Shown in pieces: positions 1-64,000 of a DNA stretch of 64,000 nucleotides. Position 1 is the stretch's first letter. Every line of letters begins with the position of its first letter. The translations under genes and the position numbers were made by a program. The notes below the pieces were generated by a model. The model did not search any database. It was not told the DNA's origin and saw only the letters and a list, made by a program, of their open reading frames with translations. This stretch comes from an uncultured Gemmatimonadaceae bacterium (GTDB taxonomy: Bacteria > Gemmatimonadota > Gemmatimonadetes > Gemmatimonadales > Gemmatimonadaceae). The DNA lies in contig CAWHHI010000008.1 of NCBI GenBank assembly GCA_963829055.1, positions 160,001 to 224,000 of the forward strand, read 5' to 3'.

Positions 1-93
1 CGAACCGGGAATGAGGACAGCCGACATGCGCCAGCGTGTATGAAAGTACCCCTCTGCGACGGTACAGTTCGCGCTCGGCGCGATAATCCGGCG

Positions 94-1173
94 TCAGTCA
101 CCGAACGAGATACCCGTCGCCCGCGCGGTGAGCACGGTATCGTGGTTCGGATCGACCCGCTTTGCCTCGCCCAGAGCCTGGACGATGGGGATCGTCACGA
201 TGTGCGGCGACTGTAGCGCCACCATGGACCCCCACTGCGCGTCGGCCACGGCGCGGACGGCGGCGCCGCCGAAGCGCGCCGCCAGAAGACGGTCGTAGCC
301 GGTCGGTTGCCCGCCACGCTGCAAGTGACCCAGGACCAGTGATCGGGTCTCCTTGCCGGTCATCGTCTGAATCTCGCGCGCGATCGTGTCCGCGATCCCA
401 CCAACGCGCCGCGCCTCCCCGGGCAACGACTGGCCGATGGACGACTCGTGGCCACCGCGTGAAAATGCGCCCTCCGCGGCGACCACAATGGAGAAGTGCC
501 TGCCAGCGCGATCACGCTCCATGATCTTTTCGCAGACCTTCGTGATGTCGTACGGGATTTCGGGAATGAGAATCACATCGGCGGTACCGGCCAGTCCGCT
601 GTGCAGCGCAATGAATCCCGCGTGACGACCCATGACCTCCATCACGATGACCCGGTCGTGGCTCTCGGCCGTCGTGTGCAGTTTGTCGATCGCCTCGAGC
701 GCCGTGTTCACGGCGGTATCGAAGCCGAACGTCGTGACGGTACCACTCACGTCGTTGTCGATCGTCTTCGGCACGCCCACAATCTTCATCCCGCATTCGT
801 GCAATCGCTGCGCGATGGCGAGCGAGCCGTCGCCGCCGATGGTGATGACGGCGTCGATGCCGAGGGCGCGTGCGTTCTCGAGCAACTCGTTCGAGCGGTC
901 GGTCTCGACGAATGATCCGTCAGGCTGCCGAATCGGGTAATGGAACGGATTGCCGCGGTTCGTCGTGCGGAGGATCGTCCCGCCAAGGTGGGCAATCCCG
1001 CGCACGGATTCGCGCGTTAGGCTCACACACTGGTCCTCACCGAGCAGCCCCGCGAACCCTTTCCGGATTCCGATGACTTCCCATCCGCGACCGAGTGCCG
1101 ACAGGACCGCGGCGCGAATGACCGCGTTGAGGCCGGGCGCGTCACCGCCGCCGGTCGAGATCGCGATTCTCAT
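94..1173 (-). CDS. pfkA: 6-phosphofructokinase (group III type, probably ATP-dependent)
   Basis: GGDAPGLN, GGTILRT, GGDGS, PKTIDND, MEVMGR and LGHLQRGG motifs. G in GGDG plus K in PKTIDND is the group III pattern. Confidence 0.95.
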   Translation of the reverse strand: MRIAISTGGGDAPGLNAVIRAAVLSALGRGWEVIGIRKGFAGLLGEDQCVSLTRESVRGIAHLGGTILRTTNRGNPFHYPIRQPDGSFVETDRSNELLENARALGIDAVITIGGDGSLAIAQRLHECGMKIVGVPKTIDNDVSGTVTTFGFDTAVNTALEAIDKLHTTAESHDRVIVMEVMGRHAGFIALHSGLAGTADVILIPEIPYDITKVCEKIMERDRAGRHFSIVVAAEGAFSRGGHESSIGQSLPGEARRVGGIADTIAREIQTMTGKETRSLVLGHLQRGGQPTGYDRLLAARFGGAAVRAVADAQWGSMVALQSPHIVTIPIVQALGEAKRVDPNHDTVLTARATGISFGD

Positions 1174-1394
1174 GCTGTTCGCAACATGCGCACGACCTCT
1201 CCCGGCAGCGCGTGCCGCCCGAGCTTGGACTTTTCGAATACAGGGTGCCCGTCCCGACTCACCTCGAAGCGTCCGCCGCCCGACGGAATCAGTTCGACGT
1301 GCGCGTCCGGAAATGCCTCTCTGATCTCGGCCGCCAACCTGGCGGCCCGCGGTTCGTACGTTCAGACCGTGCAGTATTCGATCGTGATGGTCAT
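1170..1394 (-). CDS. Rdx/SelT/SelW/SelH-family selenoprotein, 74 aa, in-frame UGA read as Sec at codon 11
   Basis: Hand translation: MTITIEYCTV(UGA)TYEPRAARLAAEIREAFPDAHVELIPSGGGRFEVSRDGHPVFEKSKLGRHALPGEVVRMLRTA*. CxxU and G-x-FEV Rdx motifs; UGA at 1362-1364; stop overlaps the pfkA ATG (ATGA). Alternative start at 1421. Confidence 0.9.
1329..1347 (-). promoter_or_regulatory. Bacterial SECIS-like hairpin
   Basis: Minus strand GGCCGCC-AGGTT-GGCGGCC begins 14 nt after the in-frame UGA, with a G-containing apical loop. Confidence 0.8.
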
Positions 1395-1425
1395 CGGTCC
1401 AATGGTCTGTGTTATTGCCATGCGG

Positions 1426-4400
1426 TCAGTGCTGCCGGTCAGCGCCCGTGCTGTCCATGACGCGACCTGTCGGGCTCGGGCATCGGGTGCCGGAGCAGGT
1501 GTCGCCGAGGCTGTTCCAGTTGGCGATCGCGTTCAGTGCAAGCGCCCACGAACCCTGCGTCTGATATCGCCAGAACGGACGGATCGCGAACATCACGACG
1601 TGCCCGTTGCCGAGGGGTGCGTCCACGACAGCCGCCTTGCCTTGCATGTCCTGTGGGTTGTTGAGCATTCCGGAAATGCCTAGCGAGTCGGCGCGATCCA
1701 CAAAACGCAAGATCACGCGAGGGCGCACGCGAGCCTGTGCCGCGAGGAAGGTCGAGTCGACCGTGCCGCCATCGCCCTGTCCTTGCCCGCCAGTCTGCAC
1801 TTGCAGCAGCGGTGTCTGATTGAAGTAGACCGGGAAACTCTTGCTGACATCATACCCATAGAGAATCGGGCTCGAAGACGTCACCTGCTCCGCTCGGAAG
1901 ATGGCCCCGCGGGCACCGAGCGTACGCGACTGGACCTCGGTGACGCTCGGCGTTAGGCCGAGCTCCATCGGAAACCGACTCGTGGAACCTTCGACGAGCA
2001 ACAATCCGCCGCGCTCGACGAAGCGTCGCACCTGTGCCGCACCTTCCAGACCCATGCCGGGACGAATGTCGTCGGTCTCATCCCATTTGCCGAGATGCGG
2101 CGTCTGTGCCGATGCCTTCCACGGAACAGCTGGCCCGACCATCGGGCGGCCGTTCACGAGTGACATGCCGCCCTGACCCGAGTGCGGGAAGATGACCACG
2201 TCGTACCGATCGAGCACACCGGGCGCCCGGAGCTTCTGGTCGGCCATGTACGTGTAGGGAATTCCCATCTTGTCGAGCGAGAACCGCACCCAGCCTTCGT
2301 TCTGCGTCTCTTGCCAGGTGTGGATGTACGCGATTCGCGGCACGGAGATCGGATGCGTCCGAACACTTGGCGCCGCGGGCACCGCGTTCGCGACCAGTCC
2401 GAGGTCGCGTACCGCATCGCGAACCTTCGGCGCATCGGCGACGATGAACGTGCCTGCGGGGTAGCTCACCGAGTTGCTCGTGAACGCACTGTCGGCGACG
2501 AGGACGCGCCCACCTGCTTTCCACGGGAGCACGGCCGATCGCCAGTCACCGATGTGCCTCACGAGCAAGGTGCCGCCTGAGCCGTTCACTCGTCCCGCGA
2601 CAGCCGCGTCACTGGTGAGCGGACGCATCGGCTTGGAGAGAATCGTAGAATCGCTGATGGTGTACGTCTCGACGTGACGCAGCTCGTCGATCGTCCACCC
2701 GGTGTCGTCGTACGGCGACGGATCATCCGGCTTGTAGCGCTGGATCGCGAGCATCGTGCGGATCATCTGCGTGTACGGCTGGTCCATGCGTACGATCCAA
2801 TCGCCCGCATGAACAGTGACGGGGCCGGTCGCCCGAGGGCGCCCGGCAGCGCGTGTGCCCGCTTCGCCCCCCGCCAAGCGCGCCGATTGCGCTGAATCCC
2901 CGGGCTGCGTTGGCCGAGCGGCGTTTGCGGCCGATGCTGCGCCACCTGACGCGGCTGTGGTTCGGGTCGCGCTATCCGCTCGCGAGCTGTCCGCGGACGC
3001 TGTGCGCTGCGCACCGGCCGCCGTACTGCCCGACGTCGACGCGGGCAGCGGTCCGCGGTCTTCGATGACACGCGCTCCACGCTCGACAGTGAACTCGCTC
3101 GTCGCCTCGTGAATCTCTGCCGCCTGCAGACGAAACAGATTCACGAGATCCGCCGCCTCGGCCGCGTGACGCTGGTCGCGCGGAATCACGAACGCATACG
3201 GCGCGGACGTGGTCCCACGCGCGATCATGCGTTCCGCCTTGCGCGACGTTGTTCTCGAGAAACGTCGTGCGGTGGTCGCCCGACGTACTTGAGCGCGATG
3301 AGCGCGCCTGACTGCTGATAGTTGATGTTGCTGCGGATGCACCAGCGCACGCCGTTGATCGGCGGATTCGGACGATCCCAACTGCGACCCGTCTGCGCAG
3401 CGCCGAGGTCCACCGTCTGACATTCGGCGCCGCCCGACGTGTACGTCTCGTAGAACCGTCCGATCGAGTTGTGGAACTGCGCGATCGCCATGACGTAGTT
3501 AGGCGCCCATCCATCGTAGAAGCCGTGCGTCCACACGCCCGGCGAGCCCACGACGCGTCAGCTCGGTGATCTCCTGATACGCGAGCGTGTGCCATTCGGA
3601 GATCGCGATCGGATCGAACTCGTCGTTGTAGGGGCCAGTGCCGGTGCTGATGTACAGGAACGGCACCGACTCGTGCAGGTCATGCGTGATCGTCGGGTGC
3701 CACTGGAGGAAGCCCTTCAGGTAGTTCTGCGTGATCTTCTGCGACACGACCATGCCGTCGCGGTTGTTGTCGTGCGCCGTGTACTTGCCCCAGTAGACGA
3801 GGTTGCGGCCGCGGCACCTTCAGCAGCTTCGACTGGTTGTACGACGTCCACCATCGCGATCGCGGCCATCCACTTCCTGTACCGGCGTGATGAGCGTGAT
3901 GACGTTGGACGCGGATATCGCGCACGAACTCGCCCTCATCCACCGCGAGACGATAGGCGAGCTCCATCAGCATCTCGGGACTGCCGGTCTCCGGCGAGTG
4001 GATCGAGCCGAGCAGCCAGTAGATCGGCTTTGCCTCATGAATGAGTCGCGCACGCTCGGCAGCAGAGAGGCCTCGCGGGTCGGCGAGGCGCGCCGTCATC
4101 GCGCGGTACTCGTCGAGCCGGCGAATCGTTTCCTCGTCGGCCACGGCCAGCGACGATCTCTTCACGGTCCTCGTCGCTCATGCCGAACGACATGAGACGC
4201 GTGCGCGTCGGAGCGCGGCGGCCACCGCGCGGAAGTATCTGTTGACGTCCGCCACGTGCGAGAGCTTTCCCACGGTCCCGGGAACGTAGCCGAGGACCTT
4301 GAGCGGCGTCGGGACGGTGGCCGACGCTCGGCAGATAGTCGACGAGCTCGGTGGTGAACTTCCACTTGGGATCCGTCGGCGTGAGCTCCCGGATCTTCGC

Positions 4401-4514
4401 CGTATACTCGGCATCAATCAGAGAGCCGGCCGGTAACTGCGCCGCCATTCCGGTCGGTGCAGTGAGCACCGTGGCGAACAACGCGAGCGAGGCGACGACC
4501 GTAGCGTGGCGCAT
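1426..4514 (-). CDS. Secreted M14-family zinc carboxypeptidase with C-terminal glutamine-amidotransferase-like domain (several frameshifts)
   Basis: Signal peptide MRHATVVASLALF; fragments IHSPETGSPE, HDNNRD, HDLHES and FYDGWAPNY are spread over ORFs 4035-4586, 4178-4417, 3680-4165, 3499-3753, 3225-3551 and 1426-3423. Confidence 0.8.
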
Positions 4515-4551
4515 GACTTCGACTTGGGTTCGAGGGCAGATCCCGCGCGGC

Positions 4552-4788
4552 TCAGCGCGAGAGCGGGAAACCGGAGAGATTCGCAATCTGTCGGATGACG
4601 CTGTCCTGTTTGGCCACGACCGCGCGCAACGAGTCGACCTGTTGCTGGAGCGCGGCGTTGTCCTGTCGCAGGTCGTTCAGACCGTCACCGAGTTGAATGA
4701 TCTGTTCGCTCATGGCGATGTCCGCCTTGCTCGTGGGGCACGCGGTACAGATCACGGCCAGCATGAGCGCGGACACGACGCGTAGCAT
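4552..4788 (-). CDS. Small coiled-coil lipoprotein
   Basis: Lipobox-like ICTAC followed by a heptad-rich helix. Confidence 0.65.
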   Translation of the reverse strand: MLRVVSALMLAVICTACPTSKADIAMSEQIIQLGDGLNDLRQDNAALQQQVDSLRAVVAKQDSVIRQIANLSGFPLSR

Positions 4789-4913
4789 CGATGTTCCTCG
4801 TCGGTCGGTGGAATCGAGTGCACGGCAGCGAAACGGTTTGGCATGCGTTCCCGAGATGGCAGGACGCGACCCGTCGGATCGTATGGTGCGCTTGCCGCTT
4901 ACGGAAGGGAACG

Positions 4914-5334
4914 ATGCGACGTGGCACCACCGTGCCCGAATTGGTCGTGGTTTTGACAGTGGTTGGGGTGCTAGTCACTATCGCGCTCACACGTGCACGC
5001 GGGGTGCGCGACCGCGTGAGCGTGCGCGCGGCAGCCTCGGAAACCGTCGCGACGTTCGCGCTGGCGCGCCGCTGGTCGTTGTCGCGAGCCTCGCGCACCG
5101 CCATCACGTTCGACACCATGTCGGCAACCGCTCATCGTTCGGAGTTACGCCGACACCATCGCGCGCCGCTCGCTGAGATCGTCGCACGGTGTTGGCCTGT
5201 CGGCATCGCGCGACTCGATGGCCTATGCGCCTAACGGGCTGGGCTACGGAGCGTCGAACCTCACGCTGGTGTTGCGGCGAGGTGACGCTGCGGAGACAGT
5301 CTTCGTATCGCGGTTGGGCCGCGTGCGTCGGTAA
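4914..5334 (+). CDS. GspH/FimT-like pseudopilin (frameshifted near 5130-5180)
   Basis: Class III signal MRRG|TTVPELVVVLTVVGVL; C-terminus in another frame reads YAPNGLG...VFVSRLGRVRR* (TAA 5332-5334). Confidence 0.75.
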
Positions 5335-5355
5335 CGGCAGGTCAGGTATGGATGC

Positions 5356-5386
5356 ACGAGGGGCCGGCGGAATGCCGGCCCCTCGT
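5356..5386. terminator. Hairpin between convergent genes
   Basis: ACGAGGGGCCGGC-GGAAT-GCCGGCCCCTCGT, perfect 13-bp stem. Confidence 0.7.
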
Positions 5387-5411
5387 CAGGTCGACACCTC
5401 CTATCGTGCGT

Positions 5412-6620
5412 TCAGTCGGCCGCGACTGTCCCGAAATCGAATCCCGGCACCGAGATTCGCGGGATCTGCTGTCCGATCACGCGTTCGATCGTGCGAACCA
5501 TCGCGATCTCATCCGGCGACATGAACGTGTATGCGTCACCGGTGGCTGCGGCTCTCCCTGTGCGCCCAATGCGGTGGACGTAGTCCTCGGGCTGCTGCGG
5601 GACGTCGTAGTTGATGACGTGCGAGATCCCGGAAATGTCGAGCCCGCGCTGAGCGATGTCCGTGGCTACCAGCACGCGGATCGCGCCGCTCTTGAATCCC
5701 TCCAGCGCCTGCGTGCGCTGCGCCTGCGACTTGTCGGCGTGCATCGCGGTAGCGGTGATGCCGCCGCGCTCGAGATGGCGCACTACGCGATCCGCCCCGT
5801 GCTTCGTGCGGCTGAAGATGAGCACGGAGTCCATCTCCGGCTTGCGGAGCAACTCGACCAGCAACGCGCTCTTCTTGTCGCGCGGAACCGGGTACACCGC
5901 GTGAGCGACGGTGCTGGCGGCAGACGACCGCCGTCCGACCTGCACGACAACGGGCTTCCGTAGATACTTCCGCGCGAGTGCCTCGACCTCGGGCGGCATC
6001 GTCGCGCTGAATAGCAGCGTTTGCCTGTAGCGCGGGATCTCGCTGACGATGCGGTTGATCTGCGGCGCGAACCCCATGTCGAGCATCCGATCCGCTTCGT
6101 CGAGGACCAGCACTTCGAGATCGTCGAAGTTCACGTTCTGCCGCTCGACGTGGTCGATCAAGCGTCCCGGCGTGGCAACGACAACGTCGACGCCGGCCCT
6201 CAGCGCTCGCTCCTGGGGCTCGATGGGCACGCCGCCAAATACCGGGGCAACGCTCAGACCAGAATGTTTGCCGTACTTCCGAAAGCTGTCTTCTACCTGC
6301 GCCGCGAGCTCGCGAGTTGGCGTAAGGATCAGGACGCGAGTTCGCTTCGGGCCTTCGACTAGCCGATTGATGATCGGAAGTGTGAACGCCGCCGTTTTCC
6401 CGGTCCCTGTGTTCGCGAGGCCGATCATGTCGCGGCCGCTCAGCGCGAGGGGAATCGCTTCTCGCTGAATCGGAGTGGGGTGGGTGTATCCCGCGTCTCG
6501 GACGGCGGCGAGCACCTGCTCGCATAGACCAAGATCGTCGAATGTGCCAAGAGCTTCAGCTACTGGGAGAGCAGTTTCTGTGTCGATTGTGTCGATATCG
6601 ATTGTGTGTGTCGTTTCCAT
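5412..6620 (-). CDS. DEAD-box RNA helicase (RhlE-like)
   Basis: Q motif PTPIQ, GTGKT, PTRELA, TPGRL, DEAD, SAT, HRIGRTGRA. Confidence 0.95.
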   Translation of the reverse strand: METTHTIDIDTIDTETALPVAEALGTFDDLGLCEQVLAAVRDAGYTHPTPIQREAIPLALSGRDMIGLANTGTGKTAAFTLPIINRLVEGPKRTRVLILTPTRELAAQVEDSFRKYGKHSGLSVAPVFGGVPIEPQERALRAGVDVVVATPGRLIDHVERQNVNFDDLEVLVLDEADRMLDMGFAPQINRIVSEIPRYRQTLLFSATMPPEVEALARKYLRKPVVVQVGRRSSAASTVAHAVYPVPRDKKSALLVELLRKPEMDSVLIFSRTKHGADRVVRHLERGGITATAMHADKSQAQRTQALEGFKSGAIRVLVATDIAQRGLDISGISHVINYDVPQQPEDYVHRIGRTGRAAATGDAYTFMSPDEIAMVRTIERVIGQQIPRISVPGFDFGTVAAD

Positions 6621-6911
6621 TGAGTCCCATGTGAGCGCGCCGGGGCCGCTTGCTCGAGGACGTCTCGAGACCGGCGCACGAGTACAACAACTCGGCGCGC
6701 TCGAACGAGCACGCCAAGACGAATCTCTTGCTGAAGAGATATTCTGCGGGGCAGAGATTGGCTCTTCGGTGAGCCAATGCCGCAAGCGGTGGGATCGGCT
6801 CCACGGGCGACGACCGGCGCCTTGTGGACGCAGTAGCGAAGCTCGTGCGCTAAACCTAAACCGCGGCGATACTTGGCGCCACGGAGGCCCGGCAGGACAC
6901 CGGGACTCGGC

Positions 6912-8045
6912 TCATACCAGCTCGAGCGGTCTGCCCGAGAGACGCGCAATGAGTCCGAGACGGAACGTGACATCCGTCCAGCGCTCGTCGCCCGACGTCA
7001 TCCGCTCCAGCGGAAACGCGGGCCACACGAATGGATTGGACGAGCGCGGCATCGCCATGCCCTTGTGCGGATGCCAGACGAGGTCCCTATCCCTGTCATC
7101 GAGGAACCGCTCGAACAACTTGCTCCAGCCTTCGTTGCGCCGCAGAAATCCGAGGCGCGCCATTAACTCGAGCCACGAAAGCGCGAAGGGAACATCAGCA
7201 TCTGCGACGTTCCGGTTCGGCAGCATGTCACCGAGCACGAGGTGAGGCTGGGCGACAATGTGCGAACCGAACAACTGCGTGAGCTCCTGACGCGGCTGCG
7301 GCTGCGACAGGTAGTGAAGAATCCGATCGAGCTGGACGTGGTTCTCGCTCCGGAAGAGCGGCATGTGCGCGAGCATACCCAGCGCGTAAATCGACGGCGG
7401 GGCGGCCTCTGGCGCGAGAACCTGCTTGTTGCCGACGCGCACCCACGGCTTGTGTCCAAGCGGCGATCGGACAAACGCGTCGATTCGATCCAGGATTCGA
7501 CGTGCCGCTCCCCTCAGTCGCGGATCGCCCTCGTAACCGGCCTGCGCCAGCGCTGCCGCCGCGGCTTCACGCAGAATCGTGCGACCACGGTGAGCCAGGT
7601 CGGAATCGTCGTGAGCTTCCCTCGCGAACTCGAACAAGAACGCCGGGTCATCATCCTCAGCCAGAAGTCGAAAGAGGACGCGACGCGCTCGCAAGAGCGG
7701 GGGCGAGTCCTTGTCCCAGCCATATTCCAGAAGCCGCCTGAAGGCGTTGATCGTTCCCACGCCCTCGAAGAGGTTCGCGCGGTCGGATGGGACGTCCAAC
7801 ATCGACTTGTTCCATACGCCGTCTGGCGATTGCGTCACGGCGAGGGCTAACGCGGGCGGGTGCGCATAGCTGAGGACGGCCGCCTCGCGGGTCAATTCGC
7901 CTGACACTCGGGCGACGTCTGCCAGTGCCCGGTACCTGATAGCATTCGACGCGTGTTCAAGAAGCCACGCCATCGGGAACTCCACCAAGCTCAGCGGCGC
8001 AACTGGAGTCGGTGGGATTGCGACGTGAGCGGGCTGTTCAGTCAC
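6912..8045 (-). CDS. Hypothetical helical protein, weakly prenyltransferase/squalene-cyclase-repeat-like
   Basis: 377-aa ORF with normal composition; QSPDGVW (QW-like) motif. Confidence 0.55.
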   Translation of the reverse strand: MTEQPAHVAIPPTPVAPLSLVEFPMAWLLEHASNAIRYRALADVARVSGELTREAAVLSYAHPPALALAVTQSPDGVWNKSMLDVPSDRANLFEGVGTINAFRRLLEYGWDKDSPPLLRARRVLFRLLAEDDDPAFLFEFAREAHDDSDLAHRGRTILREAAAAALAQAGYEGDPRLRGAARRILDRIDAFVRSPLGHKPWVRVGNKQVLAPEAAPPSIYALGMLAHMPLFRSENHVQLDRILHYLSQPQPRQELTQLFGSHIVAQPHLVLGDMLPNRNVADADVPFALSWLELMARLGFLRRNEGWSKLFERFLDDRDRDLVWHPHKGMAMPRSSNPFVWPAFPLERMTSGDERWTDVTFRLGLIARLSGRPLELV

Positions 8046-8289
8046 GATATGGCGAGGCCATTAAGTCGTTGTCATGTAACACGTTCACTGTACTCACGCC
8101 GGTCGACGGCGATAGGCGCGTAAGCATAGGCACATTACGAACCGGACGCTAGAGGGGTGTCAGGACGGCTCCAGCGGACGCGATTCGCTTGTGATGAGGC
8201 CTGAGGCCGGCCATCTTGCCATGTGAACTTGATCTTCGCGGCCATGCTTGCAGGCCCCAGCCGTCCTGCTTCTCACCCTGCGGATCGAC

Positions 8290-9111
8290 ATGCGCGGTGA
8301 GTTCATCGACGTCAACGGCGCGCGACTCTACTACTACGCCGCAGGAAGTCGCGGAGCCGGCGAGCCCGTCGTTTTTCTTCATGGCTTTCCAACCTCGTCC
8401 CACTTGTGGACCGAGGTGGTCCCTCTTGTACCCTCCGGACACCGCGTCGTCGTGGTCGACCTCCTCGGCTACGGAAGGAGCGATAGACCCGCCGGACGCG
8501 ATGTCAGTGTGCGTGGACACGCCGAACGAGTCGTTGGACTGCTCGACGCGCTGGCGATCAACTACGCATGTATCGTCGGCCACGACGTCGGCGGCGGCAT
8601 CGCGCAGACGATGGCCGTGCGCTGGCCCACCCGGGTGTCCCGGCTCATGCTCGTGAACTCCGTGGGCTTCGATCTCTGGCCGGGCCGTGAGGTGAAGGTG
8701 GCGCGAGCCATGCTGCCGTTGACACGCCATCTACCGGCGACATGGCTCCTGTCGATCCTCCGCACCGACCTCATGCGAGGCTACCTCACATCCGACCGCG
8801 GCGCGCATTCCGTAGAGATGTACGTCCGCCCCTTCTCCAGTCCCGAAGGCCGCGACTCGCTCGTGGAGCACATGCTGTCGCTCGACAGCAGCGAGACCAA
8901 AGCGATCGAGGGGAGACTCAAGGATATCGTGGCACCGACGGCGATCATGTGGGGTGCAGAGGATCCATTTCTACCTGTCGCCATCGGGCGGCGGCTCAAT
9001 TCCGAGATCCCCGGTTCTACGCTGACGGTGGTGCCTGACGTCCGGCACTTCGTCCCTGAGGAGGCACCAGAAAAAGTAGCGGACGTGCTCACGGAGCTCT
9101 TGGCGCGGTGA
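8290..9111 (+). CDS. Alpha/beta hydrolase (epoxide hydrolase/dehalogenase type)
   Basis: HGFP oxyanion motif, DLLGYGRS, GHDVGG Asp nucleophile, C-terminal HFVPEE. Confidence 0.9.
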   Translation: MRGEFIDVNGARLYYYAAGSRGAGEPVVFLHGFPTSSHLWTEVVPLVPSGHRVVVVDLLGYGRSDRPAGRDVSVRGHAERVVGLLDALAINYACIVGHDVGGGIAQTMAVRWPTRVSRLMLVNSVGFDLWPGREVKVARAMLPLTRHLPATWLLSILRTDLMRGYLTSDRGAHSVEMYVRPFSSPEGRDSLVEHMLSLDSSETKAIEGRLKDIVAPTAIMWGAEDPFLPVAIGRRLNSEIPGSTLTVVPDVRHFVPEEAPEKVADVLTELLAR

Positions 9112-9428
9112 CAGCCTCACGGTTGGACACGATGCGCGCGATGGTGGCCAAGAACCCGTCGAACGCGCTTGCACGGTTTGGACTGGCGAACGAGGCGCTC
9201 AAGGAGCGACTCTACGACGAAGCGGTGGAGCATCTCCGCATCTATCTCGACACGCACACAGACGAGGGCAATGGCTACGGCCGCCTGGCGGAGGCCCTCG
9301 TGCACCTCGGTCGCGCCGATGAGGCGCGTGATGCGTTGCGCCGCGGGATCGAGGCCGCTCGGAACTTCGGTCACCCGAGCATGGCGAGCGAATTCGAGGC
9401 GCGACTCGACGAGTTGGAGGACCTGTAA
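9108..9428 (+). CDS. Small TPR protein
   Basis: TPR-like helices (ARFGLANE, YGRLAEAL); overlaps the upstream stop codon. Confidence 0.8.
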   Translation: MTASRLDTMRAMVAKNPSNALARFGLANEALKERLYDEAVEHLRIYLDTHTDEGNGYGRLAEALVHLGRADEARDALRRGIEAARNFGHPSMASEFEARLDELEDL

Positions 9429-9971
9429 ATGCGGCGGCTGGGGAGCGCGACGCTGCTGGTCGCGATCGGCTGCGCGTCGTTAGGCACGCACGCGGTCCAG
9501 GCCCAGGGACGAGGGCCGCTGCAGTTGCCCCGCGTCGGCGAACGAGTGCGCGTGCGCGCGCCGAGCATTCGGGACGACCGCTATGTCGGACGCGTGGAAA
9601 GTTTGCCTCCCGACTCTATCATGCTCGACACGGCTGGCGTCCGACGCCGTTTGGGATTCGACATGGGTCCGGTACTCGTAGAAGAATTCCGCCGTGTCAC
9701 GATCCCGACGAACGCGATCGAATCGATCGACATCAGCACAGGACGCTCGCACAAACGCTCCACGATCAAGGGAGCCATCATCGGCGCGCTTGGAGGAGCC
9801 GTACTGTTCGGGGTCACCAACCTGCCCGAGGTGGATCCCGGCTTCTCCGACTTCATGAGTGGCGCGACCGTCGGCGTGGTGGTCGGCGGCGTGGTGGGCG
9901 GCGTCGTGGGCTACTTGTTAGGCGCCGAGAAGTGGCAGTCGTTCTATCGGGCCGGGGTACTCCCCCCCTGA
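9429..9971 (+). CDS. Exported hypothetical protein with C-terminal glycine-zipper hairpin
   Basis: Signal peptide; GAIIGALGG and GVVVGGVVGGVVG segments. Confidence 0.7.
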   Translation: MRRLGSATLLVAIGCASLGTHAVQAQGRGPLQLPRVGERVRVRAPSIRDDRYVGRVESLPPDSIMLDTAGVRRRLGFDMGPVLVEEFRRVTIPTNAIESIDISTGRSHKRSTIKGAIIGALGGAVLFGVTNLPEVDPGFSDFMSGATVGVVVGGVVGGVVGYLLGAEKWQSFYRAGVLPP

Positions 9972-11179
9972 GCGGGCGGGAGCGTGTCAGCCGGTTCAAT
10001 CGCCACCGCGAACGCGTCCACTGAATAGCGGCTGCCCGGGTTCCAGAGCATCCAGCTCTTCACACCGTTCTTGTAGCCGGCTCGTATCTGTGCGCGCACT
10101 TCCGCCGCGCCATACCGCGGCGGCCCGAGCGTGAAATCCTGGTACCATGGAACGACCTTGGCGGCGTTCGCGATGCCGGCACTTCGACGAGTCGCATCCG
10201 CGAGGGCATGGTCGATCGTTGCGAACGGTGCGGCGTTAGGATTCGCCAGTCGGTACGTGCCCGGCGCAAAGTGCGACGGGTAGACCATCGGCAGCACGAC
10301 ATCCGCCTGATCGATGAACTTCTCCCACTGCTGGCCGATCCCCATGTCCGTCGTGTCGGTCGCCGTTAGGCCAAAGACGTCGATCGTCAACGGGACACCC
10401 GTCGGACGCAGCTGGTCGCGCGCGAACCCGAGCTGCTCGCGGATCACCTGCGCGCGCACCCGACCGTTGGCCAGCGGGAATACCGCTTCGCGCACGAGCC
10501 GCTTCTCATCCGGAAATCGAACGTAGTCGAACTGCACCTCGCTGAATCCGAGGTTCACAGCCTCTTTGGCGAGATCGGCGGCGTATTGCCACACGCCACG
10601 TTGGTGCGGGTCCAGCCACGGCTTTCCGTTCTTGTCGAGCCATGGCTTCGTTGGATCGGACCGGCGCTTGATCGACCACTCGAGCTTTCGCTCGGCGAGT
10701 AGCGGGTCCTTCGCGACAACGATCCGCGCGATCGGATAGATGCCATGCGTGCGCATCGTGTCGAGCACCGCGCGCAGGCGACGGTAGGACATGGGACGCG
10801 TGGTGTCCGCCCCGATCTCCCGCGCCAGCGGGACCGTGGACCGGTACAATGTGAAGCCTCGATCATCCTTCACGTCGATCACGAGCGCGTTCACCTCGGT
10901 GCGCTTCGCGACGTCGATGAGCTCCCACATACGTTGTCCGAGCGCGGCCCATCGATTCACATAGAGCCCGCGCACGACGCGCGGCGTGGGCACGCGTGGT
11001 TGTGCAGGCCTCGCGATGGAATCCGGAACGCTCGGCGCAGCAACGGGCGCGGCCCGTGCCGCGGTGTCGACTTTGGCGGGCTGCGATGCCGGCTTCGAAT
11101 CGCAACTCGCGGCCCAGCACACGAGACTCGCGGCTGCGGCGCTGGCGGCCGCGCGGGATGAGAAAGGATGACGACGCAT
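9944..11179 (-). CDS. Putative glycoside hydrolase lipoprotein (DUF4015-like)
   Basis: NALVIDVKDDRG, GIYPIARIVVAKD, QFDYVRFP, PMVYPSHF, WMLWNP motifs. Confidence 0.85.
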   Translation of the reverse strand: MRRHPFSSRAAASAAAASLVCWAASCDSKPASQPAKVDTAARAAPVAAPSVPDSIARPAQPRVPTPRVVRGLYVNRWAALGQRMWELIDVAKRTEVNALVIDVKDDRGFTLYRSTVPLAREIGADTTRPMSYRRLRAVLDTMRTHGIYPIARIVVAKDPLLAERKLEWSIKRRSDPTKPWLDKNGKPWLDPHQRGVWQYAADLAKEAVNLGFSEVQFDYVRFPDEKRLVREAVFPLANGRVRAQVIREQLGFARDQLRPTGVPLTIDVFGLTATDTTDMGIGQQWEKFIDQADVVLPMVYPSHFAPGTYRLANPNAAPFATIDHALADATRRSAGIANAAKVVPWYQDFTLGPPRYGAAEVRAQIRAGYKNGVKSWMLWNPGSRYSVDAFAVAIEPADTLPPAQGGSTPAR

Positions 11180-11232
11180 TGTCGAGGCAATGTATCGATC
11201 GGAGGAACATGATAACACAGCCAGCGCTCCGA

Positions 11233-11259
11233 CCAATCCGATTTCATCGCCGTGACGTA
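11233..11259 (+). promoter_or_regulatory. Possible ECF (SigK-like) promoter for the DUF4331 pair
   Basis: CCAATCC-N16-CGTA about 100 nt upstream of 11358. Confidence 0.3.
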
Positions 11260-11357
11260 CGCGTGATGATGGTCACACTCCGTGACCTTGGCGGGATCGC
11301 ACTGACCGGCCGGCAGCGCGAGCCTCGTCCCCACGTCACCGCGTTGCCGGAGATCTC

Positions 11358-12101
11358 ATGTCGCCTTCTCGCTCGCTGTCACGGAGCGCAGCGTTTACGG
11401 TCGGCGCCCTTTTGTTGGTGGGCGCTGGCTCGCTTGGCGTTGCTCTTAGAAGCTCTATCGCTTCGGACCACCAGGACACGCCCGAGGTGGAGTTGCACCC
11501 GCGCCTGGACATCAACGACGTGTATGCGTTTCCCGGATCGACTGCGAACCGCATCGCACTCGTGCTCACGACGTCCTCTCCCCTTACTCCGGCTGCATCC
11601 GTCGGCGCGACGTTCGACCCGGACATCCTCTATCAGATCAAGATCGACAACACCGGCGATGGGGTCGAAGACGTCGTCCTGCAGTTCACCTTCGACGGCG
11701 AAGGGGCCGCACAGCAGGTGACACTCCGCGGACCCGTCGCACCACAGCAGGTCGGCCGGCTCAACACGGTCATCGCCTCCGGACCGACGGTTACCGGGCC
11801 GACCAACACCGCCCTCGGGTCGGCCGAAGGCGTGCAGCTGTTCGCCGGTCTCCGCGACGATCCGTTCTATATCGATCTCGAGCAGTTCTTCAAGATCATC
11901 CCCGACCGTGCGCCCGTGCAGGGCCCGCTGTCGAAGATCGGGCCGAAGCCGGAGGCGAGCTCGTTCCGCAATCCGGGCGTCGACTTCCTTCGCGGGATCA
12001 ACGCGCTGGGCATCGTCGTCGAGCTCCCGGAGTCCATGATCATTCCGCCCAACGCCGGAAGCGATCCGAAGCTCGGCATCTGGGCGACCACCAGCCGCTG
12101 A
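11358..12101 (+). CDS. DUF4331-family exported protein (N-terminal-half type)
   Basis: Signal peptide, ASDHQD, DINDVYAF, FAGLRDDPFYIDL, IWATTSR. Confidence 0.85.
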   Translation: MSPSRSLSRSAAFTVGALLLVGAGSLGVALRSSIASDHQDTPEVELHPRLDINDVYAFPGSTANRIALVLTTSSPLTPAASVGATFDPDILYQIKIDNTGDGVEDVVLQFTFDGEGAAQQVTLRGPVAPQQVGRLNTVIASGPTVTGPTNTALGSAEGVQLFAGLRDDPFYIDLEQFFKIIPDRAPVQGPLSKIGPKPEASSFRNPGVDFLRGINALGIVVELPESMIIPPNAGSDPKLGIWATTSR

Positions 12102-12138
12102 CACCACACCGATGCCTAACGCACACAGGAGCCTTGCC

Positions 12139-12726
12139 ATGCGCGTCTCCACTTCCCTGCGATCCGCCGTTTTCGGGGTCGCCGTAGTCGCGGTGACCGT
12201 TGCCTGCAACGACACCGCCGCCGATCGAAACGGCCTCATCACCGGCACGCAGCCGGTCGCATCGCGCGAGGGCCGAGTGTTCACGCAGCGCGAGCGCCTC
12301 GGCAACCCGCTCGTGAGCGAGGTCATGATCCGAAAGGCGCATCACCAGGCTCACAACACGGGCATGCCCAGCACCGACGTTGGCGAGTTCACGGACGATC
12401 TCACCGGGTTCGTGACCGGTGTGGCGGGTCGCGATCCGGCGTACGCGAACGCGATCGCTGGCGCTCTGCTACCGGACATGCTCGTGACCTATCCCAAGCG
12501 CGATAACGTCAACCCAGCTACGCAGGTGTTCTGGTTGAGCTGGGCATTCGGCGGATACGGCGGCCGTAAGCTCACCGACGACGTCGTCGATATCGGGCTC
12601 GGAGTGATCTTCGGACCGCTGCTCGGGAACACGAACAACGTGTCACCCGGCCTAACGACAGACAACGTCAGCAACAATGACGTTGCGTTCGGGACGACGT
12701 TCCCGTACCTGGCGGCCGCGCACTGA
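12139..12726 (+). CDS. DUF4331-family lipoprotein (C-terminal-half type)
   Basis: AGGAG RBS, lipobox VAC, QRERLGNP, GRKLTDDVVD, FPYLAAAH. Confidence 0.8.
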   Translation: MRVSTSLRSAVFGVAVVAVTVACNDTAADRNGLITGTQPVASREGRVFTQRERLGNPLVSEVMIRKAHHQAHNTGMPSTDVGEFTDDLTGFVTGVAGRDPAYANAIAGALLPDMLVTYPKRDNVNPATQVFWLSWAFGGYGGRKLTDDVVDIGLGVIFGPLLGNTNNVSPGLTTDNVSNNDVAFGTTFPYLAAAH

Positions 12727-12786
12727 TCCGTTCGGCGACTGATGACATCGAGGCCGCGGCAGACGTCGCACGCGGCCTCGATGTCA

Positions 12787-14826
12787 TCAGTCGCGCACTT
12801 GCTTCGCCGCCTCGAGCACGTGCCCGATGTCGCGCGAGAGCGCGCGGGCTTCCTGGGTGGCACCCGACACGTCGTCGATCGACGACTGAACGCCCGCGGC
12901 GCGGAGCGCGATGAGATCGATCCGGATGTTCTGGAGCATCAACACGGCGCTCTCGGATTGCGACACGAGCGATTCCCGACGGCCCAGTAGATCGTCGAGT
13001 GTCGCGCGCTGTCGGCGGAGCAACGTCAGTTTCTTCTCGCGGTCCGAAGACTCCGGTTCCGCGGCCGCCGCGGCGATGCGCGCGTCCAGGCGCGCGAGTG
13101 TTTCGGGTGTCACGTCATGATCGAGCCGATGGAGCGCCTGCGCCAGCGACGCAATACGCTCGACGAGCGCGTCCACGGTGGGCCGCACATCGGGAATCAT
13201 GTCCCGATCGGTCTTCGACAGCTTGCCGATGGCGTCCAAAATCTCCGCTTCATCCTCGGCGGCCCGCATCACGCTCCCTCCGTGCGGACCCGCGAGGATG
13301 TCGGCGGGGACGAGCGCAGCCGCACGTTGCGGGGCCACGTTGCGGGCCGGCGCACCTAACGCCGCCGGGCCGCCCGCAGCGTTCAACCCACCGGCGGGGA
13401 GCTTCGCATTGCTGCCGAAGATGTCCCGCAGACGGACGCCTTCAGCCCATAACGACCCGCCGCGTTTCAACACGGAGAGCGACATGAACGCCGCGGGAAC
13501 AAGGAACCACGGCACGAACGGCGACGTGAAGAAATTGATGCCGGCAAGGACGGCCGCACTGGTGCCCACGCGCGCGACGTGCATGCGGAAGGCGCGAATG
13601 CGGAATTCGACCGGCACTTCCTGCCTCGGGTCGAAACCGGGTGGCATGAACTCCCCGCGCGCCAACGCTCTCCTCTGCTCTCGTATCTGCTCGCGCATCT
13701 GCCGGCGTTGGTTCTTGTTGTAGTTCCGCCAGTCTCGCCGCGCGTCACGCCATGAGGACGGCATCCAGGTGGGAATGGCGGGTTGCGAACCATCGGCGGC
13801 CGGCGGCGAGAACCACGGAGGCGCTTGTCCCGAAGGCGCTGCGGGCGGCCGGGCATCGTTGCGCGCGGTGGCGTCGCGGACCGCGCGATGGAACGCAGGC
13901 GGCTGCGCAGGCCACGGCTGCGCGTTAGGCTGCGGCGGAGGCTCCAGCGGCCTCACTGAAGGAGGCGCGGCCACCGGGACGCGCGGCCGGTCGTCGGCGA
14001 GCGCGTCGCGAAACGCGGCGGCATCCGGCCACCGGTCGTCAGGCTTCTTGGCCAGCGCCCGTTCAATGCTGTGCGCGAGACCGGGCGGCAGGTCGCTCCG
14101 CAACTCGCGAGCGGGCCGCGGCACCTCGTTCATGTGCTTCATCAGCATCGACGGCGTATTGGTCGCCGAGAACGGCAACTCGCCCGTGACCATCTGGTAG
14201 CCGACGACACCTAACGAGTAGAGATCGCTGCGGCCGTCGATCTCGCGTTCCCCAATCGCCTGCTCCGGGCTCATGTACGCGGGGGTCCCAACCGTGATGC
14301 CCGTTACGGTGAGCCGGGAGTCTCCCTCGGCAGCCCGTGCAATGCCGAAATCCGAAACGAGCGTACGACCCGTCACTCGATCGATGAGAATGTTGTCGGG
14401 CTTGATGTCGCGATGCACGATCGACCGGGCGTGCGCGTACGCGAGGGCGTCGGCTACGTCTCGGAGCACGCGCCGCGCGAACTCCAGCGGAGCGCGACGC
14501 TCACGTTTGAGGTAGGCGCCGAGACTCTCGCCTTCCACGAGCGCCATGACGAAGAAAACGAGCCCGTTGACCTCGTCGACGCTGTAGATCGGAACGACGT
14601 TTGGATGGCTGAGCTGCGCTGCCGTCTGTGCCTCGCGAAGAAATCGCGTTCTCACTTCCTCGCGGAACGCAAGCTCGGGTGGCAGCAGCTTGATCGCCAC
14701 GGAACGTCGGAGCCGCACGTCGCGGCCGCGGAACACGACGCCCATGCCGCCGCGGCCAATCTCTTCGGAGATCTCGTAGCGCTCGCCAACGGCCGCCGAG
14801 AGCCGTGACCGCAACTCGTCAGGCAT
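12787..14826 (-). CDS. Hanks-type Ser/Thr kinase + 2TM segment + C-terminal coiled-coil domain
   Basis: GRGGMG, VAIK, HRDIKPDN, DFG, GTPAYMSPE; then hydrophobic hairpin INFFTSPFVPWFLVP. Confidence 0.92.
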   Translation of the reverse strand: MPDELRSRLSAAVGERYEISEEIGRGGMGVVFRGRDVRLRRSVAIKLLPPELAFREEVRTRFLREAQTAAQLSHPNVVPIYSVDEVNGLVFFVMALVEGESLGAYLKRERRAPLEFARRVLRDVADALAYAHARSIVHRDIKPDNILIDRVTGRTLVSDFGIARAAEGDSRLTVTGITVGTPAYMSPEQAIGEREIDGRSDLYSLGVVGYQMVTGELPFSATNTPSMLMKHMNEVPRPARELRSDLPPGLAHSIERALAKKPDDRWPDAAAFRDALADDRPRVPVAAPPSVRPLEPPPQPNAQPWPAQPPAFHRAVRDATARNDARPPAAPSGQAPPWFSPPAADGSQPAIPTWMPSSWRDARRDWRNYNKNQRRQMREQIREQRRALARGEFMPPGFDPRQEVPVEFRIRAFRMHVARVGTSAAVLAGINFFTSPFVPWFLVPAAFMSLSVLKRGGSLWAEGVRLRDIFGSNAKLPAGGLNAAGGPAALGAPARNVAPQRAAALVPADILAGPHGGSVMRAAEDEAEILDAIGKLSKTDRDMIPDVRPTVDALVERIASLAQALHRLDHDVTPETLARLDARIAAAAAEPESSDREKKLTLLRRQRATLDDLLGRRESLVSQSESAVLMLQNIRIDLIALRAAGVQSSIDDVSGATQEARALSRDIGHVLEAAKQVRD

Positions 14827-14869
14827 TCTCTCGTGCTCCACGGGCCATGCGTCAACGCTCGCGCGGGCC

Positions 14870-16838
14870 TCACGACGTCCGCCGATTCGCGACTCCCGAG
14901 TCACGAAGGCCGAGCTTCCGCATCTCCTCCGCAACGTACACCGCGTTGTCGACTTCCTGCGCCAGCGACATCGCGCGTTCGGCCAGCTGCGTGACTTGCT
15001 GGAAGCTTTGCCCGCCGGTTTTGAGCTTCAGCACATCGTAGCGCATGTTCTCGAGCGCCAGCACGCAGTTCTCGAATCGCGCGCCCTGACTCTCGCGTTT
15101 CTTCTTGAGCTCTCGCAGTGAGCCGCGTTTCCGTTTGAGAATCGCCAGTCGCCGGACCCGCTCCTCACTGCGCGGGTCCATCGGGTTCGCCGCGGCTTCG
15201 AGCTGTTCGATTTCCTGCTCGACCTTGTCGCCATCATCCGCGGCGAACCCGCGGTCGAGCTCCGTCAGATCCACGGCGAGCAGCTCGATGCGCCGATAGA
15301 GCGCGTCTGCTGTAGCCGGAACTTCCTCGACCTGCTCGCGTTCGCGCTTGGGAAGCGTTTCGATCAGTCGAAGAATGTCCTCGCGATGTCTGGCCGCGTC
15401 TCGGATCTTTGCCGCATACCCCGGCGACACTCGCGCGAGGCTCGCCGCGGGCATTTCGGATGTTCCCGTCGATCGCCCTGAGGAGTCGCCGCCAAAAAGC
15501 CGCCGATTCGACTTCCGCGCGCGGATCCGATCACGCTCCAGCACCTCCGTGCGCTTCTTCTTGTCGAAGAGCGCGCGGAAGTCGTCGATCGATTCCGCGA
15601 CGACATTGAAGAACAGTCGATCCTTCGGCTGCTTGAAGACGTCGCGCCAGTCATACCCGTCGGTCCAGAGCTTCGCGTACTGGTAGGCGAGGTACACGCT
15701 CCAGATCCCGACGATCCCCATCAGGTTCAGCACGCCGAAGATCGCGAGCACCGTCACGACGGCGCTCACGGCGAAGAACGGCGCGAGCTTCTTCCGGAAC
15801 GCGACGACCTTCTCATCGCGCCAGCGCACCATCTCCTCGGGCGTCACCGAGTCGCTGTCCGCCTCCGAGATACCTGCGAACGAGCGACCGTCACGGCCGC
15901 TCGACGTCATCCCGCCGAACCGGTTCGGCTCGTACGAGAGACTCGACTGCGGCAACTCCGGGACATCCCGCGTGTCGAGTGCCACGACGAGCGCATCCGC
16001 CGTCGGGAATCGATTCGCTGGCTCCTTCTCCAGGAGCATCATGACTGCGCGTGCGAGGTCGGGTGGCGCGTCAGGACGGTGAACATCCACCGGCGTCGGT
16101 CGCTCGCTGATCTGCTTCACGAGCAGCGCCGGCGTGCTCGACGCATTGAACGGCAACTCGCCCGACAGCATTCTGATAGCCGACGACGCCGAGCGCATAG
16201 AGATCGCTCCGCCCGTCGATTTCGCGCTCACCCATGGACTGCTCGGGCGACATGTAGGCGGGCGTCCCAATCGCCATACCCGTAGCCGTCAGTCGCGAAT
16301 CGGCACCCTCCGTCACCGCACGGGCGATACCGAAGTCGGTGACCATGACGCGGCCGTCATCATCGCTGCACAGCAGGATGTTGTCGGGCTTGATGTCGCG
16401 ATGGACTACGCCTCGCTCGTGAGCGTAGGCGAGAGCTTCCGCCACTTCCTTGAGAATCCTGCGCGTCTCGTCCGGGTCCAGTCGGTTTTCCCGATGGAGA
16501 CGCACGCCGAGATTCTCGCCGTCGACAAAGGCCATGACGAAAAAGACCAATCCGTCGCGTTCGTCGACGCTGTAGATCGGAACGATGTTTGGATGACTGA
16601 GCTGCGCGGCCGTTTCGGCTTCCTTGAGAAACCGCGATCGGATCTCGGAGCGAAACGCGAGCTCCGGTGGCAAGAGCTTCACAGCCACTTGCCGCTTCAG
16701 TCGCCGGTCTTTCGCCTTGTAGACGATGCCCATCCCGCCTCGGCCGATCTCACGGTCGAGCTCATAATTGGCGCTGAGCACGCGCTCGACATGCGCGTGT
16801 AACTCAGCGTCCGAGGACGAGACGACGGGATCCGGCAC
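14870..16838 (-). CDS. Second Ser/Thr kinase paralog with the same architecture (frameshift near 16170)
   Basis: Kinase motifs in ORF 16071-16964 continue as MLSGELPF... in ORF 14870-16270. Confidence 0.88.
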
Positions 16839-17305
16839 CGAGATTATCCGTTGGTGGGAGGGGCGAGGTGAGTAGTGTAGCACCGCGACGGACATCTGAA
16901 AAGACGAGAAGGGCGTTGGGGCGACGCGCGATGCGTAAACACCACATTGGCTTACGTGTCGCACTTCGCGCGTCGGAAGCCACGCCCTGAGAGTCGTCAG
17001 CGAGAGTCATCGGCCGTAGCGTCTTCCGTGGCTGATCATGGTCTGCTGGCGGCTTCGGCGTAGGCGTGGGCTGCCGTTTGCGCGCCTACCCTACGACATA
17101 CCGGCCGTTGAAAGTTGCAATCCCCGCCACCTTGGCGTAACTCACGTGCCCGATCCATGCATTACGCGGGGCCTAATGCGGCCGTGACATCCACTGCGGT
17201 CGGTTCCACGAGCGAGTGATGGTTCGCTGCATGCCGTGGAATGGAGTGTGCGACGCACACCCGGCCCGCCGGATGCGGGATGTTCTTCAGACTAGGTATG
17301 CAAGA

Positions 17306-19873
17306 ATGGCTCAGCGCCAAACACTTCCGGTCCTTCCGCTTCGCGGAACAGTGATCTTTCCGGGCCTGACGGCTCCGATCGCTGCCGGTCGACCGGGAAC
17401 GCTGCGCGCGATCGAGGCGGCGTTGAAGAGCGACCGTCTCGTGTTCGCGGTTGCGCAGCGAGACAATACCGACGAGCCGACGCCGGATATCCTCTACTCG
17501 ATGGGCGTCATCGCCCGCATCGGGCAGATCCAGCGCGGATTGGGCGGTGTGCAGCTCCTGTTGCAAGGGGAGCAACGCGCGACCGCTCTGCAGTACTCAA
17601 CCTCAGAAGGCTATTTGAACGCGGTCGTGATGCCGGTGGACGAAATGACACCGCTCAACGATCACGACCCGGCGTTCGAAGGCTTACATAAAGAGATCCG
17701 CGAGCGCGCCGCCGAGCTTGGCGAGCGCCGCGGGCTACCCGAAGAGGTCGTTCACCAGGTCCTCGACTCTGTAACCGAGCCGGGTCGCTTCGCCGACCTC
17801 GTTGCCGGATACATTGAGCTGCCAGTCGCCGAGAAGCAGGGATTGCTCGAAACGCTCAGCGTCGAGGAGCGGCTGCGTCGCGTCCTCGTTCACGTCCAGC
17901 GCCAGATCGGTCTGCTCGAAGCGCAGGAAGAGATCAAGTCGCAAGTGCAGGAAGAGCTCGGAGAGCGACAGCGAGAGATGTATCTCCGCGAGCAGTTGAA
18001 AGCGATTCAGAAAGAGCTCGGTGATGACGATCAGGCGAAGGAGGTCACCGAGCTGCGTGAGAAGCTGATGAAGCTCACGCTGCCCAAGGAGGCGCGCGCC
18101 GAGGTAGAGCGCGAGCTCGGCCGACTGGAGCGCTCAGGGCGCGAGTCCATGGAAGCACAGGTCATCCGCACGTACCTGGAGTGGATTGCTGAGCTTCCGT
18201 GGAGCAATCGATCCGACGACCACCTCGATCTTCGTCGCGCCTCGGAAGTTCTGGACGAAGATCACTACGGTCTGCAGGACGTGAAGGATCGCGTGCTGGA
18301 GTTTCTCGCGGTTCGTCAGCTTCGAGCCGAGCAGCTCGCGGCCGAAGTCGAAAAAACGGGCGAGCTTCCGGCGTCGAAAATCAAGCCGGCGAAGGAAGAC
18401 GCGACGCCTGCGCTCAACGTCGCGGATGACGACGATCGCACGATCACCGACGCGAAGGAAGTCAAAGCGCGCGCGATGGCAAAAGGCCCGATTCTACTGT
18501 TCGTCGGTCCGCCAGGCGTCGGCAAGACGTCTATCGCAAAGTCGATCGCACGTGCGCTCGGTCGCGAATACGTGCGTGTCGCCCTCGGCGGCGCGCGCGA
18601 TGAGGCCGACATCCGCGGACACCGTCGGACCTACGTTGGCGCTATGCCTGGCCGCATCGTGCAGGGTATGAAGCAGGCCGGTACGAAGAATCCGGTCTTC
18701 CTGCTCGACGAGGTCGACAAGCTCGGGGTGTCGTTCCAGGGCGATCCGTCGAGCGCATTGCTCGAAGTGCTCGACCCCGCGCAGAACGACAGCTTCACCG
18801 ATCACTACCTCGGGATTCCGTTCGACCTCAGTGAGGTCCTGTTCATCGCGACCGCGAATTTCATTCAGAACATTCCCGGTCCGCTGCTCGATCGAATGGA
18901 AACGGTCGATTTCGCGGGCTACACCGAGCGCGAGAAGGCCGAGATCGCGAAGACGTACCTGATTCCGCGTCAGCTCGAGGACGCGGGATTGGCGGACAAG
19001 AACGTCAGCTTCACGGATGAGGCGGTCATGTCTGTCGTCTCGAACTACACCCGCGAGAGTGGCGTTCGTCAGCTCGAGCGACAGATCGGTGCGGTCGCGC
19101 GAAAGGTCGCGCGGCGCATCGCGGCCGGCGACACCGGCGTGATCGCCGACGGGAAGATCGACGCCGACGAGGTGCGCGAGCTCCTCGGCCGGCCGAAGGT
19201 CCACCCGGAGCGCGCGAACGAAACGAACGAGGTGGGCATCGCGACGGGCATGTACTACACGCCGGTCGGCGGCGACATCATGTTCGTCGAAGCCTCGATC
19301 CGACGGTACTACGGCGGAACACCTAACGTCGACGCGGCCACGCAGGTCGGCCCCGGTGGCGCGGTGTCGCTGATCCTCACCGGCCAGCTTGGCGACGTCA
19401 TGAAGGAGTCGGCGCGTGCGGCATTCACGTACGCGACGAACAACGCGGCGAAGCTGGGAATTCCGAAGGACCGCCTCGGCGCCATCGAGGCGCACATCCA
19501 CGTTCCGGCGGGAGCTATCCCGAAGGACGGTCCGTCGGCAGGCATCGCGATCGCGACGGCGCTGGTCTCGGAGATGTCGGACAGGCCGGTTCGCCGGGAC
19601 GTCGCGATGACCGGAGAGATCACGCTCCGCGGTCGCGTGCTTCCCATCGGCGGTCTCAAGGAGAAGGTGCTCGGCGCTCACCGCGCAGGCATCAAGGTGA
19701 TCGTCATTCCGAAGAACAACGAGGCGGACATCGAGGACATCCCCGAGGAGGTGCGCAAGCAGCTCAGCTTCCACCCTGTGGAGACGCTCGAGGAAGTGCT
19801 CAAGATCGCGCTGGTACCTGAGAAGGACGTGGAAGTCGCCGAGGAGAAGGCCGAGGCGATGGCAGCGGCCTAG
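17306..19873 (+). CDS. lon: ATP-dependent Lon protease
   Basis: LPVLPLR N-domain, [23 protein letters not shown] catalytic Ser, GGLKEK catalytic Lys. Confidence 0.97.
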
Positions 19874-19922
19874 GACACGCAGGATCCTCCGGATCTCGAC
19901 TCGAGATCCGCCATGTAACACG

Positions 19923-19965
19923 GAACCGCGCTGGCTCGTATGTTGAGCCGGCGCGGTTCTTTTTT
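19923..19965 (+). terminator. Rho-independent terminator of lon
   Basis: GAACCGCGCTGGCTC-N7-GAGCCGGCGCGGTTC followed by a T6 tract. Confidence 0.9.
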
Positions 19966-20022
19966 GTCCACCCCGCGCTCCACGCTCCACCGTGGATCAA
20001 AGGCCTCAACCATTCCCGCCGA

Positions 20023-21270
20023 ATGCAGTTCCGCGTCGTTGCCGCTGCCCGCGTCGGATTCGACGCGCTCAAGGTCAATCCGCTTCGCACCGCGCTCTCG
20101 ACGCTCGGCGTCATCATTGGCGTTGCGTCACTCGTGGCAGTCCTGTCGCTCGGCGACGGCATGGAGCGCATGGCACGGTCGGAGGTCGAACGGACGACCG
20201 ATGTTCAGACGGTGAGCGTCACGTCGAAGACCACGGAGAGCGTGGACGGGCAGACGTTGCCAGTGCGCGACTACCCCGTGTTCACGCTCGCTGACGCGGC
20301 CGCCGCGCGCGATGAGATCAGCGACGCGAGCGGCGTCTCGCTCTCGTTAGGGGGCCGAACCACGGTCGATTCTCCGCAGACGGGCAAACGACGCTCGACC
20401 GGTGTCACCGCCACGCTCGCCGACGCCGATCAGTTCATGCGACTCGAGTTCTCCGACGGACGCTATTTCTCGCCGATCGAGGCGGCGCGCAACACGCCCG
20501 TCGTAGTCCTGTCGAACAAGCTCGCGGGCGAGCTCGCGGCTGGTCGTGCGCCGTCGTCAATGATCGGGCGAACGGTTCGCGTGAATGGCAACCCGCGAGA
20601 GGTGATCGGGATTCTCGCGCCGTACAAGGGCGAGTTCGCATTGAACCTGTACGTGCCGTTCACCGCTGCGAGTACCGTGCTTCCTCCCGCGGTTGCGCCC
20701 CGGACGCCAACCCTGTTGGTCAAGGCGCGCCGCATCGAGGATGTCGACCGAGCCAAAGCGCTCGTCGAGGACTGGGTCGCACAACGATTCGGCCGCTGGG
20801 AAGGACGTATCGAGGTGCAGACCTCGACGCAACGTCTCGCCCAGGCGACGGAGGGCATCTTCGTGTTCAAGCTGTTCATGGGCGCCATCACGGGCATTTC
20901 TCTGCTCGTCGGCGGCATCGGCATCATGAACGTGCTTCTGGCGTCGGTGACGGAGCGCACGCGCGAGATCGGCGTTCGGAAAGCAATGGGCGCACGTCGC
21001 CGCGATATTCTCCTGCAATTCCTCGCCGAGTCGGTAGCGATCTCGGGGGCCGGCAGCTTGTTAGGCATCGCGCTTGGGCTCTCGGGCGCGTTCGCCATTG
21101 TCGCCGCGATCCGGTCGCAGGCACAGGCCATCTATCTCGACGCCACGTTCTCCTGGTCGACGGTCGTATCGGCCGCTTTGTCCGCGATCATCGTCGGCCT
21201 AACGTTTGGCACGTACCCGGCGCGTCGTGCCGCACGACTCAGTCCGATAGACGCGATTCGCCACGAGTAG
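20023..21270 (+). CDS. MacB/FtsX-family ABC transporter permease
   Basis: LRTALSTLGVIIGV, VGGIGIMNVLL, ERTREIGVRKAMGA, PIDAIRHE. Confidence 0.93.
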   Translation: MQFRVVAAARVGFDALKVNPLRTALSTLGVIIGVASLVAVLSLGDGMERMARSEVERTTDVQTVSVTSKTTESVDGQTLPVRDYPVFTLADAAAARDEISDASGVSLSLGGRTTVDSPQTGKRRSTGVTATLADADQFMRLEFSDGRYFSPIEAARNTPVVVLSNKLAGELAAGRAPSSMIGRTVRVNGNPREVIGILAPYKGEFALNLYVPFTAASTVLPPAVAPRTPTLLVKARRIEDVDRAKALVEDWVAQRFGRWEGRIEVQTSTQRLAQATEGIFVFKLFMGAITGISLLVGGIGIMNVLLASVTERTREIGVRKAMGARRRDILLQFLAESVAISGAGSLLGIALGLSGAFAIVAAIRSQAQAIYLDATFSWSTVVSAALSAIIVGLTFGTYPARRAARLSPIDAIRHE

Positions 21271-21299
21271 CCCCGAGGCGCGCTTCTGCTCAGAAGTGG

Positions 21300-23343
21300 T
21301 CAGAAGATGATCGGCCCGTTCTTGAACATCTGCCACCCATTCACGCGGAGTGGCAGCGGTTCGGTGCCGGCGAGGAAATACTCGGTGTAGCGGCGCTCGG
21401 GCGGCGTCAGCGAGTCAGCAAGTTGGCCCGTCACACGATCCACCTCGGCCGCGATGAGCCCCTGCGGCGGAAGCCACTCGGCCGCGGTCCTCGATGCGTA
21501 GTACTCCGCCATCATCTTCCCGAAGATGGGTGCGGCCAGCGTTCCCCCCGCTGCGCCCGGAGTGATCGTCTTCGGCTTGTCGAAGCCTAACCAGACGCCG
21601 GCGACTACCTCCGGCGTCATCCCGACGAACCACACGTCAGTGTTGTCGTTCGTCGTTCCGGTCTTCCCGGCCACCGGGATTGTCGCCGGCAAGTAGCGAC
21701 GGACAGACGTCGCGGTGCCGCGGTCCACGACCTCACGCATCATGTCGCGAACGATGAAGGCGACCTTGGGATCAATGACCGGGCGCGGCGCCGGCGCCGG
21801 GTTCGTGAAGACGGCGTTGCCACTCCGGTCCTCGATTCGATAGATGAACCGTGGATCGACGTGCGCACCGAGGTTCGCGAACACCGTGTACGCGGCAACG
21901 AGATCGAGCGGCTGCAACGCAGATGCGCCGATCGCGCTCGCTGGATACGGAGCAACGGGCGCCTCGATACCGAAGCGCCGTGCCCAGTGCACGATCGTGT
22001 CCATGCCCACGTGCTCGGCCAGCTGTACCGCGACGACGTTCCTCGACTTCGCGAGCGCTTCGCGCATCGTGATGGCGCCGAGGAACTGATTGTCGGAGTT
22101 CTCGGGCCGGTACATGCGGCCGCGGTCGAGCGGAATCGCGATGGCCGTGTCGCCAACAATGGTGTTCGCCGTTAGGCTATCGGCGATAGCCGCCGCGTAC
22201 ACGATGGGCTTGAACGCGGATCCCGGCTGGCGCAGTCCGTCGATCACGCGATCGAACGAGGACTCGCGGTAGTCACGTCCACCGGCAAGTGCGCGCACGT
22301 CACCGGTGTTGGGATCCATTGCGACGAGGGCACCTTGCAGGTAGTCCGAGCTGCCCTTGGGACGCTGGGCGAACTTCGTATGCCGATAGCCCGGCATCGA
22401 CTCTACAGCATCGAGGCCCTCCACGAGCGCCTGATTGGCCGCCTGCTGCAGTACCGGATCGAGGCTCGTGTAGACCCGGAGCCCGCCAGTGGTCACGGCG
22501 ACGCCCGCACGCAGCGCCTGAATTCGAACGACGTCCAGAAAGTACGAGGCGTCGACCGCGAGTCCCGCCGACGGCGCCGTCTTGAGTGGAACGCGCTTCG
22601 CGGCCTCGGCCTGCGCGGCGGTGACGTACTTCTGCTGCGCCATCAGCGTCAGCACGAGATTGCGCCGCTCGGTCACTCGCTGTGGCGACTTGATCGGATC
22701 GTACAGCGCCGGTCCCTTCGGCACCGAATGCCAGCGTCGCAGCTTCGGCCAACGTCAACTGCGCCGCGCCCTTGCCGAAGTAGTGGCGCGCCGCGACCTC
22801 GATGCCGTACCAGCCATGTCCGTAGCTGATCTGGTTGATGTACGCCTCGAGGATCTGCTCCTTCGAGTAGTGCTTCTCCATCTCGCGCGCGGCCGACTGC
22901 TCGCGGAGCTTGCGGGACAGGCTCTTGTCGGTGCGATCGATCAGGTCGGGGTGCATGTTCCCGACGAGTTGCTGCGTGATCGTGCTGGCTCCGCGGGGGT
23001 CGCCGCGTACGGCGTCCTTCAGCGCGCCGGCGATGCCGACGACGTCCACGCCGTCGTGTTGATAGAAGCGTTGATCCTCCACCGCGACGAACGCCTGGCC
23101 GACGTACTTGGGCAGCGTCCGTATCGAGACCAGCGTCCGCTTCTGCGCGCCCAGGTCACCGATCAGCGAGCCGTCGCGTGCGAACACGAGGGATGACTGC
23201 GGCGGGACGATGATGCGCCACGGTTCGTTCGGCTCGCGTTGCTGCGCGGCGGCGGGTGCGGCAACGCCAAGGGCGCCGAAGACCACGGTGAGCGCGATGC
23301 ACGCGACGCGCTTCGTCACGGCGAACGGAGGAGCACTCCGCAT
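21300..23343 (-). CDS. Class A penicillin-binding protein (PBP1A family), frameshift near 22725
   Basis: EDQRFYQHDG and GASTITQQL (transglycosylase); GSAFK, SRN and KTG (transpeptidase). Confidence 0.92.
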
Positions 23344-23595
23344 CAACTGATTTACAGAACACGCGCCGGCACTCCGGTGCCTCGCGATCAATGTCGTCAT
23401 GTGCGGATACGGACCCGTCGGTCGACGGTACGAACGACGACGCCGTCCACCGTCGACCAGGTTGGTGTAACATACACCTCACTGTTTCGAACGGATCGCC
23501 GGCGAGTCGCGCCGCATCTTCATGGCCGGAGTTGTGACGGCGATCACACCGTCGGTATTCCGATGCACCGTCGGCGATTGCAACTTTACAGGCGT

Positions 23596-25461
23596 ATGGC
23601 ACCCACGCTCGACCTCGCGATCGTTCAGCTCCGCCCGCGGAAGGGCAACTACGCAGCGAACGTCGCGCGCATAGGCGACGTCCTCGCGCGCGTGGACGCG
23701 CTCACCCCGCGCCCAAGTGTCGTCCACTTCCCGGAAACGGCCGTCACGGGCTACTTCGTCGAGGGCGCGGTTCGTGACCTCGCGGTAACCGCGGGTACGC
23801 TGGCCCGCGATCTCGACGCGGCGTATCGTCGCGCGCTACCGTCCGCCCGCGCTGTGGACGTCGTCATCGGGTTCTACGAGAAGTGGCGCGATACGCTGTA
23901 CAACAGCGCTGCGTACATCCGGCTCGGCGGCGATGCGCCGGCCATTGTGCACGTGCATCGCAAGAACTTCCTCCCGACTTATGGCCTGTTCGACGAAGAG
24001 CGTTTCGTCGAGCGCGGGCACGAGATGCGAGCGTTCGACACTCCGTGGGGACGTGCGGCGATCCTCGTGTGCGAGGACGCGTGGCATAGCCTGTCGGGGA
24101 CGGTGGCCGCGCTCGACGACGCGCAGATCATCTTCCTCTCGTCGGCCGCGCCCGCCCGCGGAGTCTGGCCGAGGGATGACGCGATTCCCGGCCCCGCATC
24201 CGTCGCGCAGGTGGGAGCGTCTCGTCCGCGACATCGCCGAGGAGCATGGCGTCTTCGTCGACGTTCGCGAATCTCGTCGGCAGCGAAGGCGGAAAGATGT
24301 TTCCGGGAGCGTCGATGGTCATGGGGCCGCACGGCGATGCGCGGGCCCGTGCGCCGGTGTGGGATGAGGCCATCCTGACCGCGAGTATCGACATCGGTGA
24401 TCTCGCCCGAGCGCGCTCCGATGCGCCGCTTCTTGCCGACCTCCGAACCGCGTTGCCGCACCTGCGGACGTTGCTCGATGGCGTCGACGGGAATGGCGTT
24501 AGGCATCCGGTACAGTGGGATGACGCACCGGCTCTGACGAGTGCGCCGGACGATCGCTGTACAATCCCGCATCGTCGACGCCCGCAAACACCGGAGGCGA
24601 TGGCGAGATATGCGTCATTCGCGGCGGCGAGGCAGCTCGAGGCGCGCCTCCCCCGCTCGACATTCAGCCGGAGCTCGTGGAGCAGTGGCTGGTCACGTTC
24701 ATCCGCGATGAGATGCGGCGGCGCGGCTTCGAGCGCGCTGTGATTGGCCTGTCGGGCGGCGTCGACTCTGCCGTCACGACCTATCTTGCGGCCAAGGCGC
24801 TCGGCCCGAGCAACGTGGTCGCGATCCGCCTGCCGTACCGGACGTCCAATCCGTCGAGCCTCGAGCACGCGCAGCTCGTGGTCGACGCGCTCGGCATCGA
24901 GGCGCGAACGGTAGACATCAGCGCCGCGGTCGACGGCTACCTCGAGAACGAGCCCGACGCCGATCCCGGCCGGCGCGGGAACGTCATGGCGCGGATGCGG
25001 ATGATCGCACTGTTCGACCTGTCTTCACGTTACCGAGCGCTCCCACTCGGCACCGGGAACAAGACGGAGCGACTGTTCGGCTACTTCACCTGGCATGCCG
25101 ATGACTCACCGCCCATCAACCCGTTAGGCGACCTGTTCAAGACCCAGGTATGGTCACTGGCCCGTCACCTCGGCGTGCCCGGATGTCATCGTGACGAAGC
25201 CAGCGTCGGCGGACCTGATCAGCGGGCAGACAGACGAGGGAGACTTCGGGATCAGCTACGCCGACGCAGATCAGATCCTGAATTGGTTGCTGTCGGGCTA
25301 CACGCCTGAGGAGGTCGCGGCCCGCGGATTCGGCGAGGCGGCCGTCACACTGGTGAGACGTCGGCTGGAGAGCACGCACTGGAAACGCCGACTGCCTGCC
25401 GGTGGCGATGCTGAGCCCGACGGCCATCGGAGAGTCCTATCTCCGGCCAGTCGATTACTGA
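23596..25461 (+). CDS. nadE: Glutamine-dependent NAD+ synthetase: nitrilase domain + NadE domain, several frameshifts (fused versus two genes unresolved)
   Basis: FPE, HRKNFLPTYGLFDEERF and VCEDAW nitrilase triad; GLSGGVDS, GNVMARMRM, GTGNKTE, KPASADL; ends YLRPVDY*. Confidence 0.85.
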
Positions 25462-25491
25462 CGCTGGATCGAGCCGCAAGCGACTGGATGC

Positions 25492-25523
25492 GAGAGGGGC
25501 CGAGCGATCGCTCGGCCCCTCTC
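25492..25523. terminator. Perfect 32-bp palindrome between convergent genes
   Basis: GAGAGGGGCCGAGCGA|TCGCTCGGCCCCTCTC. Confidence 0.7.
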
Positions 25524-25545
25524 ATGCGTTTTGGTGCCTGTGACC

Positions 25546-27063
25546 TCAGGGCTTGTGCGCCACCAACGGCACCTTGGCGCCGGGCTTGAGCACGATGGAG
25601 ATGATGCTGACGGCGTTAGGTGCGACTGCACCAGCCGCATGCTTCGTGATGTCGATGCTCGCGATGTCGTCCGGTTGAATTGCCCCGACGCCGCTCGGGA
25701 GCTGCATGCCGCTGGCCGGCATTCGCCGCTTCGCCCGCACCTCGACCGCCCCACCCTCGGCCGCTATCCGTCCCTGAGTCGGTTCGCTCGGCGTGCGCGT
25801 CACGGCTCCAGCCATCAGGGGAACGCGCTCAGCCGATTCCTTCGGTGCTCGCTCGCGCATGCGCATCCGAAAGGTGTCTTCCCCCGCGGCCGGCATGCGA
25901 GCGAACGCCGCTGCCTGGGTCTCGGTCAGCACGATCTTGCCCGTCGTCGTGCGCACGAGAAAGAGGATCGACGGACCACCTTCGCCGCGGGCAATGGACG
26001 GGAAATACCGCGTAACGGTCTCGCGGAGCTCACCTGCCGTCGGCGCATCTTTCTCCGCCAACACCTTGTTCATCTGTCCATAGAGCCGCGTCGATGCGAC
26101 GTCCTTGCCGTCCGGAGCCAGCGCCTCGGGCGACGGAACCTCACACGCGAGGATGGTCACTGCCAGCGCGACGGTGGCACCTAACGCGAACTGAACGCGC
26201 GGGAAGCGCGGGCGTTGCGGATGCATGGCGAGGATCCTGCGTCGTGAGGGAGGACGTGCGCTCGAACAACGCGGGCGCGAGAAGCAGACCCGAGCCGGTC
26301 CGGCGCTCACACACGTCCAGCAGCAGGGTTCCGTACGCACGCAGGTTGTGACCCCGCGCCAGGACCCGCGCATCGCAATCGAGTTCGACCGCCAGGCGGA
26401 GCCGTCGGTTCAGCCACCAGGCGGCGATGTTCCAGGGCATGAGCAAGGCAACCATCGCCGCCGCGTGCAGGAGCAGCGGATCGTGTGCCCGAACGTGCTG
26501 GCGCTCGTGCTCGATCATGAGCGCCCGCTGTTCCGAGGAGAGACTCAGTGACCACTCCGGAACGACGATCTCCGGGCGGAGTGTTCCGATGACGGCCGGC
26601 CCAGTCGCGGGCGCGAGCAACACCGGCTCTCCGTCGATCTCTCCGCGACGCCACGTGCGACGACGGCGTGCGAGCAGCAACGTGGCGGCGCCATAGGTCG
26701 CCAGCGCCAACACCGCGGCGGACGTCCATGCAATCGCAAGCGAGGCGTCGAGTCGCCGCAGCGACCGCGTATCGGCTCGAGCGATCAATTCCGCGAGGCC
26801 GCTCGAAACCCTCGCGAGCGATGGGGTAGACTGCGGCAACGCCACCGTCGCGAGCGTCGTTGCGCGTTAGGTACGACGGCCGCTACCCCGCGGTCGCGGC
26901 CGAGCGCAGTCCACGCCGGAACCGCCACCGAAAGCACGAGAGCCAGCATCGAGATCCACCGCCGCTGTCCGCCACCGCCGCTCGCGGTACGCTCGACCAC
27001 GAGCGTTGCGACGACGAGGAGTGCCCCGATAACCGTCGCGTATGCCATCCAGAGCGCGATCAT
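25546..27063 (-). CDS. BlaR1/MecR1-like M56 metallopeptidase (frameshifted)
   Basis: HERQH zinc motif, WNIAAWW, ELDCDARV; C-terminal TonB-plug-like PDDIASIDITK; directly downstream of blaI. Confidence 0.85.
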
Positions 27064-27434
27064 TCTTTGCCTCCGCGTAAGCGAGCATCCATCAGGCGCC
27101 GAATGCGCTTGAGCTGCTCTTCCGTGAGCTCGCGATCGCTCACGAGCTGCGTCAGTAAGAGCTCTGGCGACCCGTTGAATACGGTCTCGATGAGCCGGGT
27201 GAGCGCGCTTCGCCCGGCAACGCGTCGTTCGACGAGCGGGAAGTAGCGATGCGCCTTCCCTTCTCCCCGATGGCCGACATGCCCTTTCTCCTCGAGCGTG
27301 CGGAGAATGGTGAGCACGGTCGTGTACGCGAGATCGTCCGGGAGTCGCTCGCGCATTTCGGTGACGGTGGCCGAGCCGCGGTCCCAGAGGACCGCCATGA
27401 CGTCGAGCTCGCGGTCGGTGAACGTGACGCGCAT
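27060..27434 (-). CDS. BlaI/MecI/CopY-family repressor
   Basis: ELDVMAVLW, LAYTTVLTILRTLEEKG, AHRYFP. Confidence 0.95.
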   Translation of the reverse strand: MRVTFTDRELDVMAVLWDRGSATVTEMRERLPDDLAYTTVLTILRTLEEKGHVGHRGEGKAHRYFPLVERRVAGRSALTRLIETVFNGSPELLLTQLVSDRELTEEQLKRIRRLMDARLRGGKE

Positions 27435-27441
27435 TGGGCTC

Positions 27442-27503
27442 CTACTAGAAGTTTAGTAGACGATATACGCGGGACCTGCTCTCGTCAACTAGTTTTCTAG
27501 TAG
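27442..27503. promoter_or_regulatory. Two putative BlaI-family operators
   Basis: CTACTA-GAAGTT-TAGTAG (27442-27459) and CAACTAG-TTTT-CTAGTAG (27486-27503): AT-rich dyads just upstream of the repressor gene. Confidence 0.75.
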
Positions 27504-27645
27504 TTGTGATGCCTGTGTTGGCATTGCCATGCTCCGCGCCTCTGTCGGCACTTCGCAAGAATCGGGTTGGCGCGTGGTGGCGCCATCGGTAGATCTCACG
27601 CAGCGAGAGTAACGTTTCAGTGCGCTCAGTACGCGGGGAGCTACC

Positions 27646-28566
27646 ATGGACACCACGGACTACATCAGGATCGAATCGGCGCTCGCCTACCTTTCGCGGC
27701 ATGCCGAAACGCAACCAGCGCTCGCCGACGTCGCGGATCACGTCGGGCTGAGCGAGCACCATCTCCAGCGGGTGTTCACGCGCTGGGCGGGCATCAGCCC
27801 AAAACGGTTTCTTCAGTTTCAGACGGTCGAGAGCGCGAAGTCGCTGCTTCGCGATTCGAAGAGCGTGCTGGACACGACGTACTCGACCGGTCTCTCCAGC
27901 GGAGGGCGGTTGCACGATCTCTTCGTCACGCTCGAAGCGATGACGCCTGGGGAGTTCAAATCGGGCGGCAGCGGGCTGACGATCGCCACCGGATTTCACG
28001 ATTCGCCATTCGGGGAGTGCCTCGTGGCGGTCACCGATCGCGGCGTCTGTGGCCTCTCCTTCGTTCCCGACGGCGACCGGACGGCGGCGTTGGCTGAGCT
28101 CGAGAGCCGGTGGCCGGGAGCCACGGTGGTCGAGGATCCCAAGGCGACGAGACCAATCGCGGAACGAATCTTCGCCGCGTGGGGAGGCGCCGGTTGGAAT
28201 CCGGAACAGCGCGCCGCCGAGAGCGACGTGACTCCAACGCCTCTCTCCGTGCTCGTTAGGGGCACCAACTTTCAAGTACGTGTGTGGGAAGCGCTGCTTC
28301 GCATTCCGCCCGGTGCCGTCACGACGTACGAGGAGATTGCCTCGGCCGTTGGTCAGAGCGGTGCAACGCGCGCGGTCGGGTCAGCGATTGCGCGGAACCC
28401 GGTGGCGTACCTGATTCCGTGTCACCGCGTCATTCGGAAGACCGGTGCGTTCGGCAACTATCACTGGGGTGCGGCCCGCAAGGTCGCGATGCTGATGCGC
28501 GAAGCTGGCGGTCGAGCGGGCGACGAGCATGCCAGCCGAAAGGATCTCGCGGTCGCGGTGGGCTGA
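27646..28566 (+). CDS. AraC-HTH + O6-methylguanine-DNA methyltransferase (Ada-like, no N-terminal Zn domain)
   Basis: HLQRVFTRWAGISPK, GTNFQVRVWEAL, IPCHRV. Confidence 0.92.
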   Translation: MDTTDYIRIESALAYLSRHAETQPALADVADHVGLSEHHLQRVFTRWAGISPKRFLQFQTVESAKSLLRDSKSVLDTTYSTGLSSGGRLHDLFVTLEAMTPGEFKSGGSGLTIATGFHDSPFGECLVAVTDRGVCGLSFVPDGDRTAALAELESRWPGATVVEDPKATRPIAERIFAAWGGAGWNPEQRAAESDVTPTPLSVLVRGTNFQVRVWEALLRIPPGAVTTYEEIASAVGQSGATRAVGSAIARNPVAYLIPCHRVIRKTGAFGNYHWGAARKVAMLMREAGGRAGDEHASRKDLAVAVG

Positions 28567-28643
28567 GCGGAGGCGTCGGCATGCGCCGACGCCTCCGTCT
28601 TGTCATCGACGTATCAGGGGCGGCCGCGGCCGCCCCTGCCTCG

Positions 28644-29042
28644 TTAGGCAGCCAGGGCCAGACTCACGGCTCGCCGCGCGCCACGCTTGAGCGCGCGGTG
28701 CACGGCGCGCGCGTACCGAACGAAATTCGCGCCGGCCCATGGATACCGACCGAAGAACTCGTGCGGCAACATGTCGCCTTTCAGTCGATTGCACGGCGCG
28801 CACGCCGTGACGAGGTTACCCGGAGCGTGAGGCCCTCCGTGCGACACCGGGTATACGTGATCGAGCGTCGCAACGTCCAGCGCCAGCGGAACGGCGCAGT
28901 AGACGCAGCGTCGGCTGCAGTCACGCATGGCAGCGTGCTTGAGAGCACGCTTGACGGCCGGGCCGTGGAGATGGCGAGCGCGGCGAGATAGGCCGCGCGG
29001 TGCGCGGGGGAGCGTGACTCGGTGGAAACCACGTCGAGACAT
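28644..29042 (-). CDS. Small HNH endonuclease
   Basis: CVYC...TLDHVYPVSHGG...NLVTACAPCNRLKG; GAGGTG RBS. Confidence 0.9.
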   Translation of the reverse strand: MSRRGFHRVTLPRAPRGLSRRARHLHGPAVKRALKHAAMRDCSRRCVYCAVPLALDVATLDHVYPVSHGGPHAPGNLVTACAPCNRLKGDMLPHEFFGRYPWAGANFVRYARAVHRALKRGARRAVSLALAA

Positions 29043-29054
29043 TGCACCTCGCTA

Positions 29055-29099
29055 GAAAAGAAAAAACCCCTGCGACGGGACAATTGCCCGTGCAGGGGA
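29055..29099 (-). terminator. Intrinsic terminator in the leader just upstream of the HNH gene
   Basis: Minus strand CCCCTGC-ACGGG...CCCGT-C-GCAGGGG-TTTTTTCTTTT. Confidence 0.8.
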
Positions 29100-29236
29100 A
29101 TGGCGAGAGAGGAGGCTCGAGATCGCATGCCGGTGCGGTCTCTCCGGCTGCGCTGGACGGAACACGTCTTGTCGGCGTCGATCGTTCATCGGCCTCCGCG
29201 GCCAAGAAGTCGCCTGAGCCTCACGCGCGGTATGAG

Positions 29237-29252
29237 TGCAGCGTGCGTGCCA
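29237..29252 (-). promoter_or_regulatory. Putative sigma54 promoter
   Basis: Minus strand TGGCACGCACGCTGCA = TGGCAC-N5-CTGCA with exact GG-N10-GC spacing. Confidence 0.55.
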
Positions 29253-29356
29253 TCCGCGCAAGTCCGGGGCGCCGTCGCCCTCATGAATTCGACGCCCCAG
29301 TTACCAAAGAGTTACGCCTCAGCCAGCCTCTTGGTTCCAAGTGGCTCAGCCAAGCC

Positions 29357-29830
29357 TCAACTCACGACGGCAAGCTTTCCGAGACGACGCGCGGGATCGC
29401 GCAGCGCCGTAATGATCCGAACGGCCATCGCATCGAGGAACGTTCTGTCGGGCATCTCCGACCCAGGGAACGGCAGCGGAATGTCGAAGCCGTCGCTCTT
29501 CCGTCGCGGGATCAGGTGCACGTGATAGTGAAAGACGTTCTGCCCAGCGGCTTCACCGCTGTTCACGACGAGGTTCATGTCGCCGCAGCCAGAGACGTCG
29601 CGGATGATCGGAGCCAGCTGCATGCTGACTTCGAAGAGATGCATCGCGACTGCTGGCGGCACGTCGCAGAGCGACTCGTAATGATCTCGCGGAACGACCA
29701 GTACGTGGCCGCCGTTCACGGGTTGGATGTCCATGAACGCAATCGCCTCTGCGTCTTCGTAGCAGACGGAGACTTCGGAAGCGCCTTGAATCAGGTCACA
29801 GAAGATGCAATGAGCCGCGGTCCTGGACAT
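29357..29830 (-). CDS. HIT family hydrolase
   Basis: CIFC, GHVLVVP, AGQNVFHYHVHLIPR. Confidence 0.95.
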   Translation of the reverse strand: MSRTAAHCIFCDLIQGASEVSVCYEDAEAIAFMDIQPVNGGHVLVVPRDHYESLCDVPPAVAMHLFEVSMQLAPIIRDVSGCGDMNLVVNSGEAAGQNVFHYHVHLIPRRKSDGFDIPLPFPGSEMPDRTFLDAMAVRIITALRDPARRLGKLAVVS

Positions 29831-29971
29831 GTGTATCTCGCGAGGAGGGACGTGGGTCTTCGCATGCACCACTGGTGCCACAGCAGAAAGGCCCGCAGAT
29901 GGCGTATCTGCGGGCCCAAGTATTTGAGACTGTCCGGACGGTGGCGCATGCGCTACAGGTAGCGCGGTTCA

Positions 29972-31315
29972 CTACATCTTCACGAGCTCGACGCGGCGAT
30001 TGTTCTGTCGGCCTTCGGGCGTGTCGTTCGACCCCACCGGCTTGGTCGATCCGAGGCCTTTCGCAGTCAGGCGCGCGCCGTCGACTGAATAGTTGTCGAT
30101 CAGGAATTGCCGCACGGCGGCCGCACGCTTCTCGGAAAGGCCCTGATTGCTCGCGGCAGCACCAACGTTGTCGGTGTGGCCCTCAATGGTGAGCTTGAGG
30201 TCCGCGTGCTCCTTGAGCATTTCGCCGATTTCCTTGAGCGTCGGAGCGCTCTCGGGACGGATGCGGTCCGAGCCCGTGTCGAAGTAGATGCCCTGCGTCG
30301 ACGCGCGGCCCTTCTCGGCGATGGCGTCATACAGCTTTCTGCCGCCGGCGGCGACGCGGAAATTCCGGAAGTACGCCGGACTGTCGGCGGAAGCGTCGAA
30401 CATGATGAAGATCTTGTTCGCGCGCCCCAGCGTCGCGTTGGGCACGTTCGCGACGCGTGTACCGCCCATGTACACCTTCGCGTAGCGACCATCGACCATG
30501 ATGCGCGCGGTGAACGGCTTGTTCTGCGCGTCCTTGACCTGCCCCTTGGCGCGCTCGGTTCCGTCGCCGCCGAATACGCCGCCACCGCTCGTCGCGCTGT
30601 TGCCATCCCACGTCTTGAACACGACCTGGTCGCCGGCGCGGTCGTCGCGCTTACCAGCGAACGTGAGCGTGACGAACGGCCACGACGACGCAACGCCGAC
30701 GTGCTCGAACTCCACCGTGAAACGATCCGGAAGATTCTCGGGGAGCGGGATCTCGAACTGCCCGTCCGTCGTTGCGCGCAGCCAACGCGCGCCTTTCCAC
30801 TCGGCCACTTCCATGTTCCCCTTCACGAACTCGAGCCGCTTTGGAAAATCGCCGACGTTGTCCTTGGTGAAGTCATCGGCGAAGAGCACGCGCTCGCCCG
30901 GAACGAAGTCGAAGTTCACGAAGGCCGTCTCTTCCTTCGACTCGCCGGTACCCGATGCAGTCGCACTTGACGAATTCGCGCTCGACGCACTCGCGGCAGA
31001 CGTACTGGCGGCCGCAGCCGCTGGTGCACCACCCTTCGGGGCAGAGTCGTCGATCACAACCGTCTTGCCGTCGGACTTCGCCTTGTCCTGGCAGGCGGTA
31101 TCGCTGGTCGCACACTTGATGGTGTTCTCGGCTTTGTCGAGCGCGGCGTTCGTTGCCTGGGTGGCCTTCTGGTCGACCTTCTGCTCTGCGGTGCGTTTGG
31201 CTGCTTCGCTTGCCCGCTTCTTGAGTCGGTCACCCAGGCTCTGGGCGTCCGCGGCGGACGTCGCGATGCCCAGTGCGGCGACGAACATCGTGGCGATTGC
31301 GAACCGCTGCTGCAT
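29972..31315 (-). CDS. Exported OmpA-C-domain (peptidoglycan-binding) protein
   Basis: Signal peptide; GIYFDTGS, IEGHTDN, LSEKRA, NRRVE; GGAGG RBS. Confidence 0.9.
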   Translation of the reverse strand: MQQRFAIATMFVAALGIATSAADAQSLGDRLKKRASEAAKRTAEQKVDQKATQATNAALDKAENTIKCATSDTACQDKAKSDGKTVVIDDSAPKGGAPAAAAASTSAASASSANSSSATASGTGESKEETAFVNFDFVPGERVLFADDFTKDNVGDFPKRLEFVKGNMEVAEWKGARWLRATTDGQFEIPLPENLPDRFTVEFEHVGVASSWPFVTLTFAGKRDDRAGDQVVFKTWDGNSATSGGGVFGGDGTERAKGQVKDAQNKPFTARIMVDGRYAKVYMGGTRVANVPNATLGRANKIFIMFDASADSPAYFRNFRVAAGGRKLYDAIAEKGRASTQGIYFDTGSDRIRPESAPTLKEIGEMLKEHADLKLTIEGHTDNVGAAASNQGLSEKRAAAVRQFLIDNYSVDGARLTAKGLGSTKPVGSNDTPEGRQNNRRVELVKM

Positions 31316-31660
31316 GAAAAATCCTCCGGAATGCACGCCCCATCTGCGAATCGGGGCATGGGTGTGGGAACGGCTCGGGTGGCGGTGACCCCGGTCCGGC
31401 AAACGTACGTTTTGAGCCGGGCAATCTCGCGCTGTGTACGCGGCGGCGTCAACGGCCGGGTCGCGTAGCCGGGTAGAGAACGTCTCGTGCAGACCGCCCC
31501 AGGGTAAACGAATGAACTGGGCGCCGCCTCTCACGCATTCGGCCGTGTCAGCAACTGTCAGGCGGAGTATCTTTCGCGCGCGCAACGCGCGGTCTGCGAT
31601 TCGCATGCTGCCAGTGGCGATCTACCGATCGCACACCGTCACTTTTCCTGGAGACCATCC

Positions 31661-33774
31661 TTGGCCACTCAGACGCGCGGCGAGAAGAAAGGGCTAGCCG
31701 GCCTGTCCGGCGACCAGCTCGTTGCCGCCTACCGCACGATGCTCCTGTCGCGCAAGCTCGACGACAAGGAGATCCAGCTCAAGCGACAGAACAAGATCTT
31801 CTTCCAGATATCGGGCGCCGGGCACGAAGCCGTCCTGACCGCGGCCGCCATGGCGCTGCGTCCGTCGTACGACTGGTTCTTCCCGTACTATCGCGACCGC
31901 GCGCTGTGCCTCGCCGCTCGGGATGACGCCGGCCGAGATGCTGTATGAAGCGGTTGGGGCCGCAATCGATCCCAACTCTGGCGGGCGACAGATGCCGAGC
32001 CATTGGGGACACAAGGCGCTCAACATCGTTTCGTCGTCGTCGCCCACCGGAACGCAGTTCCTGCAGGCCGTCGGCGCGGCCGAAGCGACGCTTCGCGCCA
32101 AGCTTCTCGATATCACGACCGGTTTCCAGGACGACGAAGTCGTTTTCGTCTCGACCGGTGACGGCACGACGAGCGAGGGCGAGTTCTGGGAATCGCTGAA
32201 CACGGCGTCGAACCTCAAGCTTCCCGTCATCTACCTCGTCGAAGACAACGGCTACGCGATCTCCGTCCCGGTCGAGGTGAACACGGCCGGCGGCTCGATC
32301 TCGAAGCTGGTGGCGTCGTTCCCAGACCTGTTCATCCAGGAAGTGGACGGCTGCGACTTCGTCGCGAGCTACGCGGCCATGACGAAGGCAGCGGAGTACA
32401 CGCGGGCGAGAAAGGGTCCGGCGCTGGTACACGCGCACGTGATTCGCCCGTACTCGCATTCGCTCTCGGACGACGAGGTGATGTACCGTCCGGCTACCGA
32501 GCGCGAGGCCGACGCCGCGCGCGATCCGGTCACGACATTCCCGCAGTGGCTCGTCGCACAGGGGCACGCGACCGATGCAGACATCGCAGCGATCCAGGAA
32601 GAGGTCGACGCGCTCGTTCTCGCGGCAACGGACGACGCGCTCGCGCAGCCGCAGCCGGGCGCGGAGACGGTCTACTACGGCGTGTACTCCCCCGACGTCG
32701 ATCCGACCAGCGAGCAGTTCGACACCGAGGACGACCCGCAGTTCTCGGGTAACGAGACGACGATGGTCGACCTGCTCAACGCGTGCATGAAGGATGAGAT
32801 GCGTCGCGATGAGCGCATCGTCGTGTTCGGCGAGGACGTGGCCGACGTCTCGCGCGAGCAGTACCTCGGCCAGGTGAAGGGCAAGGGTGGCGTGTTCAAG
32901 GTGACGTGGGGCCTGCAGAAGGAATTCGGCGGCACGCGCGTCTACAACTCGCCGCTCGCCGAAGCGAACATCATCGGACGCGCGATCGGCCTCGCGCTGC
33001 GCGGCTTCAAGCCGGTCGTCGAGATCCAGTTCTTCGACTACATCTGGCCGGCGTACATGCAGCTGCGCGAACGAGCTCGCGACGATGCGCTGGCGCTCGA
33101 ACAACAACTTCTCCGCGCCTGTCGTCGTCCGGACGACGTACGGCGGCTACATCCGCGGCGCGATCTATCACTCGCAGACCGGCGCGTCGCTGTTCACGCA
33201 CTGCCCCGGGCTGCGCGTCGTTTGCCCGGCAACGGCGCTCGATGCGAACGGGTTGCTGCGCACGGCGATCCGCTGCGACGATCCGGTGATCTTCCTCGAG
33301 CACAAGCATCTCTACCGTCAGACGTACAACAAGGCCGCGTATCCTGGTCCGAACTTCATGATTCCGTTCGGAAAGGCGCAGGACGGTGCGCGAGGGAACG
33401 GACGTCACGGTGGTCACGTACGGCGCGACGGTGCAGCGCGCGTTCGCGGCGGCGAACCAGGTGGCGGAGAACGGACTCTCCGTCGAGGTGATCGACCTGC
33501 GCTCGCTGTCCCCGTGGGACCAGGAGGCCGTGTACGCGTCGGTGAAGAAGACGAATCGCGTCATCGTCGCCTACGAGGATTCGCTGTCGTGGGGCTACGG
33601 CGCGGAGATCGCGGCTCGCGATTGCCGACGACTGCTTCCCATGGCTGGATGCTCCCGTTAGGCGCGTCGGCGTCGACGGATACGTTCGTCGGCTACGCGC
33701 CGCAGCTCGAGGATGCGATCCTGCCGCAGGTCGAGGACTTCAGGAAGGCGTACGAGGAGATCGTGAAGTTTTAA
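31661..33774 (+). CDS. Fused E1 alpha/beta 2-oxoacid dehydrogenase (frameshifted)
   Basis: [17 protein letters not shown]...[11 protein letters not shown] motif, [26 protein letters not shown]. Confidence 0.92.
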
Positions 33775-33780
33775 CGACCG

Positions 33781-33818
33781 ACGGCGCTGGTTGGCTCGGG
33801 TGACGCAACCAGCGCCGT
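33781..33818. terminator. Hairpin between convergent genes
   Basis: ACGGCGCTGGTTG...CAACCAGCGCCGT, 13-bp stem. Confidence 0.65.
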
Positions 33819-33829
33819 GCGAACACGAC

Positions 33830-34560
33830 TCAGGGCTTCTTGAAGAGGCCTTTGAGTCCCTTCTTCACCGCCGAGCCCTTGTCGTCCTTCGTCCTTCGTG
33901 CTCGCGTTCTCGAGTGAGTCGGTGAGGCCGGTGTTCTTCCCTGCCTTGTTCGCGCTGTCGGCGGCCACCTGAGTGGCTTCCAGCCCGGCCGTCATGTCCG
34001 TCACGGCGTAGTCGCGCGGATACGTGAACAGGCCGGCATCGATCGGGCCTTTCTTGATGTCCGACACCGACGTGACGAGCGTGTCGTACGTCGTCGCCTT
34101 CTTGTCATCCGTCTGCTGCATGTACGTCGTGGCTTTCAGCACGACGCCACGGCCGGGCCCTTTCACGTAGTCGTCCAGCGTGGCCATGAGCTCCGGGTTG
34201 GTGGTACGAAGGCCGCCGGCGAAGCTCGTCACCCAGACGCGAATGGCGGCGTCGTCCGGCGCCAGGTCTGGCGAGACGAACGCATCCATGGTGCTCGTCG
34301 AGGTTGTCTTGGTGCGTGAGATGAGCACGCGCATCTCGATCGTCTGCCCGGACGTGATGCGAACGTGCCGCGTCTTGAAGCCCTGGATGGTCTCGCCTGC
34401 GCCAAGATCCTGAAAGTCGAACGTCTCGTTAAAGTCGAACGTCTCGTTCGACGTCTTCATCTTGATGAGCGGATTGTTCGTGAGCGCGCCGAGCGTGCCG
34501 CCTCACGCGCCAGCCGGCATGATCATGACCTGCTTCCGCTCCCGATCTCGCAATCACTAC
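33830..34560 (-). pseudogene. Degraded DUF4412-like protein gene
   Basis: DLGAGETIQGFKTRH and IDAGLFTYPRDY motifs; in-frame TGA at 34503-34505, an 18-bp duplication, no recognisable 5' end and a 3' frameshift. Confidence 0.6.
34413..34448. repeat. Perfect 18-bp tandem duplication
   Basis: AAAGTCGAACGTCTCGTT x2, read as NETFDF-NETFDF on the minus strand. Confidence 0.9.
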
Positions 34561-35136
34561 CACCCGTCGTGGTGTAGATCACGTGTCACAGGTGCTGTAG
34601 CGCACTTGCGACGGGGCCAGTATAAACCGCTGCGGTTATGCCACAGTTAGAAGCGTCTCATCTCCGGCCGACAACACTTACAAGTATTTGGTTCCCAACC
34701 AAATTGAGGTGGCCGGATCCGATTCTGACGGCGCGCTGACGCTGACAGACGGACCGTTGACTGGCCCGTTCACGCTCACCCCCGCGGCGCGTTGATACCA
34801 CTCCGGTGCGCATGCGCCCACGCCCGGGCAGGCGCCGACGGGAAGAAATCTGCGAGAGCCGGCGGGACAACGGCCGGTTGCCTAACGCGGCGTCGGCGGG
34901 ACGAGTGTACACAACGACACGGAGTAGGCGGCCGAGCGGCTGCGCACTCGCCGACAGCCATCGCGCCAGACGCCTTGGGCGTGGTCGGGGTGCCGCGTTC
35001 AGTTAGGCGGCCACGAGCTCACATCGCTCAGGCGGGGCGGGCGTGATAATCGCTCTAACCCGCGCCACGGGGTCGGTCGAATGTGCTCTAGCGCACAAGC
35101 GTCTCTTCGGCTAACCTAACCGCTCTGCGTCGTCCA

Positions 35137-38100
35137 TTGGAAAGCACCCACTTCCGGCCCCACCACAAGAGCGTGCTTCACCTTCGGCTACTCGGCGGCG
35201 CAGCGGTCCTGTCATCCGATGGCGCCCTCACCGGGGCGGCAGGACGACGACGCGCACTCGCGTTGTTGGCGCTCGTGGCTTCGGCGCGGGACGACGGCCT
35301 GGCGCGGGATCGCGCGCTGGCGCTGCTGTGGCCCGAGCTCGATTTCGACCGCGCCCGCAACAATCTGAAGCAGCTGGTCTTCTCGCTCCGACGAGCGCTC
35401 TCGCCCGACGTGTTCGCTGCCACGGGGGCCTCGCTGCGACTCGACCCAAACGTCATCACCGTCGACGTTTGGGCCTACGAGAAGTCCATCGCCGATGGCG
35501 CGCTCGAAAGTGCCGTGGCGCGGTACGGCGGACCGTTCCTCGACGGCTTCAGCGTTCCCGGTCTCCCCGAGTTCGAACGGTGGGTCGAGACGGAGCGCGA
35601 GCGACTGTCGCGCGTTCATGCCGAGACGCTCGACACCCTGGCCGAGCGCGCTCGTCGTGCCGGGCAGTTCGAGATCGCGGCGGCGTGGCGACGCCACCTC
35701 GCCGCGCTCGACCCTCTCAGCGCGCGATACGCGGTGTCCTTCGTGCGCTCGCTATCGGACGCCGGTGACGTGCCCGGGGCGCTGCGGCATGCGCTCCTGT
35801 TCGAGCGCCTCGTGCGAAGTGAGCTCGATGCGGACGTTGGACCCGATATGCGCCTCCTGGTGGCGCAACTCCGCCTCCGATCCGAGACGCTCACAGGAAC
35901 GCGCCATCACCAGCGCCGAAGTAGCGATCCTGACCGCCGAGTCGCGCGCGGCCGCCGCCGCTGCCGTCAGTGCTGACGCGCAGGAGACGTCCCCTCCCGA
36001 GCAAGAACATCAAGAAAAACAGCGTTCGCGGTGGCGTTCGGCGATGGGGCGGGCGGTTCCGCGAATCAGTCCGCGACGTGTAGCCATCGGCGGACTGTCG
36101 ATCGCCGTCATTCTTCTCGGGCTGATGAGCCGATCGCGACTCTTCGCTCCGACTGCCGCGATGGGCGAAGTGCCCTCTGATGTGCCGGCGACGGTGGCAG
36201 TGTTCGCGTTCGATGGACGCACCAGCGCGTTGACCGGCGAACTGTCGCGCGCGACCGCCGAGCTGCTCACCGCTTCGCTCGACGGCGGCACGGGCCTAAC
36301 GGCGATCACCGCCCCAGTCGACGCGCAGCCGGACGTGCGGAAGATGTCGGCGGATTCCTCCGTCATCGATCCGGCGAGCGCCGCCCGCACGGCGGGACGC
36401 CTCGGTGCGAGACTGTTCGTGCTCGGTCGTATCGTGGAGGTCGGCGGCCGCCTGCGCGTCACCGCGACGATGCACGACCGGGCGAGGACCGATCCGCCCC
36501 TTGCCCGCGCATCCGCGGAAGGCTCCGCGAACGAAATCTTCGAAGTCGTCGATCACGTCGCGTCGCAGCTGCTCGCGGGTCGGTTCCCCGGAACGAGGGG
36601 AGCACTCGCACGAGTAGCCGCGACGACCTCGGCCTCTCTGCCTGCTGCCAAGGCGTACTTCGCGGCGGAGCAACAGATGGGCAATGGCCGCTTTTCCGCG
36701 GCGCTCGATGCGCTTCGGGATGCCGTGCGCCTCGACAGTGGTTTCGCGGTCGCGTACTACCGCATGAGCCACGCGGCCGAGTTGATCGGTAACGACGCGG
36801 AGACGCGATGGGCTGCCGACGCGGCGGTGCGTTCCGCCTCGAGACTCGACGACCACTATCGTCGCGTACTCGTCGCGGCTGCTGCCCGTGACGAAGGCGA
36901 CATCACGACAGCCGAACGCGCGTATTCGCGCCTCACGCTGGACTATCCCAACGACGCCGATGCGTGGTTCGGCCTCGGCGAGGCGCTGTTTCATCTGAAC
37001 CAGCTTCGCGGCCGCTCGCCGGTCGAAGCGCGCGACGCGTTCGTACACGTCGTGGAGCTCGATGGACGTCACGTCGAGGCGCTCGTGCATCTGGCGCGCA
37101 TCGACGCCATTCGCGGCGATTCCGCCAGCGTCGATGGATGGCTGTCTCGCGCGCGGCAATACGCCTCCGACGAACTGGTCGGCCGAGTCGCGTTGCATGT
37201 CCGAGCCCTGAGCGGCGTGGACCGGCAGCGCCTCCAGCGCGCCAGCATGCTTCGCGGGGGAGCGGGCGCGCGCCAGTTGCTCGTTGGCGCGGACCCGGGT
37301 GATGTCGAGCAGTTCGCCGCACAGTTCCTCACCGCCGACATACCGGGCGACCTCGCCGCGTACGGTCACCGACTCTCGGCCTATGCGAGCGCCGCTCAGG
37401 GAAAGTTCCGTATCGCGCTCCGGCATCTCAATGAAGTGCAGGAGTCCGACGTCGATTCCGACATCGAGGTTCGGTCCCTGATCGTCGCCACTCCAGGCGC
37501 ACCGTTCGATTCCGCGACGATTGCCCAGACGCGGATGGCGGTGGAGCGTTGGCAGCCGTCAGATCTTCGCGATCCCGATCAGTCGCTCGATGCGATCGCG
37601 GCGAGTCGCGGTCATACGTTGCTTCGGCTCCATCGGGCGGGCCTCATCGCGCTTCGAATGGGTGACACGGCCGCCGCAGCGACTGCGGCTGCACGACTGG
37701 CGCGTATCTCCGAACCCGACTCGGAAATGACGCCGACCGCAACCGCTCTCGCGCTCAGTCTCAGGGCCCGCCTTGCGGCAGCTGCGGGAGATTCCGCGCG
37801 GGCACTCGCGCTGCTCGATCAGGTGCAATGGGCGCGCGTCGGACGCGCGGCGGCAACCGAGCCGCTCGATCGACTGCTGCGGGCGGATCTGCTGGCGGCC
37901 ACGGGGCGCTATCCCGAAGCCCTTCGCTGGTACGCGACGTTGGGCCTCGGCTGCCCGCAGGAGTTGCCGCTGGTCGGGTTCGCGGCCCTCGGGATGGCGC
38001 GAACGAGCGAGCGTATGGGCGATCGGGCGGGAGCGGCAAAGCAGTACCGACGCGTCGCCGACTTGTGGCGCGACGCCGACCCCGCATTGCAGGCGATCGC

Positions 38101-38149
38101 CGCCGCGGCGACGCAGCGCATCACGGCCCTCGATACCGCCGCTCGTTAG
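35137..38149 (+). CDS. SARP/BTAD-domain regulator with TM segment and TPR region (frameshift near 35890)
   Basis: LRLLGG, ALLWPE, YGGPFLDGF, FERWVETER, LDPLS; TPR repeats in ORF 35495-38149. Confidence 0.85.
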
Positions 38150-38188
38150 GTCGGCGGCGGTTGCATCGATCCTCTCCAGCCCTCCGAG

Positions 38189-39893
38189 CTACTCGGGGGG
38201 CTTTCGTTCGTAGACGACCCGCCCGCCTACCGCGGTGAGCGCCACGTGGGCGTCGCGGATCTGCTCGGGCGCAATGCGCGTGAGATCACGGTCGATGATC
38301 GCGAAATCCGCCAGCGCTCCGACAGCTGAGAATTCCCTTCTCTTTCTCATCGAACGAGGCATAGGCTCCGCCGTGCGTGTAGGCGCGCAGCGCGTCCTCG
38401 ACCGAGATCTTCTGCTCGGGAACCCAGCCGTTCGGATTCCGGTCGTCGAGCGTGCGCCGCGTGACCGCCGCGTAGATGCCTTCAAGCGGCGTCGGTGGCG
38501 CGACGAACCAGTCGCTCCCGAATGCGAGCGTCGCGCCGGCATCGCGGAGCGACCGGAAGGCATATGTCGTTTTCGCTCGCTCGGCGCCGATGACCTTTTC
38601 CGCCCACCGGCCATCATCGATGGCGTGATACGGCTGCATGCTCGCGACGACGCCGAGCGCCGCGAAGCGCGGGATGTCGGCCGGCGCGATGTGTTGCGCA
38701 TGCTCGATGCGAAACCGCCGATCACGCGGGCCGTTTTCCTTCTCGACCCGTTCGTAGATGTCGAGTTGTTGCCGGATTGCCCGGTCGCCGATCGCGTGGA
38801 CGATGACGTGCAGCCCCGCCTTGTCGGCGCCGGAGACCCACCGATACAAGTCGTCGGGGGTGTTCACGAACAGGCCGGTATCCGATGGCGCGTCGGTGAA
38901 CGGCTCGAGCATCGCGGCGGTATGCGAACCTAACGACCCATCGACGAACCCTTTGAGCGCTCCGATTCTGAACCAGGCGTCACCACGGCCGCGCGCAGCG
39001 ACCGTATCGCGCAGCTGCTCCCACGTCGACAGCGGTACGGCAGCATAGATCCGCGTCCGGAGCCGATCGGCTTTGCGCGCGCGTTCGAAAACCGCGACGT
39101 CGTTCCACGAGCCCATATTGTGGATGGACGTCACGCCCTGTGCAGCCACATACGCCATTGCCGCATCCAGCGCGCGATCCTCGAGCTCCGGAGGCGGGTT
39201 CGGCGCGACGGCATTCACGACATCCATCGCGTTGTCCTTCAAGACACCAGTCGGCTCGCCAGAAGCGTTGCGAACGATCGTCCCGCCAGCTACGTCGCGC
39301 GACGCGCGGGTCACCTTCGCCGCCGCGAGCGTCGCGGAATTCGCGAGCGCCATGTGCCCGTCGAGCCGAGACACCCAGACCGGGTTGTTCGGCGTGACCG
39401 AATCGATCCACTCGCGACGCGGGAGCTCGCCTCCCCAATGCTCGTGATCCCAATCGCCACCGGTGATCCATGCCCCAGCCGGGATCGTCGCGGCGAACGC
39501 CTTGATGCGCGCGATGAACTCAGCAGGTGTCTTCGCGTCGCGAAGCTGCACCGAAGAGAGGCGGAAGCCGCCATCGACAAAATGCACGTGCGCATCGACG
39601 AATCCGGGCACGACCATTTTCCCGCCGGCGTCGATCACGCGGGCGTTGCCCGTGACTTTGCGGACCGCCGCGCTCGACCCGACCATGGCGATACGCTCGC
39701 CGCGCACCGCGAGCGCCTCGGCCCATGGACGAGTCGAGTCTCCGGTCCAAACGCGCGCGTTGACGACGGCGAGCGTCATGGGACCTCCCGAGGCGGCACC
39801 GGTGTCTCCGGCGGCGGCATTCCTGTCGCTCATCTGACAGCTAGCGGAAAGGCTGCCGACCAACAGCGCGGAGACGAGCGGTCCGAGACGCAT
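38189..39893 (-). CDS. Amidohydrolase family 3 (YtcJ-like) lipoprotein, frameshift near 38330
   Basis: PGFVDAHVH, DGSLGSHTA, HAIGDRA, RIEHAQ, FGSDW. Confidence 0.92.
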
Positions 39894-39896
39894 GCG

Positions 39897-40076
39897 TCAC
39901 CGCCGCTCGACGGCGTCGCGTACGTCGAGCAGGATCTCGAAATAGAGCTGTTCGCGGCGGTAGGCGAAGTCGAGCGTGGCCATCTGGGCAGCGTCGCCAG
40001 TTTCCTTGGCGCGCTCGAAGGCCTCGCGGTACATCTCATCAAGGTTGGCGAGAATGCGATCTCGGGAGCGTGACAT
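39897..40076 (-). CDS. Small helical hypothetical protein
   Basis: MSRSRDRILANLDEMYREAF...EQLYFEILLDVRD with typical codon usage; start uncertain. Confidence 0.6.
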   Translation of the reverse strand: MSRSRDRILANLDEMYREAFERAKETGDAAQMATLDFAYRREQLYFEILLDVRDAVERR

Positions 40077-40213
40077 TCGGGTATTGTCGATGGCTTTGGA
40101 AGTGAGACGCGGCGGCTCGTCGACTGGCTCATCGCGCTCGCGATCGAGCGAGTCGAGGAGGTACCGGCGAGCGGCCCCCATCATCATACGGCGCGAGTTG
40201 AGAGGGTCGGTCA

Positions 40214-40513
40214 TTGAACCGTGAAGAAGTCTTCGCGCGCGACGGTCACCGGTGCGTGTACTGCGGCGAGGTCTTTCTCGACGACGAGCTGACGATCGAT
40301 CACGTGCAGCCGCGTGTCAGAGGCGGGGACCGGTCGGGTGGCAACTTAGTTACGGCCTGCAGGGGCTGCAACGTTCTAAAGGGCCATCGGCGCCTGGCCG
40401 AGTTCCTTCGGACAACGCCGTCGGCGTACGAGAACTTCCGGCGGTATGCCAAGCATCTCTGGCCCCGACATTGGCGGGTTCTCGAGGAAGAAATGGGACC
40501 AGACAACGGATAG
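40214..40513 (+). CDS. Small HNH endonuclease (paralog of 28644-29042)
   Basis: RDGHRCVYCG, TIDHVQPRVRGG, NLVTACRGCNVLKG. Confidence 0.9.
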   Translation: MNREEVFARDGHRCVYCGEVFLDDELTIDHVQPRVRGGDRSGGNLVTACRGCNVLKGHRRLAEFLRTTPSAYENFRRYAKHLWPRHWRVLEEEMGPDNG

Positions 40514-40625
40514 CTGGTTGCTGGGTGGTCGTGCTGGTTGCTGGGTGACGCTGAGTGACCTGCTGAACGCCCAGCTCGCAACCGAGCGTCACGCCAGCAA
40601 CCAGCACCCACACCCAGCAACAAGC
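40513..40625. repeat. About 40-bp imperfect inverted repeat built from GCTGGTT/GCTGGGT heptamers
   Basis: Left arm 40513-40552, right arm 40585-40625. Confidence 0.85.
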
Positions 40626-40666
40626 GCCGTTGGAACCCGTGCTGTCTGTCGGGTATTATTTCGTCA

Positions 40667-40780
40667 GCAAAGGGGAGTAGCCACGCGAGCCTCGGCTCGC
40701 GCCTTCGAGTCGTCAGGACTGCGCCGCAAAGCGGCGCACGGTTCGATGGGGTCGCACAGTGACTAGGCGAGACCTTCGTG
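40667..40780 (+). ncRNA. yybP-ykoY (Mn2+-sensing) riboswitch aptamer
   Basis: Conserved blocks AAAGGGGAGTAGC ... GTCGTCAGGAC ... GGCGAGACC with internal hairpins (CGCGAGCC/GGCTCGCG, TGCGCCGC/GCGGCGCA); upstream TTGGAA-N18-TATTAT; competing hairpin 40765-40822. Confidence 0.85.
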
Positions 40781-40859
40781 AACGCCGGGCAACGACTGCC
40801 TGGCACGCGAAGGGGCTCGCCTTTCGCGTACTCGGGACCCACGTGCGATGGAGAGCGGT

Positions 40860-41690
40860 ATGAACAACCTCAAGGTCTTCGTTCTGATGGCGGGGCTCAC
40901 CTCGCTGTTCGTGGCCATCGGCGGGTATTTCGGTGGCCAGGGCGGGATGATCATGGCGTTCCTCTTCGCCGGCCTCATGAACTTCGTGATGTACTTCGCG
41001 TCATCGAAAATGGTGCTGCGGATGTACGGCGCGCGCGTCGTCACCGAGCGTGAGGCGCCGGACCTGTACGCCATGGTCGATCGTCTACGCCAGCGGGCTG
41101 GACTGCCAATGCCGACGCTGGCGATCGCGCCGCACGCGCAGCCGAACGCGTTCGCGACGGGACGCAATCCGCAGAATGCGGTCGTGGCGGTGACCGAAGG
41201 CATTCTGCAGCTCGTCTCTCGGGAGGAGCTCGAGGGAGTGCTCGCGCACGAGCTCGCGCACATCAAGAATCACGACATGCTCCTGCAGACGTTCACGGCG
41301 ACGCTGGCGGGCGCGATCAGCAACCTGGCGCAGTTCGGCTTGTTCTTCGGTGGGCGCGATGACGAGGACTCGAGTCCGGTCGCGGGAATCGCGATGGCGA
41401 TCCTCGCGCCGATCGCGGCGATGCTGATTCAGTTCGCGATCAGCCGTCAGCGGGAGTTCAAGGCGGATGCGGTTGGAGCCGCGATCAGCGGCCGTCCGCG
41501 GTCGCTCGCGAACGCGCTTCGCAAGCTCGAGGTGGGTGCGCACCGGATCCCGATGCACGTGGCGCCCGCCGTGGCGCCGCTGGCTCAGGTGAATCCGCTT
41601 GCCGCGTACGGCGGTGGACTCATGACGTTGTTCTCGACGCACCCGCCGACGGCGGAACGCGTGGCGCGGCTCGAGGCGCTGGCGGCGTAG
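40860..41690 (+). CDS. htpX: Zinc metalloprotease HtpX
   Basis: PNAFATGRNP, LAHELAH, SRQREFKAD, FSTHPP. Confidence 0.96.
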   Translation: MNNLKVFVLMAGLTSLFVAIGGYFGGQGGMIMAFLFAGLMNFVMYFASSKMVLRMYGARVVTEREAPDLYAMVDRLRQRAGLPMPTLAIAPHAQPNAFATGRNPQNAVVAVTEGILQLVSREELEGVLAHELAHIKNHDMLLQTFTATLAGAISNLAQFGLFFGGRDDEDSSPVAGIAMAILAPIAAMLIQFAISRQREFKADAVGAAISGRPRSLANALRKLEVGAHRIPMHVAPAVAPLAQVNPLAAYGGGLMTLFSTHPPTAERVARLEALAA

Positions 41691-41696
41691 CCGAGC

Positions 41697-42059
41697 CTAA
41701 CGCTCGTCCGCGCGGGGCGTGGTGGAGAGGCGGTGAAACACCGCCTCCTCCACCACGCGACCGTGCCGCAAGTGCTCGACGACGATTCGTTCCAGCAACG
41801 CCGGCGTGACGCCCGCGTACCAGACGCCATCGGGGTAGACGACGACGATGGGGCCGCCGACGCACACGCCAAGGCAGGGCGTTTCACCACGCTTGACCCG
41901 TGTTGGGCCGAACAGCAGATCTTCGCGCTCGAGCAACTTCGCCAGCAGACTATAGAGCTGCCGGCCGCGTCGATCCGGAGAACAGAACCCCCCCGTACAC
42001 ACCAGGACGTGGCGCTGATACGGCTCCATGCGCGGCTGGCCGACATCGAAGCCGGTCAC
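41697..42059 (-). CDS. Thioredoxin-like [2Fe-2S] ferredoxin
   Basis: HVLVCTGGFC...CLGVC..GPIVVVYPDGVWY. Confidence 0.9.
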   Translation of the reverse strand: MTGFDVGQPRMEPYQRHVLVCTGGFCSPDRRGRQLYSLLAKLLEREDLLFGPTRVKRGETPCLGVCVGGPIVVVYPDGVWYAGVTPALLERIVVEHLRHGRVVEEAVFHRLSTTPRADER

Positions 42060-42232
42060 TCAGACGTCCTCGTGCACGGCGCTCCGAATTCGACCGAGCC
42101 CCGCGCAGGCACATTGCGCCGAGCGGCGCAGAGGCATCCGTCGTGTCTGTACTTGCCCATGCGCGATAAAGCTAGCAACCAACGCCCTGTGGGGTGGAGC
42201 GCGCCCGATAGGCCCGCTATCATTTACCCGTC

Positions 42233-42565
42233 ATGGCAACGCCCGAGGAGTTTTTCGCGATCGAACTTCGTGTCGGGACCGTGACGCGGGCGGACCCGTT
42301 TCCGGAAGCACGGAAGCCGTCCATTCGGCTATGGATCGATTTCGGGTCGGAGTTGGGCGAGCGTCAATCGAGCGCGCAACTCACGCATCACTATACGCCG
42401 GAGTCACTGGTGGGCCGGCAAGTCGTCGCGGCCGTCAACCTGGGTGACCGGCGCATTGCGGGATTCGTGAGTCAGGTGCTCGTGCTCGGCGCGATGCCCA
42501 CGCCACACGAGGTCGTGCTGCTCGAGGTGGAGCGCCCGGTCGAGAACGGGACGCGGATCGGATGA
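42233..42565 (+). CDS. csaA: CsaA/Trbp111 tRNA-binding protein
   Basis: LRVGTV, ARKPS, SSAQLT, AAVNL, GFVSQVLVLG. Confidence 0.9.
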   Translation: MATPEEFFAIELRVGTVTRADPFPEARKPSIRLWIDFGSELGERQSSAQLTHHYTPESLVGRQVVAAVNLGDRRIAGFVSQVLVLGAMPTPHEVVLLEVERPVENGTRIG

Positions 42566-42649
42566 GGGTCACCCGGTCGCATGAACGTTAGGCGCGCGGG
42601 GCGTCGGCTCCGTGCAGCGGATCGCATTCACATCGTCACGAGGAGCGAC

Positions 42650-43556
42650 ATGACCTCCGCCGCAACCCCCACCACCTTGCCGGCCATAGAGCAGAAGGGC
42701 TATGCACACCCCGGAGATGCTCGTCAGCACCGAGTGGCTCGCCGCGCATCTCAACGATCCGTCGATCCGCATCGTCGAGAGCGACGAGGATGTGTTGCTG
42801 TACGACATGGGCCACATTCCGAACGCGCAGAAGGTCGATTGGCACGCCGATCTGAATGATCCGGTCGTGCGCGACTACGTGAACAGCGAACAGTTTCAGG
42901 AACTACTCCGCGCGAAGGGGATCGACGAGAACACGACCGTCATCTTCTACGGCGACAAGAACAACTGGTGGGCGACGTACGCGTTCTGGGTCTTCCAGCT
43001 GTTCGGCTTCACGAACGCGCGCGTGCTCGACGGCGGGCGAACGAAGTGGGAGCAGGAAGGCCGGCCGATGGTGTCCGACGTTCCAACATTCGCGCGCACG
43101 AGCTACACCGCGCCTGCGCGCAACGACGCGAAGATCCGCGCGTTCAAGGAGCAGGTGCTGGAGCACCAGAAGAACAAGGGCAAGCTGGTCGATGTCCGCT
43201 CGCCTGACGAGTTCTCCGGAAAGAAGACGCACATGGCCGAGTACCCGCAGGAAGGCGTGCTGCGCGGCGGTCACATCCCCGGCGCGCGCAGCGTGCCCTG
43301 GGCGAAGGCAGCGAATCCCGACGGATCGTTCAAGTCAGCCGACGAGCTTCGGACGATCTACGAGAAGGAACAGGGGCTCAAGCCGAGCGATGACGTGATC
43401 GCGTATTGCCGCATCGGCGAGCGGTCATCGCACACCTGGTTCGTGCTCACCTACCTGCTTGGCTACGACAAGGTGCGCAACTACGACGGCAGCTGGACGG
43501 AGTGGGGGAACAGCGTGCGCGTGCCGGTCGAGACAGGGCCGGGCGGGAACGTCTGA
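42650..43556 (+). CDS. Two-domain sulfurtransferase (rhodanese), frameshift near 42710
   Basis: [18 protein letters not shown] active site, [17 protein letters not shown] before ATG 42650. Confidence 0.93.
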
Positions 43557-43564
43557 GGCTGGCC

Positions 43565-43706
43565 GTCATTCCGAGCGGAGGCCGGAGGCCGCAGTCGAGG
43601 AATCGTGATCGTCCGATAGAGAGCTCTCTACCGGCAGACGAGGTCCTCGACTCGCTCGCTCGCTCGGAATGACAACTCGCTCGGAATGACAACCGCTCGG
43701 AATGAC
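43565..43706. repeat. REP/RPE-like palindromic element with triplicated right end
   Basis: GTCATTCCGAGCG (43565-43577) pairs with CGCTCGGAATGAC copies ending at 43673, 43690 and 43706; inner GTCGAGGA/TCCTCGAC stem. Confidence 0.85.
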
Positions 43707-43732
43707 GGACGATCGTCGCGGAGCGCCTCGTC

Positions 43733-44257
43733 GTGCCTAACGACAAATCAACCATGACCCAGGACCGCCGGATGACCGAGCCCGGAACGACCGACACAAC
43801 GCCGCCTGCCCCGGTGCAGGGGAAGCCGCCGTCTCGCGTGATCGTGCGCTGGAAGGGCGAAGGAACCATGGCGTTCGAAGGCGGCAAGGCCAAGGGTGGT
43901 CCCACGATCACGGTCGACAACACCGGGAAGGCGGAGCCGGGGCCGGTGGACACCCTGCTCATCGCGCTCGCGGCGTGTACCACGGAAGACGTGCTGACGA
44001 TCCTGGCGAAGCGCCGAACCCCGGCGACGCGACTACAGATCGAAGTCGAAGGCAAGCGAGCGAACGCGACGCCAGCGCGGCTGACGCACATCCATCTCCG
44101 GTACGTGGTGGACGGCGAAGGGATCGACCGGGCGAACACGTTGCGCGCGATCGAGCTGGCCGTAACCAAGTACTGCTCGGTACGAGATTCGCTGGACAAG
44201 TCCATCGAGATCGAATGGTCGCTCGTTCTGAACGGGAGCGACGAAGCGGACGCCTGA
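43733..44257 (+). CDS. OsmC/YhfA family protein
   Basis: GPVDTLLIALAACT...KYCSV; start uncertain. Confidence 0.88.
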   Translation: MPNDKSTMTQDRRMTEPGTTDTTPPAPVQGKPPSRVIVRWKGEGTMAFEGGKAKGGPTITVDNTGKAEPGPVDTLLIALAACTTEDVLTILAKRRTPATRLQIEVEGKRANATPARLTHIHLRYVVDGEGIDRANTLRAIELAVTKYCSVRDSLDKSIEIEWSLVLNGSDEADA

Positions 44258-44428
44258 TGTCCGGTTTGCCCCCGGAGCTCTCGTATGTAGGCCAGTAGCC
44301 GCAGTCGCGTGTGGCACATCCGCATCGGGACGAGGCGACCCGACCGGCGAAGCCCGGTCAAAGACGTTCCGGCTCAATGGGTTGAATGACTCATGCGTGC
44401 CTGCACGAAACTCGCATAGGTTGTGGGC

Positions 44429-44858
44429 ATGCACCGTTCGCCGTATAGATCGCGCCCTGTCGCTCGTACTGTCGGTCTGGCTCGCCCTGTTTCTGGGCGG
44501 GTCGGAGCGTATCGTGCAGTGCTCGACGCATGGCGGCGGGACCATGGCCATGACGGCCCACGATGCCGCATCGAGCGGCACGACTGTCGTGGCGCACGAC
44601 CATCAGGCGGACGATTCCGTCGCCAGACGGATCACGGCGCGGGGCACACGTGTTCCTGCCCTGGTCCGGGGTGCTGCCCGCCCGCGGTGGCAACGGTCCC
44701 AGGATCGTCTGACGCCACTCGCCCACGTGGTCGCGGTTCACGAGGCAGTTGCCGTTTCCGCGCTCGCCGTGTTCGCGAGCGCGCAGGACCATCTCCATCC
44801 CCCTGCGACCGCGCCGCCCACCGTGGCGCCCGCGCCAGCGGTCTTTTCGGTCGTGTGA
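44429..44858 (+). CDS. DUF2946/CruR-like metal-responsive leader protein (frameshifted)
   Basis: Reconstructed across frames: signal/TM segment, CSTH, His-rich linker, CSCPGPGCC, C-terminal HPPATAPP; sits directly upstream of the TonB receptor. Confidence 0.6.
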
Positions 44859-45050
44859 GTGGGTCGCGCGCCTAACGCGCGCTGACCGCCCCACCGTTCT
44901 GCCGCTGTCCGTCCGAACGCGCGTATCACGCGCTTACACGTTCGGCGCGCACACACGCTTCTCGACAATTCGCCTGGTCGCTTCGGGCACACCCCACGGT
45001 GTGTCGCGTGAGCGCCGTCTGGTCCGAGATCACTCCCGCGGTGAACCGAT

Positions 45051-47379
45051 ATGAGTCGCTCGTTGTTGTTGGGCCGTAGCCTGCCCGTTGCCCTTTCCGC
45101 ATTGTTGCTGCTCGCACCCGCGCTTCGCGCGCAGGATGCCGGCACGATCGAAGGCACTGTTCGCGCGACCGGAAGCGGCGCGCCGCTGTCCGATGTCGTC
45201 GTTGCCGTGCAAGGCACCACGCGCGGCGCCATGACGGACGCACAGGGCAGATTCCGCATTGCCGCCGTTCCGCTCGGGGAGCGCGTCGTCACTGACCCGG
45301 ATCATCGGACATGCGCGCGGTGCGCAGACCGATTCAGGTGACGGCGGACAGCGTCGTCGCACGTCGACTTCTCGCTGACGGAAGTCGCTGCCGTCATCGC
45401 GCCGACCGTGGTGAGTGCGACGCGTGAGGTGCAGCGTCGCACGGATCAGTCGTCGACGATCGATGTGCTCGAAGGCGCCGCGATTCGCGAGGTGCGCGCG
45501 GCTCACCCGTCCGGCATCATGCAGCGGCTGCCCGGCGTCCACGCGACGCAGCTGTCTGGCGAGGGCTTGAGCATGGCCATCCGCCAGCCGATCACGACCA
45601 AGCCGATGTACCTGTATCTCGAAGACGGCGTGCCGACGCGCTCGACCGGCTTCTTCAACCACAACGCGCTCTACGAAGTGAACCTGCCGCAGGCGGGCGG
45701 GCTCGAAGTCCTGAAGGGACCCGGCACCGCGCTGTACGGCAGTGACGCGATCGGCGGCGTCGTGAACGTGCTCACGCGTGCCGCTCCGGTCACGCCGACG
45801 CTCGACGCGACGGTGGAAGGCGGGCAGTTCGGCTACACGCGCATGCTGGCGACTGGCGGCTTCACGAAGGGCGTCAACGGGGTGCGTGCGGACCTCAACC
45901 TCACGCATGCGGACGGATGGCGAGACGAGGGCGGCTTCAAGCGCCAGAGCGGAACGATCCGCTGGGATGGCGCGTTCGGCGCGTTCACGACGAAGACCGT
46001 GGTCGCCGCGCTCGAACATTGATCAGGCGGAAGCGGCCGGGCTGACTCAGGCGCAGTACGATTCGCGCCCCGAGATCAACCCGTCGCCGATCGCGTTCCG
46101 AAAGGTGCAGGCGCTCCGCGTGTCGACGGCGATCGAGAAGGACAACGGGCGCAGCCTGTTCAGCCTAACGCCGTACGCTCGTCACAACGTGCTCGAGATC
46201 ATGCCCTCGTGGCAGCTGACGTTCAACCAGCAAGTCTGGGACACGCGGAACAACTCGGTCGGCTTGCTGGCGAAGTACCGCCGCGACTTCGCGCCGATGC
46301 GCACGCGCGTGATCGCGGGTGCAGACCTGGACCTGAGCCCGGGCTCGTTCGTGGCGAACAAGATCACGGCGCCGGCGAGCGGCGGGATCTTCCCCTCGTA
46401 CACGACGGGCGAAAAGCAGTACGACTACGATGTCACCTATCGTCAGGCGTCGCCGTACGTGCACACCGAGTTTTCGCCGGTGAGCCGCCTGCGCCTCGAC
46501 GCTGGCGTGCGGTACGATGCGTCCGGCTACGTCTACGACACGAAGCTCGATCCGATCCAGACGGGCCGCTGGCGCCGGCCGGCCGACACGACGGTCAACT
46601 ACACGCGCCTGAGCCCGAAGCTCGGCGCGACACTCGACGTGACGCGCAACGTCAACCTGTTCGCGTCGTACCGCGAAGGGTTCCGCGCACCGGGGCAGAG
46701 CCAGCTGTTCCAGCAGAACTCCAACGTGGCGAGCACCGTCGGCCTCAAGCCGGTGACGGCGAAGAGCGTCGAGGGCGGAGCGCGCGGACAGGTCGGCGGT
46801 CGGCTCATCTACTCGCTTGCCATCTATGACATGCACATCCAGAACGACATCCTGAGCGTCCTCGACGCGCAGGGCGCGCAAACGACGTCGAACGCGGGCG
46901 AGACGCGGCACCGCGGCGTGGAAGCTCAGCGCCGGGACCATGATCACGAGCCAGCTCCGATTCGACGCGGCGTACTCGACGTCGAAGCAGACGTACGAGG
47001 AGTGGGTGATCCCGGTGGCTGGCAAGAACGTGAGCTACGCCGGGAAGACGATCGAAACGGCGCCGCACACGTCGACGAACCTGCTGCTGACGTACTCGCC
47101 TAACGTTTGAACGGCGGTCGCGTCGCGGCCGAGTGGTCGGCGACCGGCAAGTACTACGCGGATCCGGAGAACACGCAGACGTACGATGGCTTCAACCTCA
47201 TCACGCTGCACGGCAACTACGTGCTCCGTAACATCGGCGAGTTCTTCGTGCGCGTGACGAACGTGACGAACGAGAAGTACTCGGAGGTCGCGACGTACAA
47301 CGCGTTCAACAAGTGGCAGTACACGCCGGGCACGCCGCGGTCGGTGTTCGCGGGGTTGCGATACAACTGGCAGAAGTGA
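45051..47379 (+). CDS. TonB-dependent receptor with N-terminal carboxypeptidase-regulatory-like domain (several frameshifts)
   Basis: TDAQGRF, VVSATR, EVLKGPGTALYGSDAIGGVVN plug motif, beta-barrel strands, C-terminal PGTPRSVFAGLRYNWQK. Confidence 0.92.
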
Positions 47380-48668
47380 TGAAGATGAAACGAAACCACT
47401 TCCCCGCTCTCCTCGCACTCGTGCTCACGGCCGCGTGTCGTGACGCCGGAGCGCGCACGACGTTCTCCGATCCCGAGACGGTGAGTGCGGCAACGACCGT
47501 CGGCGCCGCGCCCATGTTCGCGCTGTCGCCCAGCGGCAAGCGCGCCGTCGCGTGGGTGTCGGCGCCCGGTGGCGGCACCGACGGTCGGCTCTACGTCACC
47601 ACCGGCGGCGCGCCGACCGAGTTGCGTGACTCGTTAGGCCCCATCGAACCACACGGTGAAGCGCCACCGAAGCTCTCCTATGGTCCTGACGGCACGCTGT
47701 ACGCGCTGTACGCCGTCGGCAAGGTCGTGCCGGGACGGCGGTTTCCGATGAGCTCTCTTCGCCTGGCGAAGTCGGCCGACGACGGCAAAACCTGGACGGC
47801 ACCAGTCACGATCGCGTCCGACAGTGCGTTCGGCACGCGCAACTTCCACGCACTCCACGTGGGCAGCGATGGCGCGCTCTACGTCGCCTGGCTCGAGGCA
47901 AGCCAGGGCAAGTCGAAGACGTTCCTGACGCGCTCCACCGATCAGGGTACGACGTGGACGACTCCGGTCGCCGCCGACGTCAACCAGTCGTGCCCGTGCT
48001 GCCGCACGGCGATCGCGACGGCGGACGACGGTACGCTGTACCTCGCGTGGCGTACGGTGCTGCCGGGTAACGTCCGTGACGTCGTCGTCGCGAGATCGAG
48101 CGATCACGGCGCGACGTGGGCGGCGCCGGTTCGCGTGCACGCCGATGACTGGGTGTTCGACGGCTGCCCGCACGCTGGTCCGTCGATGCAGGTCGATTCC
48201 GCCGGCACGGTGCACATCGCGTGGTGGACCGGGAAGCAGGGCGCGGCCGGCACATTCTACGCCCGATCGGCCGACCGAGGCGCAACGTTCGGGACGCCGA
48301 TCCCACTCGGGGTCGGCGAATTCTCAGCGCCTGCGCACGTCCAGCTCGCGTTAGGCCAGGGGCACACGGTCGTCGCCGTGTGGGACGATGGCACGGTGAG
48401 GACGCCGAAGGTCGTGATGCGCGTCTCGCACGACAACGGCGAGTCATTCAGCCCTGCCGCGCTCGTGAGCACCGAAGGGCGAGCGGCGACGTTCCCCGTG
48501 CTGGCGCTGCGCGACCGAGATCTAACGATCGCATGGTCCGAGCAGTCGGAGGCCGAACACGATCACGAGAAGGAGATGGCGCCGAACATGAAGGACCCCA
48601 AAGCCATGAAGGGCCTGTCACGGGTCGGTGAGTCGGCTGTGCGCGTTCGTAACGGGCGCCTGCAATGA
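47379..48668 (+). CDS. BNR/Asp-box (sialidase-like) lipoprotein with Cys/His metal motifs
   Basis: Lipobox TAAC; SxDxGxTW repeats; CPCCR, DGCPHAGP; His/Met-rich tail; TGATG overlap with the receptor gene. Confidence 0.85.
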   Translation: MKMKRNHFPALLALVLTAACRDAGARTTFSDPETVSAATTVGAAPMFALSPSGKRAVAWVSAPGGGTDGRLYVTTGGAPTELRDSLGPIEPHGEAPPKLSYGPDGTLYALYAVGKVVPGRRFPMSSLRLAKSADDGKTWTAPVTIASDSAFGTRNFHALHVGSDGALYVAWLEASQGKSKTFLTRSTDQGTTWTTPVAADVNQSCPCCRTAIATADDGTLYLAWRTVLPGNVRDVVVARSSDHGATWAAPVRVHADDWVFDGCPHAGPSMQVDSAGTVHIAWWTGKQGAAGTFYARSADRGATFGTPIPLGVGEFSAPAHVQLALGQGHTVVAVWDDGTVRTPKVVMRVSHDNGESFSPAALVSTEGRAATFPVLALRDRDLTIAWSEQSEAEHDHEKEMAPNMKDPKAMKGLSRVGESAVRVRNGRLQ

Positions 48669-49255
48669 GCCGCCGCGTGAAATGGTTCCTGGCCCGTCCG
48701 GCTGCGGTGTTTGCCACGGCTCTGCTCGGCGCGCTCGGCGCCTGCAGGCCTAACGCTGATTCCGCCGACGCGTTTCGGCCGATTGCGGTTGGCGAGCTAG
48801 TGCCCGAATACGCGGTGCGAACGCTCGAGGGCGACAGCGCTCGTGTGACGGCCGCGCAGCCGGTGACGCTGCTCCACGTCTGGGCGACCTGGTGTGGGCC
48901 ATGCGAGAAGGAGTTTCCGGAGATCGAAGCCCTTCAGCGCGAGTTCGCGCCGCGCGGACTCCGTATCGTCGCGGTGAGCGTCGACGAAGGTGACGACGAT
49001 GCGGTCCAAGCGTTCGTGAAGGAGAAAGGCGCGACCTTCGAGATCGGCCGCGACCCGACGGGCGCTGTCCGTCGCCTGTATCAGGGCATCGGTGTGCCGG
49101 AGAGCTATCTCATTTCCGCGGACGGTCGCCTGCTCGTTCGCCAGTTCGGCGCCATTCCCGAGGGTGCCGCCGCGATGCGCGCCGCGATCGAGAAGGCGCT
49201 CGCGGCGCAGGCACAGGCGAGCCCCTCCCGTGAGGTCAGGCGAACGTCGACCTAA
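48665..49255 (+). CDS. TlpA-family thiol-disulfide reductase lipoprotein
   Basis: WATWCGPC, AVSVD, GVPESYLI. Confidence 0.92.
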   Translation: MSRRVKWFLARPAAVFATALLGALGACRPNADSADAFRPIAVGELVPEYAVRTLEGDSARVTAAQPVTLLHVWATWCGPCEKEFPEIEALQREFAPRGLRIVAVSVDEGDDDAVQAFVKEKGATFEIGRDPTGAVRRLYQGIGVPESYLISADGRLLVRQFGAIPEGAAAMRAAIEKALAAQAQASPSREVRRTST

Positions 49256-49277
49256 CGATTCGTCGCGCGGACGCCCG

Positions 49278-50714
49278 TCAGCGAGAACCGTCGAGGGGCG
49301 AGAGCGCGCCGAGCACCTGCTGCCGGCGCGCTTCGTCGTTCGTGATGATGATGGCCGCGAGATTCCGGTCGATGACCATCGTCGGCTGCGCACGCCACTT
49401 GATCATCATCCCGGGCGGAGCGACCCTCGCGGTGTCGAGTTTCGCCGTGTCCATCGCGCGCGTGGCGGAATCGGCGTAGATGAACAGCTGCAGCTGATCG
49501 CCGTCAGCGAGCTCGTAGGACTTCGCCGGAATCGACATGAAGATGTGCGGGCCGGTCTCGGGCAGCGCTCGGGCCGCAATACCGGCATCGCGCAGCCGCC
49601 GCTCGACGACCTCGGCGGACCAGAGTGGCGTCATGTTGTGGCCGGCGTGGCCCTCATGGCCGGTCGATGCAGGCGATGTCGCGGGCGCAGGAGTCGCGAG
49701 GCCGGCACCGCCCGACGCCCCGCCCATCTTCGCGACGCCCATCGATACGGCCATGTTCTGCCATTCGGCCACGGTCATCACGGACGAGGTATCGTCGCGA
49801 TACCGCCGCGCGGCAAGCAGGATCTCGGCTCGCTTTCGCGATCGCGGAATGGTCGTGTCGGCGAGCACATCGGAGATGACGTCGTGCATCGCGTGGAGGT
49901 TGTCGAAGATGATCGCGACCTCCGGATAGCGGCGGGAGAACTCCGGCGCGACGGCCGCAGTCATTGGCATCACGGCCGGCATGCTCGCCGGCGGGTTCGC
50001 AAGCATCTGCCTGAACCGCGCGAGCGCGGCGGTCACTCCCTGTTGTCGCTCGTCTCGCGTTCTGGCCGTGACGAGAGGCTCGTAGAGCCCGATCTGCAGC
50101 CAGTGATAGGCCCAGATCAACCCGTTGAACTTTGGATAGCGTCGCCGGAACGCGAGCGAATACGGCTGGCCCTCCATGAGGTCCATGTCCTTCGGCTGAC
50201 TGCTGAACGCGACATCCCGACGTGACCTGTAGTACCTGACGAGCTCGCGAATGGCGGCGTCCTTCTGGTCAACCGGGATGCGCTCGTCCGCCCAGACGTC
50301 GTACACCTGGCGATGCAGCACGTGCGCCCACTCGAACATCTGCTTCGCTTCGGGGACGAGCTTCGCGTACTCCGGCTCGATCGCCGACTCCTCGAGTGGT
50401 AGCCGCGGCGGCTTCACGAGGAGCCGACGTGTTATGAAGTCGTACTCGGCCTGTTCGAGTCGCGCGACGGGAGCCGACGGCGCTCTCAACAGCGTTTCGT
50501 ACAGGATCGCATGGCCGTAGTCGAACGCGTTGAATAGCCGGTCCGCAGTCGGGTAGTTCGCGCGGAACTGCCAGTTGTGGGATGCCTGACGATAGAACTG
50601 GTCGTGCGCCGTGGACCACTGCGAGAGTACAGGGCGCCCGCTGGACGCCAGCGCAGTGAGTGCCAGCGCCACGGAGAGAAACGGACGCACTCGCGAACCG
50701 CGAACAGGAGGCAT
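49278..50714 (-). CDS. Exported His-rich helical protein of unknown function with an internal two-fold repeat
   Basis: Signal peptide; FDYGHAILYE/AHVLH and AYHWLQIGLYE/LHAMH modules; HEGHAGH linker. Confidence 0.75.
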   Translation of the reverse strand: MPPVRGSRVRPFLSVALALTALASSGRPVLSQWSTAHDQFYRQASHNWQFRANYPTADRLFNAFDYGHAILYETLLRAPSAPVARLEQAEYDFITRRLLVKPPRLPLEESAIEPEYAKLVPEAKQMFEWAHVLHRQVYDVWADERIPVDQKDAAIRELVRYYRSRRDVAFSSQPKDMDLMEGQPYSLAFRRRYPKFNGLIWAYHWLQIGLYEPLVTARTRDERQQGVTAALARFRQMLANPPASMPAVMPMTAAVAPEFSRRYPEVAIIFDNLHAMHDVISDVLADTTIPRSRKRAEILLAARRYRDDTSSVMTVAEWQNMAVSMGVAKMGGASGGAGLATPAPATSPASTGHEGHAGHNMTPLWSAEVVERRLRDAGIAARALPETGPHIFMSIPAKSYELADGDQLQLFIYADSATRAMDTAKLDTARVAPPGMMIKWRAQPTMVIDRNLAAIIITNDEARRQQVLGALSPLDGSR

Positions 50715-51574
50715 CAGCGAAGTCCCAGCGCGAACGCTGAGCCGAAGGTTACATACCATGCTCGGTCGTCTCCGGTGAATCGACGACCGATCCCGCCGTC
50801 GATCGCCCAGCGAGGCGCGAGTTGATAGCGCAGGCCCGCTGCGGCGTTCCACGCCACGGATTCCGCACTGTCGATGGGCTGCTCGGCGAAGGACTCGATG
50901 CTCACGAGCAGCGAGTGCAGCGGAAACGTCTTGTCGACGGCGACGCCCGCGAGCCATCGCGACACATCCGAGCTCTGAACGGAGGATGGGACATCAGTAC
51001 CAGTCGTAGTACCGGTCGCAGTTTGGCTCGGCCCGACGGTGAGTTGGGCGTTCGCGTGGAACCGAGCCCATGGCGTCGTTCGCGTGACGATGCCCTTGAG
51101 CGTGCCGTACGTCGCATCGGCGGCAAGCGGTCCGGCGGGCAGTACCACGTCAGCCGCAACCGCGAGCGCCGGAATCGATGTCTCGGCGTTCAACGCATGG
51201 AGCAGAGAGATCTCGAGACCCGCAACGCCGCCACTCGACGTTCCGTTCGCATCCAGATACGCGATAGGCAGGCCGACCTGAAGCTGTGTACGGGGCAGCA
51301 ACCCGACAGCCGTTTCCGGGTGCAGCGACCACCGCCGCTGGCCGCCGCCCGCACTCTCGAAGCGTAGTGGTGCGACGTCGAACTCGATCGCGCGGTACTC
51401 TACCGGGGATGCGTCCTCTATCCGGAGCGGACGGCCGACGCTCGTGTTGTAGTAGTCAGTCTGCGCTTCCACGAGACGCGCCGACGGAAACAGCCCGAGG
51501 AGCGCTGCCACACCTAACGAGATGCACCGGCGAGGCAGTCCGCCCGACTCCGACCTTGCAGCTTGAAGTTTCAT
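50714..51574 (-). CDS. Putative outer-membrane beta-barrel
   Basis: Signal peptide, alternating amphipathic strands, C-terminal WYVTFGSAFALGLR. Confidence 0.7.
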   Translation of the reverse strand: MKLQAARSESGGLPRRCISLGVAALLGLFPSARLVEAQTDYYNTSVGRPLRIEDASPVEYRAIEFDVAPLRFESAGGGQRRWSLHPETAVGLLPRTQLQVGLPIAYLDANGTSSGGVAGLEISLLHALNAETSIPALAVAADVVLPAGPLAADATYGTLKGIVTRTTPWARFHANAQLTVGPSQTATGTTTGTDVPSSVQSSDVSRWLAGVAVDKTFPLHSLLVSIESFAEQPIDSAESVAWNAAAGLRYQLAPRWAIDGGIGRRFTGDDRAWYVTFGSAFALGLR

Positions 51575-51993
51575 CACCGGGCGTGCTTGTACATCAGCTC
51601 GAGAAGCTCGTCGTACATGGCGTCGGCTTTATCGGATCCGGAAGCAATCGCTGTCGAGGCGCAGTGTTTCAGGTGGTTGCGCATCAGCTCGCGTCCGACA
51701 GAACGCAGCGCCTCGTGAACCGACGAAATCTGCATCATGATGTCTGCGCAGTAGCGATCATCGTCGACCATTTTCTGCAGTCCGCGAATCTGACCCTCAA
51801 TGCGGCGCAGACGCTTCACGTTCCGCGCCTTGATGTCGGGGTCGACGGCAACCGCGTGGCGATGCTCGCCCGACTCGTCGGCCGCTCCGCAGGCACAGCC
51901 GACGACCGTCGGTTCCTCCTGGGCGTCCGTCCGAACGTCCGTGGAACGCGTGCGGCGCAGGTGGGGCGCTGGTGTGGTTGCCACGGGTGTCAC
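51574..51993 (-). CDS. csoR: CsoR copper-sensing repressor
   Basis: [23 protein letters not shown] (C-H-C signature). Confidence 0.93.
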
Positions 51994-54377
51994 CTCGTTG
52001 CTACGCGCGGGTCATAGCGTCGCAGTCGAAGGCTGTTCGACACGACACTCACAGAGCTGAACGCCATCGCGGCGCTCGCGAGTATGGGACTGAGCAGGAT
52101 TCCGACGACGGGGTAGAGTGCGCCCGCGGCAACAGGAATGCCCACGACGTTGTAGATGAATGCCCAGAAGAGGTTCTGCTTCATCGTGCGCATCGTTCGC
52201 CGCGAGAGCGCGATGGCGTGCGCGACGGCAGCGAGATCACCGCGCATGAGCGTTACGTCGCTGGCCTCGATCGCGATGTCGGTGCCTGACCCGACCGCAA
52301 TCCCGATATCAGCCTGCGCCAGCGCGGGAGCATCGTTTACGCCGTCACCTACCATGGCCACAACTTTCCCCGCCGACTGGAGCCGCTTTACCTCCGCGAC
52401 CTTGCCGTCGGGCAGCACGCCCGCGACGACGTCATCGATGCCAATCGCATGGGCGACAGCCGAGGCAACGCGCTCGTTGTCGCCGGTGAGCAGCACAACC
52501 TCCAGGCCCATGCGACGGAGTGAAGCAACCGCCTCACGCGAGCCCGCCTTGATCGGATCCGCGATCGCGATTGCGCCCGCGAGCGCGCCATCCACGGCGA
52601 CGAACACCACGGTCTTCGCTTCGCGCGCCAACCGGTCGGCATGGCCGGCGAGCGGCGACACGTCGATGCTCCACTCTTCCATGAGCCGCGCGTTACCGGC
52701 CGCGACGGCAGTTCCAGCCACGACGCCCGTCACGCCACGGCCGGTGTGTGACACGAATGACTCGGCGGTGCCTAACGTCGCGCCACGATCCCGCGCGGCG
52801 GCAACGATCGCGTCGGCAAGCGGATGCTCGGACTGTCGTTCGACGGTCGCGACGAGCGTCAGCACCTCGGCCTCGCTCCGACCATCCGGCGTGACGACCA
52901 CGTCCGTCACTGCAGGGCGCCCCTCCGTCACCGTTCCTGTCTTGTCGAGGACGACGGTGTCGAGCGAGCCGGCGCGCTGGAGCGCCTCTCCACCCTTGAT
53001 CAGAATACCGAGCTCCGCGCCCTTCCCCGTCGCGACCATGACCGCGGTCGGCACGGCGAGCCCCATCGCGCACGGACAGGCAATGATCAACACCGCAACC
53101 GCAGCCGCGAACGCGCGAACCGCGGGAGCCGTATCGGCGACGACGTACCAGATGGCGAACGTCGCGATCGCGAGCGAGATCACGACCGGCACAAATACCG
53201 CACTGATCCGGTCAGCGAGCCGCTGAATCGGCGCGCGGGAGCCCTGCGCCTCACGCATCAACCGAATGATCTGCGCCAATGTGCTGTCAGCGCCGAGCGT
53301 CGTCGCGCGATAGCGAAATGCGCCCGTGCGGTTGACCGTGCCGCCGATCACGCGGTCGCCGGTCTGCTTCTTCACCGGATCGGACTCGCCGGTCAGCATG
53401 GACTCGTCCACAGCGCTCGTTCCGCTCACGACCTCGCCGTCCACCGGCAGGCGCTCGCCGGGCCGCACCGTGACGACGTCACCGCGCCTAACGTCGGCGA
53501 CGGCAATGTCGACCTCGACGCCGTCACGCTCGACCCTGGCCGTCGTCGGCTGCAACGCAGCGAGGCCACGCAACGCCGTCGCCGTCTGGCGCTTGGCGCG
53601 CGCTTCGAGCGCATTGCCCACCAGAATCAGCGCAATGATGATGATCACGGCCTCGTAATACGTGTCCGGCGCAACGCCACGGTCGATGAAGAAGCGCGGC
53701 GCGACGGTCGCAAACACGGAGAACACGAACGCGGCGCCCGTGCCGACGGCGATGAGCGTATTCATGTCCGCCGAGTGGTGGCGGAAAGAGGCCCAGGCTC
53801 GCGTGTAGAAGTGACGACCGGCCCACACCATGATGCCGAGCGTCAACGCCAGAAGCGCGTAGGCGATGACCCGAGGATCTACCGCGTAGAGCCACGGCAA
53901 CGCGCCGCTGAGCACGGGCGTGAGCGACGACGACACCCACCTCATGAATGGGTCGGACGTGCCTCCCATCGCGCCGTGCACGCTGGGCGTCATGAGCGGC
54001 ATCGAGATGAGCATCGCGACGACACCCGCAACGAAGCTGACGATCGCCTTTCGCTTGAGCTCCGCATACTCCTCGGCGTAGGCGACATCCTGGGCTTCCT
54101 GCTCCTCGAGCGCGGTGCGGTCGATGGCGGGAAGGTCAGCGCCGTATCCGGTTGCGCGGATCGCGTCGATCAAGGCCTCGGGCGAGGCGGCAGCGGGATC
54201 GTACGTCACGGTCGCGGTATTCGTCATCAAGTTGACCGCCGCGTCGTGGACGCCAGGCTGGCGCGTGAGCGTGCGCTGCACGCGCGCCTGACACGCCGCG
54301 CACGTCATCCCCGAGACGGGGATGTCGATGCGCTCGTCGGACTCGTGTATCTCGTTAGGTGCAACGCGTGTTGCCAT
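51990..54377 (-). CDS. copA: Cu(I)-translocating P1B-1 ATPase
   Basis: [36 protein letters not shown]. Confidence 0.96.
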
Positions 54378-54410
54378 GATTCCCTTCCTCGGCTCGGCCG
54401 TCGGAGTTCG

Positions 54411-54792
54411 TCAGTGTTCGACGACGAGCGTGCCGTGCAGCATGCCCATACCGCACGTGAAGTCGAAACGGCCCGGCTGCGCGGGGCGTCAGTTCCACGA
54501 CGGTCTTCTGAAACGCGGGCAGAAATCTCCGGATGCCGAAGTCGCCGAGCACGATCTCCTCCGAGCAGCTCGACGTCTCCTGTCGGTCGAACACCAGGCG
54601 AAGCGGCATTCCTTCTTTCGCGTGAATCACGGCGGGTGTGTAGCCACCCTTCACCGTGATCGCGACTTCCTGCACGCCACCGCTCGTCGTGACAGCGCTG
54701 GCGGACGCCCGCTCCGCGGCGAAGAAGTACCAGTTGACCCAGCCAATCGCGACGACCGCTCCGGCAATGACCAGCCAATCGTTCATCGACAT
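54411..54792 (-). CDS. Membrane-anchored cupredoxin-domain protein (CupA-like), frameshift near 54470
   Basis: TM helix, GGYTP, SSCSEEI; other frame ends FTCGMGMLHGTLVVEH*. Confidence 0.85.
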
Positions 54793-54802
54793 TTGACGAT
54801 CC

Positions 54803-55012
54803 TCAGGTCTTCGCCTGTGCGCTGTACCCAGCGTCCTCGACGGCGAGCACGATCTGCTCGGGCGAGATCTGGTCGGGCTGATAACTCACCTGTGCAGCGC
54901 CGACCGCAACGTGCTCGACGTTGACGCCAGGCAGCTCGCGAAGGGCCTGCGAGACGGCCGACACGCAGTGGCTGCATGACATGCCGTCGATTTCAAGCTC
55001 GAGATTGTTCAT
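54803..55012 (-). CDS. copZ: Copper chaperone
   Basis: GMSCSHC heavy-metal-binding motif, AVEDAGY; 69 aa. Confidence 0.93.
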   Translation of the reverse strand: MNNLELEIDGMSCSHCVSAVSQALRELPGVNVEHVAVGAAQVSYQPDQISPEQIVLAVEDAGYSAQAKT

Positions 55013-55044
55013 GGTCTCCGTCGCTCCAATGGCTTCTGGGGTGT

Positions 55045-55073
55045 AAACTAGATACCCCCCACCCCTATGTCAA
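55045..55073 (-). promoter_or_regulatory. sigma70 promoter with a CsoR-type operator in its spacer
   Basis: Minus strand TTGACA-N17-TAGTTT; spacer region ATAGGGGTGGGGGGTAT is a G-tract flanked by ATA/TAT. Confidence 0.8.
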
Positions 55074-55219
55074 CCCGGACCGCCTGATCGGTCGGACGGC
55101 CCATCCCCGCACGCTTGCATCGGGCGTTCCCGCCGTCTTGCTTCCGCAGTGTGACCGCGCGTGGAGCCGACGGCAGGCCCCGTCGATCACGCACCGACCC
55201 ACCCAGTGAGGATGGCTTC

Positions 55220-56626
55220 GTGAGTCCACATCGACTGTCCGGCGTCGACCGCGACAGGCTGCCGATCGGTCGTCTTCGCGGCCTCATCGCGGCTCTCATG
55301 ATCGTCGTGCCGGCCGCGGCAATGGCCCAGACCGTACCGGCGCTCGCACACGAGAAGTACACGCTGCCTAACGGGCTCGAGGTGATCCTCGCGGAGGATC
55401 ACTCGGTGCCGGTAGTAGCCGTGAACACGTGGTTCAAAGTCGGATCGGGCGACGAGCAGGTCGGCCGCACCGGGTTCGCCCACCTGTTCGAGCACATCAT
55501 GTTCATGGGCTCGGAGAACGTGCCGGTCGGCAAGTTCGATCAGTGGCTCGAAGCCGCGGGAGCGAACAACAACGGCTCGACCAATTCCGATCGGACGAAC
55601 TACTACGAGTGGCTGCCGTCCAATGCCCTGCCGCTCGCGCTCTGGCTCGACGCCGATCGCATGGGGCGGCTCCTGCCGACGATGGACCTCGCGAAGGTCG
55701 ACGTGCAGCGCGACGTGGTGAAGAACGAGCGCCGCCAGAGCTACGACAACGTGCCGTATGGTCGAGCCTACGAGACGATCCTCGCGGCGCTGTATCCGCC
55801 GACGCATCCGTACTCGCATTCGACCATCGGCTCGATGACCGACCTCAGCGCGGCATCGCTCGAGGACGTGAAGAATTTCTTCCGTATCTACTACGCGCCT
55901 AACAACGCCACGCTGTCCATTGTGGGCGACTTCCAGCGCGACTCCGTGAAGAAGCTCGTGCAACAATACTTCGGCGGAATTCCGCGTGGCCCTGCTCTCC
56001 CGCCACGCCCGCAGATCACGTCGCAGCCGGTCCCGCGCGACACGTTCCTCGTGCTCGAGGACAAGGTCCAGCTCCCGCGACTGTACTACGCGTGGCGGGC
56101 CGTGAAAGCGTTCCACGAGGACGACGCGCCGCTCGACGTCGTTGCGTACGTGCTCGCGGGTGACAAGAACTCGCGTCTCTACAAACGTCTCGTGTACGAC
56201 ATGCAGGTCGCGCAGGATGTGAGCGCGTTCAACAACAGTCAGCGCCTCGACGGCGGGTTCCAGATCGTCGTCACGCCCAAGCCGGGTCACACGCCCGCCG
56301 AGATGGCCAAGCTCGTGAACGAGGAGCTGCAAAAGCTCCTGGCCAACGGCGTCACGGAGCGAGAGCTCGCGCGCGCGCAGAACACGACCCGTGCGCAATT
56401 CCTCGATCGCATCGCGAGCACTCTCGGGAAGGCAGATCAGCTCAACTACTACAACTACTTCGTCGGCGACCCCGATTACGCCCGCCAGGATGCCGCGCGC
56501 TACGACAAGGTGACGCTCGCCGATGTGAAGCGAGTGGCTGCGTCGTACCTGGGCAAGCCGCGAGTCACACTCACCGTCGTCCCCGAGGGGAAGCGCGACC
56601 TCATGGTGACGGGAGTGATCCAGTGA
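55220..56626 (+). CDS. M16 zinc peptidase, active subunit
   Basis: LPNGL, GFAHLFEH (HxxEH), VVKNERR, YYAPNNA; start uncertain. Confidence 0.93.
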   Translation: MSPHRLSGVDRDRLPIGRLRGLIAALMIVVPAAAMAQTVPALAHEKYTLPNGLEVILAEDHSVPVVAVNTWFKVGSGDEQVGRTGFAHLFEHIMFMGSENVPVGKFDQWLEAAGANNNGSTNSDRTNYYEWLPSNALPLALWLDADRMGRLLPTMDLAKVDVQRDVVKNERRQSYDNVPYGRAYETILAALYPPTHPYSHSTIGSMTDLSAASLEDVKNFFRIYYAPNNATLSIVGDFQRDSVKKLVQQYFGGIPRGPALPPRPQITSQPVPRDTFLVLEDKVQLPRLYYAWRAVKAFHEDDAPLDVVAYVLAGDKNSRLYKRLVYDMQVAQDVSAFNNSQRLDGGFQIVVTPKPGHTPAEMAKLVNEELQKLLANGVTERELARAQNTTRAQFLDRIASTLGKADQLNYYNYFVGDPDYARQDAARYDKVTLADVKRVAASYLGKPRVTLTVVPEGKRDLMVTGVIQ

Positions 56627-58153
56627 TGCGCCACCAATTGCTCGGCTCACCGATCTCGCGAGCACTCGCGTGTGCGCTGTTGACGGTCGGCGCCGCCTGT
56701 TCGCAGCGTCGAACCACGCCTCCGACGACGACGCCCACTCCGGCACCCGCCACCGCGGCACCAGCAACCGCGGCACCAGCAACCGCGGCGGTCGACCTGA
56801 CGAAACCGCCGGTGCTCGGACCGCCAAAGGCACTGTCGCTACCCGCGGTCGTGACGCGGGAGCTGCCGAACGGCCTGCAACTCATGGTCGTCGAGCAGCA
56901 CGAGCTGCCGCTCGCGGATTTCGTGCTCGTCGTGAAGAGCGGAGCCGAGACGGATGAGGTCAGCAAGCTCGGGACGGCGACGCTCGCGACGTCTCTCCTC
57001 AAGGAAGGCACCACGTCTCGCAATTCGCTTCAGATCGCCGACCAGGAAGCGTTCCTGGGCGTCGACATCTCCACGGGGAGCGGGTGGGATGCGACGACGC
57101 TGCAACTCCACACGCCGACGGCGCAGATGGACAGCGCGCTCGCGCTGTTCGCGGACATCGCGCTTGCGTCCCGCGTTTCCGGCGAACGAGCTCGAACGCC
57201 TGCGCAAGAACCGCCTAACGAGCCTGCTGCAGGTGAAGGACCGCGGGCCGGAGATGGCCAATCGCGCCTACGCGGCAATCGTCTTCGGCTCGGCGGCGTA
57301 CGGACGGCCGTCGACGGGCAATGAGGCGACCACGAACGCGATCCAGCAGAGCGACATCCGCCGCTTCTACGAGACGTACTTCCGGCCCAACAACGCGACG
57401 TTGGTCGTGGTGGGCGACGTGAAGCCCGACGACATCGAGCGCCGCGTACGCGCGCTGTTCGGCGGCTGGGAGCGTCGTGCCGTGCCAGCCGCCACGTATG
57501 GTCAACCGGCGCCGGCCAAGGCGACGACGATCTACGTCGTGGACAAGCCCGGCGCGGCGCAGTCCTCATTCCGCATCGGCAGCGTAGGCGTCGCGCGCAA
57601 CACTGCGGATTACTTCCCGCTCACAGTGATGAACACCGTGTTAGGCGGGTCGTTCACCAGCCGCCTCAACCAGAACCTTCGCGAGACCAAGGCCTACACG
57701 TACGGCGCGAGCTCGGGCTTCGGCATGCGTCGCGCGCCAGGGCCGTTCATCGCGAGCGCCGAGGTCGTTGCGGCAAAGACGGACTCGGCGCTGCTCGAGT
57801 TCATGAAGGAGTTGCGCGCGATTCGCGATACGGTGCCTCGCGATGAGCTCGAGAAAACGAAGCGGTACCTGCAGCTTCAGCTACCGGGCAGTTTCGAGAC
57901 CACCGGCGGGATCGCAGGTCAGCTCGCGCAACTCGTGCCGTACGACGTGCCGCCGAGTTTCTACAACGACTACACGCAAGGGATTGCGACAGTGACGCAG
58001 GCGGACGTGCAGCGGGTCGCGCGTCAGTACATCGATCCGGACAAGCTCTCGATCGTCATCGTCGGCGATCGGAAGTCGATCGAGCCGGGACTCAAGTCGA
58101 CGAAGGTGGGTGATGTCGTCATCGTAGACATCACCGGACGGCCAGCGATGTAA
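56623..58153 (+). CDS. M16 peptidase partner subunit (lipoprotein, no HxxEH), frameshift near 57165
   Basis: Lipobox AAC, LPNGL, YFRPNNA, SRLNQNLRETKAYTYG. Confidence 0.88.
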
Positions 58154-58183
58154 CCCGTTCGCGTGATGCGCACTTCAGGTACG

Positions 58184-58444
58184 TCAGGTATTCAGCCCCG
58201 CGGCACGCAGGGTCTCCATCACGCGGCGGCGCAGCGTTTCGGGCGCGCGGGCCTCGCTCTCTTTCGCCGACGAAAGCGCGGCGAGAAAGACGCGGGCATA
58301 GTCGTGATGCGGGAGACAACTCCCACAGCGCTCGAGGTGTCGGCGTACGTCGCCCATGCGTTCGGGCGTCAGCTCGTCGTCGAGGTAGTCCCAGAGCTTC
58401 TGGACTGCGGTGCGGCAGTCGATTTCGTCATTGCAGTCAGTCAT
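58184..58444 (-). CDS. Zinc-binding anti-sigma factor (zf-HC2/ZAS)
   Basis: DC...LWDYLDDEL...HLERCGSC (HxxxCxxC). Confidence 0.9.
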   Translation of the reverse strand: MTDCNDEIDCRTAVQKLWDYLDDELTPERMGDVRRHLERCGSCLPHHDYARVFLAALSSAKESEARAPETLRRRVMETLRAAGLNT

Positions 58445-59174
58445 CCTTCGTTCCGCGTTGGCCGCGTTGGGCGGTCGTGAAGCCGGCATCGCGCGCGTAA
58501 GTAATGAGTTTGTCCTGGAGTATCCGCCGACCGCGGAAGAGGCGGGAGCGGACGGTTCCTATGGGTACACCGAGAATTTGTGCGGCCGCCTCGTACGACT
58601 GGTCTTCGAGGTCCACGAGCAACACCGCCGACTTGAATGGCTCATCCAACTCATCGAGCGCCCGACGGAGCGCTGGCGCGAGGTCGATTCGCGAAAGAAT
58701 CTGATCGCTGCCATCACGCACCATCTGGCCGTGGGTCGCGAATGTCGTCAGTGCCTCGACGTCGCCGTCCTCGATGTCCACGTGCCGACGTTCACGCTCA
58801 CGCGATCTCAGGAAGACGTTTCGCGTGATCGTGAACAGCCATCGCCGCGCGTCGCTTCCAGGCTGGAATGTGTGCCAGGAGCGATACGCGCGAAGAAAGG
58901 TTTCCTGGACGATATCATCCGCATCCGACGCGTCGCGTGTGAGCGACAGCGCAAACCGGTAGACGTCGTCGATGAACGGAAGAGCTTCGGATTCGAACCG
59001 AACGTCCTCCTCACGCGTGGTGCTGGGCGAGACGGACGTTTCCGGCACTAACCGTTCTGACGCTTCCTTGGTTCCCACGTCGGCGTCCGAGGGTGGCCGC
59101 CCAGGGGCCCCGTCGCCACCGGGCACCTCTTCAGCCCCTCCCGCCGACGTGCTCGACCGCGTATCAATTGCCAT
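58437..59174 (-). CDS. ECF sigma factor (SigH/SigR-like)
   Basis: DADDIVQETFLRAY, WLFTITRN, GTVRSRLFRGR; start may instead be GTG 59048. Confidence 0.93.
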   Translation of the reverse strand: MAIDTRSSTSAGGAEEVPGGDGAPGRPPSDADVGTKEASERLVPETSVSPSTTREEDVRFESEALPFIDDVYRFALSLTRDASDADDIVQETFLRAYRSWHTFQPGSDARRWLFTITRNVFLRSRERERRHVDIEDGDVEALTTFATHGQMVRDGSDQILSRIDLAPALRRALDELDEPFKSAVLLVDLEDQSYEAAAQILGVPIGTVRSRLFRGRRILQDKLITYARDAGFTTAQRGQRGTKDD

Positions 59175-59243
59175 CGTCCGCCCTTCGTCCGGAGTGATCG
59201 ACTGATCCTCGCCTCGCCTACTCTAATCGCCGCGGTCGCATCC

Positions 59244-62087
59244 GTGGTCGCCACCGGCGCGGTGCTCGCTCTCATAGTAGAGCACGCGCGGCGTCGCGGC
59301 GCTACGCGCGGGCTGGAGCTTCGCGACGGGACGATCGACAGACTCAACGGCGACGTCGTCGCGCTGCGATCGATGCTGCAGGATTATACCCACCAGCGCG
59401 AGGCCGCGGAGGAAGTGTTACGACACGGCGAGGAGCGCTACCGGGTCCTCGTCGACAATCTGACGACGATCGTGTTCCAGATCGACCGCGACCTGCGCTG
59501 GACCTTTCTGAATCCGGCGTGGGAGACCGTCACGGGCCGATCCCCAGCGGAAAGCATCGGCCAGGTGGCAACGGCACTCATGGTCGACGAGGACGCGTCG
59601 GAGTGCGCTACGGAGCTCCGCGCCCTGATCGACGGCCAACGTTCGCTCGCCGAGCACGTGGTTCGCGTGCGGTGCGTCGCTGGCCAGATGCACTGGCTCG
59701 AGCTCCGCGCGTTGCCGATGGTCGATACCCACGGCGTGATCGTTGGTGTCAGCGGCACGCTGAGCGATGTCACCGCTCGGGTATCCGTCGAGCTCGAGCT
59801 ACGCCGTCAACAGACGCTCTACCGCCTCATCGCAGAGAACTCGAGCGATATGATCGCGCTCATTTCTCTGCATGGCGGCCAGTTCACGTATGTCAGCCCG
59901 TCGACGCAACACGTCCTGGGATACACCGCGGAAGAAGTCGTCGGCATGGAGTGGTGGACGCTGCTCGATCCGGCGGACGGCGAACGCATCAAGCGTACGG
60001 TGACGACCATCCGAGACCAGAAGCCGCTCACGGAAACGGCTCGCGTGCGGCGGAAGGATGGCACCTGGGTGTGGCTGGAAGCGCGTGTCGACGCGGTACT
60101 CGAGGAGGACGGGACGGTCGTCGGCTACCGAATAACAGCCCGGGATTACACCGAGCAACGCGACGCCGGACTCGCCCTCACCGAAAGTGAGGCCAAGTAT
60201 CGCCTGTTGGCCGAGTCGATCGATGACATCGTGTGCCTGCAGGATCTGGACGGCACGGCGCTGTACTACTCGGCGTCCACCGAGAAAACGCTCGGCTTCA
60301 CGCCCGCTGAGCTGGTCGGCAAGGATGCGTTCGCGCTCACGCACCCCGACGACCTGGCCAAGCTCGCCGGCGATACGTACCTCGCCGTGCTGCGGGGGGA
60401 AACACCGTTGGTCGAGTGGCGTTGTCTCCGGAAAGACGGCTCGTACATCTGGGTCGAGACCCACACCGCACTGCTTCGCAACGAGTCAGGCGTGCCGGAC
60501 CGCCTGCTCAGCGTCACTCGTGACATTGAGGCGCGGAAGCACGCGCAGGAAGCGCTGCATCAGTCCGAGGAACGAATGCGCGCGCTCATTGCGCGCGCCG
60601 CCTACGGGATCTTCCGTTCGACGCGAGAGGGTCGCTTCCTCGACGTGAACCCGGCGCTCGTCTCGTTACTCGGCTACGACTCGGCTGAGCAGTTGATGTC
60701 GATCGACATCCCGCGTGAGCTTTACGTCGACCCAGAAGAGCGCGATCGCTGGATCACCGCAATCGATAGCGGCGCGCATCCGGAGTGGTTCGACCTAACG
60801 TGGCGACGAAAGGACGGTGCTCTGATCGCCGTTCGTCTGTCCGCGCGTGCGGCACGCGACCCGTACGGCGACGTGTTGTGGTACGAAGGCATCGCGGAGA
60901 ACGTCACGGAGCGGCTCCGCCGCGAGGTGGTCGTCCGCCGCGCGGAGCGGATGGCGAGCCTCGGGCATACGTTGGCCGGCGTGGCGCACGAGTTGAACAA
61001 CCCGCTGGCGGCGATCTCCGGCTTCGCGCAGATCCTGATGAAGACGAATCTTCCGAAGGAGGATCGCAGCGCCATCGAGACGGTCCATCGCGAAGCGAAG
61101 CGCGCGGCGAAGATCGTCAAGGACCTGCTGACGTTCGCGCGGCGCCAGGAATCGTCGGAGCGGCACATCGTCGACCTCAACGGCATCGTGCGCTACATCG
61201 CCGACACGCAGCGCTACGCGATGGAAACGCACGGTGTAGTCTGCCAGCTCGCGCTGAGCGACGCGCCGGCATTTGTCTCCGCGGATCCGGCGCAGCTCGA
61301 GCAGGTCATGCTCAACCTCCTCGTGAATGCTCGTCAGGCGCTGGAGACGATAACTGCACCGACTGTGTCCGGCGGTGTCGCGTCAGGCACGCTCCGGACT
61401 CCGATGGTCGTCATTCGAACGTCGGTTCGTGCGAACACGGTGACGCTCGAAATCAGCGACAATGGCCCGGGTATCGCACCGGCGGAGCTACCGCGCATCT
61501 GGGATCCGTTCTGGACGACGAAAGAAGAAGGCGAAGGCACAGGCCTCGGGCTATCTGTCGTACACGGCATCGTCACCGAACACGGCGGCAGCATCGACGT
61601 CGAGACGCATGTCGGTGCGGGAACGACGTTCTGTGTGTCATTGCCCTCGTTCAACCGCGACAGCAGCGACGGCCGCCTGGCGGTGGAGACGGTTCCGCTT
61701 GGTCCACCATCGCAGCATGCGGAGCGGCCACTGGACATTCTCGTCATCGACGATGAGGAAGTGATCGTTGGCCTGTTGGTGCGCTATTTCTCCTCACGAG
61801 GACACGCGGTGGTTCCCGCGCACGAAGGGCGTCAGGCGCTCCGCGTCGCGCAGCACTCGAGCTTCGACGTGGTGATCTGCGATCTACGAATGCCGGGCAT
61901 GGATGGCGCAGAGGTGATCCGGCGACTCAAGGAAATACCGACGTGCTCGAGTGCGCGGTTCGTGCTATCGACGGGTGATACCGCGACGCCCGTGGTGCGC
62001 GAACGCATCGAGGGGTTGAATCTGGCCGCCGTCGTGGAAAAGCCGTACGAGGTCGAAGCGTTGCGACGCATCGTCGAAGATGGGTGA
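59244..62087 (+). CDS. Hybrid histidine kinase: four PAS domains + HisKA + HATPase + receiver
   Basis: VAHELNNPL, NLLVNA, DNGPG, GTGLGL, VIDDE, DLRMP. Confidence 0.93.
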   Translation: MVATGAVLALIVEHARRRGATRGLELRDGTIDRLNGDVVALRSMLQDYTHQREAAEEVLRHGEERYRVLVDNLTTIVFQIDRDLRWTFLNPAWETVTGRSPAESIGQVATALMVDEDASECATELRALIDGQRSLAEHVVRVRCVAGQMHWLELRALPMVDTHGVIVGVSGTLSDVTARVSVELELRRQQTLYRLIAENSSDMIALISLHGGQFTYVSPSTQHVLGYTAEEVVGMEWWTLLDPADGERIKRTVTTIRDQKPLTETARVRRKDGTWVWLEARVDAVLEEDGTVVGYRITARDYTEQRDAGLALTESEAKYRLLAESIDDIVCLQDLDGTALYYSASTEKTLGFTPAELVGKDAFALTHPDDLAKLAGDTYLAVLRGETPLVEWRCLRKDGSYIWVETHTALLRNESGVPDRLLSVTRDIEARKHAQEALHQSEERMRALIARAAYGIFRSTREGRFLDVNPALVSLLGYDSAEQLMSIDIPRELYVDPEERDRWITAIDSGAHPEWFDLTWRRKDGALIAVRLSARAARDPYGDVLWYEGIAENVTERLRREVVVRRAERMASLGHTLAGVAHELNNPLAAISGFAQILMKTNLPKEDRSAIETVHREAKRAAKIVKDLLTFARRQESSERHIVDLNGIVRYIADTQRYAMETHGVVCQLALSDAPAFVSADPAQLEQVMLNLLVNARQALETITAPTVSGGVASGTLRTPMVVIRTSVRANTVTLEISDNGPGIAPAELPRIWDPFWTTKEEGEGTGLGLSVVHGIVTEHGGSIDVETHVGAGTTFCVSLPSFNRDSSDGRLAVETVPLGPPSQHAERPLDILVIDDEEVIVGLLVRYFSSRGHAVVPAHEGRQALRVAQHSSFDVVICDLRMPGMDGAEVIRRLKEIPTCSSARFVLSTGDTATPVVRERIEGLNLAAVVEKPYEVEALRRIVEDG

Positions 62088-62848
62088 GACATCGTCCGCG
62101 GCCGCCGAGTCGGTCGACCGCGCGCGGTCGTTGCTACGGCGCGCGAGGCGAGTGGTAGCCCTCACGGGTGCGGGCGTGAGCGCCGAGTCCGGAGTGCCCA
62201 CATTTCGAGGCCAGGGTGGTCTGTGGCGTCAGTATCGTGCGGAGGACCTCGCTACTCCGGAGGCCTTCGCGCACGACCCGCGACTCGTGTGGGAGTGGTA
62301 CGGATGGCGCCGCAGCGTCGTATCCGGCTGCGCACCTAACGCCGCACATGCTGCGCTCGCCAGCGCGGCGGCCGCACACGACGACTTCCGGATCGTCACG
62401 CAGAACGTGGACGGCCTGCACGTCCAGGCGGCGCAGCGACGTTCGGGCCATGCCACTCGAGCTGCACGGCTCGCTGTACCGATCCCGCTGTACGCGCTGC
62501 GATCACCGCTGGGATGATCGCGGCACCATTGATGCAACTTCACGCGAGACACTCCCACGGTGCGCCGCCTGCGGCATGCTCGCTCGGCCGGACATTGTGT
62601 GGTTCGGCGAGGCGCTCGATCCGTCGGTTCTCGGCGAGGCGATGCGCCTCGCCGAGAATGCCGAAGTGTGCCTCGTGATCGGCACGAGCGCGCTCGTCCA
62701 TCCAGCCGCCGGTCTCGCCGATCTCACGCGTCGTCATGGTGGCAGCGTGATCGAGATCAACGTCGCCGATACGCCGCTCACACCAACAGCCACTGTGTCA
62801 CTCCGCGGGCCCGCTGCCGCGATCGTGCCCGATCTCCTCGCCTCCTAG
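62080..62848 (+). CDS. cobB: NAD-dependent deacylase (sirtuin), frameshift near 62440
   Basis: GAGVSAESGVPTFRG, TQNVDGLH, ELHG, CxxC..CxxC, RPDIVWFGE, IGTS. Confidence 0.93.
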
Positions 62849-62857
62849 ACGCAGCCC

Positions 62858-63502
62858 ATGGGCATCCTGGATCTCGCCGCGATCCGTAAGGACTACGCGC
62901 TCTCGTCACTGACGGAGCGCGATGTCGATGCGGACCCGATCCGACAGTTCGAGCGGTGGTTCGCCGATGCGCTATCCGCGCAGGTGCTCGAGCCTAACGC
63001 CATGACGCTCGCCACCGCCACGCGCGACGGATCTCCCTCGGCGCGCATTGTCCTGCTCAAGGGCGTGGACGCCCATGGCTTCACGTTCTTCACGGACTAC
63101 CGAAGTCGAAAGGGCGCCGAGCTGACGGAGAACCCGCTCGCGGCGCTCACCTTTCTCTGGAAGGAGATCGAGCGTCAGGTGCGCATCGCGGGTGCCGTGT
63201 CACGCGTGAGCAGCGCCGAGTCCGAGGCGTATTTCCGTTCACGCCCGCCGGGCAGCCGACTGGGCGCGTGGGCATCGCATCAGAGCGCCGTCATCGCCAG
63301 CCGTGAAGCGCTCGAGGAGCGTCTTCGCGACGTGACGCGGCAGTTCCCGACCGATGACATTCCGCTACCGCCGCACTGGGGCGGGTTCCGTGTCGTTCCA
63401 GACGAGATCGAGTTCTGGCAGGGACGTCCGAGCCGGCTGCACGATCGGCTGCGGTATCATCGCGAGCCAAGCGGGTGGCGGATAGAGAGGCTGTCGCCGT
63501 GA
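62858..63502 (+). CDS. pdxH: Pyridoxamine 5'-phosphate oxidase
   Basis: [30 protein letters not shown]. Confidence 0.96.
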
Positions 63503-63589
63503 GGAGGCCGGCGGTCGGGGGCCTTAGGAAGGAGGCCTCAGGAAGGCGGAGGGCGGACGACGTGACGGCGGAACGACGGCAGCGCCACC

Positions 63590-64000
63590 TTACCAGAGAC
63601 GCGCCGCCTCCTGTAGCTCCTCCCGGAGCTTTACGTAGCTCTCGTGGCGGCGGGCGCTCACGTCGCGCGCGGCGATCGCCTCCAGCACCGCGCAGCCTGG
63701 CTCCACCGTGTGCGTGCAGTCCGCAAATCGACACAACGCTGTCAGCGGGCGGAATTCCGGAAAGCAGTCGGCCAGGTCGCTCGGGTCCAGGCCCCACATG
63801 CCGATCTCGCGCAGACCCGGCGTGTCGGCCACGAAGCCGCCGTCGGGGAGCGGATGCAGCAGCGCACCGACGGTCGTGTGGCGGCCCTTGTTGACCGACT
63901 CGCTGATCTCGCCGACGCGCAGGTTGAGGCCCGGATACAGCGCGTTCATGAGGGACGATTTCCCCACGCCGGACGGACCCGTGAGCGCAGACGTTCGGTT
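63590..64000 (-). CDS. rsgA: Ribosome biogenesis GTPase RsgA (C-terminal part; runs off the window)
   Basis: GPSGVGKSSL, GRHTT, DTPG, CRFADCTHTVEPGC. Confidence 0.95.
   Translation of the reverse strand, partial: NRTSALTGPSGVGKSSLMNALYPGLNLRVGEISESVNKGRHTTVGALLHPLPDGGFVADTPGLREIGMWGLDPSDLADCFPEFRPLTALCRFADCTHTVEPGCAVLEAIAARDVSARRHESYVKLREELQEAARLW

Follow-up and report, generated by a model that had tools for sequence, protein, structure and literature searches.

CGTTAGG, a hyper-abundant, strand-symmetric DNA word of Gemmatimonadales that resembles DNA-uptake sequences

In the window (the whole 64-kb stretch of DNA analysed here), we identified 46 copies of a non-palindromic heptamer, of which 20 read CGTTAGG and 26 read CCTAACG on the forward strand. 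The full word is the 8-mer CGTTAGGC, of which CGTTAGG/CCTAACG is the core: position 8 is C in 78% of the CGTTAGG copies in G000, with a stringency that varies by genus (67% in G014 and 99% in G304), and the flanks past the 8th base carry at most 0.16 bit. Dinucleotide-preserving shuffles of the window yielded a mean of 2.94 copies (sd 1.77, maximum 7), and 46 copies were reached in 0 of 100 shuffles. A first-pass annotation, made from the sequence alone, had listed these positions; every coordinate proved correct, as did its count of 8 additional six-base cores (54 GTTAGG vs. 46 CGTTAGG), and its zero-order expectation of ~7 copies agrees with the recomputed value (891 genome-wide, or ~7 per window). 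The GC content of the window, given there as ~67%, is 65.5%, and that of the genome is ~66.5%. The copies of CGTTAGG are listed below with the gene calls of this analysis; a minus sign after the coordinates denotes CCTAACG on the forward strand, and 'kept' is the number of aligned genus relatives with the exact word.

1015..1021 (+), 8th base C, in gene 94-1173(-), xxC-CTA-ACG; kept 0/2
1951..1957 (+), 8th base C, in gene 1426-3228(-), xxC-CTA-ACG; kept 0/1
5230..5236 (-), 8th base C, between gene calls; kept 4/4
9478..9484 (+), 8th base C, in gene 9429-9971(+), xCG-TTA-GGx; kept 0/4
10234..10240 (+), 8th base A, in gene 9944-10993(-), CCT-AAC-Gxx; kept 3/5
10364..10370 (+), 8th base C, in gene 9944-10993(-), xxC-CTA-ACG; kept 0/5
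12115..12121 (-), 8th base C, between gene calls; kept 2/2
12651..12657 (-), 8th base C, in gene 12139-12726(+), xxC-CTA-ACG; kept 2/2
13355..13361 (-), 8th base T, in gene 12787-14841(-), xCG-TTA-GGx; kept 5/5
13923..13929 (+), 8th base C, in gene 12787-14841(-), CCT-AAC-Gxx; kept 3/5
14210..14216 (-), 8th base T, in gene 12787-14841(-), xCG-TTA-GGx; kept 4/5
19322..19328 (-), 8th base T, in gene 17351-19873(+), Lon protease, CCT-AAC-Gxx; kept 4/5
20345..20351 (+), 8th base G, in gene 20023-21270(+), xCG-TTA-GGx; kept 0/3
21198..21204 (-), 8th base C, in gene 20023-21270(+), xxC-CTA-ACG; kept 0/3
22170..22176 (+), 8th base C, in gene 21300-22724(-), xxC-CTA-ACG; kept 2/4
24497..24503 (+), 8th base C, between gene calls, where the assembly has indels; kept 4/4
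25122..25128 (+), 8th base C, in gene 24677-25309(+), xCG-TTA-GGx; no relative aligned
25614..25620 (+), 8th base T, in gene 25546-26226(-), CCT-AAC-Gxx; no relative aligned
26180..26186 (-), 8th base T, in gene 25546-26226(-), xCG-TTA-GGx; no relative aligned
26865..26871 (+), 8th base T, between gene calls; no relative aligned
28254..28260 (+), 8th base G, in gene 27646-28566(+), xxC-GTT-AGG; no relative aligned
28642..28648 (+), 8th base C, between gene calls; no relative aligned
33656..33662 (+), 8th base C, between gene calls; kept 1/2
34881..34887 (-), 8th base C, between gene calls; no relative aligned
36295..36301 (-), 8th base C, in gene 36161-38149(+), xxC-CTA-ACG; kept 0/4
38144..38150 (+), 8th base T, supplies stop TAG, 3' end of gene 36161-38149(+); kept 3/4
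38929..38935 (-), 8th base T, in gene 38286-39893(-), xCG-TTA-GGx; kept 6/6
41696..41702 (-), 8th base C, supplies stop TAG, 3' end of gene 41697-42059(-); kept 0/4
42586..42592 (+), 8th base C, between gene calls; kept 2/3
43736..43742 (-), 8th base C, in gene 43733-44257(+), CCT-AAC-Gxx; no relative aligned
44871..44877 (-), 8th base C, between gene calls; kept 3/3
46164..46170 (-), 8th base C, in gene 45967-47103(+), xxC-CTA-ACG; kept 4/4
47099..47105 (-), 8th base C, supplies stop TAA, 3' end of gene 45967-47103(+); kept 3/4
47632..47638 (+), 8th base C, in gene 47313-48668(+), xCG-TTA-GGx; kept 4/4
48349..48355 (+), 8th base C, in gene 47313-48668(+), xCG-TTA-GGx; kept 2/3
48749..48755 (-), 8th base C, in gene 48665-49255(+), CCT-AAC-Gxx; kept 2/3
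49251..49257 (-), 8th base T, supplies stop TAA, 3' end of gene 48665-49255(+); kept 0/2
51513..51519 (-), 8th base T, between gene calls; kept 0/3
52771..52777 (-), 8th base C, in gene 51990-54377(-), xCG-TTA-GGx; kept 3/3
53487..53493 (-), 8th base C, in gene 51990-54377(-), xxC-GTT-AGG; kept 0/3
54353..54359 (+), 8th base T, in gene 51990-54377(-), CCT-AAC-Gxx; no relative aligned
55367..55373 (-), 8th base C, in gene 55220-56626(+), CCT-AAC-Gxx; kept 0/5
57214..57220 (-), 8th base C, in gene 57164-58153(+), xxC-CTA-ACG; kept 5/5
60794..60800 (-), 8th base T, in gene 59244-62087(+), xxC-CTA-ACG; kept 0/4
62335..62341 (-), 8th base T, between gene calls; no relative aligned
62993..62999 (-), 8th base C, in gene 62858-63502(+), CCT-AAC-Gxx; no relative aligned

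Among the four stop codons that had been ascribed to the word in the first-pass annotation, those at 38147-49, 41697-99 and 49253-55 end gene calls, and the one at 28644 lies between gene calls; a fifth word-supplied stop, absent from that list, lies at 47101-03.

In the 7.78-Mb genome of this soil bacterium, CGTTAGG occurs 6,391 times (3,237 + 3,154 by strand), that is, 0.82 copies per kb or ~1 per 1,200 letters, with a density of 0.64-1.09 per kb on each of the 20 contigs, and all top 7-mers and 8-mers in the ranking by observed/expected ratio belong to the CGTTAGGC word. The predicted genome-wide enrichment over Markov and codon-preserving nulls holds in both cases. A first-order model yields 353 expected copies across the genome. 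For the codon null, we performed 10 protein-preserving shuffles of synonymous codons in 4,003 confident coding sequences, which contain 1,766 sense copies (57-92 in the shuffles) and 1,609 antisense copies (158-182 in the shuffles), for a total of 3,375 vs. ~235, or ~14 times the codon-preserving null. In the same sequences, 1,345 of the 2,249 TTA codons fall within CGTTAGG copies. The genome writes CGTTAGGC against its own codon habits.

The lack of strand bias seen in the window extends to the genome strand, the gene strand and replication. Relative to genes, 2,066 copies are sense and 1,921 antisense; the two orientations are represented by 182 and 181 copies 3' of genes; and the test for replication polarity revealed none (window z-score variance 1.15), with strand counts of 201/159 and 230/234 on either side of the skew switch on contig C16. 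The density of CGTTAGG is equal between coding and non-coding DNA. Inside genes, the word occupies the four open reading frames, consistent with the differing frames reported initially, and the two frames in which it creates a stop hold 5 and 11 copies. It supplies the stop codon of 286 of 3,985 genes, covering 165 of the 510 TAA stops, and the last 25 nt ahead of stop codons contain 338 copies vs. 82 expected. Among intergenic regions, convergent spacers hold 1.3 copies per kb and divergent spacers 0.72. The placement of the word tracks the tolerance of the site.

Comparison of the distances between copies shows that short gaps are depleted, with observed/expected ratios of 0.29 below 100 bp and 0.55 at 100-200 bp, whereas forty control 7-mers of similar abundance gave 0.95-2.68 and 0.78-1.19, respectively. 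This hole does not depend on the orientation of the copies and closes near 300 bp, and the exclusion is also found in G304 (0.50 and 0.59) and G014 (0.33 and 0.79), that is, in three genera in all. Among pairs at most 60 bp apart, 28 are inverted and 53 direct, both classes being depleted. No long-range periodicity of CGTTAGG copies was detected.

Maintenance at orthologous sites, a check proposed in the first-pass annotation, is borne out. In alignments of the window with genus relatives (~77% DNA identity), the exact CGTTAGG was kept in 71 of 128 site-by-relative pairs (55%), compared to 38,310 of 197,171 (19%) for any 7-mer in the same alignments; 13 of the 35 sites covered by relatives carry the word in the source species alone, and relatives that lack the word at a site often have a one-step neighbour, e.g., CGTCAGG or CGTGAGG. 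Three foreign-looking contig-end stretches of 32-50 kb, which show no synteny with the genus, contain no CGTTAGG at all. In the window, we saw no tract of recent recombination between species. With enrichment defined as a word count at least 2 times that of the control word, 14 of 41 relatives and 16 of 401 genomes of the phylum are enriched; these represent 16 genera, all in the order Gemmatimonadales, and none of the 135 genomes from elsewhere in the phylum is enriched. The density of the 8-mer among the enriched genomes ranges from about 0.05 to 1.25 copies per kb, and the word-rich genomes, at about one copy per kb, span 62-73% GC. In the cultured Gemmatirosa kalamazoonensis KBS708, 69 copies were found in 100 kb of its two megaplasmids.

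Taken together, these findings support the conclusion that the word is a DNA-level signal beyond what protein sequence explains, as the first-pass annotation had claimed, because it is independent of frame, exceeds the codon-preserving null and is equally dense in coding and non-coding DNA, and because it is non-polar, kept at orthologous sites and restricted to some lineages. Of the recognition systems named there, biased uptake appears to fit best, a nucleoid-protein site remains a rival, and a methylation-linked repair drive is disfavoured.

Like HIP1 (GCGATCGC) of cyanobacteria, the Gemmatimonadales word is an 8-mer that is very dense in coding DNA and conserved at orthologous positions; unlike HIP1, it is non-palindromic, no co-distributed methyltransferase was found for it, and the methylated motifs reported for a cultured word-rich strain do not include it. 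With Chi and KOPS/SRS it shares an asymmetric form of ~8 nt and over-representation on the resident genome, but it lacks replication or gene-strand polarity and is far more enriched (~14-18 fold). The resemblance to the Neisseriaceae DUS, whose receptor is ComP, lies in a hyper-abundant 'self' word, in genus-level stringency differences ('dialects') and in enrichment directly 3' of genes; in contrast to DUS, inverted-repeat pairs and terminator hairpins are not in excess, copies close to each other are depleted, and no ComP_DUS homologue was found in the word-rich genomes searched. Like the Pasteurellaceae USS, the word is short, non-palindromic and strand-symmetric, occurs at ~1 per kb, lies mostly within genes in a few tolerated frames, is common to related genera and is absent from foreign DNA. 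It is also evenly spaced, as is reported of USS (PMC1939737), and close pairs seem to bring no benefit, just as paired USS less than 100 bp apart are reported not to raise uptake (PMC7811141). Unlike USS, it comprises 8 bp with no extended AT-rich flanks seen, and it belongs to another phylum, where its uptake role is one that we infer; the USS receptor itself, the minor pilin ComN/PpdA, is reported as a prediction only (PMC12616744).

CGTTAGG(C) may quite possibly be a 'self' word of a subset of Gemmatimonadales that resembles DNA uptake sequences and is spread by recombination after biased uptake. It would have accumulated, and still be maintained, through a process that reads double-stranded DNA and is blind to strand, gene and frame, and to which a second copy within about 300 bp would bring no gain. 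The likeliest such process is probably the one that gave rise to the USS of Pasteurellaceae and the DUS of Neisseriaceae: fragments carrying the word would be favoured by a receptor in the type IV pilus / ComEA / ComEC transformation machinery, and homologous recombination of these fragments would drive it into tolerant places (stop codons, intergenic DNA 3' of genes, and codon positions where the change is synonymous or conservative) until about one copy per kb is reached. What we infer here is the biased uptake, the spread by recombination and the existence of a receptor. Abundance, symmetry, tolerant placement, short-range exclusion, maintenance and lineage limits argue for this reading, along with the word-free foreign-looking DNA, the presence of uptake machinery and the weakness of the methylation alternative; the shortness of an 8-bp word without an extended flank, the lack of inverted pairs and the lack of a visible recombination tract argue against it. 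The genome encodes ComEC, DprA, a ComEA-like HHH_3 protein, secretins and a pilin-PilMNO-PilQ locus, in which a PilP-sized gene without a Pfam match lies between PilO and PilQ. ComEC is present in 40 of 41 relatives, word-poor ones included, and the DprA, ComEA-like HHH_3 and secretin families in 5 of 5 panel genomes, 2 of them word-poor; being equally present in word-poor relatives, the uptake genes therefore do not discriminate. A ComP-type receptor was found in none of the 10 word-rich genomes searched; PF16732 had no match in the 7 genus members, nor in G014 and G040. A literature search yielded no experimental report of competence or of biased uptake from this phylum.

An intracellular reader would leave many of these marks in the genome as well, and it is conceivable, if rather unlikely, that a sequence-specific protein inside the cell binds the word, which selection would then keep at fairly regular intervals for nucleoid structuring, for repair or to label 'self' DNA in defence or recombination. 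The ~300 bp exclusion zone in all orientations and three genera, the orthologous conservation (55% vs. 19%) and Karlin's reading of even USS spacing (PMC1939737) are consistent with such a protein, but the 8-mer density varies widely between enriched genomes (about 0.05 to 1.25 per kb), which resembles a history of gain and decay more than a constant functional requirement, copies favour the places of lowest constraint (stop codons, 3' spacers and synonymous positions), 13 of the 35 covered sites are occupied in the source species alone, and neither long-range periodicity nor a candidate protein was found. An origin of the enrichment in errors of assembly, base-calling or polishing of the long-read genome is practically untenable. 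The assembly does contain split genes and single-base indels relative to short-read contigs (e.g., at 24207, 24261, 24550 and 24566), but this reading is refuted because independent assemblies carry the word: it is enriched in other genera, in a finished record of a named isolate and in six fragmented genus relatives (260-1,170 contigs, with 2,501-5,112 copies of the 8-mer), so that the loss of the word outside long reads, which the first-pass annotation had considered, did not occur. In addition, comparison of positions 20001-40000 with short-read contigs from 4 runs of 4 studies shows that the 15 copies there are free of all 40 listed substitutions and 12 listed indels (a further 654 + 34 differences are unlisted).

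A methyltransferase-linked repair drive, HIP1-like or very-short-patch-like, in which mismatch-specific repair converts near-misses into a methylated word is highly improbable, and for m6A and m4C it is largely refuted. Type IIG/III enzymes typically recognise non-palindromic 7-8-mers, and a ~1,050-aa Eco57I/MmeI-like type IIG protein is encoded in all word-rich genomes tested; however, this protein is single-copy, vertically inherited and encoded in 39 of 41 genomes, word-rich and word-poor alike, and none of its regions follows the distribution of the word. Of the 433 invariant columns in its alignment, only 5, at positions 64-670 of the 1,074-aa protein, set the strongly word-rich genomes apart, and the moderately enriched ones share 0 of these. 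The proposed correlation with methyltransferases did not materialize for Vsr or for the C5 and N4/N6 families: Vsr (PF03852) was undetected in 7 of 7 genus members, G014 and G040 and found only in 4 word-poor genomes; C5 methylase (PF00145) was undetected in 7 of 7 genus members, G014, G040, G304, G240 and G297 and found in the word-rich G323, G165 and G020; N6_N4 methylase (PF01555) was undetected in 7 of 7 genus members and G040; and the genus has a Dam-like gene that was undetected in G014 and G040. Nor would a site-by-site process predict the 300-bp exclusion zone, and the SMRT methylome of the word-rich G. kalamazoonensis KBS708, for which only RGATCY, ATGCAC and CCAGN7TCA were reported, lacks CGTTAGGC (PMC3974934). 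A methylation-independent mutational or biased gene-conversion process in the cell (e.g., a sequence-specific nickase or a mismatch-repair bias), with the word as its product or protected end-state, is also improbable, if less so. It would account for the one-step neighbours often found at word-lacking sites of relatives, and some directional force is needed since the word opposes the GC-rich composition; but no candidate enzyme was found, and a purely mutational sink would not persist at 55% of orthologous sites, would leave no 300-bp hole around copies and would not halt near one copy per kb at 62-73% GC.

A pattern search of the window recovered all 46 sites of CGTTAGG or its reverse complement CCTAACG listed by the first-pass annotation, 20 on the plus strand and 26 on the minus strand. 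Dinucleotide-preserving shuffles of the window, which spans C8:160001-224000 and has 65.5% GC, contained 2.94 copies on average and 7 at most, and none of 100 shuffles reached 46. Across the whole source genome (G000; 7,784,024 bases, 20 contigs) we identified 3,237 + 3,154 = 6,391 copies (0.82 per kb), compared to 891 expected under a zero-order model and 353 under a first-order model, with densities of 0.64-1.09 per kb over all 20 individual contigs. When words were ranked by observed/expected under an order-3 Markov model, an expectation that the word itself inflates, its sub- or superstrings accounted for all 12 leading 8-mers and for 10 of the 12 leading 7-mers. CG precedes 6,391 of the 7,392 TTAGG in the genome, the base after CGTTAGG is C in 78% of the copies, and positions further outside carry at most 0.16 bit of information. 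Because the eighth base is mostly C and the flanks are nearly uninformative, we take the unit to be the 8-mer CGTTAGGC, which is present in 5,004 copies. These flanks, and the 3,987 copies that lie within gene calls, led us to reject a dispersed repeat of the REP or MITE type. An Rfam search of the window matched no family.

Genes were called with a crude codon-likelihood finder of our own (6,745 calls covering 73% of the genome), and this set is an under-call, partly because the assembly carries frameshifts. Besides the copies within gene calls, 481 extend across gene ends and 1,923 fall between calls; coding DNA holds 0.70 copies per kb and all other DNA 0.91. Inside gene calls, the word is read as xCG-TTA-GGx in 1,555 cases, CCT-AAC-G in 1,147, xxC-CTA-ACG in 763 and xxC-GTT-AGG in 506, and the two stop-containing frames hold 5 and 11 copies. 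The copies in the window are placed as follows.

Word copies in the window
31 copies: in genes
11 copies: between gene calls
4 copies, starting at 38144, 41696, 47099 and 49251: supplying stop codons

That protein sequence does not explain the word, as had been proposed from the window, holds under a codon-preserving null in which synonymous codons were shuffled within each of 4,003 confident genes, leaving proteins and per-gene codon counts unchanged (10 shuffles): we observed 1,766 sense copies vs. 57-92 in the shuffles, and 1,609 antisense copies vs. 158-182, an excess of about 14-fold. In the confident genes, 1,345 of the 2,249 TTA codons are located in the word. Protein coding thus offers no explanation for its abundance.

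The absence of strand bias noted at first pass likewise extends to the genome (3,237/3,154). Over 145 windows of 50 kb, the strand z-score has a variance of 1.15, where 1 corresponds to no local polarity, and the strands hold 201/159 and 230/234 copies on the two flanks of a switch of GC skew and gene orientation near 550 kb of contig C16. Within gene calls there are 2,066 sense vs. 1,921 antisense copies, and the first 50 nt downstream of stop codons hold 182 vs. 181 copies in the two orientations. Since the genome-wide, downstream and skew-switch counts show no polarity, the imbalance between the window halves is due to chance, and an apparent change of orientation near 34 kb of the window, being within chance genome-wide, was rejected. 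Replication polarity of the Chi or KOPS type was rejected on the z-score variance and the skew-switch counts, and a gene-strand or RNA-level signal on the sense/antisense balance and the equal orientations past stop codons.

Copies accumulate at gene ends. The word supplies the stop codon in 286 of 3,985 confident genes (TAA, 165 of 510; TAG, 121 of 1,058), and the last 25 nt ending at the stop hold 338 copies vs. 82 expected, followed by 185, 162, 115 and 103 in the next four bins. Intergenic density is 1.3 per kb in convergent spacers, 1.1 in tandem and 0.72 in divergent ones. One copy, at window position 12115, lies in the 37-bp spacer separating two adjoining gene calls (11487-12726), each corresponding to half of DUF4331; the downstream call begins with an apparent signal peptide, as judged by eye. 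Repeated DNA, examined for depletion of the word in repeats and mobile DNA, totals just 36.5 kb. Repeated blocks at C16:606731-611679, C4:822304-825294 and C12:102885-104445 hold no copy in about 9 kb; block sizes of 2,990 and 1,556 bp equal 23S and 16S rRNA gene lengths, and these are putative rRNA genes.

Neighboring copies avoid each other. We observed 408 gaps below 200 bp vs. 977 expected, with a surplus at 400-1,600 bp; observed/expected was 0.29 below 100 bp and 0.55 at 100-200 bp, compared to 0.95-2.68 and 0.78-1.19, respectively, for 40 control 7-mers of similar abundance. The pair correlation shows a hole of about 300 bp that is alike for direct, convergent and divergent pairs (0.24-0.33 below 100 bp, 0.43-0.57 at 100-200 bp and 0.71-0.83 at 200-300 bp), and past about 300 bp it is flat in G000, with no periodicity. 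The same short-range hole was found in G304 (0.50 and 0.59; 400 kb) and G014 (0.33 and 0.79; 99 kb), genomes of two comparison organisms. Inverted-repeat pairs or terminators were rejected as the basis of the word, given that pairs within 60 bp comprise 28 inverted vs. 53 direct, both far under expectation.

Conservation at orthologous sites was assessed with six relatives from the same genus, whose alignments took in 12-68% of the window with an identity of 77-80%; 35 of the 46 sites were covered by at least one of them. The exact word was retained in 71 of 128 site-by-relative pairs (55%), compared to 38,310 of 197,171 (19.4%) when every 7-mer of these alignments was scored; the pairs are non-independent, the relatives being kin. 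One or more relatives share the word at 22 of the covered sites and no relative does at the other 13, and the replacing sequences were often one-step neighbors such as CGTCAGG and CGTGAGG. A search of the window for recent inter-species recombination tracts of at least 93% identity over 300 bp found none.

We mapped the 8-mer across Gemmatimonadota, scoring a genome as enriched when its count was at least twice that of a control, the word read backwards, which is conservative because it lacks TA; the tallies, and no other claim here, draw on the unpublished genomes G013, G085, G203 and G124, as four word-poor rows. Among 41 relatives, 14 were enriched: each of the 7 genus genomes (2,501-5,112 copies), G014 (6,360 copies in 5.1 Mb), G010, G019 and G020, as well as G036, G038 and G040 from a second family. 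A phylum-wide draw yielded 16 enriched genomes of 401, namely 13 of 95 in family f1 (genera g1, g38, g41, g44, g45, g46, g48, g49 and g51) and 3 of 166 in family f2 (all g77), with none among the 5 genomes of f3 or the 135 of families f4-f12. Taking both genome sets, enrichment spans 16 genera of a single order, Gemmatimonadales. Three genomes of g46 carry 3,479-4,141 copies and a fourth, G293, a deep branch within that genus, carries 66. In 80 loci, one from each of 80 named family members, 71 were without a copy, and the six loci from the genus held 1-6 each. The word is the same throughout: in samples of both G014 (62.6% GC) and G040 (71.7% GC) it again ranks first among over-represented 7- or 8-mers. 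The stringency for C at the eighth base varies from 67% in G014 and 78% in G000 to 99% in G304.

An assembly or base-calling artefact is almost certainly not the source of the enrichment: fragmented assemblies of relatives and a finished isolate record carry the word too. The species was found in soil, rhizosphere and sediment metagenomes from at least 15 studies, and contigs from 4 runs span window positions 20001-40000, which hold 15 copies. None of the 40 listed substitutions and none of the 12 listed indels falls inside these copies, and a further 654 + 34 differences lie beyond those listed; the comparison used assembled contigs, and thinly covered parts of the window were left uninterpreted. 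Single bases at 24207, 24261, 24550 and 24566 are absent from the contigs of up to four independent runs. The G000 assembly seems to carry long-read indel errors, in keeping with its completeness of 85.9%. A glutamine-dependent NAD synthetase at 23596-25309 is broken into a CN_hydrolase and an NAD_synthase call.

Three stretches of 32-50 kb at contig ends are free of the word, and we sampled one locus in each.

Word-free contig-end stretches and the loci sampled in them
C6:5440-55038: word-free stretch; locus L181, G000:C6:10001-30000
C6:591808-623330: word-free stretch; locus L183, G000:C6:595001-615000
C11:1-44055: word-free stretch; locus L182, G000:C11:10001-30000

They encode housekeeping genes (chorismate synthase, FolD, IlvD and GreA), and their matches to the genus are scattered, at most 1.2 kb long and 66-73% identical; the window, by contrast, is syntenic with the genus at 72-86%. 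A second chorismate synthase gene of G000 is located in the pilus locus. With housekeeping genes and no genus synteny, the stretches were rejected as prophages; chimeric joins or contamination are their probable origin. The word is a mark of resident DNA, and in practice word-free stretches can reveal chimeric or foreign sequence when genomes of these organisms are assembled.

A drive linked to a DNA methyltransferase, as for the HIP1 word of cyanobacteria, appears highly unlikely. Vsr (PF03852) was found in none of the 7 genus genomes, nor in G014 or G040, and its occurrences, in 4 genomes, are all word-poor. C5 methylase is missing from the 7 genus genomes, G014, G040, G304, G240 and G297, and present in word-rich G323, G165 and G020. 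A drive by Vsr and C5 methylase (VSP) was rejected, both genes being missing from 7 of 7 genus genomes, G014 and G040. N6_N4 methylase (PF01555) was found in none of the genus genomes and not in G040, a Dam-like gene of the genus has no match in G014 or G040, and matches to PF02384 in the genus are a conserved type IIG-like protein and one type I gene, the latter in G001 only. No DNA methyltransferase was co-distributed with the word among the families and genomes searched. The point in favor of such a drive is the type IIG-like protein (about 1,050 aa, Eco57I/MmeI-like), the sole methylase-like gene common to all word-rich genomes tested.

Genes for the type IIG-like protein
G001, locus L070:178-3357: type IIG-like protein gene
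G000:C8:73551-76755: type IIG-like protein gene, in five frame pieces

It is single-copy in 39 of 41 Gemmatimonadales genomes, with identity that follows taxonomy; vertical inheritance is unusual for that family. No region of 100-150 residues, C-terminal part included, tracks the word. Of 433 columns that are invariant in the strongly enriched genomes, only 5 (positions 64-670 of 1,074 aa) are seldom matched by word-poor genomes, and none of the 5 is shared with the moderately enriched genomes. We rejected this protein as the determinant on its vertical single-copy inheritance, the lack of a tracking region and the scarcity of specific columns. The strongest point against a methylation drive comes from the cultured Gemmatirosa kalamazoonensis KBS708, in which every copy of the word in two 50-kb megaplasmid stretches (36 and 33) is the full 8-mer: its published SMRT methylome lists only three m6A motifs, RGATCY, ATGCAC and CCAGN7TCA, with m5C outside the method (PMC3974934), and the word is not among them.

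The machinery for transformation is encoded. We found ComEC in 40 of 41 relatives, and each of the 5 panel genomes, 2 of them word-poor, encodes DprA, a ComEA-like HHH_3 protein and secretins. These genes are necessary, yet not discriminating, because word-poor relatives hold the same ones. The pilus locus (pilins, PilM, PilN, PilO, a PilP-sized gene, PilQ, a lipoprotein, aroC, aroK, smg and topA, in this order) is syntenic in G000, G014 and word-poor G008; the PilP-sized gene between PilO and PilQ has no Pfam match. ComP_DUS (PF16732) was found in none of the 7 genus genomes and not in G014 or G040, with weak generic pilin matches only elsewhere, and a search of 10 word-rich genomes yielded no ComP homologue; a regular-expression screen gave 5 pilin-like ORFs. 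PilN, PilQ and the 809-aa lipoprotein of G000 are much closer to those of G014 than to those of G008. The predicted lipoprotein next to pilQ (P0001; 809-857 aa) has Ig-like domains and a weak beta-propeller match.

Genes for the pilQ-adjacent lipoprotein
L278:8823-11249: lipoprotein gene of G014
L272:7340-9737: lipoprotein gene of G000
L276:7750-10320: lipoprotein gene of G008

Family members encode three sequence classes of this lipoprotein, about 50%, 36% and 30% identical to that of G000. In a survey that scored 3 candidates per genome, the variant with 45-53% identity occurred in g9, g15, g16, g38, g44, g48 and g51, all at least weakly enriched, and the strongly enriched g46, g49, g45 and g41 carry a lipoprotein about 30% identical to that of G000. 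We rejected it as the reader, since its distribution reflects clades and not the word. About a dozen families or proteins were examined, and none proved to be the reader.

By analogy, the signatures of the word are those of uptake sequences, above all the USS of Pasteurellaceae: a short, non-palindromic word at about one copy per kb, strand symmetry, mostly genic placement in tolerated frames, even spacing, lineage specificity and absence from foreign DNA. As with both the USS and the DUS of Neisseriaceae, the word is common to related genera with dialects and enriched at gene 3' ends. An uptake-sequence-like drive is our leading explanation, and we give it slightly less than an even chance. 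A second USS within 100 bp brings no gain in uptake according to passages of two studies (PMC1939737, PMC7811141), which provides a rationale for the exclusion zone. Unlike in the neisserial DUS-ComP system, however, the word occurs without a ComP homologue (7 genus genomes, G014 and G040) and without frequent inverted-repeat terminator pairs; unlike HIP1-like or VSP systems, it has no co-distributed methyltransferase or Vsr; and unlike Chi and KOPS, it shows no orientation skew along the direction of replication.

Alternatively, the word may be the binding site of an intracellular protein, which we consider rather unlikely, or the product of some other biased repair or conversion process, which is decidedly improbable. 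It is also quite unlikely that the word is a genome-wide 'self' mark read inside the cell rather than an uptake tag. A sequence-specific reader, neither a methyltransferase nor a ComP-type pilin, would then bias recombinational repair or gene conversion toward tagged DNA, the word would be a strand-symmetric functional counterpart of Chi, and the 300-bp exclusion zone would be a conversion tract or a protein footprint. If true, this would amount to a novel type of chromosomal self-recognition system that only Gemmatimonadales possess.

Competence is argued to be common among abundant soil bacteria in a soil-metagenome study (PMC7305173). In a recent preprint, DNA uptake enhancing sequences (DUES) are equated with the DUS of Neisseriaceae and the USS of Pasteurellaceae, so that on this account biased uptake with a hyper-abundant tag is known from two proteobacterial families only (10.1101/2025.10.24.684340). 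A third, unrelated case in Gemmatimonadota, an abundant and little-cultivated soil phylum, would, if an uptake-sequence-like drive is real, show that such tags evolved repeatedly; the word would mark gene flow and 'self' in soil metagenomes, and comparison with USS and DUS would give an independent system for the drive-versus-selection debate. The case is directly testable because cultured KBS708 carries the word. The literature collection searched for Gemmatimonadota competence, for methylomes and motifs and for hyper-abundant words yielded no description of this word; papers containing its letters, among the matches listed, were by title uses in primers or oligos. New here are the exclusion zone in three genera, the copies parked at stop codons, the phylum-wide enrichment map, the exclusion of methyltransferase and Vsr links, and the tie to a cultured strain with a published methylome (KBS708).

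Family f2 also includes word-poor genomes in which CGTTAGGC is repeated on a single strand at intervals of 500-750 bp, in arrays of up to 24 kb.

One-strand arrays of the 8-mer in family f2
G027:C95:188-23656: one-strand array
G025:C3:996-7711: one-strand array
G379:C2:164-3005: one-strand array

Each resembles a giant gene whose tandem repeats, of about 200 aa, contain the word by chance.
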